Shown here piece after piece: positions 1 to 24,723 of a DNA stretch of 24,723 nucleotides. Position numbers and translations under genes: made by a program. The DNA is taken from IMG/VR virus record IMGVR_UViG_3300023687_000086; one strand, 5' to 3'. The notes beneath the pieces were generated by a model. The model did not search any database. It saw only the letters and a program-made list of their open reading frames with translations, and had not been told where the DNA came from. Origin of the DNA: an uncultured virus (IMG/VR IMGVR_UViG_3300023687_000086) (taxonomy: Duplodnaviria; Heunggongvirae; Uroviricota; Caudoviricetes). Numbering within the stretch: the first letter of the stretch is position 1; each line of letters starts with the position of its first letter.

Positions 1-570
1 CAAACGGTTGCATCCACCTTTATGAACAAAAAGTCTGGATGTGGCGGATATGCGCAAGCATATAGCCTGCTGCTGCAGAAATTAAATATTCCAAGCGCAA
101 CCATCACCGGCACGTTAAGTGACATGGCTCACATGTGGAATGTATCTGTCCTGGATGGTAAGAATTACTTATCAGATCCAACGAATGGAGATATCACACT
201 GATTTCCGCAAAAGGAAATGAATCTGCGTATGTAAATTATGGATATCTAAACATCCATCCGGATTTTACAGCAAATTACGTACCAAACGAGTTGTTTAGT
301 GGAATCGAATTTGTCGATACCGATGCAAACTATTTTATGCAGCATGGATTATTCTTCGAATCGTACAATGCTGATATGATTTCCGCTGCAATTAATAGTG
401 CTAAGGAACGCGGTGATGCAAGCATCACGGTAGCCTTTAAAGATGCTATTGGCCTTCGAATCGCAGAAAGTGATCTGTTCTCAGACAAGAGAATCCAATC
501 TCTGTTAAACAATTTGAGCGTGGATTATATGGTAAATGATAGCGTCAATACGCTAACAATCATGTTATAA
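1..570 (+). CDS. Transglutaminase-like (papain-fold Cys-His-Asp) domain protein, C-terminal part; begins upstream of the window
   Basis: Frame is open from base 1. Motifs GCGGYAQAYSLLLQKLNIP, HMWN and LSDPT match the transglutaminase-like catalytic triad pattern. Confidence 0.8.
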   Translation, partial: QTVASTFMNKKSGCGGYAQAYSLLLQKLNIPSATITGTLSDMAHMWNVSVLDGKNYLSDPTNGDITLISAKGNESAYVNYGYLNIHPDFTANYVPNELFSGIEFVDTDANYFMQHGLFFESYNADMISAAINSAKERGDASITVAFKDAIGLRIAESDLFSDKRIQSLLNNLSVDYMVNDSVNTLTIML

Positions 571-574
571 GACT

Positions 575-609
575 AAGCTGGGACCTAATTTGGTCCTAGC
601 TTTTTTTTT
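575..609 (+). terminator. Intrinsic terminator
   Basis: AAGCTGGGACC-TAATTT-GGTCCTAGCTT followed by a T run. Confidence 0.85.
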
Positions 610-610
610 A

Positions 611-635
611 TTTCCAAAATACCTTTTCATATTTA
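611..635 (+). promoter_or_regulatory. Class I element-specific promoter-like motif
   Basis: TTTCCAAAATACCTTTTCATATTTA; one of 12 copies with fixed spacing. Confidence 0.7.
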
Positions 636-665
636 GTGTATCAACATAGAAAGGAACAAAAAGCA

Positions 666-1484
666 ATGAAGCAAAAAGCAATTACAAGACTTCGAATATC
701 GTCCGTATTGATGACGATTTATTTCGTAGTATTTTTCCTGATCAACTTTAACTATATCGAGTCGTTAAATGAGTTCTTCTCGATCCTGGCTAACGATACG
801 AATTTTTCGAATTCCGTAAACACGGGCAGATACGAGATGAACGCAGAATTCATTCGAAAAGAATTGATTCTTGGAGCCGTTGGTATCGCAATCATCGGAT
901 TTGAAATTTCTTGCATCGCTCGATTGATCCACATTTATAAAGACCTGGCATTTAAGGATCCACTTACCGGTTCATTATCTAGAGCTTCTCTAAACGAAAC
1001 ATTCGATAAGCTGGAGAAGCAAAAGAAGGTAAAAGAGATTACGTACTTCTTATTTGATATGAACTATTTGAAGCAGGTTAATGATGGTTACGGCCATAAA
1101 ATCGGTGACGATTTCTTAATTGCGATGTCAAAGTGCATCTGTAGTGCATTTAAAGGAATCGGCGATGTATATCGTTTGGCCGGTGACGAGTTTGTAGCGA
1201 TTGTTACTAAGCCAGAAGAATTGGATCCGGAGCGATTGATTGGTCGCATCGATAAAGAAGTAGATGTATACAACACATCATACAACCGGACCAAAGTAGA
1301 TCTATCGTTTTCGAAGGGCTATTATACCGGTCCGTATGATTACCAGGACACGTATTTTAGAGACACTCTGTATACATTAGCAGACAATGCAATGTACGAG
1401 GAGAAGGAAGCGTTCCATCAGCTGCATCCAAGAGATGAGCGAATTGATCGCGTAACAAAAGAAGTTATCGTAAGACGTTTATAG
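666..1484 (+). CDS. Membrane-bound GGDEF-domain protein (diguanylate cyclase, AGDEF variant)
   Basis: Two hydrophobic segments, then DPLTG, FDMNYLKQVNDGYGHKIGD, YRLAGDEF and ADNAMY. ATG 666 chosen because RBS GAAAGGA lies at 649-655 (ORF track starts at 636). Confidence 0.9.
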   Translation: MKQKAITRLRISSVLMTIYFVVFFLINFNYIESLNEFFSILANDTNFSNSVNTGRYEMNAEFIRKELILGAVGIAIIGFEISCIARLIHIYKDLAFKDPLTGSLSRASLNETFDKLEKQKKVKEITYFLFDMNYLKQVNDGYGHKIGDDFLIAMSKCICSAFKGIGDVYRLAGDEFVAIVTKPEELDPERLIGRIDKEVDVYNTSYNRTKVDLSFSKGYYTGPYDYQDTYFRDTLYTLADNAMYEEKEAFHQLHPRDERIDRVTKEVIVRRL

Positions 1485-1493
1485 GAGGATGAA

Positions 1494-1790
1494 ATGGTTA
1501 TTAGAGTAAACAAGCCCGGATTCAAGCCGGTGTCAAAGACCGTAACATTTGGTTATACTCCAGAGGAGTATGATGAAATTTTTGGAAGAGCGACACATAC
1601 CTTCCATTTTTATCCAACCAAGAACGAATCTGAGTTTTTGGTATGTGTAAATGAGATCGAAAGAGATCAGAAAGTGGGCACGTTGAAAGTGCTCGATATG
1701 AAAAAGGCTGGTAACCAGACGCTGGTTAATAGAGCTCTGACATTAGATTACGGATTAACTGAATCCGAATACGAAATAATTTTCGTATAA
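1494..1790 (+). CDS. Hypothetical protein (98 aa)
   Basis: AGGAGG RBS directly after the DGC stop; followed by a terminator. Confidence 0.8.
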   Translation: MVIRVNKPGFKPVSKTVTFGYTPEEYDEIFGRATHTFHFYPTKNESEFLVCVNEIERDQKVGTLKVLDMKKAGNQTLVNRALTLDYGLTESEYEIIFV

Positions 1791-1791
1791 G

Positions 1792-1821
1792 AAAAGAGGT
1801 ACCATTGGTACCTCTTATTTT
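1792..1821. terminator. Bidirectional terminator between convergent genes
   Basis: Perfect hairpin AAGAGGTACC-ATT-GGTACCTCTT flanked by A/T runs. Confidence 0.85.
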
Positions 1822-2231
1822 ATTTCGACATTTTGAATCACATAAGAAAAAACATCCAATAATTCTTTTTTTGCATCCTCTGATATCGGCGCAAATTGAA
1901 CGAACTGTGTTAATCCGGTTTTAGCCGGCGACACATTCGGTTGTAATTGGCTAAGTACTTGTTTTTTATACGGGCAGGTAGGACAATTGATGCTACTAAG
2001 TACAGAAATGGTATTACTAGATTTCTCTTGAAGAACGCGGCAAATGGAAAACAGTTCCCACAAACTTAGAAGTTTCTTTTTAGCTTCGATATACGAAACG
2101 GTTTTTGGAGCTAATCCGGTTGCTCGGGCGATATCACTTTGCGATAGTCCAAGATGCCTTCGCTGTTTAATTATATACTCAACAAAAAAATCGTTTAGCT
2201 CTTCTTTATTACTTGCATCATAAATTGTCAA
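1815..2231 (-). CDS. XRE/Cro-C1 family HTH transcriptional regulator
   Basis: RRHLGLSQSDIARATGLAPKTVSYIE HTH; AGGAGG RBS 7 nt before a TTG start; CPTCP motif after the HTH. Confidence 0.88.
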   Translation of the reverse strand: MTIYDASNKEELNDFFVEYIIKQRRHLGLSQSDIARATGLAPKTVSYIEAKKKLLSLWELFSICRVLQEKSSNTISVLSSINCPTCPYKKQVLSQLQPNVSPAKTGLTQFVQFAPISEDAKKELLDVFSYVIQNVEIK

Positions 2232-2577
2232 ATAAATACCTCCTATTAGAAAAAATGGCGAACAAAATACGTCTAAATAGTGCTATTGTCAGATAGCGGG
2301 GGGGGGTGATTATTAATTTGTAATAATATGGAATAAGAACGATCATGTCGTCAAATGTAGGGATTTGCGTTCCACTTTCCAGCTTAGCAATCCTACTCTG
2401 TGGACAACCCACATCGAAACTAACCTCACGTTGCTTTAATCCAAGACTAACTCTTAATTTTTTTAGTAATTCTTTTAAGGTATAAGAATCTATGGTCTCA
2501 GAATTAGCATTTTCAAGAGCTATAAATGCCTCACATAATATTCGTTCCTGTTCTGATAGTTCCAAATTATTATCCAT
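2218..2577 (-). CDS. XRE/Cro-C1 family HTH transcriptional regulator
   Basis: LKKLRVSLGLKQREVSFDVGCPQSRIAKLESGTQIP HTH; AAAGGA RBS; C9 tract near the 3' end. Confidence 0.85.
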   Translation of the reverse strand: MDNNLELSEQERILCEAFIALENANSETIDSYTLKELLKKLRVSLGLKQREVSFDVGCPQSRIAKLESGTQIPTFDDMIVLIPYYYKLIITPPRYLTIALFRRILFAIFSNRRYLFDNL

Positions 2578-2619
2578 TATAATTTTCCTTTTTTGATAAC
2601 ACTTTTTGCGACAGCATAA

Positions 2620-2648
2620 AATATATTCCCATTTTGTAAAAAAGTCAA
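2620..2648 (-). promoter_or_regulatory. Housekeeping sigma-70/SigA-type promoter for the XRE pair
   Basis: Minus strand TTGACT-17 nt-TATATT, about 40 nt upstream of the 2577 start. Confidence 0.65.
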
Positions 2649-3017
2649 TCCCAAATTAGAATCAAACTATTTGACACAAATCTATTGAACTGCAAAAAAA
2701 AATGTGGATAATAAGAATACGTAATGTGCTTGTAACGCGAAGAAGTGCTCTGTTTTATTCTGGCGATTCCCGCTGCAAAACAATGGCGCCCCACAAAATG
2801 TCACGTCTTATGCCATCACTTTTCGCAGAACTAGGCAACAATCTTTTATATCAATAAAATGGCGATGCGAATTCGTAGGTTCTACTACACGCATCATAAG
2901 CCAAGAATTCAAATAACAATAACAACAGATTAATACATATTTCTTTATACGATAGATATCGGTCTTTTGTCTCTTTACATTCTTTTTTTTTGCGTGTCTA
3001 AATCTTCTTTTTTTTTG

Positions 3018-3042
3018 TATTGAAAAAAAATACCCATATTTA
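3018..3042 (+). promoter_or_regulatory. Class I promoter-like motif (degenerate upstream box) before the sigma-like gene
   Basis: TATTGAAAAAAAATACCCATATTTA, preceded by a T run like the other copies. Confidence 0.5.
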
Positions 3043-3084
3043 ACGTAGCTATAAAGAAATACAATTGAAAGGAGTAAAAAAGAA

Positions 3085-3837
3085 ATGACGGAAACTTTAA
3101 AAACTATTATGAGCACAAGACCTGAGAGCGGAGACGTAAATGAAATGCTTCAGTACAACAATGCATTGTACAGCTTGTTTTTGAATGGTGATCCGGCAGA
3201 CAGAAGGGAGGCCAGGAACGAGCTATTAACATTTAACGAGCGCTATTTTTGGTCGCTTTGCACTACAGGGTCATTTCGAAACATCTGGGTTCAGTATCCA
3301 CTTGCATCCTGTGAAGATGCGGTTGCTACCTTACAGATTGCACTGATTAGTGTGTTGGAAGATGAGATTTATGATAAGTGGGACAAATTGATTTGGCTGA
3401 AAACGATGGACCGTGCAAAAGAGATGATTCACGACCAGTATAATACTGGAGGTGCTGCGGGTTCACTAGTAACCAAGCATAGAATCAGAAACAATGAGAC
3501 AGATAAGGAGATTTCTGTGGTTAATGATTCTGCGCTTGATTACATGGGAGAAGAAAAGGACTCGATTTATGGTTCAACGAATCCATACGATTCACTTGAG
3601 TTAAAGGAAGTGGTCAGAAACTTTTTGCAAGAAGCTGTAGATAAGGAGTTCATTAGAGATTTGGACCGTGAGATCTTATATCTTAGATCATCTGGACTTT
3701 CGCACAAAGATGTCGCAGCAATTCTGAATATAGGCGAAGACAATGAAAGACAGCTTTACAAGAGAACCATCAATAGATGCCGCGCAGCATATAAGTATAG
3801 TGCCGACTTTAAAAACCTCAAAGAATTTGTAGCGTAG
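3085..3837 (+). CDS. Divergent sigma-70 family RNA polymerase sigma factor-like protein
   Basis: Region-2-like segments (DRREARNELLTFNERYFWSL; EDAVATLQIALISVLE) and a region-4 HTH (DREILYLRSSGLSHKDVAAILNIGEDNERQLYKRTINRCR); RBS GAAAGGAG. Confidence 0.72.
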   Translation: MTETLKTIMSTRPESGDVNEMLQYNNALYSLFLNGDPADRREARNELLTFNERYFWSLCTTGSFRNIWVQYPLASCEDAVATLQIALISVLEDEIYDKWDKLIWLKTMDRAKEMIHDQYNTGGAAGSLVTKHRIRNNETDKEISVVNDSALDYMGEEKDSIYGSTNPYDSLELKEVVRNFLQEAVDKEFIRDLDREILYLRSSGLSHKDVAAILNIGEDNERQLYKRTINRCRAAYKYSADFKNLKEFVA

Positions 3838-3850
3838 TAACAAAGCAAAG

Positions 3851-3879
3851 AAGGAGACGAGTTTATCGTCTCTTTTTTT
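3851..3879 (+). terminator. Intrinsic terminator
   Basis: GAGACGA-GTTTA-TCGTCTC followed by T7. Confidence 0.85.
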
Positions 3880-3881
3880 AT

Positions 3882-3906
3882 TTTCCTAAAACTCGTTTCA
3901 TATTTA
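3882..3906 (+). promoter_or_regulatory. Class I promoter-like motif
   Basis: TTTCCTAAAACTCGTTTCATATTTA. Confidence 0.7.
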
Positions 3907-3936
3907 TATGGAAATAATATAGAAAGGAAATATCGT

Positions 3937-5076
3937 ATGGATTCAAGAAATTATTCTACAAAAAATGAAATCGTAACCCGTAGTGCGGATAAGATTCGTC
4001 CGCATATTAATGGTATGCATATTATCGGCCTGGATATGGGATACTCTGGTCCAAAGTGTTATCACGAGCGCGGAAATTTTGTATTCCCGAACTACTGTAA
4101 GAAGATTACCGGCGAATTGTTTGGTGATTTGAACAGAACAGATATGGTGTACCAGAACATGGATACCAGGGAACGGTATGCAGTTGGCGCTATGGCGTTG
4201 AAGTCATTAAATGACGAAGACGTTGTATCAGAAGATGCCTTATATGGAAGAAACCATTATTTGCATCCGGATTTTAAGGTCGTGTTTGAAAGTTGCCTTG
4301 GTGTTGCGCTTTGGGATATTGATACAGACGGAAGCGATGTATTTTTACAGACGGGCCTTCCGCCGGCGTACATGGTAAAAGACGAACCATATATTCGCAG
4401 CGTCATGGAAGGGGAGCATCACTTCAAGTTGACTATCGGCCCGGAGACAAAGACTTTTCATATTACGCTTTCGAAGCAGAATGTGGATGTTATGAGTCAG
4501 CCAATGGGCACTTTAACTTCACTTCTGTTTGATGACAATGCAAAGCCGACTCCACATGCGATTCCGTTAATGAAGTCGAATCTTTTGGTTTTTGATAGCG
4601 GATTCGGCACATTGGATACATTTTTTATTCGTGCAAACCAGCTCGAGTCGAAAAACACGAATCCGAACCTTGGTATGAAGCGTGTTTTGACTGAAACCAG
4701 GGATTTGATCGCCCAGGACTTAAATGTATCCGTATCAATTCCGGCGATGCAGCGTGTTCTCAGAGACGGTGTTGTTAAGGTTAACGATCTGATGACGCTC
4801 CAGACAAAGGAATATCCGATTGATGACTACCTGGCACAGGCAAACAAGAAGGTATGCATGGAAGCGTTGGAGTCGATCAAAGATTACGTATTTAATATTA
4901 AGTACCTGATCATGACCGGCGGAACATCTGAAGCGTGGATTGATGAGTTCCGGAAGCGGTTGCAGACTACCGGTGTGGAAGTGTTGTCCGGAAAGACCGG
5001 TTCAAATCTTCCAGTAGTCTATGCAAATGCACGTGGATACTATTATTCGAGATTAAAGAAGCTTGGATATAAGTAA
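3937..5076 (+). CDS. parM: ParM/StbA-like actin-family ATPase (plasmid segregation type)
   Basis: Actin-fold motifs IIGLDMGYSGPK (phosphate 1), QTGLP, SQPMG, VFDSGFGTLD (phosphate 2), MTGGTS and ANARGY. Confidence 0.88.
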   Translation: MDSRNYSTKNEIVTRSADKIRPHINGMHIIGLDMGYSGPKCYHERGNFVFPNYCKKITGELFGDLNRTDMVYQNMDTRERYAVGAMALKSLNDEDVVSEDALYGRNHYLHPDFKVVFESCLGVALWDIDTDGSDVFLQTGLPPAYMVKDEPYIRSVMEGEHHFKLTIGPETKTFHITLSKQNVDVMSQPMGTLTSLLFDDNAKPTPHAIPLMKSNLLVFDSGFGTLDTFFIRANQLESKNTNPNLGMKRVLTETRDLIAQDLNVSVSIPAMQRVLRDGVVKVNDLMTLQTKEYPIDDYLAQANKKVCMEALESIKDYVFNIKYLIMTGGTSEAWIDEFRKRLQTTGVEVLSGKTGSNLPVVYANARGYYYSRLKKLGYK

Positions 5077-5093
5077 CGAAGGGAGTGTGAGCT

Positions 5094-5687
5094 ATGAGAG
5101 TAAAGATTCGCTTATACCGGCCACATGATATGGATCTAATCGCTCTAAAGCGAACAGAATCCTATAAATTGGGCGTCGAGATGAAACGGTGCCTGATTGC
5201 GTATGCAAATGGACATGTCTATACGCCACCGGAGTTCGACTTTAACGAGTCTCCAAAGGGATATGTAGGTAAGTCGTACCAGATGCATATCGAGTTGAAT
5301 AGCAATAAGCCTGAAGAGGCGGAAGCTATAAAGATGCTGCAAGAAATTCGGGCCGGATATCGCTGTGCCTTTGTTAAGACCTTGTTTCGTAGTAACTGTA
5401 TTTATTTACCATTGTTAGTATTTTCCGATACAAACGGGCTAGTTACATCGAAGGCCGAGAGTTTTTATAACTTCATGAAACAAACAGCAAGTAGCGTAGC
5501 AGCATTAAAGGATGAAACTATAGATAGAAAGGAGGAAGTATCCAAAGCTACAGAACCAGCAATCGAACAACAACCAATGGATCCAGAGCCGATTGTAGTA
5601 GAGCAACCGGTAAATACGGCCGCGTCACCAGATAGTGGAACCGATGATTTTGATTCATTGTTCGAAAGCCTAAGTGCACTTGGATAA
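5094..5687 (+). CDS. Hypothetical protein; candidate ParM adaptor/DNA-binding partner
   Basis: Directly downstream of parM with an RBS; basic N-terminus and acidic flexible C-terminus. Function inferred from position only. Confidence 0.6.
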   Translation: MRVKIRLYRPHDMDLIALKRTESYKLGVEMKRCLIAYANGHVYTPPEFDFNESPKGYVGKSYQMHIELNSNKPEEAEAIKMLQEIRAGYRCAFVKTLFRSNCIYLPLLVFSDTNGLVTSKAESFYNFMKQTASSVAALKDETIDRKEEVSKATEPAIEQQPMDPEPIVVEQPVNTAASPDSGTDDFDSLFESLSALG

Positions 5688-5985
5688 TGACACTAAAATG
5701 AAAGCAGAAGTGTTAAACGAATTAGAAGCTAGAAAAAAGGAGTTATTCCTTTTTTGTTTAGCAAATAAAATTCCATGTTTTTGTATCTTTGCAAATGAGA
5801 CAGAATCTGGAACCGAATATGAGCATGTCGTAGTAACTCCGCACGAAGCGGATATGACGTTAACAGACGACAAGATTACAAAGTATTCGGCATCTTTAAA
5901 TAAGAACTTTGAGCTGCGATTAAAGGCAAACCAGAAAATCGAAGATAACATGGACCAGGCAATTGATGATCTGCTTGCCGATTAA
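5674..5985 (+). CDS. Hypothetical protein (start uncertain; ATG 5698 possible)
   Basis: Overlaps the upstream stop and fills the gap to the terminator. Confidence 0.7.
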   Translation: MHLDNDTKMKAEVLNELEARKKELFLFCLANKIPCFCIFANETESGTEYEHVVVTPHEADMTLTDDKITKYSASLNKNFELRLKANQKIEDNMDQAIDDLLAD

Positions 5986-5990
5986 AAAAT

Positions 5991-6016
5991 ACGCCTCATT
6001 TTGGGGCGTTTTTTTT
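5991..6016 (+). terminator. Intrinsic terminator
   Basis: ACGCCTCA-TTT-TGGGGCGT followed by a T run. Confidence 0.8.
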
Positions 6017-6041
6017 GTCCACAAAAAATGTTCCATATTTA
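6017..6041 (+). promoter_or_regulatory. Class I promoter-like motif
   Basis: GTCCACAAAAAATGTTCCATATTTA. Confidence 0.65.
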
Positions 6042-6049
6042 ACATCGTA

Positions 6050-6228
6050 AAACTAATACAAAAACCTATGAATGGAGAGGACCATTCTTTCTGGCGCAAT
6101 CCCAGACATCCCCAAAGTGCGATAAAGGCACGGCGATGAGGTTATAGCGTAGTGATACACAGACGTGGTCACATTAAAATGGTGCATCCTCATAACAAAA
6201 ATTAGTAAAGCGGCACAAAATGCCGAGA
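6050..6228 (+). ncRNA. Candidate structured 5' leader RNA
   Basis: About 200-nt leader with several nested inverted repeats (see findings). Confidence 0.4.
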
Positions 6229-6244
6229 GAAAGGAGTCATTGAG

Positions 6245-6976
6245 ATGGCAAACACAGAAAGAGTAAGCTTAAAAGACAAGCACGTACAGGCAGAGTTGGA
6301 GCCTTTGGTTGGCAAGATTGTTGAAGTACACGGTATCCTCGTTGCAGGAGACCCTATCAATAAGCTCGAAGGTGAGGCCTTAGAGAAGGATATCAAGTAT
6401 CAGAGGGACGTTCAGCATAGACGTTACCTGACTAAGGAGCCATACATTAAGTTCCGCATCAATGATGTACAGATGGATCTTACAGAGAAGAATATCGCTA
6501 AGCGTATCGTTTACCAGAATATCTTTACAGATAAGGAGACCGGCGTAAGAGCGTTATCTGTTGAGTCTAAGACCAAGTTTTCCATTGGTTATCGCAACGG
6601 TGATAAGATCACTGCAATCAAGCTGGCTGCACTGGAAGGAAGACGTTTTGCTTTCAACCAGGGATTAACCGTAACATACGAGGTTTACAAGCCGAAGGAT
6701 GGCGATTGTGGAGTTGGTCTTGCTAACATCATCTTTGATGAGAAGCCGAAGTTCTATGAGTTCGTTGATCAGACTGATCGTATCGGAGCCGTTGAAGGCC
6801 AGAACTGGTCAGATGAAGTTGATGATCTTGGATTAGACGCTGCACCTGCACAGGACACACAGGCTGCTCCGGCAAGTGAGGCTACACAGGCTGCTCCAGC
6901 AGCAAACACTACTGCACCGGCAGCTGAAGCTAGTGCACCAGCAGATGAGTCTGACTGGGGAGCCGTTTGGGGCTAA
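6245..6976 (+). CDS. Hypothetical protein, possibly single-stranded DNA-binding-like
   Basis: Beta-rich basic core, Ala/Pro linker and acidic-aromatic tail ADESDWGAVWG; strong RBS; monocistronic. The CDS is secure; the function is tentative. Confidence 0.5.
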   Translation: MANTERVSLKDKHVQAELEPLVGKIVEVHGILVAGDPINKLEGEALEKDIKYQRDVQHRRYLTKEPYIKFRINDVQMDLTEKNIAKRIVYQNIFTDKETGVRALSVESKTKFSIGYRNGDKITAIKLAALEGRRFAFNQGLTVTYEVYKPKDGDCGVGLANIIFDEKPKFYEFVDQTDRIGAVEGQNWSDEVDDLGLDAAPAQDTQAAPASEATQAAPAANTTAPAAEASAPADESDWGAVWG

Positions 6977-7020
6977 GAACCGGTTCGTTCATTAATCCTC
7001 CATTTTTCTTTCTACTAATT

Positions 7021-7053
7021 AAAAGGGACGCGTTATTGCGTCTCTTTTTTTTT
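7021..7053 (+). terminator. Intrinsic terminator
   Basis: AAAAGGGACGCG-TTAT-TGCGTCTCTTTT followed by a T run. Confidence 0.85.
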
Positions 7054-7055
7054 AG

Positions 7056-7080
7056 TTTCCAAAACCTAGATCAATATTTA
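7056..7080 (+). promoter_or_regulatory. Class I promoter-like motif
   Basis: TTTCCAAAACCTAGATCAATATTTA. Confidence 0.65.
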
Positions 7081-7109
7081 ATTAGATAAAAAATAAAAGG
7101 AGGAAATAT

Positions 7110-9875
7110 ATGGCAAAAAAGAAAAAGAACCAATCATTTTTAGCCACAGTAAAAAAGACGTTCAAGAATATGAAGTATTGGTATGTAGCCGACGAAAATG
7201 GTCAGATTCAACATACGAAAAGAATCGTGTTTGAAGGCATTGTTTCGTTGCCAATCATCATATTCGAAGGTGTCAAAATCGGCTTCTACGCAAAGGTCGC
7301 CAATTTAAACACAGGGTTTCAGACATTCGCGGAAGGTCTTGTAACTCCAGCCTACAAGGTTCATGCACTTCGTCATGCTAACGATCTTACAGGATTTGGC
7401 AGTGCGTATTATGGATTCGATGCTAGTTATCTTGGCCTAATGTTGCTTGGATTCGCGGTTATTTTTGCATCTTTGTACATGACAGCAGAACGTAATCGTA
7501 ACAAATCGAGCAGAAAAGACGGTAATATGAAGTTCGGTCGAATTTCCGATTTCAATGAACAGATGGCATATTGTGATGAATCTGGAGAGCCGATTGATCC
7601 GCCGGAAAACAGTTACGAGCCAGGTAATATGATCTTGTCACAGAATGTTCGGTATTCCTTGGAACCAAAAGGAACAAATACATATTCAAATGCGCTTGTT
7701 ATTGGTGTAACCGGTTGTGGTAAATCATTTACGTACGTAAAACCAAATGTACTGCAGATGAATTCGTCTTATGTAATCACAGATCCAAAGGGCGAGTTGA
7801 CACATGACCTTGGCGCTGCGCTTATGAGGCATGGATATAGAATCAAGCTTTTTAACTTGAGCGAACAAACAGCATCCTGTAAGTACAATCCGTTCCATTA
7901 TATTCGTTCGGAGGCAGACGTTGTTACCATGGTTAACACGTTCCTCGAAAACACGAAAGAAGAGGATGCCGGCGGCGGAGATCCATTCTTCCCGTTAGCA
8001 GAAAAGAACTTTTACTTAGGCCTTTGCTTCTATATATATACGGTTTATAAGGATCAGCCTGAGAAGCAAACATTTAAGACGCTGTATGAGTTGTATCAGT
8101 CGGCAGACGAGCAGGAGGTTATGCTTAAGAAGGGTGAGGCAGCTCCGGAATCCAAGTTCGATGAAATCTTTAGAGAGCTTGGACAAAAGGATCCAACAAA
8201 TCCGGCGCTCCCATACTATGCAACATTCAAGAAAGGTTCTTCGAAAACGAAGCAGTCTATTCTTACGTCCGTTGGTGTTAAGCTTTGGTTCTTATCCGTA
8301 GGAACAGTAGCAAACCTTCTAAGCGGAGATACGCTGGAACTTGAGAAGCTTGGCGATCGAAAGACGGCATTATTTATCGTAATTCCGTCCGAAGTTAAGA
8401 CTTATAAGTTTTTATCTGCAATTTTGTTTACGCAGCTTTTCGAAACGCTCTATTACGTTGGCAATACGCTTAATGAGAAGAGCTTGTTATTGCAACATGG
8501 TAACTGCGTTGCATTTAGAAGTGATCCGTTTATTCCTGGCACAAAATCTGAAGACGAGGCAAGAGAGGCCATGGAAATCAAACGTGAGCTTTGGAAAAAG
8601 GCTTATATAGAAGACGATAATGAACTTATTGCAACAGATCCGGAAAAAGCTAAATATTTCGATACGCCAAATGAGCGTGGATTTAAGCCCTACCCAACAG
8701 CTAGACTCGTATACAATGATAGCGAGACCGGAGAACGTCGCGTATTAGAGGAGTTCCAATCCAGGGCGGAAGCAGATATGGTATACAAAGCAGTATGCGA
8801 GGGCGAAATTGTACGCGGAAAGAAGTCCTTAGTTAACCACGTGCGATTTATGCTGGATGAGTTCTTCTCACTTGGTAAGATTACAGACTTCGATCTTAAG
8901 ATCGCGACCTTCCGTTCACTTCGTATTTCCTGCGATATCATCGTTCAGTCGATTGCGCAGTTAAAAGAAATGTACGAAGACCGTGAAGCCAAGATTGTAA
9001 ACAACTGTAATGTTCAGATTCTGCTTGGTGCCGCATCAAATGATGATTGTCAGTATTTCAGTGACTTAATGGGTCAGACGACCGTCCGTTCGGAGTCTGC
9101 GTCTGTTGATCATAAAGGATTAATCCAGGGCGTTAGCAATACGAATATTGGAGATGGTGCACAGCTTTTGATGCGTCCGGAAGATATTCGAACTATGAGT
9201 AAGGATAAATGCTTGGTAATCGTCAACACGACAAAGCCACTCATTGATGAGAAGTATTCTTCGTTAGACCATCCTCGCTGGGGCGAAAGCTATTCATCCT
9301 TTGATCCGAACTCTCAGAAGAACGAGTTCCAGTTCCAGAGATTGTTCTATGTGGAGCAGGATGAAGCGAACCGTGTTGTAACGATTTTAAGTTCCATCGG
9401 TCAAACGCCGGCACTTGTTCAAAACGATAACAACAAGTTACCTAAGCGCGAACCAATCAAGGGTAAACGGCCAGATGAACAAGAGAAACGTATCGGAATC
9501 GATCCACATCCAGGACTTAGCCAGGAAGAGCGTCAAAGACGATATGAAAACGAGAAACGCAAGATGACCGCAGCGAATGAAGAAGTCGCAAATAAGAGCG
9601 CTTCTGAAAATATCGAGTCGGGGTTGATGTACAAAGCAAACTCGTTCGGTGAAATTAATATCGCAGAAGTATCAAGTCTTGGTATTGATACAGAAAAAAT
9701 CTTGATTGAAGCTGCAATGGGTAAGGGCGAATGGGAAGTGACTGATGGTGATACACCAGGAACGAAACGTATCCAGCCAACAAGTGACAACGCAATTGCG
9801 AATGCCATTAAAAAGGGAAACGTAAAAAAAGAACAGATTATTACAGACCCAAATGACATGTTTGATCTGTGGTAA
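7110..9875 (+). CDS. virD4: VirD4/TraG-family type IV coupling protein
   Basis: N-terminal TM segments; Walker A GVTGCGKS; YVKPN, TDPKGEL and YNPF; Walker B RFMLDEF; IVQSIAQLKEMY. Confidence 0.93.
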   Translation: MAKKKKNQSFLATVKKTFKNMKYWYVADENGQIQHTKRIVFEGIVSLPIIIFEGVKIGFYAKVANLNTGFQTFAEGLVTPAYKVHALRHANDLTGFGSAYYGFDASYLGLMLLGFAVIFASLYMTAERNRNKSSRKDGNMKFGRISDFNEQMAYCDESGEPIDPPENSYEPGNMILSQNVRYSLEPKGTNTYSNALVIGVTGCGKSFTYVKPNVLQMNSSYVITDPKGELTHDLGAALMRHGYRIKLFNLSEQTASCKYNPFHYIRSEADVVTMVNTFLENTKEEDAGGGDPFFPLAEKNFYLGLCFYIYTVYKDQPEKQTFKTLYELYQSADEQEVMLKKGEAAPESKFDEIFRELGQKDPTNPALPYYATFKKGSSKTKQSILTSVGVKLWFLSVGTVANLLSGDTLELEKLGDRKTALFIVIPSEVKTYKFLSAILFTQLFETLYYVGNTLNEKSLLLQHGNCVAFRSDPFIPGTKSEDEAREAMEIKRELWKKAYIEDDNELIATDPEKAKYFDTPNERGFKPYPTARLVYNDSETGERRVLEEFQSRAEADMVYKAVCEGEIVRGKKSLVNHVRFMLDEFFSLGKITDFDLKIATFRSLRISCDIIVQSIAQLKEMYEDREAKIVNNCNVQILLGAASNDDCQYFSDLMGQTTVRSESASVDHKGLIQGVSNTNIGDGAQLLMRPEDIRTMSKDKCLVIVNTTKPLIDEKYSSLDHPRWGESYSSFDPNSQKNEFQFQRLFYVEQDEANRVVTILSSIGQTPALVQNDNNKLPKREPIKGKRPDEQEKRIGIDPHPGLSQEERQRRYENEKRKMTAANEEVANKSASENIESGLMYKANSFGEINIAEVSSLGIDTEKILIEAAMGKGEWEVTDGDTPGTKRIQPTSDNAIANAIKKGNVKKEQIITDPNDMFDLW

Positions 9876-9885
9876 TCGAAGAAAG

Positions 9886-9916
9886 AGAGAGATTAGAAAT
9901 AGTCTCTCTTTTTTTT
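9886..9916 (+). terminator. Intrinsic terminator
   Basis: AGAGAGATTA-GAAA-TAGTCTCTCT followed by a T run. Confidence 0.85.
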
Positions 9917-9917
9917 G

Positions 9918-9942
9918 TTCCCAAAAAACGAATTCATATTTA
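9918..9942 (+). promoter_or_regulatory. Class I promoter-like motif
   Basis: TTCCCAAAAAACGAATTCATATTTA. Confidence 0.7.
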
Positions 9943-10007
9943 AGTTTGCGAATAAAAACAGTTTCAGAGATATTCGCAAATTAAATCATTAGAAAGGAAT
10001 ATATAGG

Positions 10008-10337
10008 ATGAAAGTAAAAGAGATGATAAGAAGTTTAAATGCAAAAGCAATGGGTGTATCTGCAACTGTAGCAGCTGCATTAACACCAGTTATGGCACAT
10101 GCAGCATCATTCAATTCGTATTCAGGTACCGATGGTAACAAAATCGTAGAAGGCGTTAAAAAACTTTTTGGAACCATTGGTACATGGGGTGGAGCGATTT
10201 GGCTTATTTCTGCTGTCTTTGCGTTGATTTTATCGATTCGAAACGAGGATACTGAGGGTCGTAATAAGTGTATTTTAAATATCTTAGCAGCAATTGCTTT
10301 GTTGTCTACAACCGGAATTATTAACCTTTTCTTCTAA
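10008..10337 (+). CDS. VirB2/TrbC-like pilin-type membrane protein
   Basis: Signal peptide ending PVMAHA, then two hydrophobic helices separated by a charged loop (SIRNEDTEGRNK); located between virD4 and the virB6-like gene. Confidence 0.7.
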   Translation: MKVKEMIRSLNAKAMGVSATVAAALTPVMAHAASFNSYSGTDGNKIVEGVKKLFGTIGTWGGAIWLISAVFALILSIRNEDTEGRNKCILNILAAIALLSTTGIINLFF

Positions 10338-10351
10338 ATGGAGGATCGTAA

Positions 10352-11083
10352 ATGAATGTATCAAGTCTTATGATTCTACTACTTGATATCGGAAAAGGAA
10401 TCACATCAAATGTCGATCCAACGGATGCAACGAGCGGTATTAATAAGTTCTTGATAAACTGTGGAACGGCGGTGGGAGCAATTCTCATCGCTGTTGCTAC
10501 ACTAAAAATGATAATTGCGTTAGCCGAAGAAAGTGTTGCAGAACGCCAAAAGGCGTCTTTACTCTTTGGCGTGGGAATTGTGTTCGTTAGTGTAGAAGCA
10601 GTGGTAAAGACACTTCTTGGGCCTAAAGGCTCGATTACAGAAGCGACCGGTTACATTACCGTGGCGCAAAATGTGCTATCTGTAATTGGTAGTATGGCGA
10701 GTTGGGCCGGAGCAATCATGATTATATTTGCGGTTTATTCTTTTATTCTCGCGATTGCACAAGAATCAGTAGAATCTCAAACAAAAGCAACAAATGCATC
10801 CTTGGTTGGAATTGGGTTCGTATCACTCCATTTCGTATGCGATGCATTAAAAAATAAGATTAGTTCAAAAGAGCCAACATCGTTCGTTACCGTAATCACT
10901 GGATGGTTGGGAAGTATAGCATCATACGGAGGCGCAATATTACTTGTGATGGCTATCTTTAGAATGATTATATCCATTCGCACAGAAGACCTCAAAGAGC
11001 GTAACGATGCAATTAAGCTGATGATGGTTTCAATAGCGTTGATTAGTTTCAAGTCTGTAATAAAAGCGTTTGGAATCGGTTAG
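10352..11083 (+). CDS. Membrane protein built of three tandem VirB2-like helical hairpin repeats
   Basis: Three GAI-hydrophobic-charged loop-hydrophobic units; the third aligns closely with 10008..10337. Confidence 0.7.
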   Translation: MNVSSLMILLLDIGKGITSNVDPTDATSGINKFLINCGTAVGAILIAVATLKMIIALAEESVAERQKASLLFGVGIVFVSVEAVVKTLLGPKGSITEATGYITVAQNVLSVIGSMASWAGAIMIIFAVYSFILAIAQESVESQTKATNASLVGIGFVSLHFVCDALKNKISSKEPTSFVTVITGWLGSIASYGGAILLVMAIFRMIISIRTEDLKERNDAIKLMMVSIALISFKSVIKAFGIG

Positions 11084-11098
11084 AAAGGAGGGAACAGT

Positions 11099-11938
11099 TT
11101 GTCTAACATTATTTTCCTGAAAATGTTTACAACGTGGATCGACGATTTGATGATAAAGTGGTCTGCTGGAATCTTAGATGCTAGTTTAGGTCAAGGCCAA
11201 ATGGAATCTGTAAAAAAGATTATATCTTTCGTAGGCCCAGGAGATTATTATTCTCAGTTTTGGAGTATTGTGAATGTTGCGTTAAAAGCTGTAAGACCAT
11301 TTGGATTTGCAATCATAACAACATACTTCTTGATGTTTTTATTTGATGCTGCAGCAAAAGATAACGTTACTGTAGATTCATTGATAAAGGTACTAATTCA
11401 ATTGGTACTTGTTATTGCAATGATAAAGAACCTGGATTTGATAATAAATTCATTCCTATCATTAAATGAAACATTGATTGCCAAAATGGGAAACATTGGC
11501 CCCAAGTCGGCATCAGTTGAAATCAAGGGAACAGATTTCGTAAACGAATGGTATGATGCCGGAACAAATGTATTTGTAATATGGATACAGTGTGTAGTGA
11601 TTTGGCTCATACATCAGATCGCTGTTATTGCTGTCGATTTTGCAATCATTCAAAGAGCAATTGAAATCGGTTGGAGAAGTGTATTTGCACCAATCGGAGT
11701 TGCTAACTGTTTCGAAGGTGGAGCAAATAGCGCTGGTATCCGATATTTAAAAACGTTGTTTACCGTAATCATGTCTGGAGCCGCAATTTATCTTACGGCA
11801 GCATTGGGATTCTCAATTACGGCCGGTATGCTTAAATCAGCAACAAGCAGTACAATTTGGATTGCAGTGGCATCAATGTTGGGTACAGCTGGTGCAGCAA
11901 TTGGCGTCGGAAATAAGATACGAGATGTCGCACAATAA
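11099..11938 (+). CDS. VirB6-like polytopic T4SS membrane protein
   Basis: Multiple TM segments; RAIEIGWRSVFAPIGVA...GIRYLK pattern typical of Firmicute VirB6-like proteins; TTG start with a strong RBS; synteny. Confidence 0.78.
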   Translation: MSNIIFLKMFTTWIDDLMIKWSAGILDASLGQGQMESVKKIISFVGPGDYYSQFWSIVNVALKAVRPFGFAIITTYFLMFLFDAAAKDNVTVDSLIKVLIQLVLVIAMIKNLDLIINSFLSLNETLIAKMGNIGPKSASVEIKGTDFVNEWYDAGTNVFVIWIQCVVIWLIHQIAVIAVDFAIIQRAIEIGWRSVFAPIGVANCFEGGANSAGIRYLKTLFTVIMSGAAIYLTAALGFSITAGMLKSATSSTIWIAVASMLGTAGAAIGVGNKIRDVAQ

Positions 11939-11958
11939 TATAAAAGAAAGGAATCAAT

Positions 11959-12468
11959 ATGGCTATTTCTAAACCTACACCAAAGGATGTTGGTACATAT
12001 GAAGCGAAAATGGTTGGCCCGTTTACGAAGCGACAAGTCATATGCATTGGAGCTGGAGCACTGCCAACGGTTATCATTTCATCGTTTTTAAATGCACTTA
12101 ATATCGATGGATATTCAATCGCAGCGGTAGCAATCATGCTTATGATTATCCCGTGTTTCTTCGCGTTTGGCTCCGTATTGTGTTACGGCCAAAAACCGGA
12201 AGATTTTTTAATCGAATATTATCAGTATCACTTAAAATCCAAAAAAGTGCGATTATACGAAACCAGCACTTTGGACGATAAACTTGATATTGTTCGAAAG
12301 AAAGAATTAAAGAAGCAAGAAGAGGAAATGGAATTGGATCCTAAGCAAAAGAAACCGAAGGAACCTAAAAAGGATAAGAACGTTGTCACTACAAAGACAA
12401 AGTTCCAGGATCCAAGATTTACACCGAAGCCACACAAAGTTTCGAAAGAATATAAAAGTTTTTCGTAG
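11959..12468 (+). CDS. prgI: PrgI-family (VirB3-like) conjugation membrane protein
   Basis: PKDVGTYEAKMVGPFTKRQVIC N-terminus, two TM helices, GQKPEDF and a basic tail. Confidence 0.85.
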   Translation: MAISKPTPKDVGTYEAKMVGPFTKRQVICIGAGALPTVIISSFLNALNIDGYSIAAVAIMLMIIPCFFAFGSVLCYGQKPEDFLIEYYQYHLKSKKVRLYETSTLDDKLDIVRKKELKKQEEEMELDPKQKKPKEPKKDKNVVTTKTKFQDPRFTPKPHKVSKEYKSFS

Positions 12469-12540
12469 AACTTAAAACCTTTTTGTAAAAGGAGTCGTCT
12501 TTTAGATAGCTAATATATCAAGACAGGTTAAATACGTTTT

Positions 12541-12590
12541 TGTGAGAATCGAATTATTTTGTCACAAATCGAGTCACAATGATACGTATT
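12541..12590 (+). promoter_or_regulatory. Class II promoter-like motif with TGTGA-N16-TCACA palindrome
   Basis: TGTGA(12541)...TTTGTCACAAA-TCGAGTCAC-AATGATACGTATT. Confidence 0.7.
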
Positions 12591-12636
12591 AATATTGTAA
12601 ACGGATAACACAGACCGTTTCAAGCACATTACAAAA

Positions 12637-12686
12637 TGTGAAAACTTAAAAAGTTTGTCACAAAACGACCTGTAATGATACGTATT
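12637..12686 (+). promoter_or_regulatory. Class II promoter-like motif with TGTGA-N16-TCACA palindrome
   Basis: TGTGA(12637)...TTTGTCACAAA-ACGACCTGT-AATGATACGTATT. Confidence 0.7.
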
Positions 12687-12690
12687 AGTA

Positions 12691-12956
12691 TTGTAATCGC
12701 AAAAGAGACTCCTTTCATTTTGTTATATAGCGATTACAAAAATAAAGATCCGAGATCAATTCTCCTTTCATGATACACAACACTCGGATCGGGGGTGAAT
12801 GGCGCAGTAATATGCGAATCGTTGCAATGGGCAACGAGATGGTTCGAATCCATCACATCTCTTCAATTGACGAATAGTTTGTCTCCTTTCACCGAAGCCA
12901 TGGCGGCTCGAAAGGGTCCGAATCCCTTTCTTCGGTTTCGAGATGCAAAATCTCAC
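12691..12956 (+). ncRNA. Candidate structured ncRNA with three anti-SD motifs and two tRNA-like modules
   Basis: Consecutive hairpins start right after a class II motif; CTCCTTTCA occurs three times; T-arm loops TTCGAAT and TCCGAAT. Confidence 0.55.
12791..12865 (+). tRNA. Atypical tRNA-like cloverleaf (pseudo-tRNA or mimic; no assignable anticodon)
   Basis: Acceptor-like GGGGGTG/CATCTCT; D-like CGCA-GTAATA-TGCG; 7-bp arm TCGTTGC-AATGG-GCAACGA; perfect T arm GATGG-TTCGAAT-CCATC; ends in TCA. Confidence 0.5.
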
Positions 12957-13053
12957 ATAGGTTTAAAACCTTTTGGACGAATTAGTCGTCCTATATTTAG
13001 AAACGAAAAACACAGTATTTAGAATGAAAGTTCTAAATGGGAAGGAGAAATAT

Positions 13054-13791
13054 ATGAGAAAAAGAATGGTAACAAAATTTATGGCACTTGCAGCGGTTGC
13101 AATGGTTGGTACGGGGATGATGGCTCCGGTTATGGCTCATGCGGAGGAGATTCAGGATGCGCCGACTAATGAAGTATCTAGTACGCCTGAATACGTTGTA
13201 ACAGATGAAAAGACACCAATCGAAGAATCAATTAGACGCTCGGAAGAGATAGCATTCGCTGCAAGAGATAGACGGTTAGCCGAGGAAGCAGCTGCTAGAC
13301 AGGCAGCAACTTCTACGTCAACGCAAACATCATCTCCGGCTCCCGAGCAGGCACCAGCATCTGTTTCGGAACAGGCGCCAGCACCTGTTCCGACACCGAC
13401 TCCGAGCGTGGTAGAGAATACAACAACCGAAGAGCCGAAGGTTGAAGTTCCTAAGAAGAGCGTTGCTTCTTCGGATGATAAGGTTAAGGCCGAGGTAAAG
13501 ACCGAGAATGAGGTGAAAGATGATGAGACAGAAACTAATGTTGAGTTTGAATCTGAATCCGAGAAAAAGGTTGATGAGGCTGTTTCTGCGGCAAGAAGAG
13601 CGAATGATAAGATCAAGGCAAATGCTGAAGCATTAACAAAGATCGTTGAAGACGAACCAACAGGTATGGAAGCTGTTGTCGTAACATTAAAGACCACCGT
13701 TGGTAATGGAGTGGCGGCTGTCCAGACTTTCTTTGGTAATGTTGCTGATGGAATTCAGGGATTGTTCGAAGGTTTCGTTTCATTGTTTTAA
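13054..13791 (+). CDS. Exported low-complexity protein (Ala/Pro/Thr/Glu-rich) with an amphipathic C-terminus
   Basis: GAAGGAG RBS before ATG 13054 (ORF track starts at 12973); signal peptide ending PVMAHA-EE. Confidence 0.8.
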   Translation: MRKRMVTKFMALAAVAMVGTGMMAPVMAHAEEIQDAPTNEVSSTPEYVVTDEKTPIEESIRRSEEIAFAARDRRLAEEAAARQAATSTSTQTSSPAPEQAPASVSEQAPAPVPTPTPSVVENTTTEEPKVEVPKKSVASSDDKVKAEVKTENEVKDDETETNVEFESESEKKVDEAVSAARRANDKIKANAEALTKIVEDEPTGMEAVVVTLKTTVGNGVAAVQTFFGNVADGIQGLFEGFVSLF

Positions 13792-13798
13792 TAATCAT

Positions 13799-13832
13799 AA
13801 GGAAGTACCGCAAAGGTGCTTCCTTTTTTTTT
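13799..13832 (+). terminator. Intrinsic terminator
   Basis: AAGGAAGTACC-GCAAA-GGTGCTTCCTT followed by a T run. Confidence 0.85.
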
Positions 13833-13834
13833 AT

Positions 13835-13859
13835 TTTGCAAGTATTCTGCTCATATTTA
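13835..13859 (+). promoter_or_regulatory. Class I promoter-like motif
   Basis: TTTGCAAGTATTCTGCTCATATTTA. Confidence 0.55.
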
Positions 13860-13881
13860 ATAAAAATATAAGGAGGATCAA

Positions 13882-15659
13882 ATGCATCTAAGAAAGAAAA
13901 TTGGATTACTCTCCATGTTACTCATGATGGCGTGTGCATCAATACCGGCACATGCTGATACAACAAAAGAACCATGGACAAAATCCGAAACTCAAACTCA
14001 AAATCTTAGAATTCGAGACATTACAACGAATGGGGTTCATGCGCAGCGAGTGTATAACGATGGTCAGGTCATGTTGTATATACGTATACGCACGATGTTA
14101 CATACGTGATTGATAATGGAACCGAATATAAGAAGGAAATCGAAAATAATACGAATGGTATTGTGCAGGCACCGGTAGCTTCAAAACCCGGATGGACATT
14201 TGTTGGTTGGAAAACAGATCGCAGCCCAGATGGTTCGATTTTATATAATCATACGGTAAAGTCGACCACGACGTATTATGCCGTTTATAAACGGACCGTA
14301 ACAGTGTCTGCTTATGGTGGTGACGCGACAACTAACAACTTGGGCGTACAGTATTACAATAGCGGAAGCATTTCGACTGTTAATATTAAGCTCGAAAATC
14401 AGCCAACAAAAGCTGGATGGCAACTAATCGGCTATAAGAATTGGTCAGATGAGGCTGCAAATGAAAAATGTGCATATGTCCCAGGAGATACGGTTCAAGT
14501 AAAAGAGGATATGAAGCTTCGGGCAGTCTTTAAGAAAAAAGTAACCGTGACGTCTGTGACTGGTAATAATCATGTAAAGCAAACGAGCTTTTCTGGATGG
14601 CGGTATTATAATAATGGGACAATAAAGAATCCGATAATTAACCTTATTCCAGAAAAACTAAACGGATGGAATTTTTATACTTTTGCAGAAAAGCCAAAAG
14701 ATACAATACCCAAATATCAGAACCGGGGATATGAATTTTCCACTGATACTAACATTTATCCGGTGTATCGTAGAGAATCAGCAATTTCTTATGATTGTGA
14801 TGGTGGACAATTATACGGAACCGCAAATGTAGATTATTCTGTTAATGTAGCATGGTTCTATGCTCCTGGTGACAATTTGACATTATTTGGCGGAGCAAAT
14901 GTTAAAATGTCAAAGAACGCTAAAAATACCGGATGGGAACAAGCGAATTATATAGTACAATTTAACAATGAAAAACATGGCAGCGTAGGTAATGGTTGGA
15001 CCGGACAAACGACGAACAACGTATCGTGGGGCGGATTTCCTTCGGTTTGGACAAACGGCTGTTATGCCGGCACTGCCTCTATATCCGCTGCATGGCCTGA
15101 GCACCTTATTGAAGACACAAACAATTATGATCAGTCAAAACTCGAATGGGAAACACCTAGATATATTAGCGGACCATTGACAACAAAAGTTGGAAAGTGG
15201 GGTGATGCAGACACCGATTGTCATACTAGTAGTATGAAATATAATAAAACTCCTTCGATTCATCCACGTGATTTTGTGGGAGACCAATGTTGGATCTTGG
15301 TGTACGGGAAAACAGAAAACGGAGTTTGGACGCAAATCGGTCAGTGGGCATGCAATACTAGCGAATCTCTAATATACAGACCAGAAAACGATAGCAATTC
15401 GTTATGGCCAGTTTCGATTAACATCCAAGATGGGTGGTATCGTGGAATTAGAATAGTCGCAACCGGTTCAGCAGCATATATTCCATATCATAATAACATG
15501 AAGGATCCAATGGTGTATGAATTAACCATATGTGAGGGAGCTGGATGCTCAGGCGGGACTCATAATGGTTGGGGACCTTCGTATATGCGTTTTACATTAG
15601 GACTCTTGCCGCTCGGTCCAAAAGGAATAGCGTTTGATGTAAATGGGTTACCAAGATAA
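13882..15659 (+). pseudogene. Frameshifted secreted surface protein with Listeria-Bacteroides/InlB-B-like repeats (ORFs 13882..14109 + 14106..15659)
   Basis: RBS and signal peptide (PAHA-DT) are in the first ORF; repeats KPGWTFVGW, KAGWQLIGY and LNGWNFYTF are in the second. Removing one GGTCA of the duplication at 14062-14071 fuses them into 590 aa. Confidence 0.8.
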
Positions 15660-15663
15660 TAAT

Positions 15664-15696
15664 AAAAAAGGCTCGTTCTACGCGGGTCTTTTTTTT
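15664..15696 (+). terminator. Intrinsic terminator
   Basis: AAGGCTCGT-TCTAC-GCGGGTCTT followed by a T run. Confidence 0.75.
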
Positions 15697-15697
15697 G

Positions 15698-15722
15698 TTC
15701 CCAAATTTTAGATTCATATTTT
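15698..15722 (+). promoter_or_regulatory. Class I promoter-like motif
   Basis: TTCCCAAATTTTAGATTCATATTTT. Confidence 0.65.
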
Positions 15723-15762
15723 ATTACGTAACTCAAAATTAGAAAAATCATGGAGGAATATT

Positions 15763-17436
15763 ATGAATTTGAAAGAGTTTAAAGAACGTGTTACGACTGA
15801 TAAAAACACGTTGAAGGAGAAGTGGGACGGTAACACACCGGTGAAAAAAGCACTGATCATTGCCGGTATTATTATCATTATCCTGCTTAGTATTTTTGGG
15901 GTCGTATTCGTCGGCGCTAGAAATTCGGTCGGAGTTATGACCAGGGAAGTGGCAAATGCCGAAATTTACGGTGCCACAAAAGCGTATCTACAGAACCGTG
16001 TAGAGGCAATCGCAAAAGAGGAGCTTAATAATCAGATCTTTGATGATGGTACGAAGCTTAGCGACAAGGAGATTACATCCTTATCCGCATCTATTTCTAA
16101 CACAGTAAACAACCTGTTGGAGACGATTGACATGGAGTCTGTCAATACGGATGACCTTACCAAGATGGTAAAGGAACGCGTTGCGAAGGAACTTAAGTCT
16201 AACAACACCGTAACTGAAAAGATGACTGAGAAGGAAATCATTAAGTTATCTACCACGATTGCGGAACGTACGACTGATGGCTTGGATCAGCAGATTAATG
16301 CATTGGATTTAGTGTCCAATACGTATCTCTTGCAGGAACTTATCAATAAGAACAAGTCCATTAGTGCAGCAGATAAGGAAGAGCTGCTTAAGCTGATCGA
16401 AGAACTTCGTAACGCTAACAACACGAACGCAACCGATCTGACAGATGCGTACAACAAGCTCATGAAGAAGATTAACGAGTTGGACCTTAATACTACAAAG
16501 ACATTCGTAGAGGTTACTAACAACCTCACTGAGAATGTTAATAAACAGGTTCAGTATCTGGAAAAGAAGATTACAGATTTGAACGATAAGCTGGAAAAGG
16601 AAGTAAAGGAACTTACTGAGCGTATCGAGAAAGATGAGAACCTTTCTAAGGAGCAGAAGGAAGAACTCATTAAGATGATTGAGCAGCTTCGCATGGATTC
16701 TGATCAAAGCGACGAGGAAATTCTTCAGAAGCTGGACGACACGAAGAACAACCTTATGGCTTATATCGAGGCTATTAAGAATACTATCTGGGCACGCCTT
16801 GGAAACGCAACCGAGTCTATGACTGAGAAGGTTATGGAAAGTAATAATATTACTGATGAGCAGAAGACAGAATTGGTTGATCTTATTGCAGCCGTAAAGG
16901 ACGCTTCGGCAGCCACTACATCGAATAATGACGTGGATAAGGAACACCTGAACGAATCCGTCGAAGCGCTGCACGAGTACATTGACAATAATCTTTCTGA
17001 TGAAGCGAAGAAAGAACTTAATAGTGATTACGAGACCGTATCCATGACCGTATCTGATCAGCTCGTATATCTGGAGGACGAAATCGACGCGAAGGAAGCT
17101 GCGATTTACGATTCTTTAAATGAAAACGTACAGGAACTGTATGAAACCATTGACGAAGTCTCCAATGAACTGCAGACAAACATCAATAACAATTATGATG
17201 CATTAAAGGCATACACGGATGAGGCTGCAAGACTGGCGGATGAGAATGCAAAGAACTACGCAAACAACGCCTATAACACATCTGTAGACTATACCAATAC
17301 AGTTGTTGGTGGTAAATTCGTAACACTTCGTTCCCAGATGGATTATAACAACCTGGTCAATACCGGTTCTGGAACCGACATTAACGGAAATCCAATCAAG
17401 TACGATGCTACGACATATTACTTTGTTGCAGAGTAA
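15763..17436 (+). CDS. Membrane-anchored long coiled-coil (fibre/stalk-like) protein
   Basis: Single N-terminal TM helix; about 450 aa of heptad-rich acidic helix; AYTD/NYAN/DYTN motifs and a small C-terminal domain; GGAGG RBS. Confidence 0.75.
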   Translation: MNLKEFKERVTTDKNTLKEKWDGNTPVKKALIIAGIIIIILLSIFGVVFVGARNSVGVMTREVANAEIYGATKAYLQNRVEAIAKEELNNQIFDDGTKLSDKEITSLSASISNTVNNLLETIDMESVNTDDLTKMVKERVAKELKSNNTVTEKMTEKEIIKLSTTIAERTTDGLDQQINALDLVSNTYLLQELINKNKSISAADKEELLKLIEELRNANNTNATDLTDAYNKLMKKINELDLNTTKTFVEVTNNLTENVNKQVQYLEKKITDLNDKLEKEVKELTERIEKDENLSKEQKEELIKMIEQLRMDSDQSDEEILQKLDDTKNNLMAYIEAIKNTIWARLGNATESMTEKVMESNNITDEQKTELVDLIAAVKDASAATTSNNDVDKEHLNESVEALHEYIDNNLSDEAKKELNSDYETVSMTVSDQLVYLEDEIDAKEAAIYDSLNENVQELYETIDEVSNELQTNINNNYDALKAYTDEAARLADENAKNYANNAYNTSVDYTNTVVGGKFVTLRSQMDYNNLVNTGSGTDINGNPIKYDATTYYFVAE

Positions 17437-17440
17437 TTAG

Positions 17441-17465
17441 TTTCCGAAAAGCAAAACCATATTTA
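17441..17465 (+). promoter_or_regulatory. Class I promoter-like motif
   Basis: TTTCCGAAAAGCAAAACCATATTTA. Confidence 0.7.
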
Positions 17466-17505
17466 AGAACGAGGCAGGACATTCCTGTTTCGTTCTTATT
17501 TTTTT
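17464..17505 (+). terminator. Terminator-like hairpin overlapping the predicted start site of the virB4 promoter
   Basis: TAAGAACGAGGCAGGA-CAT-TCCTGTTTCGTTCTTA followed by T7. Confidence 0.7.
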
Positions 17506-17534
17506 AGAAACAAACTGATAAGGAGGAAAATCTT

Positions 17535-20000
17535 TTGAGTAAGAAAACTGAAACTAAAAAGAAGCCCACTAAGAAGAAGCAGACAAAAGTCGAAGCTTCT
17601 GTAATGGGTAAGCTTTCAAAGGCCCAGCAAAAGGCCATGAAGAGTATCCAGGACTCGATTCCATTTGTGCGAGTATATGAAGATGGCGGAGATAAAAACC
17701 CGTGTACCGGTGTTATTGAGGTACAGGACGGTGTATTCACCAAGTCTTATGTCATTAACGACACGAATTACTCGGATGCTGGAGAAGAAAAACAGGAAGT
17801 GATTCTGGAGATCTTTAAGAAAATTTTGACTGGTTTTAATTCCGATTGCGGATATGAAATCACGATTAACAATCGCACGGTGGATCAGAAGGAATTTAAT
17901 AACAAGGTGCTCATGCCTTATGCGAACGATGATTACGATATGTTCCGTATGCAGCACAACGAGTTGGTCATTGATATGATGCAGCAGGGTAAGAACAACC
18001 TCCGTTCTGAGAAATATTTAACCATCACTGTTAACGAGGAAAGCATTGAAGCGGCATTATCAAAGTTCGTAACAATCGAGCGAGACATTAACCGCGAGAT
18101 GAAGAAGATCAATAATATTGGTCTTGAGGTTATTTCGTTGGAAGACCGTTTGGAAATCTTGCATGATATCTATAATGGTAACAAGGTTGGTAATTTCAAG
18201 CAGGTATTCAATCTGGATGCTATTGTTGCGCAGGGCATTTCAGTGAAGGATATTATTGGACCAACTGTTATGGATTTCTCGAAGACAGACTACTTTGTCA
18301 TGGATGAGCGATACGTAAGATCGTTTTTCCTGAAGAATATCCCATCGAGATTGTCTTCCACATTGCTTGAGAATTTATCCAATATTTCTGCGAATAGCTT
18401 AATCTCGGTTCACTATGAGATTCAACCGCAGGATAAAGCTGCTGAATTTGCATCGGCACAGGTTACCAATATCGGTGGTGAAGTTGTAAAAGCTCAAAAG
18501 GCTCTCACCAAGGCCGGCGCGTCTCCGGATCTGATTTCTCCGAAGCTTGCAACGGCTAGAGATGATGCATCCAGATTGTTAGCTCAGCTTACTGAAGGAA
18601 ACGAAAACTTGTTCCATGTAACTATCGCTGCTACTGTATTTGCTGATAATAAGGATGACTTAGATACTGTTACGAATCAGATTATGACAAGAGCTAGAGA
18701 GCAGCTTTGCACACTTGATACGTTAAAGGCGCAGCAGGAGCAAGGCTTTGATACATGCTTGCCATTGGGATTAAACCTGATTCATACACATCGCGTATTA
18801 CCTACGGATTCCGTATCTGCGATCCAACCATTTAGTACGCAGGAGTTGCAGATAAAAAATGGTTTCTATTACGGTCTGAACCAGTTATCAAAGAATATTA
18901 TTGTTTACAACCGAGGTATTTCGAATAACCAGAACGGTGTTATCTTGGGTGCACCTGGTGCCGGAAAATCATTCGCTGCTAAGATGGAGATGTATCAGGC
19001 TTATTTGAATACGCGTAACTCTCAGATCTTCATTATCGATCCGGAGCGAGAGTATGTAGGACTTGGTAACGCACTCAATGCAACCGTATTCCGTATTATG
19101 CCTGGTGGTACTACATTTATTAATCCATTGGATTTGGACATTTCTAGAGATGACGAGGGCGGCGATCCATTCGCTGAAAAGGTCGATTTCATTATTTCGA
19201 TTGTTGAGGCAATGCTTGGTGGCCGGAACACCTTAAACGGTTATTTGAAGAGCATTATCGATAACACGCTTCAGAATCTTTACGCGCCTTATTTGCAGCA
19301 GATTGAAAAGCAAGGCAAGACAATCGATACAGAGATCTGCCCTACTTTAAAGGATTTCTATGATGCCTTAATCGCCCGCAAGGAGCCGGAAGCAAAGAAC
19401 TTGGCCGCTGCTATCCAGATGTATTGCGTTGGTTCGTTGAACCTGTTTGCACATCGCACCAATATCGATACAGATAATCGTATGGTTATCTATGATACCA
19501 AGAATATTGGAACCAACTTAAAGGAACTTGGTATGCAGATTTGCTTGAACGATATCTGGAACCGAATGCTCGCAAACCGTAAGAGAAATGTTCGTACATG
19601 GTTCTATATCGATGAGTTCTATTTGTTGCTTCATCAGAAGTCCTCTGCAGAGTACCTGCAGATGGTATGGAAACGTGCCCGTAAGTGGATGGGTTCTCCA
19701 ACTGGAATCACACAGAACGTATCCGATTTGCTGGCATCCGAAGAAGGTAATACCATCCTTAAAACGTCCGATTTTGCACTATTGTTGAGTCAGTCGTTCC
19801 AGGATCGAATTGCATTGGCCGAAATTTATCAGCTGTCGGAAGAGCAGCAGGGTTATATCAATAATACATCGTCTGCCGGCGAAGGCTTAATTTATACGGC
19901 CCGATCTGTGGTTCCATTTGAGAATCATATTCCGCAAACCAGCGAAATCTACAAGCTGTTATCAACGAAAGCCGAAGATGCAGAAAACTTGAAAAAGTAG
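17535..20000 (+). CDS. virB4: VirB4-family conjugative transfer ATPase
   Basis: YYGLNQLS; Walker A GAPGAGKS; IIDPEREY; FINPLD; Walker B WFYIDEFY; KRARKW; GITQNVSD; TTG start with an AAGGAGG RBS. Confidence 0.95.
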   Translation: MSKKTETKKKPTKKKQTKVEASVMGKLSKAQQKAMKSIQDSIPFVRVYEDGGDKNPCTGVIEVQDGVFTKSYVINDTNYSDAGEEKQEVILEIFKKILTGFNSDCGYEITINNRTVDQKEFNNKVLMPYANDDYDMFRMQHNELVIDMMQQGKNNLRSEKYLTITVNEESIEAALSKFVTIERDINREMKKINNIGLEVISLEDRLEILHDIYNGNKVGNFKQVFNLDAIVAQGISVKDIIGPTVMDFSKTDYFVMDERYVRSFFLKNIPSRLSSTLLENLSNISANSLISVHYEIQPQDKAAEFASAQVTNIGGEVVKAQKALTKAGASPDLISPKLATARDDASRLLAQLTEGNENLFHVTIAATVFADNKDDLDTVTNQIMTRAREQLCTLDTLKAQQEQGFDTCLPLGLNLIHTHRVLPTDSVSAIQPFSTQELQIKNGFYYGLNQLSKNIIVYNRGISNNQNGVILGAPGAGKSFAAKMEMYQAYLNTRNSQIFIIDPEREYVGLGNALNATVFRIMPGGTTFINPLDLDISRDDEGGDPFAEKVDFIISIVEAMLGGRNTLNGYLKSIIDNTLQNLYAPYLQQIEKQGKTIDTEICPTLKDFYDALIARKEPEAKNLAAAIQMYCVGSLNLFAHRTNIDTDNRMVIYDTKNIGTNLKELGMQICLNDIWNRMLANRKRNVRTWFYIDEFYLLLHQKSSAEYLQMVWKRARKWMGSPTGITQNVSDLLASEEGNTILKTSDFALLLSQSFQDRIALAEIYQLSEEQQGYINNTSSAGEGLIYTARSVVPFENHIPQTSEIYKLLSTKAEDAENLKK

Positions 20001-20007
20001 TACAAAG

Positions 20008-20036
20008 AAAAGAGCTTCTTACTGAGGCTCTTTTTT
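20008..20036 (+). terminator. Intrinsic terminator
   Basis: AAAAGAGCTTC-TTACT-GAGGCTCTTTT followed by T. Confidence 0.8.
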
Positions 20037-20038
20037 AT

Positions 20039-20088
20039 TGTGAAAAATGGATTATTTTGTCACAAAACGATTTTTAATGATACGTATT
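20039..20088 (+). promoter_or_regulatory. Class II promoter-like motif with TGTGA-N16-TCACA palindrome
   Basis: TGTGA(20039)...TTTGTCACAAA-ACGATTTTT-AATGATACGTATT. Confidence 0.7.
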
Positions 20089-20194
20089 ATATATGTATAA
20101 AACTATCGGACGCAAATTAGCGTCATAGATGTAGACAATATTGACGAACGAACCGTTCGTATGAAATAATGGTTCATCATGAAAGGAGTAAAAA

Positions 20195-21565
20195 ATGGGT
20201 ATTATAGGATCTTGGATCGGCGCGATAGTAGTATTCTTGCTACTATCTGAATTTGTAAAAAGCGCTGTTCATAAAATATTTGTAAAGAAGCGACTTGTGT
20301 TTGTAATTACGACGATTGCTTTTGTGGTGTTGTATGTTGAGGCTGTTTTGGTGACTCTTTTTGTGGATCCGCGAACCCAGGTTGCACAGTTTGTTACAAA
20401 TGAACAATATGAAGATGCAGTTATGTATGCAAAACAATTTTCGGATCCAATTGCATTCGCATCAGATGAGCTTCCGGCAGAAGAAAAGTTTTGTGGCGGA
20501 CGATTAACAAGGGAATCAAGCTATCATCCGGATTTAATCGTAACGCTTTCGCCTGAAGAAGAGCAAAAGCTTTTTGCGCGATATGATGAGTACAACCGCA
20601 TTGGTATTTATAATCGGTTAAAATGGTATATTCGTCTTATCAACGGTTTTGCTTGGTCTATTCAAGTGCTTGGCATTTGGTTTGTAGCGATTGCTGTTTT
20701 AGGAAATTGGAAGCTGCTCCTTATCACGCTAACGGTTGATATCGTGTGGTATTTAATTGTATTTGGACCACAGATAAAGGCCCAGATTATGACTAAATTG
20801 CATCATAATCAAGAAATCAATGCGGCACAGAAAGAATGGGAATCCAATAATAAGGAGGCATCGTTTTTCGAAAAGCAAAGTGCAATTTCAAATGAAACGA
20901 AAAACAGTTCCGACAAGGTTGCTACAAAAGGCGGTATTGGAAAAATTATTGAAGAGCAAAGAGAAGGCGCATTGAAAGACCGTTATGAGCATTTCAAGGA
21001 TCTGGAAGATATTATCAAACAAGAAGAGCGTTTTGGTTATCTTGATATCAACTGTGAAAACACAAATTCTGCTGCTTATAAGCGCGTTTTTTCTGCAATC
21101 AAAACTCTTGAAAAGGCTGAACAAGAAGGCATCTATAAAAAGAGTTCTGAGATAAGGGGTGCTATTAATATGATTCGATACTTTAAAGATTTGCCGCCAG
21201 CGAACGCCTCGAAGAGACAGGAATCGGATACAGGCGAAACTGTATCACCAAAAACAGGATCCAATCCGATTGTTTATAAATCTTCATCAATTTCAAGCGA
21301 AAGACCCGCTACGGTAAAGCCTACACAATCGAATCAGATGAATAAACAAGCAGTTCCTAAACCGATGACTCAGGAGCCGGTAAGGACTCCAGCGAGCGCC
21401 AAGGAGGCAGATGCGCAAAATCCGGCATTGCAAAACGATGCGTCCACAATCAATCTAAAGAGTCTTAGCGTGTTAGAACTAATTGCTCTTAGGAACGAAA
21501 GTGCCGGTAATAGGGAATTGGTAGCAAGGATTAACGAAGAAATCGGATCTAGGGCAAAAGCATAA
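20195..21565 (+). CDS. Hypothetical membrane protein (about 4 TM helices plus a long soluble C-terminus)
   Basis: GAAAGGAG RBS; hydrophobic segments in the N-terminal half. Confidence 0.8.
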   Translation: MGIIGSWIGAIVVFLLLSEFVKSAVHKIFVKKRLVFVITTIAFVVLYVEAVLVTLFVDPRTQVAQFVTNEQYEDAVMYAKQFSDPIAFASDELPAEEKFCGGRLTRESSYHPDLIVTLSPEEEQKLFARYDEYNRIGIYNRLKWYIRLINGFAWSIQVLGIWFVAIAVLGNWKLLLITLTVDIVWYLIVFGPQIKAQIMTKLHHNQEINAAQKEWESNNKEASFFEKQSAISNETKNSSDKVATKGGIGKIIEEQREGALKDRYEHFKDLEDIIKQEERFGYLDINCENTNSAAYKRVFSAIKTLEKAEQEGIYKKSSEIRGAINMIRYFKDLPPANASKRQESDTGETVSPKTGSNPIVYKSSSISSERPATVKPTQSNQMNKQAVPKPMTQEPVRTPASAKEADAQNPALQNDASTINLKSLSVLELIALRNESAGNRELVARINEEIGSRAKA

Positions 21566-21577
21566 TAATAATGAATG

Positions 21578-21612
21578 AAAAGAAGCATTTCGTTTGAGAT
21601 GCTTCTTTTTTT
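21578..21612 (+). terminator. Intrinsic terminator
   Basis: AAAAGAAGCATTTC-GTTT-GAGATGCTTCTTTT followed by T. Confidence 0.85.
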
Positions 21613-21613
21613 G

Positions 21614-21638
21614 TTCCCAAAATATCGCCTCATATTTT
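21614..21638 (+). promoter_or_regulatory. Class I promoter-like motif
   Basis: TTCCCAAAATATCGCCTCATATTTT. Confidence 0.65.
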
Positions 21639-21663
21639 ACATAAAGAAATAAGGAGGCTAGTA

Positions 21664-21954
21664 ATGTTTAAGCGAGCTTTTAATAAAATAAGACCATGGT
21701 TGGTTCGTATTGTTGTAATTGAGAGTGTTACGCTGGCAGTGCTGTTTGGCTGGGTATACACCACCAGACGGACCATGCTTATGAGTGACGAGAAGGCGGT
21801 TTCCTATATAGAGAGCATGAATAAAGAGGACCGAGTCGCATATATCACCAGGATGCCGAATAAAGAGGGTGATCGATTAATTCGACTCCATATTGCGTAT
21901 AAATTGGCAGAATTGGAGTCACACACTCCATTCCCAGAAAGAACTGGAAACTAA
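21664..21954 (+). CDS. Small hypothetical membrane-anchored protein
   Basis: AAGGAGG RBS; one N-terminal hydrophobic helix. Confidence 0.75.
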   Translation: MFKRAFNKIRPWLVRIVVIESVTLAVLFGWVYTTRRTMLMSDEKAVSYIESMNKEDRVAYITRMPNKEGDRLIRLHIAYKLAELESHTPFPERTGN

Positions 21955-21959
21955 TTATT

Positions 21960-21992
21960 TTTGTCACAAAACATGTCCAAATGATACGTATT
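21960..21992 (+). promoter_or_regulatory. Class II promoter-like motif (lacks the upstream TGTGA half-site)
   Basis: TTTGTCACAAA-ACATGTCCA-AATGATACGTATT. Confidence 0.7.
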
Positions 21993-22014
21993 GTAGTTAG
22001 AAAGGATTAAAAAT

Positions 22015-22614
22015 ATGAAATCTAAAAATGCAAATAATAACGACACAAAGAAAAAGTCCATGTTGAGACGATTCTGCGATTCTACTGCCGGAGTGATTAC
22101 ATTCTGCATCTTGTTGTTCTTATCTATTCATTTTCTAGCGACGCCTGTGATTGTTGTTGGCGATTCGATGAATCCAACGTATGAGAACGGAAATATCACG
22201 TTATCGAATAGAGCGTGTTACAAAATTGATGAGCCAAAGCGGTTTGATGTTGTGGTGTTTAATCTGAATGGATCTGGAAACGGATTGGAACGAATTACGT
22301 CTGGAAACGCTTTTTATCTAATTAAGCGCGTAATTGGATTGCCGGGCGAAACTATTCGTATCGATGAAGCCGGAACGATTTATATTGACGGCAAAGCACT
22401 CGACGAAAACTATGGAGCGGAAACAATCAAAGATCCGGGGCGAGCAATTGATGAGATTGTGCTTGGTGATGACGAATATTTCGTACTAGGTGACAATCGC
22501 AATGATAGTGCTGACTCCAGACTCAAAGAAGTTGGTTCAGTTGAAAAGGAACAAATTGTAGGTAAAGTAGTATTTTCTGTTCCTAATTTAAAGGTATATA
22601 CGAAAGGTAAGTAA
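22015..22614 (+). CDS. lepB: Signal peptidase I (S26 family)
   Basis: TM anchor; GDSMNPT (catalytic Ser); LIKRVIGLPGE (catalytic Lys); GDNRNDSADSR. Confidence 0.95.
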   Translation: MKSKNANNNDTKKKSMLRRFCDSTAGVITFCILLFLSIHFLATPVIVVGDSMNPTYENGNITLSNRACYKIDEPKRFDVVVFNLNGSGNGLERITSGNAFYLIKRVIGLPGETIRIDEAGTIYIDGKALDENYGAETIKDPGRAIDEIVLGDDEYFVLGDNRNDSADSRLKEVGSVEKEQIVGKVVFSVPNLKVYTKGK

Positions 22615-22618
22615 TATT

Positions 22619-23359
22619 ATGAAACATTTAATTGATATCGTTAATTTAGACGTTGTAAGAGACATGAAGTTTAAACCATCTGATCAGCTCTTAATTCTTT
22701 GCAATAACACAGACATGGTTACCATTGACCAGGTTACGATGTTGTCTGATAAGAAGGTTTCAATGGAGTTTGTTCGTTATGAGCAGGAATCAGATAGACC
22801 GGTCCTTTTTGGTTATTTGCTTGGTAAGTATGGTTCCAACATTTGTGTCCATGGAATGGAATTGCCAGGGTTTTTAGAAGAAAAGGCTCCGGTAAAGAGA
22901 ACGCGTCCAGCAGTAAAGGGAGCTAATAATACGGCTGTGGCCAAAACGGCATCGAAGAAGACAACATCGACCGCAAAAACCGCTTCTGAGAGCACAAAAA
23001 AGGCAGCAAAAAAGGAAACACCTGCTGCCGAAAAAGTCGAAACGCAGAAAAAGGAAAGAACAAAGCGTCAGTCAAAGGTTACAGAGGAGACGACAGTGTC
23101 TCCGGCTAAAGATGAAAAGAGCGATGATCCTCGTATAGAGGCTCTCAAAAAGCTGCTTAAAATTACAGCCGAAGACATTCAGTACAGTTTCAACACGAAC
23201 TTCATGATGGGACGTATCATTTCGTACGTAAGTACTGCGACAACAGATGAGGATGTTCGTAATGCATTGGAATTTAATTTCCGAAGCGACACGAATCACT
23301 TAGTCGCTGATGCAGTAATGAAGAATCTGGCAAAGGTACGAAAGATTATTGCACAGTAA
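22619..23359 (+). CDS. Hypothetical protein with a Lys/Ala/Thr-rich central linker
   Basis: Coupled to the lepB stop; AKTASKKTTSTAKTASESTKKAAKKE region. Confidence 0.75.
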   Translation: MKHLIDIVNLDVVRDMKFKPSDQLLILCNNTDMVTIDQVTMLSDKKVSMEFVRYEQESDRPVLFGYLLGKYGSNICVHGMELPGFLEEKAPVKRTRPAVKGANNTAVAKTASKKTTSTAKTASESTKKAAKKETPAAEKVETQKKERTKRQSKVTEETTVSPAKDEKSDDPRIEALKKLLKITAEDIQYSFNTNFMMGRIISYVSTATTDEDVRNALEFNFRSDTNHLVADAVMKNLAKVRKIIAQ

Positions 23360-23364
23360 GTATT

Positions 23365-23393
23365 AGGGCGGATAATTATCCGCTCTTTTTTTT
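23365..23393 (+). terminator. Intrinsic terminator
   Basis: AGGGCGGATA-AT-TATCCGCTCT followed by a T run. Confidence 0.85.
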
Positions 23394-23402
23394 ATTCCTT
23401 TT

Positions 23403-23427
23403 CGCGACACAAAAATTTCCATATTTA
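23403..23427 (+). promoter_or_regulatory. Class I promoter-like motif (degenerate upstream box)
   Basis: CGCGACACAAAAATTTCCATATTTA. Confidence 0.5.
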
Positions 23428-23463
23428 AGAATGTAAGTCGTTATAGTCGAAAGGAGTACGAAC

Positions 23464-23868
23464 ATGAATAGAGACTACAATGTTTTAGTAACCAAGAAAT
23501 TTGGAGTTACTTTGACGATTGAAGACGCCTCAATGACGGACATGAAATTAGAGAACATTTTTGGCGAAATGGTAAATGCTATCTCAAATGATTGGAGTGT
23601 AGAGGACATCGGTCAAATAGTCGTTACCTATCCAGATGAGAACGGAGTGTGTGAATCTGAAATAGATCTAAAGATTTCGTATGAAGCACATTGCACTGAC
23701 ACGGATGCGACTTGGGGATATTATGGCGGTAATCCTCCAGAACATGAGGAAAGCATTTGCATTGAAGCAAGTGATATTCAGTACGATATGAATAAGTACC
23801 TAAAAGAAAGATATCCAAAGATAACAGCATCAATCAGTGAAGCACTTGAGTCAAGAAGTGAATGGTAA
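23464..23868 (+). CDS. Hypothetical acidic protein
   Basis: GAAAGGAG RBS; 134-aa ORF followed by a terminator. Confidence 0.8.
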   Translation: MNRDYNVLVTKKFGVTLTIEDASMTDMKLENIFGEMVNAISNDWSVEDIGQIVVTYPDENGVCESEIDLKISYEAHCTDTDATWGYYGGNPPEHEESICIEASDIQYDMNKYLKERYPKITASISEALESRSEW

Positions 23869-23870
23869 AA

Positions 23871-23938
23871 AAAGTAGGACCCTCGTAACAGGGTCCTATT
23901 TTTGTGCACTAAAATAGAGCCGTATTCGCGGCTCTATT
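23871..23938. terminator. Two adjacent hairpins between convergent genes
   Basis: TAGGACCCT-CGTAAC-AGGGTCCTA with a T run, and AATAGAGCCG-TATTCG-CGGCTCTATT. Confidence 0.8.
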
Positions 23939-23943
23939 GGTTG

Positions 23944-24546
23944 TTAACCTTCAACTCTGTATGATTCTGGGTCATACTCAGATAATATCATGCGAGTCTT
24001 TTTCTTACGGTTCTTCTTATGCACAGCCTCCGCATCTTTGTAATTATACGACGCGATTGCACGAAGAGCGTCTTTCATGGTAGGTTCTATCTTAGGAAAA
24101 CCGATTTTATGTTCATGATATCCGCCACACGCATAATCATCGCGTCCAGATTCACGAGCACTAACTTTGTAGTTGCCATGGAACAAACGTATTGTGTCAT
24201 ATGAGAAGTCTATATAGAACGAATCGCCCTTAACCTTAAAATACACGCGATCCCCGTAGATTTGGCATTTAGCCTTCTTGTCAACAAAGAGTTCTTTCAA
24301 GATTCGGTTTGGAACACTCTTAAAGATTCGCTTATACACACTGACATTTGCAACGTAATCGGTAGCGCCAAGTGTTGTGTATACAAGATATTTGCAGCAC
24401 CTACAAATATTATGTTTGTTCGGCCGAAGCTTATACAGTTCGAGATCTCGATCTATAACCCAATTTGCGATATGATCACAGCCTCTGGCGTGAACAATAT
24501 GATTATTCGAATCCGTCATAATCAGCTTCCAATCTTTAGAAAGCAT
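23944..24546 (-). CDS. Hypothetical basic protein with Cys/His clusters (possible Zn site)
   Basis: AAGGAGG RBS on the minus strand; VHARGCDH...CRCC motif. Confidence 0.75.
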   Translation of the reverse strand: MLSKDWKLIMTDSNNHIVHARGCDHIANWVIDRDLELYKLRPNKHNICRCCKYLVYTTLGATDYVANVSVYKRIFKSVPNRILKELFVDKKAKCQIYGDRVYFKVKGDSFYIDFSYDTIRLFHGNYKVSARESGRDDYACGGYHEHKIGFPKIEPTMKDALRAIASYNYKDAEAVHKKNRKKKTRMILSEYDPESYRVEG

Positions 24547-24595
24547 ATATATTATGCGCCTCCTTCCTTTTGTAGTATTTGTTTCAGAGATAACT

Positions 24596-24620
24596 TAAAT
24601 ATGAGGGGCTTTTTTGGGGA
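24596..24620 (-). promoter_or_regulatory. Class I promoter-like motif (minus strand)
   Basis: Minus strand TCCCCAAAAAAGCCCCTCATATTTA, oriented toward gene 24546..23944. Confidence 0.7.
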
Positions 24621-24723
24621 ACAAAAGAAATAAAAAGGATAACATTCATTGTAGTGCGGAAGGCCATATAAGCCACATATACGCTGATAGAATGAGTTCC
24701 AGGCCACTTGGTTGGTCACGCAT

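Follow-up and report, generated by a model that had tools for sequence, protein, structure and literature searches.

The question raised by this locus is how a large mobile element switches on its genes. According to the original prediction, a promoter-like motif present in 12 copies and a sigma factor encoded nearby form a private transcription programme. We analysed a 24,723-nt stretch (the window) of a 155-kb contig, of which ~130 kb lie outside. As the window encodes a partition ATPase and is related to the complete element G001 and to pCY360, we infer that it is part of a large conjugative plasmid from a Lachnospiraceae-type family. VirB4 and VirD4 of a type IV secretion system matched NF045971 and NF045973 with 773.8 and 374.7 bits, respectively, both above cut-off; neither a relaxase gene nor a replication origin was found within the window. 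Our results suggest that two motifs are likely promoters for plasmid-encoded sigma factors.

All 12 predicted copies of motif 1 were present at their positions, between genes and pointing toward the next gene, including the copy on the minus strand (24595..24620), which precedes ORF 23944-24546. The plus-strand copies lie upstream of a GGDEF gene (611..636, overlapping the U-tail of terminator 575-602), the sigma gene (3018..3043, with a weak upstream box, retained in the related loci L032, L053 and L007), an operon encoding an actin-like partition ATPase and, downstream, its partner (3882..3907, overlapping a terminator tail; genes 3937..5687), the gene for a probable phage-type ssDNA-binding protein (SSB; 6017..6042; gene 6245..6976), virD4, encoding a coupling protein (7056..7081, an AATATTT variant; gene 7110..9875), an operon running from pilin-like genes via a membrane protein gene to prgI (9918..9943, the top score; genes 10008..12468), ORFs 13882 and 14106 (13835..13860), ORF 15763 (15698..15723), virB4, encoding an ATPase (17441..17466, sharing bases with the 5' arm of a terminator; gene 17535..20000), ORF 21664 (21614..21639), and ORF 23464 (23403..23428, the lowest score). 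Judged by its position, and with no family match, the partner of the partition ATPase may be an adaptor.

The predicted distance of 14 nt between the start of the CC and the downstream box was found in eight of the 12 copies (seven CATATTT, one AATATTT). The consensus as written, TTYCCnAAA-N8-CATATTT, captures a genuine motif but is matched exactly by only five copies. The copies at 3018, 6017, 13835 and 23403 have degenerate upstream boxes. The pattern CC.AAA-N8-CATATTT occurs six times in the window, compared to 0.013 times on average and at most once in 300 dinucleotide shuffles; CATATTT by itself is not significant there (13 occurrences versus a mean of 7.8 and a maximum of 15). In a weight matrix search the 12 sites occupied the top ranks with scores of 20.2-34.3, the next site scoring 13.5, and leaving out one site at a time 11 of the 12 were cleanly recovered, the weak exception being 23403. 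A GT dinucleotide is found at the predicted start in 3/11 cases in the window, 15/30 in G001, 7/14 in C28, a related plasmid contig of genome G003, and 2/41 in chromosomal DNA. We also considered a sigma32 promoter and rejected it because of its spacing.

The position and orientation of motif 1 and its conservation in relatives agree with the predicted promoter function, as do RNA contig ends at one unit, and we conclude that motif 1 is likely a promoter. At the SSB-like gene, contigs from RNA libraries of three studies begin at 6060, 6083 and 6096, i.e. 10-50 nt after the predicted start (6047-6049), and contigs of the same unit end at 7009-7025, at a terminator; these ends give a weak hint of a motif-1 promoter. 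The contigs leave virD4 and most of virB4 uncovered, absent cover carrying no evidence. Directly behind the copy at 17441 we observed a terminator (17464..17505, plus strand) that the original prediction had overlooked. In read-through RNA it has a stability of -22.3 kcal/mol with the U-tail adjacent, and in an RNA starting at 17472 it is reduced to -7.2 and separated from the U-tail. Because motif 1 overlaps this terminator, virB4 should be readable from motif 1 while read-through stops.

A second bipartite motif, TGTCACA-N13-TGATACGTATT, had escaped notice earlier. It occurs in four exact copies on the plus strand, compared to none in 100 shuffles: a tandem pair at 12560..12590 and 12656..12686, the latter immediately upstream of a structured RNA candidate and ORF 13054, one copy at 20058..20088 upstream of ORF 20195, and one at 21962..21992 upstream of an operon with a signal peptidase I gene (22015..22614). 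Reading the gene list manually, we found that each of the 15 units other than the XRE unit starts with motif 1 or motif 2, never with both. Thus, the single regulon originally proposed gives way to two mutually exclusive promoter classes. Neither half of the window showed an excess of SigA-type sites (29 versus 33.6 and 33 versus 31.8), and the motif-headed units therefore have no other evident promoter. The structured RNA candidate (12690..12890, plus strand) contains three anti-Shine-Dalgarno-like CUCCUUUCA tracts, and its loops and the ORF 3085 ribosome site pair across 10 nt. Evidence against our preferred explanation comes from an unstranded RNA contig whose start, at 12536, precedes the first motif-2 copy. 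Apart from the four copies in the window, motif 2 was found three times in L007 and not at all in a further 2.14 Mb of DNA, redundant in part, or in viral contigs; unlike motif 1 it occurs only alongside the ORF 3085 sigma family, at two long loci. L007 has a second, RpoD-like sigma gene with motif 2 in front, for which no close homologue was present among the matches listed (120 of 200). These matches also gave no support for an RpoD-like sigma gene just left of the window, as L007 synteny might suggest.

The gene predicted to encode the sigma factor (3085..3837, plus strand) codes for 250 amino acids, and by its modelled folds the product is a divergent sigma-70-family protein, predicted to direct promoter-specific transcription. 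It comprises sigma2 (residues ~14-123) and sigma4 (~165-245); no sigma3 domain was recognised. For residues 14-123 of the model, alignment with SigC sigma2 gave Z 7.1 (rmsd 2.9, 87/89), and comparison with sigma2 of SigA and pro-SigK gave Z values of 7.4 and 7.1, all of which are middling for helical domains. TIGR02937 spans residues 42-234 with an E value of 3.9e-6, under its cut-off, and Pfam gave no sigma2 match. The helix-turn-helix of sigma4 is indicated by Sigma70_r4_2 matches in 12/12 homologues (best E 6e-10) and by a Z value of 9.0 for the model against sigma4 of both CnrH and SigD. A predicted complex with the β' clamp helices of RNA polymerase scored 0.85, the best control reaching 0.01, with a contact agreement of at least 86%, a partner pLDDT of at least 87, and the invariant D78 within the interface. 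This docking mark is attained by 116 of 157 solved pairs and 2 of 215 mismatched pairs, clamp-helix docking being a textbook pair that can pass by likeness, and the polymerase was taken from G003 and may not match that of the host.

The sigma family is rare. A tblastn search of 72,556 plasmid records (E 0.1) gave no match, viral contigs contained none either, phages gave no homologue by tblastn and only generic sigma folds, and a profile search at E 1e-12 was negative in all 401 genomes. In L053 the sigma factor is 27% identical and the partition ATPase 77%; the sigma factor thus diverges much faster than motif 1, which counts against its assignment to this motif. A derivation from the group-3-like plasmid sigma factors of G001, L062 and pCY360 found no support (hhalign probability 0.8%), and the two groups lie on opposite sides of a starred branch in a rough tree, in which row host_L157, a wrong-frame ORF, was disregarded.

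A SigA-type promoter, TTGAAC-16-GATAAT (2685..2712, plus strand), faces the sigma gene and is identical in L032, while the homologue in L007 is preceded by a perfect SigA-type consensus. Such a promoter was present at 3/3 loci with enough upstream DNA (the window, L032 and L007, all combining it with motif 1), and motif 1 at 4/4 loci with context. Between the two lies a conserved structured leader (2715..2960, plus strand), in which 7/27 pairs are changed on both sides, as judged from two sequences; neither this leader nor the RNA at 12690-12890 has an Rfam or tRNA match. Two tandem XRE-family HTH genes (1815..2577, minus strand, SigA-type site at 2648-2620) are divergent from the sigma gene. 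They had been proposed as the upstream switch, but this arrangement, with one XRE gene, recurs in L032 and not in the syntenic L007, so that it is not conserved and the proposal lacks support.

Motif 1 appears to be private to the plasmids, as predicted. In 401 genomes, a sample that may not include the host, hand counts gave 130 matches, spread over 101 of them, and 76 for the reversed control. This is near chance level and corresponds to ~0.1 match per Mb, compared to eight in the 24.7-kb window; viral contigs gave 45 single matches and no cluster. Among the long relatives, each has its own version of a CATA-type motif and encodes a different sigma factor of its own. G001 and pCY360 encode a group-3-like factor, are enriched in a CATA(T/A)T box and lack the ORF 3085 family, and G372:C6, likewise without this family, combines an RpoD-like factor with an enriched CATA-type box. 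The prediction of a sigma protein is thus supported; that ORF 3085 reads motif 1 is more tentative, as the CATA box is also enriched where its family is absent. The -10 box varies between plasmids (CATATTT, CATAATA, CATAGAA, CTATGTT). No CATA-type enrichment was found in pRUMAL01 (41 kb covered) or G156:C15. G003 yielded no member of either plasmid sigma family, which is uninformative because its element may be incomplete.

We tentatively favour, at not quite an even chance, that ORF 3085 reads motif 1 and a second, probably plasmid-encoded factor reads motif 2. The assignment could be swapped, with motif 1 being read by a group-3-like or RpoD-like plasmid sigma factor encoded outside the window, and ORF 3085, a second-tier factor made from motif 1, reading motif 2 while the structured RNA may feed back on its translation. 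This is a serious possibility, if some way short of even: it would fit a CATA-type box that is family-wide when the sigma family is rare, the confinement of motif 2 to the two long loci with this family, the fast divergence of ORF 3085, as expected for a small regulon, and the 10-nt pairing of the RNA loops with its ribosome site. The ECF-sized protein and the TGTCACA...CGT promoter moreover resemble ECF41. However, neither in the window nor in L032 or L007 is the sigma gene preceded by motif 2, hence there would be no autoregulation; no second sigma gene is seen within the 24.7-kb window, the RpoD-like factor could be the motif-2 reader in L007, and the independent elements with motif 2 number only two.

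That a host sporulation factor (SigE, SigK or SigG) reads motif 1 via its CATA-type -10 box is improbable. A C. difficile study (PMC3789822) lists mother-cell -10 boxes CATATTAT and CATATAAT, which come near CATATTTAA, in the same register, and proposes a TTT or TTA -35 for one promoter; the host of one relative encodes SigE/SigK/SigG types by manual reading of its proteins, and a chromosome sample of 400 kb would not suffice to reveal a 50-promoter regulon. Yet ATA 16-18 nt or AC 15-18 nt upstream occurs in 0/12 copies, which carry a TTYCCnAAA box 8 nt upstream instead, the -10 box differs from plasmid to plasmid, and sense/antisense counts of CATATT are 19/21 in chromosomal DNA versus 15/1 in the plasmid contig of the same genome. 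We consider it just as improbable that host SigA reads CATATT aided by a plasmid activator at the upstream box, similar to the appropriation by MotA of phage T4. CATATT agrees with TATAAT at 4/6 positions and the upstream box is nearer than a standard -35 would be, but the -10 box hardly varies across 8-9 bases, in contrast to SigA promoters, every long relative encodes a sigma factor, and the window yielded no activator candidate. Least probable is that the motifs are repressor operators or by-products of terminators: nine of the 12 motif-1 copies lie on the U-tail of an upstream terminator, but three have no terminator, the motif is non-palindromic, strictly oriented and of variable spacer, and the lack of SigA-type enrichment would leave the units without an evident promoter.

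In our preferred explanation, terminators divide the plasmid genes into short units, and at each of these a private promoter would start transcription anew. With the sigma gene primed by host SigA from 2685-2712, its product would bind core RNA polymerase, amplify itself from the copy at 3018 and transcribe all 12 units headed by motif 1 (partition, SSB, VirD4, pilin operon, VirB4 and cargo). The reader of motif 2 would be another factor, probably a second plasmid sigma, whose gene lies outside the window. Extended to the 150-400 kb plasmids of this type, a layered phage-like cascade is conceivable, in which SigA primes one plasmid sigma factor, this serves the CATA-type class and a second factor with its own class, and the anti-Shine-Dalgarno RNA closes the loop by damping the sigma mRNA. 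Turnover of sigma genes and of promoter boxes between lineages would then give a natural series of orthogonal sigma-promoter pairs; taken jointly, these steps are rather doubtful. Phage SPO1 has a sigma cascade (gp28, then gp33-34) with successive private promoter classes. Many short units and private classes are common to both, SPO1 being a phage and the window a conjugative plasmid.

The principle of an element-encoded sigma factor is already known from SigN of pBS32 and Sig7-8 of Tn916; new here are the sigma family, the two promoter classes and the family-wide turnover. SigN (ZpdN) of Bacillus subtilis pBS32 is likewise a divergent plasmid-encoded sigma-70 with a plasmid-confined regulon, its gene having a SigA-type and a self-read promoter (PMC6751061), as predicted here for ORF 3085, and the density of motif 1 matches this confinement. 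Its promoter, TTTACG-14-GATATA as counted from the published table, is bipartite and short-spaced like motif 1 but differs in both boxes, and tblastn of 72,556 plasmid records, which may not include pBS32, revealed no sequence link to ORF 3085. SigN is reported to reduce expression at the partition promoter and to result in death upon DNA damage (PMC6751061), whereas motif 1 heads partition and conjugation genes and is one of two classes. A further trait of the SigN type is repression by LexA with induction by DNA damage. Tn916 Sig7-8 is an element-encoded factor with positive feedback that gates conjugation functions, as proposed here, but is a split two-subunit sigma with one main promoter (10.64898/2026.10.01.756105), in contrast to a single chain here, with 16 or more promoter copies over 25 kb.

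Plasmid-encoded sigma factors have been called rare (PMC6751061). The cases studied in detail involve one promoter class each, whereas in this plasmid family, recurrent in gut and rumen metagenomes, two plasmid-private classes appear to govern partition and all of the transfer apparatus. If this is true, a plasmid that has just entered a cell would stay silent until its sigma factor has built up, a point relevant to the timing of transfer. The pairs would also offer Lachnospiraceae expression tools that are compact and independent of the host, as well as a natural series for studying sigma-promoter specificity. The distant relative pCY360, a megaplasmid of Butyrivibrio proteoclasticus (partition ATPase 33%, VirD4 28% and VirB4 34% identical), has no promoter programme in the available part of its description (PMC2914790), and we found CATAAT enriched in sense on it, 50 to 17, together with its own sigma gene of another family.

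All 12 copies of motif 1, TTYCCnAAA-N8-CATATTT(A/T), at 611, 3018, 3882, 6017, 7056, 9918, 13835, 15698, 17441, 21614 and 23403 (+) and at 24596-24620 (-) lie between genes, each facing the next gene, in agreement with the original prediction. Its written consensus held only in part, five of the 12 copies matching it exactly whereas the remaining ones deviate. CC.AAA-N8-CATATTT was observed six times with 0.013 occurrences expected (300 shuffles), and in a weight matrix the 12 sites score 20.2-34.3, the best other site reaching 13.5; CATATTT by itself is without significance in the window. The consensuses of SPO1, T4 MotA, ECF41 and sigma32 were used for comparison. Nine of the 12 copies lie on the U-tail of a hairpin terminator that ends the preceding unit, and at 17441 motif 1 shares sequence with the 5' arm of a strong terminator upstream of virB4. 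In read-through RNA this terminator forms a 16-pair stem (-22.3 kcal/mol) adjoining its U-tail, whereas RNA starting at 17472 retains only -7.2 kcal/mol and loses the U-tail contact. The layout would therefore block read-through while transcripts begun at the motif pass into virB4, as expected of a promoter with the predicted start. The motif 1 observation is real and fuller than first described.

The window encodes an actin-like partition ATPase, VirD4, pilin-like proteins, PrgI, VirB4, a signal peptidase, a GGDEF protein and a probable phage-type SSB, and the longest contig on which its proteins are recorded has 155,428 bases. Through the partition ATPase, 85 related loci were reached, both genome records among them being labelled as Lachnospiraceae. 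Two complete elements are more distantly related, G001 (199 kb, terminal repeats, 35% in the partition ATPase) and pCY360 (361 kb, 33%). From the nature of these relatives we infer that the window is part of a plasmid of a Lachnospiraceae host. With one mismatch permitted, motif 1 has eight matches in the window and, by hand count, 130 in 101 of 401 genomes of the family of G003, a genome with a related plasmid contig (at most six per genome; 76 for the reversed motif). Counts of G003 upstream regions with CATATT in sense/antisense are 19/21 for 400 kb of its chromosome and 15/1 for its plasmid contig C28. Relatives differ in the box: CATAAT occurs 33/10 in G001 and 50/17 in pCY360, and CATAGAA 19/4 in G372:C6, a contig of a further genome; in the related loci L006 and L035 the box is replaced by CTATGTTA. 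G001, pCY360 and G372:C6 each encode their own sigma factor, that of G372 having the element's own motif upstream. Because relatives have lineage-specific boxes, these sequences argue for putative plasmid-encoded readers. Counting against generality, no CATA enrichment was found in 41 kb of pRUMAL01 or in contig G156:C15.

ORF 3085-3837 (+), predicted to be a divergent sigma factor, is supported as a sigma-70-type protein by its sequence and predicted fold. Among 1.84 billion representatives it has 12 other matches, and all 12 aligned family members match sigma4; TIGR02937 covers residues 42-234 with a score below the cut-off, and Atlas places the protein with sigma-70 clusters at 0.96. In Foldseek the top entries for a structure model built from the alignment (pLDDT 76.2) are almost all sigma factors and polymerase, and its N-terminal domain resembles isolated sigma2 domains with Z 7.1-7.4. 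When modelled together with the beta-prime clamp region of G003, the ORF product gives a complex that scores 0.85 versus 0.01 for the best control, although such a textbook pair may pass by likeness; contact agreement is at least 86% and partner pLDDT at least 87, and of 157 solved pairs 116 attain the score mark, compared with 2 of 215 mismatched ones. Neither the host sigmas nor the group-3-like sigmas of the distant relatives belong to this family. The linker joining sigma2 to sigma4 contains a beta-hairpin in the structure model. Sigma identity is 59% in L032, 27% in L053 and about 23% in L007, three related loci, with 95%, 77% and 55% for the ATPase. The sigma diverges much faster than the adjacent gene, and in three pairs, where pairing was inferred, it is 28-38% identical versus 84-86% for the neighbour.

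A single regulon, as originally proposed, is too simple, since the element has two promoter classes whichever sigma reads which. Motif 2, TGTCACA-N13-TGATACGTATT, overlooked before, has four copies (12560, 12656, 20058 and 21962) and none in 100 shuffles. With the gene list judged by hand and two short spurious ORFs and the XRE pair left out, all 15 unit starts (gap of at least 60 nt) carry one of the motifs and never both, motif 1 heading 12 units and motif 2 three. The frequency of SigA-type sites in the window is not above shuffles.

That ORF 3085 reads motif 1 is our tentative assignment, held at not quite an even chance. Motif 1 precedes the sigma gene in the window, L032, L053 and L007, and in the three loci with enough DNA a SigA-type promoter, perfect in L007, lies farther upstream; this would resemble the priming/autoactivation layout of sigN, the sigma gene of Bacillus subtilis pBS32. 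On the same side, L007 has a second, RpoD-like sigma gene downstream of motif 2 and motif 1. Against this assignment, G001, pCY360 and G372:C6 all lack the ORF 3085 family yet still have CATA-type boxes, and the RpoD-like sigma of L007 has no close homologue among the matches listed (120 of 200). The swapped assignment, another plasmid sigma reading motif 1 and ORF 3085 reading motif 2, accounts for the boxes and seems only slightly less probable. It agrees with the far faster change of the sigma than of the ATPase (27% versus 77% in L053) and with the restriction of motif 2 to the window and L007 (no copy in a further 2.14 Mb of DNA, some of it redundant). However, motif 2 is absent upstream of the sigma gene at all loci examined, whereas motif 1 is there in four. 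Reading of motif 1 by a host sporulation-type sigma is disfavoured, as none of the 12 copies has a sporulation-type -35 element as given in the text of PMC3789822; promoter tables in the supplements to PMC7438776, PMC3789822 and PMC2914790 could bear on it. The XRE pair, proposed as upstream switch, is found divergent to the sigma gene of L032 but is missing at the corresponding place in L007, and is therefore at most a local switch.

Four of six listed RNA runs were compared with the window, all as contigs that are unstranded and may include DNA. Contigs from three studies (starts 6060, 6083 and 6096; ends 7025, 7025 and 7009) fall within the unit from motif 1 (predicted start 6047-6049) to the terminator at 7021-7048, a weak hint of promoter activity. 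Short contigs overlap the sigma, XRE and partition genes, and one contig starts at 12536, 5' of the first motif 2 copy, which misfits a clean start there. A structured RNA candidate at 12690-12960 (+; fold z -3.46), covered by contigs from two studies, has CUCCUUUCAU in the loops of two hairpins and once more as a third tract, and includes a tRNA-like part with a T-arm; neither Rfam nor a tRNA search gave a match. Its loops offer 9-13 nt of pairing with the ribosome sites of ORFs 3085, 6245, 20195 and 23464; loop 1 pairs with 4 of 25 window leaders versus 7 of 346 chromosomal leaders, pairing that could stem from a ribosome-site bias of the element itself. Downstream of the SigA-type promoter, the sigma gene is preceded by a conserved structured leader (2715-2960 (+); L032 625-880), with 7 of 27 pairs altered on both sides in the two sequences; L007 has a plain terminator-like hairpin instead. 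The SSB-like gene follows a leader of about 195 nt (6048-6244 (+)), kept in L008 1610-1830 and possibly autoregulatory.

By analogy, the system may work like SigN (PMC6751061) and Tn916 Sig7-8 (10.64898/2026.10.01.756105). Searches of largely open-access literature turned up no account of sigma factors or private promoters in the plasmid family of the window. It is conceivable, yet rather doubtful, that plasmid sigmas form a cascade of two tiers with feedback by RNA, the sigma-promoter pairs turning over throughout the family.

Among the relatives, G001 (L098-L107) has upstream sequences of two classes, one being AAAATAGCATAATATA and the other CATAATA with a TATTTGATGA element after it, and one 368-aa sigma with sigma2 present, sigma4 not recognised and a SigA-type promoter upstream. 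The strand-biased words TGTGCAGA and TTTAATGT beside CATAAT in pCY360 (L175-L193) may mark additional private promoter classes. At G372:C6 69459-70757 an XRE gene is followed by an RpoD-like 277-aa sigma preceded by the element's TTTTACGCATAGAA motif. The motifs of L035 (CTGATGCA-N8/9-GCTATGTTA) and L006 (GTGCTATGTTAAA) occur in loci without a sigma gene. In the window (13882-15659 (+)), ORF 13882-14109, which resembles a signal-peptide start, overlaps ORF 14106-15659 by 4 nt, possibly as one split surface-protein gene. An intergenic gap of L011 (13250-13570) contains multiple tRNA-like GGTTCGA stretches.

Follow-up and report, generated by a model that had tools for sequence, protein, structure and literature searches.

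Three exact copies of a 16S rRNA tail sequence are found in the non-coding region upstream of the gene at 13054, together with two hairpins and two tRNA-like modules, in a stretch that is partly represented in RNA libraries. The feature is real, expressed and unusual in the combination of its parts, but it is a singleton, and the mechanism that would explain it by default, masking of a Shine-Dalgarno sequence (SD) in cis, is an ordinary one. The reading that we favour, with just under even confidence and on the basis of structure modelling, is that the 13054 module has an anti-SD leader which works in cis, and not as a global silencer; tRNA-processing enzymes might sever this leader at the tRNA-like modules. 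The initial annotation had described the same region as a candidate small RNA, acting in trans as a translational repressor or as a ribosome mimic.

The window, i.e. the whole stretch of 24,723 nucleotides that was analysed, is a conjugative element of the Clostridia/Firmicutes type, from gut bacteria. Transfer genes on the + strand include those for a VirD4-like coupling protein (7110-9875), for a PrgI-family protein (11959-12468), the upstream neighbour of the leader, and for a VirB4-like ATPase (17535-20000), downstream of the inserted genes. An actin-like partition protein and two XRE-type regulators are further encoded, along with a divergent sigma-70/ECF-like protein at 3085-3837 (TIGR02937, E 3.9e-6, below the family cut-off). 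The interval from PrgI to VirB4 is composed of a 585-nt non-coding stretch and four genes (13054-17436). The feature region contains no coding sequence; its two neighbouring genes, like all flanking transfer genes, are on the + strand. The product of the 13054 gene (13054-13791, +) has 245 aa, with an N-terminal signal peptide followed by an acidic body of low complexity; after the gene comes what reads, in the sequence, as a terminator made of a hairpin and a T-run (about 13801-13832).

A promoter-like motif is found five times in the window, and three of these copies immediately precede the feature. Its sequence, TTTGTCACAAA-N10-AATGATACGTATT, can be read at 12558, 12654 and 20056, and at 21960 with two changes; TGTGA stands before most copies, generating the pattern TGTGA-N16-TCACA. 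A degenerate fifth copy (c0, 12482-12516, +) is in register with the other four, and TTTGT..A.A...GATA..TA.T is invariant in all five when they are aligned. The copy c1 (12541-12590, +) reads TGTGA-N16-TCACAAA..AATGATACGTATT and is part of repeat D1; c2 (12637-12686, +) is the second full copy. The 20056 copy (c3) is located after the VirB4 terminator and before gene 20195, and the 21960 copy (c4) leaves 21 nt between its end and the ATG of gene 22015, which means that the motif must itself contain the promoter. By analogy with c4, whose SD must lie in the transcript, transcription from c2 would start at about 12691-12692, at the first base of hairpin 1. For its transcription, the element appears to rely on a sigma-like factor and a promoter family of its own.

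The 9-mer CTCCTTTCA is found on the + strand at 12709-12717, 12762-12770 and 12883-12891, at the sites originally annotated; these are its sole + strand copies in 24.7 kb. When both strands are counted, five copies are present, against 0.27 expected, and at least five were obtained in none of 100 shuffles. The two - strand copies are the reverse complements of the + strand ribosome binding sites (RBSs) of the 3085 and 20195 genes. Of the 7-mer CTCCTTT, the + strand of the 24,723 bases has three copies, all inside the feature, and the - strand has nine. An 8-nt core, CTCCTTTC, is identical to part of the 16S rRNA 3' tail (...GGATCACCTCCTTTCT) of a Lachnospiraceae genome, L017, which was reached via a related locus and served as the source of the compared tail: the likeness to a Firmicute 16S tail, already proposed, is borne out by this match. 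The flank GATCA of copy 2 also agrees with the L017 tail, with two additional bases intervening.

Copies 1 and 2 are located in the apical loops of two hairpins, where the loop motif is CUCCUUUCA. Hairpin 1 (12691-12739, +) features a 10-bp outer stem, formed by TTGTAATCGC (12691-12700) and GCGATTACAA (12730-12739), a bulge on the 3' side, a short inner stem and an apical loop with copy 1; hairpin 2 (12747-12790, +) features an 8-bp outer stem, formed by GATCCGAG (12747-12754) and CTCGGATC (12783-12790), a 3'-side bulge, a 4-bp inner stem and a 12-nt loop with copy 2. The outer arms pair, in both cases, as first reported. The two hairpins share a two-tier build: outer stem, 7-8-nt bulge on the 3' side, inner stem and a loop of 12-13 nt containing the motif. 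Hairpin 1 has a folding energy of -11.3 kcal/mol (z -3.86), equalled by none of 200 shuffles, and hairpin 2 of -10.1 kcal/mol (z -2.59; 4 of 200 shuffles); taken together (12691-12790), they give a z of -3.54, with 0 of 200 shuffles. A diverged version of hairpin 1 follows c1 (12595-12633); it has lost the motif, which there reads GACCGTTTCA. In RNAs that do not include the downstream gene start, the predicted unpaired probability is 0.73 for copy 1, 0.92-0.95 for copy 2 and 0.34-0.67 for copy 3.

Copy 3 (12883-12891, +) lies in the linker between the two tRNA-like modules, in agreement with the earlier description, 1-2 bases before module 2. Module 1 (12791-12865, +) begins at the base directly after hairpin 2. 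Its minimum free energy (MFE) structure is a cloverleaf, which accounts for 49% of the ensemble (z -2.92; 1 of 200 shuffles) and includes a 7-bp acceptor-like stem, a 4-bp D-like arm, a 7-bp arm with a 5-nt loop and no variable region. The T arm, GATGG-TTCGAAT-CCATC, is perfect, with GGTTCGAATCC at 12841-12851; the anticodon-like arm is abnormal, with its 7-bp stem and 5-nt loop, where a canonical tRNA has a 7-nt loop. Module 2 (12892-12940, +) consists of a closing stem and a 7-bp T-arm-like hairpin with the loop TCCGAAT, which scores as terminator-like in the scan; it shares 82% identity with the T-arm region of module 1 (repeat D6), and its folding is not above that of shuffles (z -1.03; 31 of 200).

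None of the Rfam 15 families reaches its gathering score anywhere in the window, and none fits the feature. The best sub-threshold hit is that of module 1 to tRNA-Sec, with 16.7 bits against a gathering score of 47. ARAGORN reports no tRNA genes by default and calls module 1 only at -ps80; on these grounds, and because of the abnormal anticodon arm, a tRNA gene was rejected. A permuted tmRNA with a 24-aa tag, called by ARAGORN at -ps70, and other low-threshold calls were also rejected, as threshold artefacts.

Non-canonical cloverleafs are known from plant mitochondria, where the ends of t-elements fall on mRNA termini generated by RNase P and RNase Z, and where the T-arm motif GGTTCRANYCC served to find such elements (PMC1920247). 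Module 1 combines this motif with a non-canonical cloverleaf; in module 2 the motif is present with one mismatch (GGTCCGAATCC). RNase P is also described as processing RNAs other than tRNA, including the phage antisense C4 RNA and some mRNAs (PMC11143913). In the leader, module 1 follows hairpin 2 without a gap (12790/12791), and module 2, from 12892/3 on, follows copy 3, whose last base is 12891. The modules thus directly abut the anti-SD elements, and could provide cutting signals for RNase P/Z, in the manner of the mitochondrial t-elements.

Part of the interval 12300-13300 was present in 22 sequencing runs, 7 of them from RNA; three RNA runs and one DNA run were compared over 11500-14500, all contigs showing 100% identity. 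RNA contigs cover 12536-12825 and 13087-13796 in run X8, 12641-12817 and 13026-13344 in X10, and 12540-12793 in X12; a single contig spans 12675-13138 in the DNA run, X9, which also has contigs where the promoter motif alone is shared. The leader is therefore covered in all three compared RNA runs, and the 13054 gene in two of them, by contigs that are unstranded. It follows that motif copies 1 and 2 and both hairpins are present in RNA libraries from three samples. That the region is expressed is supported to this extent. The contigs give neither strand, ends nor levels, and their depths (21.7 and 18; 4.3 and 2.5) allow no expression ranking. In the three RNA runs no contig is found over 11500-12535, 12826-13025 and 13797-14500, missing contig cover being no evidence in itself; leader and gene are both represented in X8 and X10, and no RNA contig joins them. 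Two contigs begin at 12536 and 12540, about 16-20 nt after the start inferred for c0 and upstream of those inferred for c1 and c2: either c0 or read-through feeds some of the transcripts, or the start estimates are wrong. The contig ends at 12793, 12817 and 12825 may be compared with the start of module 1 at 12791, bearing in mind that contigs cannot map termini. The stops at 12817 and 12825, which come from two studies and show no loose end, where the DNA contig continues, hint weakly that the RNA has a 3' boundary within module 1.

The SD region of the 13054 gene, GGAAGGAGAA (13040-13049, +), is the predicted partner of copy 2 or copy 3. In the MFE structure of 12685-13060, positions 12760-12769 pair with 13040-13049 over 10 bp; the + strand folds with a z of -4.35, not reached by any of 100 shuffles. 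All pairing reported here is thermodynamic prediction, which considers neither pseudoknots nor kinetics. When the leader is extended to 13075, the SD is predicted to be 98-99% paired, about 0.8 of the pairing going to copy 2 and about 0.16 to copy 3; copy 3 takes about 1.0 of it once copies 1 and 2 are cut away. The predicted unpaired probability of the SD is 0.01-0.02 in all four leaders containing at least one anti-SD copy (starts 12691-12865), and 0.26-0.95 in all six shorter leaders, starting at or after 12893. Masking to the same degree was obtained in 5 of 150 dinucleotide-shuffled leaders (shuffle median 0.33).

On this basis, the promoter copies, the leader with its tRNA-like modules, the secreted-protein gene 13054-13791 and the terminator may form a self-contained expression module, placed between the PrgI-family and VirB4 genes. 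The three 16S-tail copies would act mainly in cis, pairing with GGAAGGAGAA, so that the mRNA would stay untranslated. If tRNA-processing enzymes cut at these modules (5' side, RNase P; 3' side, RNase Z), the anti-SD part could be removed; the SD would be unmasked, and a stable two-hairpin RNA would be left from the 5' portion. We infer, in this model, the strand and the start of the RNA, the linkage of leader to gene, the cis effect on translation and the processing.

Several observations argue for the cis model. The gene's own SD is the nearest and thermodynamically favoured partner of the motifs, on the same strand; the gene has its own terminator, and promoter-like copies lie directly upstream of the leader; the neighbours are on the + strand throughout, and a sigma-70/ECF-like protein is encoded by the element itself. 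T-arm motif and cloverleaf of module 1 match the traits of t-elements cut by RNase P/Z, and both leader and gene are found among the compared RNA runs. Other observations fit it less well. None of the unstranded RNA contigs spans leader and gene, and the contig starts, upstream of those expected from c1 and c2, make the promoter assignment incomplete. Three copies, two of them in the loops of stable hairpins, exceed what a single SD needs, and recall the layout of known trans-acting anti-SD sRNAs; terminator-like hairpins at 12910-12930 and 12975-12991, between the motifs and the gene, could mark the end of a separate sRNA. The masking of the SD is only modestly rarer than expected by chance, the paralogue of hairpin 1 after c1 does without the motif, the tRNA-likeness of module 1 is weak and module 2 is no better than shuffles.

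A separate sRNA of about 100-290 nt, released from the leader by termination or processing and repressing in trans the GAAAGGAG-type RBSs of the element (3085, 6245, 20195) or of host genes, is unlikely in our estimate, and yet is compatible with the cis model, since a released 5' RNA could serve such a role. Its two loop motifs are predicted to be unpaired, with probabilities of 0.73 and 0.93 in RNAs of the extent of the contigs, as expected from their reported position in loops; the two-tier architecture is common to both hairpins, and the contig stops at 12817/12825 hint, weakly, at a 3' end. Tandem hairpins with anti-SD loops are an established sRNA design in the cuckoo RNAs (PMC4615179), and pairing to a translation initiation region has a precedent in NfeR1 (PMC10746234). 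The exact complementarity originally indicated, 10 nt to the 3085 RBS and 10 nt to the 6245 RBS, holds, and that to the 20195 RBS, given as 11 nt, even reaches 13 nt (12762-12774 against 20176-20188). However, GAAAGG is part of the SD in 10 of the 26 window genes, and GAAAGGAG in 5 of the 26: the complementarity is therefore to the ordinary SD of the element, and bears no specific address. By our own estimate (p about 0.1-0.2), the 13-nt match is within chance, given the shared 9-mer, as are the other extensions past it; no target-specific complementarity beyond the generic SD was found, and the leader's own downstream SD pairs about equally well (10 bp). That the RNA would specifically regulate the sigma-like gene or host translation is thus unsupported. 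Moreover, no convincing intrinsic terminator is available, both candidates having weak T tails; no homologues were found in the collections searched, and the contigs are unstranded, with undefined ends. Of the trans repressor or ribosome mimic first proposed, the motifs stand, as real, non-random and predicted to be open in their loops; the specific targets do not, and the downstream SD had been overlooked. RNAduplex energies of the whole 202-nt RNA against initiation regions were discarded, being inflated by large internal loops. A decidedly improbable combination of both modes would have host RNase P/Z cut the two tRNA mimics, as punctuation within an mRNA leader, unmasking the RBS of a strongly expressed secreted transfer protein and, in the same step, leaving a stable two-hairpin RNA that exposes two 16S-tail copies and titrates the GAAAGGAG-type RBSs of the sigma-like regulator and of the 20195 operon; if true, it would be a built-in timer, coupling mRNA processing to a translational feedback loop.

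A structured leader serving mRNA stability or processing only, with the anti-SD motifs as by-products of duplicated and inverted promoter/RBS modules, is improbable, even if the region is indeed a patchwork of repeats (D1, D2, D6, I3). Among the intergenic repeats are D1 (79 nt, 72%), D2 (38 nt, 74%), the T arms of D6 (82%), I3, I4 (hairpin 1) and, in all, 12 inverted-repeat pairs; in I3, the stretch 12488-12507, with an orphan SD-like AAAGGAGTC, is an inverted copy of 12696-12715, which contains motif 1. The motif-less paralogous hairpin linked to c1 also favours a by-product, as does D2b (12963-13000, +), which repeats 12472-12509 (D2, 74%), forms the hairpin GGACGAATTAGTCGTCC and resembles, as judged by eye, the leader hairpin after c3 (about 20108-20125). 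Since D2b is like the ordinary c3 leader, 12691-12962 looks like a block inserted between a promoter and a standard leader. Neutral duplication, on the other hand, would hardly centre two motifs in the apical loops of different stems, nor does it account for three exact 9-mers on a strand otherwise lacking the 7-mer in 24.7 kb, or for an SD masking predicted to be stronger than in 145 of 150 shuffles.

GGA is the binding motif of CsrA-type proteins, and a function on the minus strand could be that of an antisense RNA with the loop UGAAAGGAG, an SD-like or GGA decoy for ribosomes or for a CsrA-type protein, or that of RBSs or starts of tiny ORFs. We regard it as highly improbable. The contigs, being unstranded, would accommodate it; the minus strand folds better than shuffles (z -3.07, 0 of 100), the reversed motifs read (A/G)TGAAAGGAG, from which MKG peptides of 29, 18 and 9 aa could be initiated, and of the 6 sigma-70-like hexamer sites of the promoter scan 4 are on this strand. 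Such sites are, however, barely enriched (6 against 3.1 expected), no terminator-like site was found by the scan on the minus strand, and the MKG ORFs have no SD of their own. When the motifs are taken as RBSs, the ORFs behind them measure only 5, 14 and 37 aa, the last with an ATT start, so that no credible minus-strand gene uses them, as already noted in the initial annotation. GGA is partly paired in the minus-strand fold of hairpin 1, the polarity of the T arm (GGTTCGAATCC) fits the + strand, and no CsrA family was found among the 27 proteins scanned. A site acting as DNA (origin of transfer; single-strand initiation site or promoter; recombination site, by way of the inverted repeats and the tRNA-like sequence) is hardly credible here. 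The 12 inverted-repeat pairs do lie inside a T4SS gene cluster, and tRNA-like sequence, typical of integration sites, is part of the feature; against this, the scan of 27 proteins gave neither a relaxase nor an integrase family, the location is mid-operon and the three identical 16S-tail copies are left unexplained. Nor did any real tRNA match the tRNA-like part: when the intergenic DNA was compared with 401 Lachnospiraceae-family genomes, among the matches listed with loci (8 of 10) none overlaps 12791-12940.

The nearest described design is that of the cuckoo, or alpha-r14, sRNAs, which consist of 2-4 adjacent hairpins, each with CCUCCUCCC in its loop (PMC4615179). The leader resembles them (CcsR, NfeR1) in showing the same anti-SD-type motif in each of its adjacent hairpins, and with two of these (12691-12739 and 12747-12790) it falls within their number. 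It differs in the loop, CCUCCUCCC there and CUCCUUUCA here, and in context: they are chromosomal, stand-alone genes of Alphaproteobacteria, and here a Clostridia-type conjugative element carries the RNA in a leader, next to tRNA-like modules. The RNA does not belong to their family. Cis anti-SD leaders belong to the general class of SD-sequestering 5' UTRs. Like them, the region features an upstream, pyrimidine-rich copy of the 16S tail, predicted to pair with its own SD; unlike them, it carries this copy in triplicate, 165-345 nt upstream, and presents two of the three in apical loops, with no visible ligand, temperature or leader-peptide logic.

The likeness to plant-mitochondrial t-elements (PMC1920247) lies in the non-canonical cloverleaf with GGTTCRANYCC, here embedded in a predicted mRNA leader. 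This one belongs, in contrast, to a bacterial mobile element, and the contig ends are not all at 12790/12791. C4 antisense RNA, in phages P1/P7, is cut from the leader of the operon that it represses, and masks a downstream RBS. It is also an RNA of a mobile element with an RNase P-substrate precursor (PMC11143913). In sequence and structure, however, it is unrelated to this leader. RNAIII and RsaE of S. aureus pair with SD regions through C/U-rich loop motifs; such motifs are shared, but the motif here is a different one, without an Rfam match and not in a stand-alone gene.

Little is known of how Gram-positive and Clostridial conjugation is regulated in gut bacteria. The combination of 16S-tail mimics with tRNA-shaped modules would compactly couple the translation of a transfer protein to the tRNA-processing machinery of the host; were its 5' portion to act in trans as well, a multi-hairpin design of anti-SD sRNAs that has until now been described in Alphaproteobacteria would extend to mobile elements of Firmicutes. 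As a counterweight, this is a single locus, with no relatives in the collections searched, and its default cis mechanism is ordinary. A full-text literature search retrieved no paper on an anti-SD or tRNA-like leader in a conjugative element, a result from which no claim of absence is made.

No match was obtained by blastn of 12400-13100 against plasmids. The PrgI protein had none among metagenome contigs, nor had the 13054 and sigma-like proteins among viral contigs; the promoter pattern was found 0 times in the metagenome and 0 times in the viral contigs. The intergenic DNA gave short hits in 10 of the 401 Lachnospiraceae-family genomes, at E 6e-4 or weaker; the best-looking of the intergenic matches, at L007, is an ordinary RBS region read backwards, and was rejected. 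The promoter pattern, with up to 3 mismatches, occurs in 3 of the 401 genomes, against 5 hits of the reversed control, i.e. at chance level. Clusters of anti-SD sequences in distant loci were likewise discarded, as ordinary minus-strand RBSs only (L003 4898). The closest VirB4 relatives, from 185,579 species genomes, are found at 5 loci and show 36-45% identity, those on plasmids being below 60%; neither the promoter motif nor the T-arm motif is present at any of the five. In one of the relatives, L001, VirB4 directly follows a PrgI-like ORF: the leader and the four genes that separate the two in the window are therefore an inserted block.

The promoter-like copies and the leader region carrying the three anti-Shine-Dalgarno motifs are flanked by a 38-nt direct repeat (74%), with copies at 12472-12509 and 12963-13000. 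The second copy contains a hairpin, GGACG..AATTAG..CGTC, found again at about 20100-20130, after c3, the promoter-like copy preceding gene 20195. The recurrence of this hairpin, together with the bracketing repeat, suggests that the block 12691-12962 is an insert into a standard promoter-leader unit.

Five promoter-like sites, following the pattern TGTGA-N16-TCACAAA-N10-AATGATACGTATT, are present in the window: 12482-12516, 12541-12590, 12637-12686, 20039-20088 and 21960-21993. One of them is degenerate, and another is devoid of the upstream half-site. Their reader is probably the divergent sigma-70/ECF-like protein encoded by the element (3085-3837). The palindromic upstream half is a possible binding site for either of the two XRE-type regulators, which are encoded on the minus strand at 1815-2577. 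Run X9, a DNA metagenome, contains three or more further contigs that match the promoter motif only (aligned to 12638-12699), with 3-7 differences per ~50 nt and unlike sequence beyond; relatives of the promoter family are therefore present in that sample.

Gene 20195 is the first gene downstream of c3. The complementarity of its RBS to the anti-Shine-Dalgarno motif, proposed in the initial annotation, was found again and is longer than reported there: the loop and inner stem of the second hairpin (12762-12774) pair perfectly, over 13 nt, with 20176-20188. Given the common 9-mer, a match of this length is within chance.

In L001 (7404-7848), a distantly related locus, the VirB4 gene directly follows a PrgI-like ORF. 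In the window, by contrast, about 5 kb (12469-17436) separate the PrgI-family gene from VirB4; this inserted block consists of the leader and of four genes with secreted or surface-type products. One of these is monocistronic and occupies 13054-13838 together with its own terminator; nearly the whole gene lies within an RNA-library contig (13087-13796). Its 245-aa product features a signal peptide, a body that is acidic and rich in Pro, Ala and Glu, and a C-terminus of hydrophobic character. None of the Pfam or NCBIfam families matched this protein at the family cut-off.

Elsewhere on the element, 10352-11083 weakly matches, below cut-off (E 7.7e-5), the Mbov_0395 family of pilin-like conjugal transfer proteins. 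The co-occurrence of a GGDEF diguanylate cyclase gene (636-1484) and an actin-like (ALP/ParM-type) partition gene (3937-5076) suggests that the element is a plasmid and not integrated.
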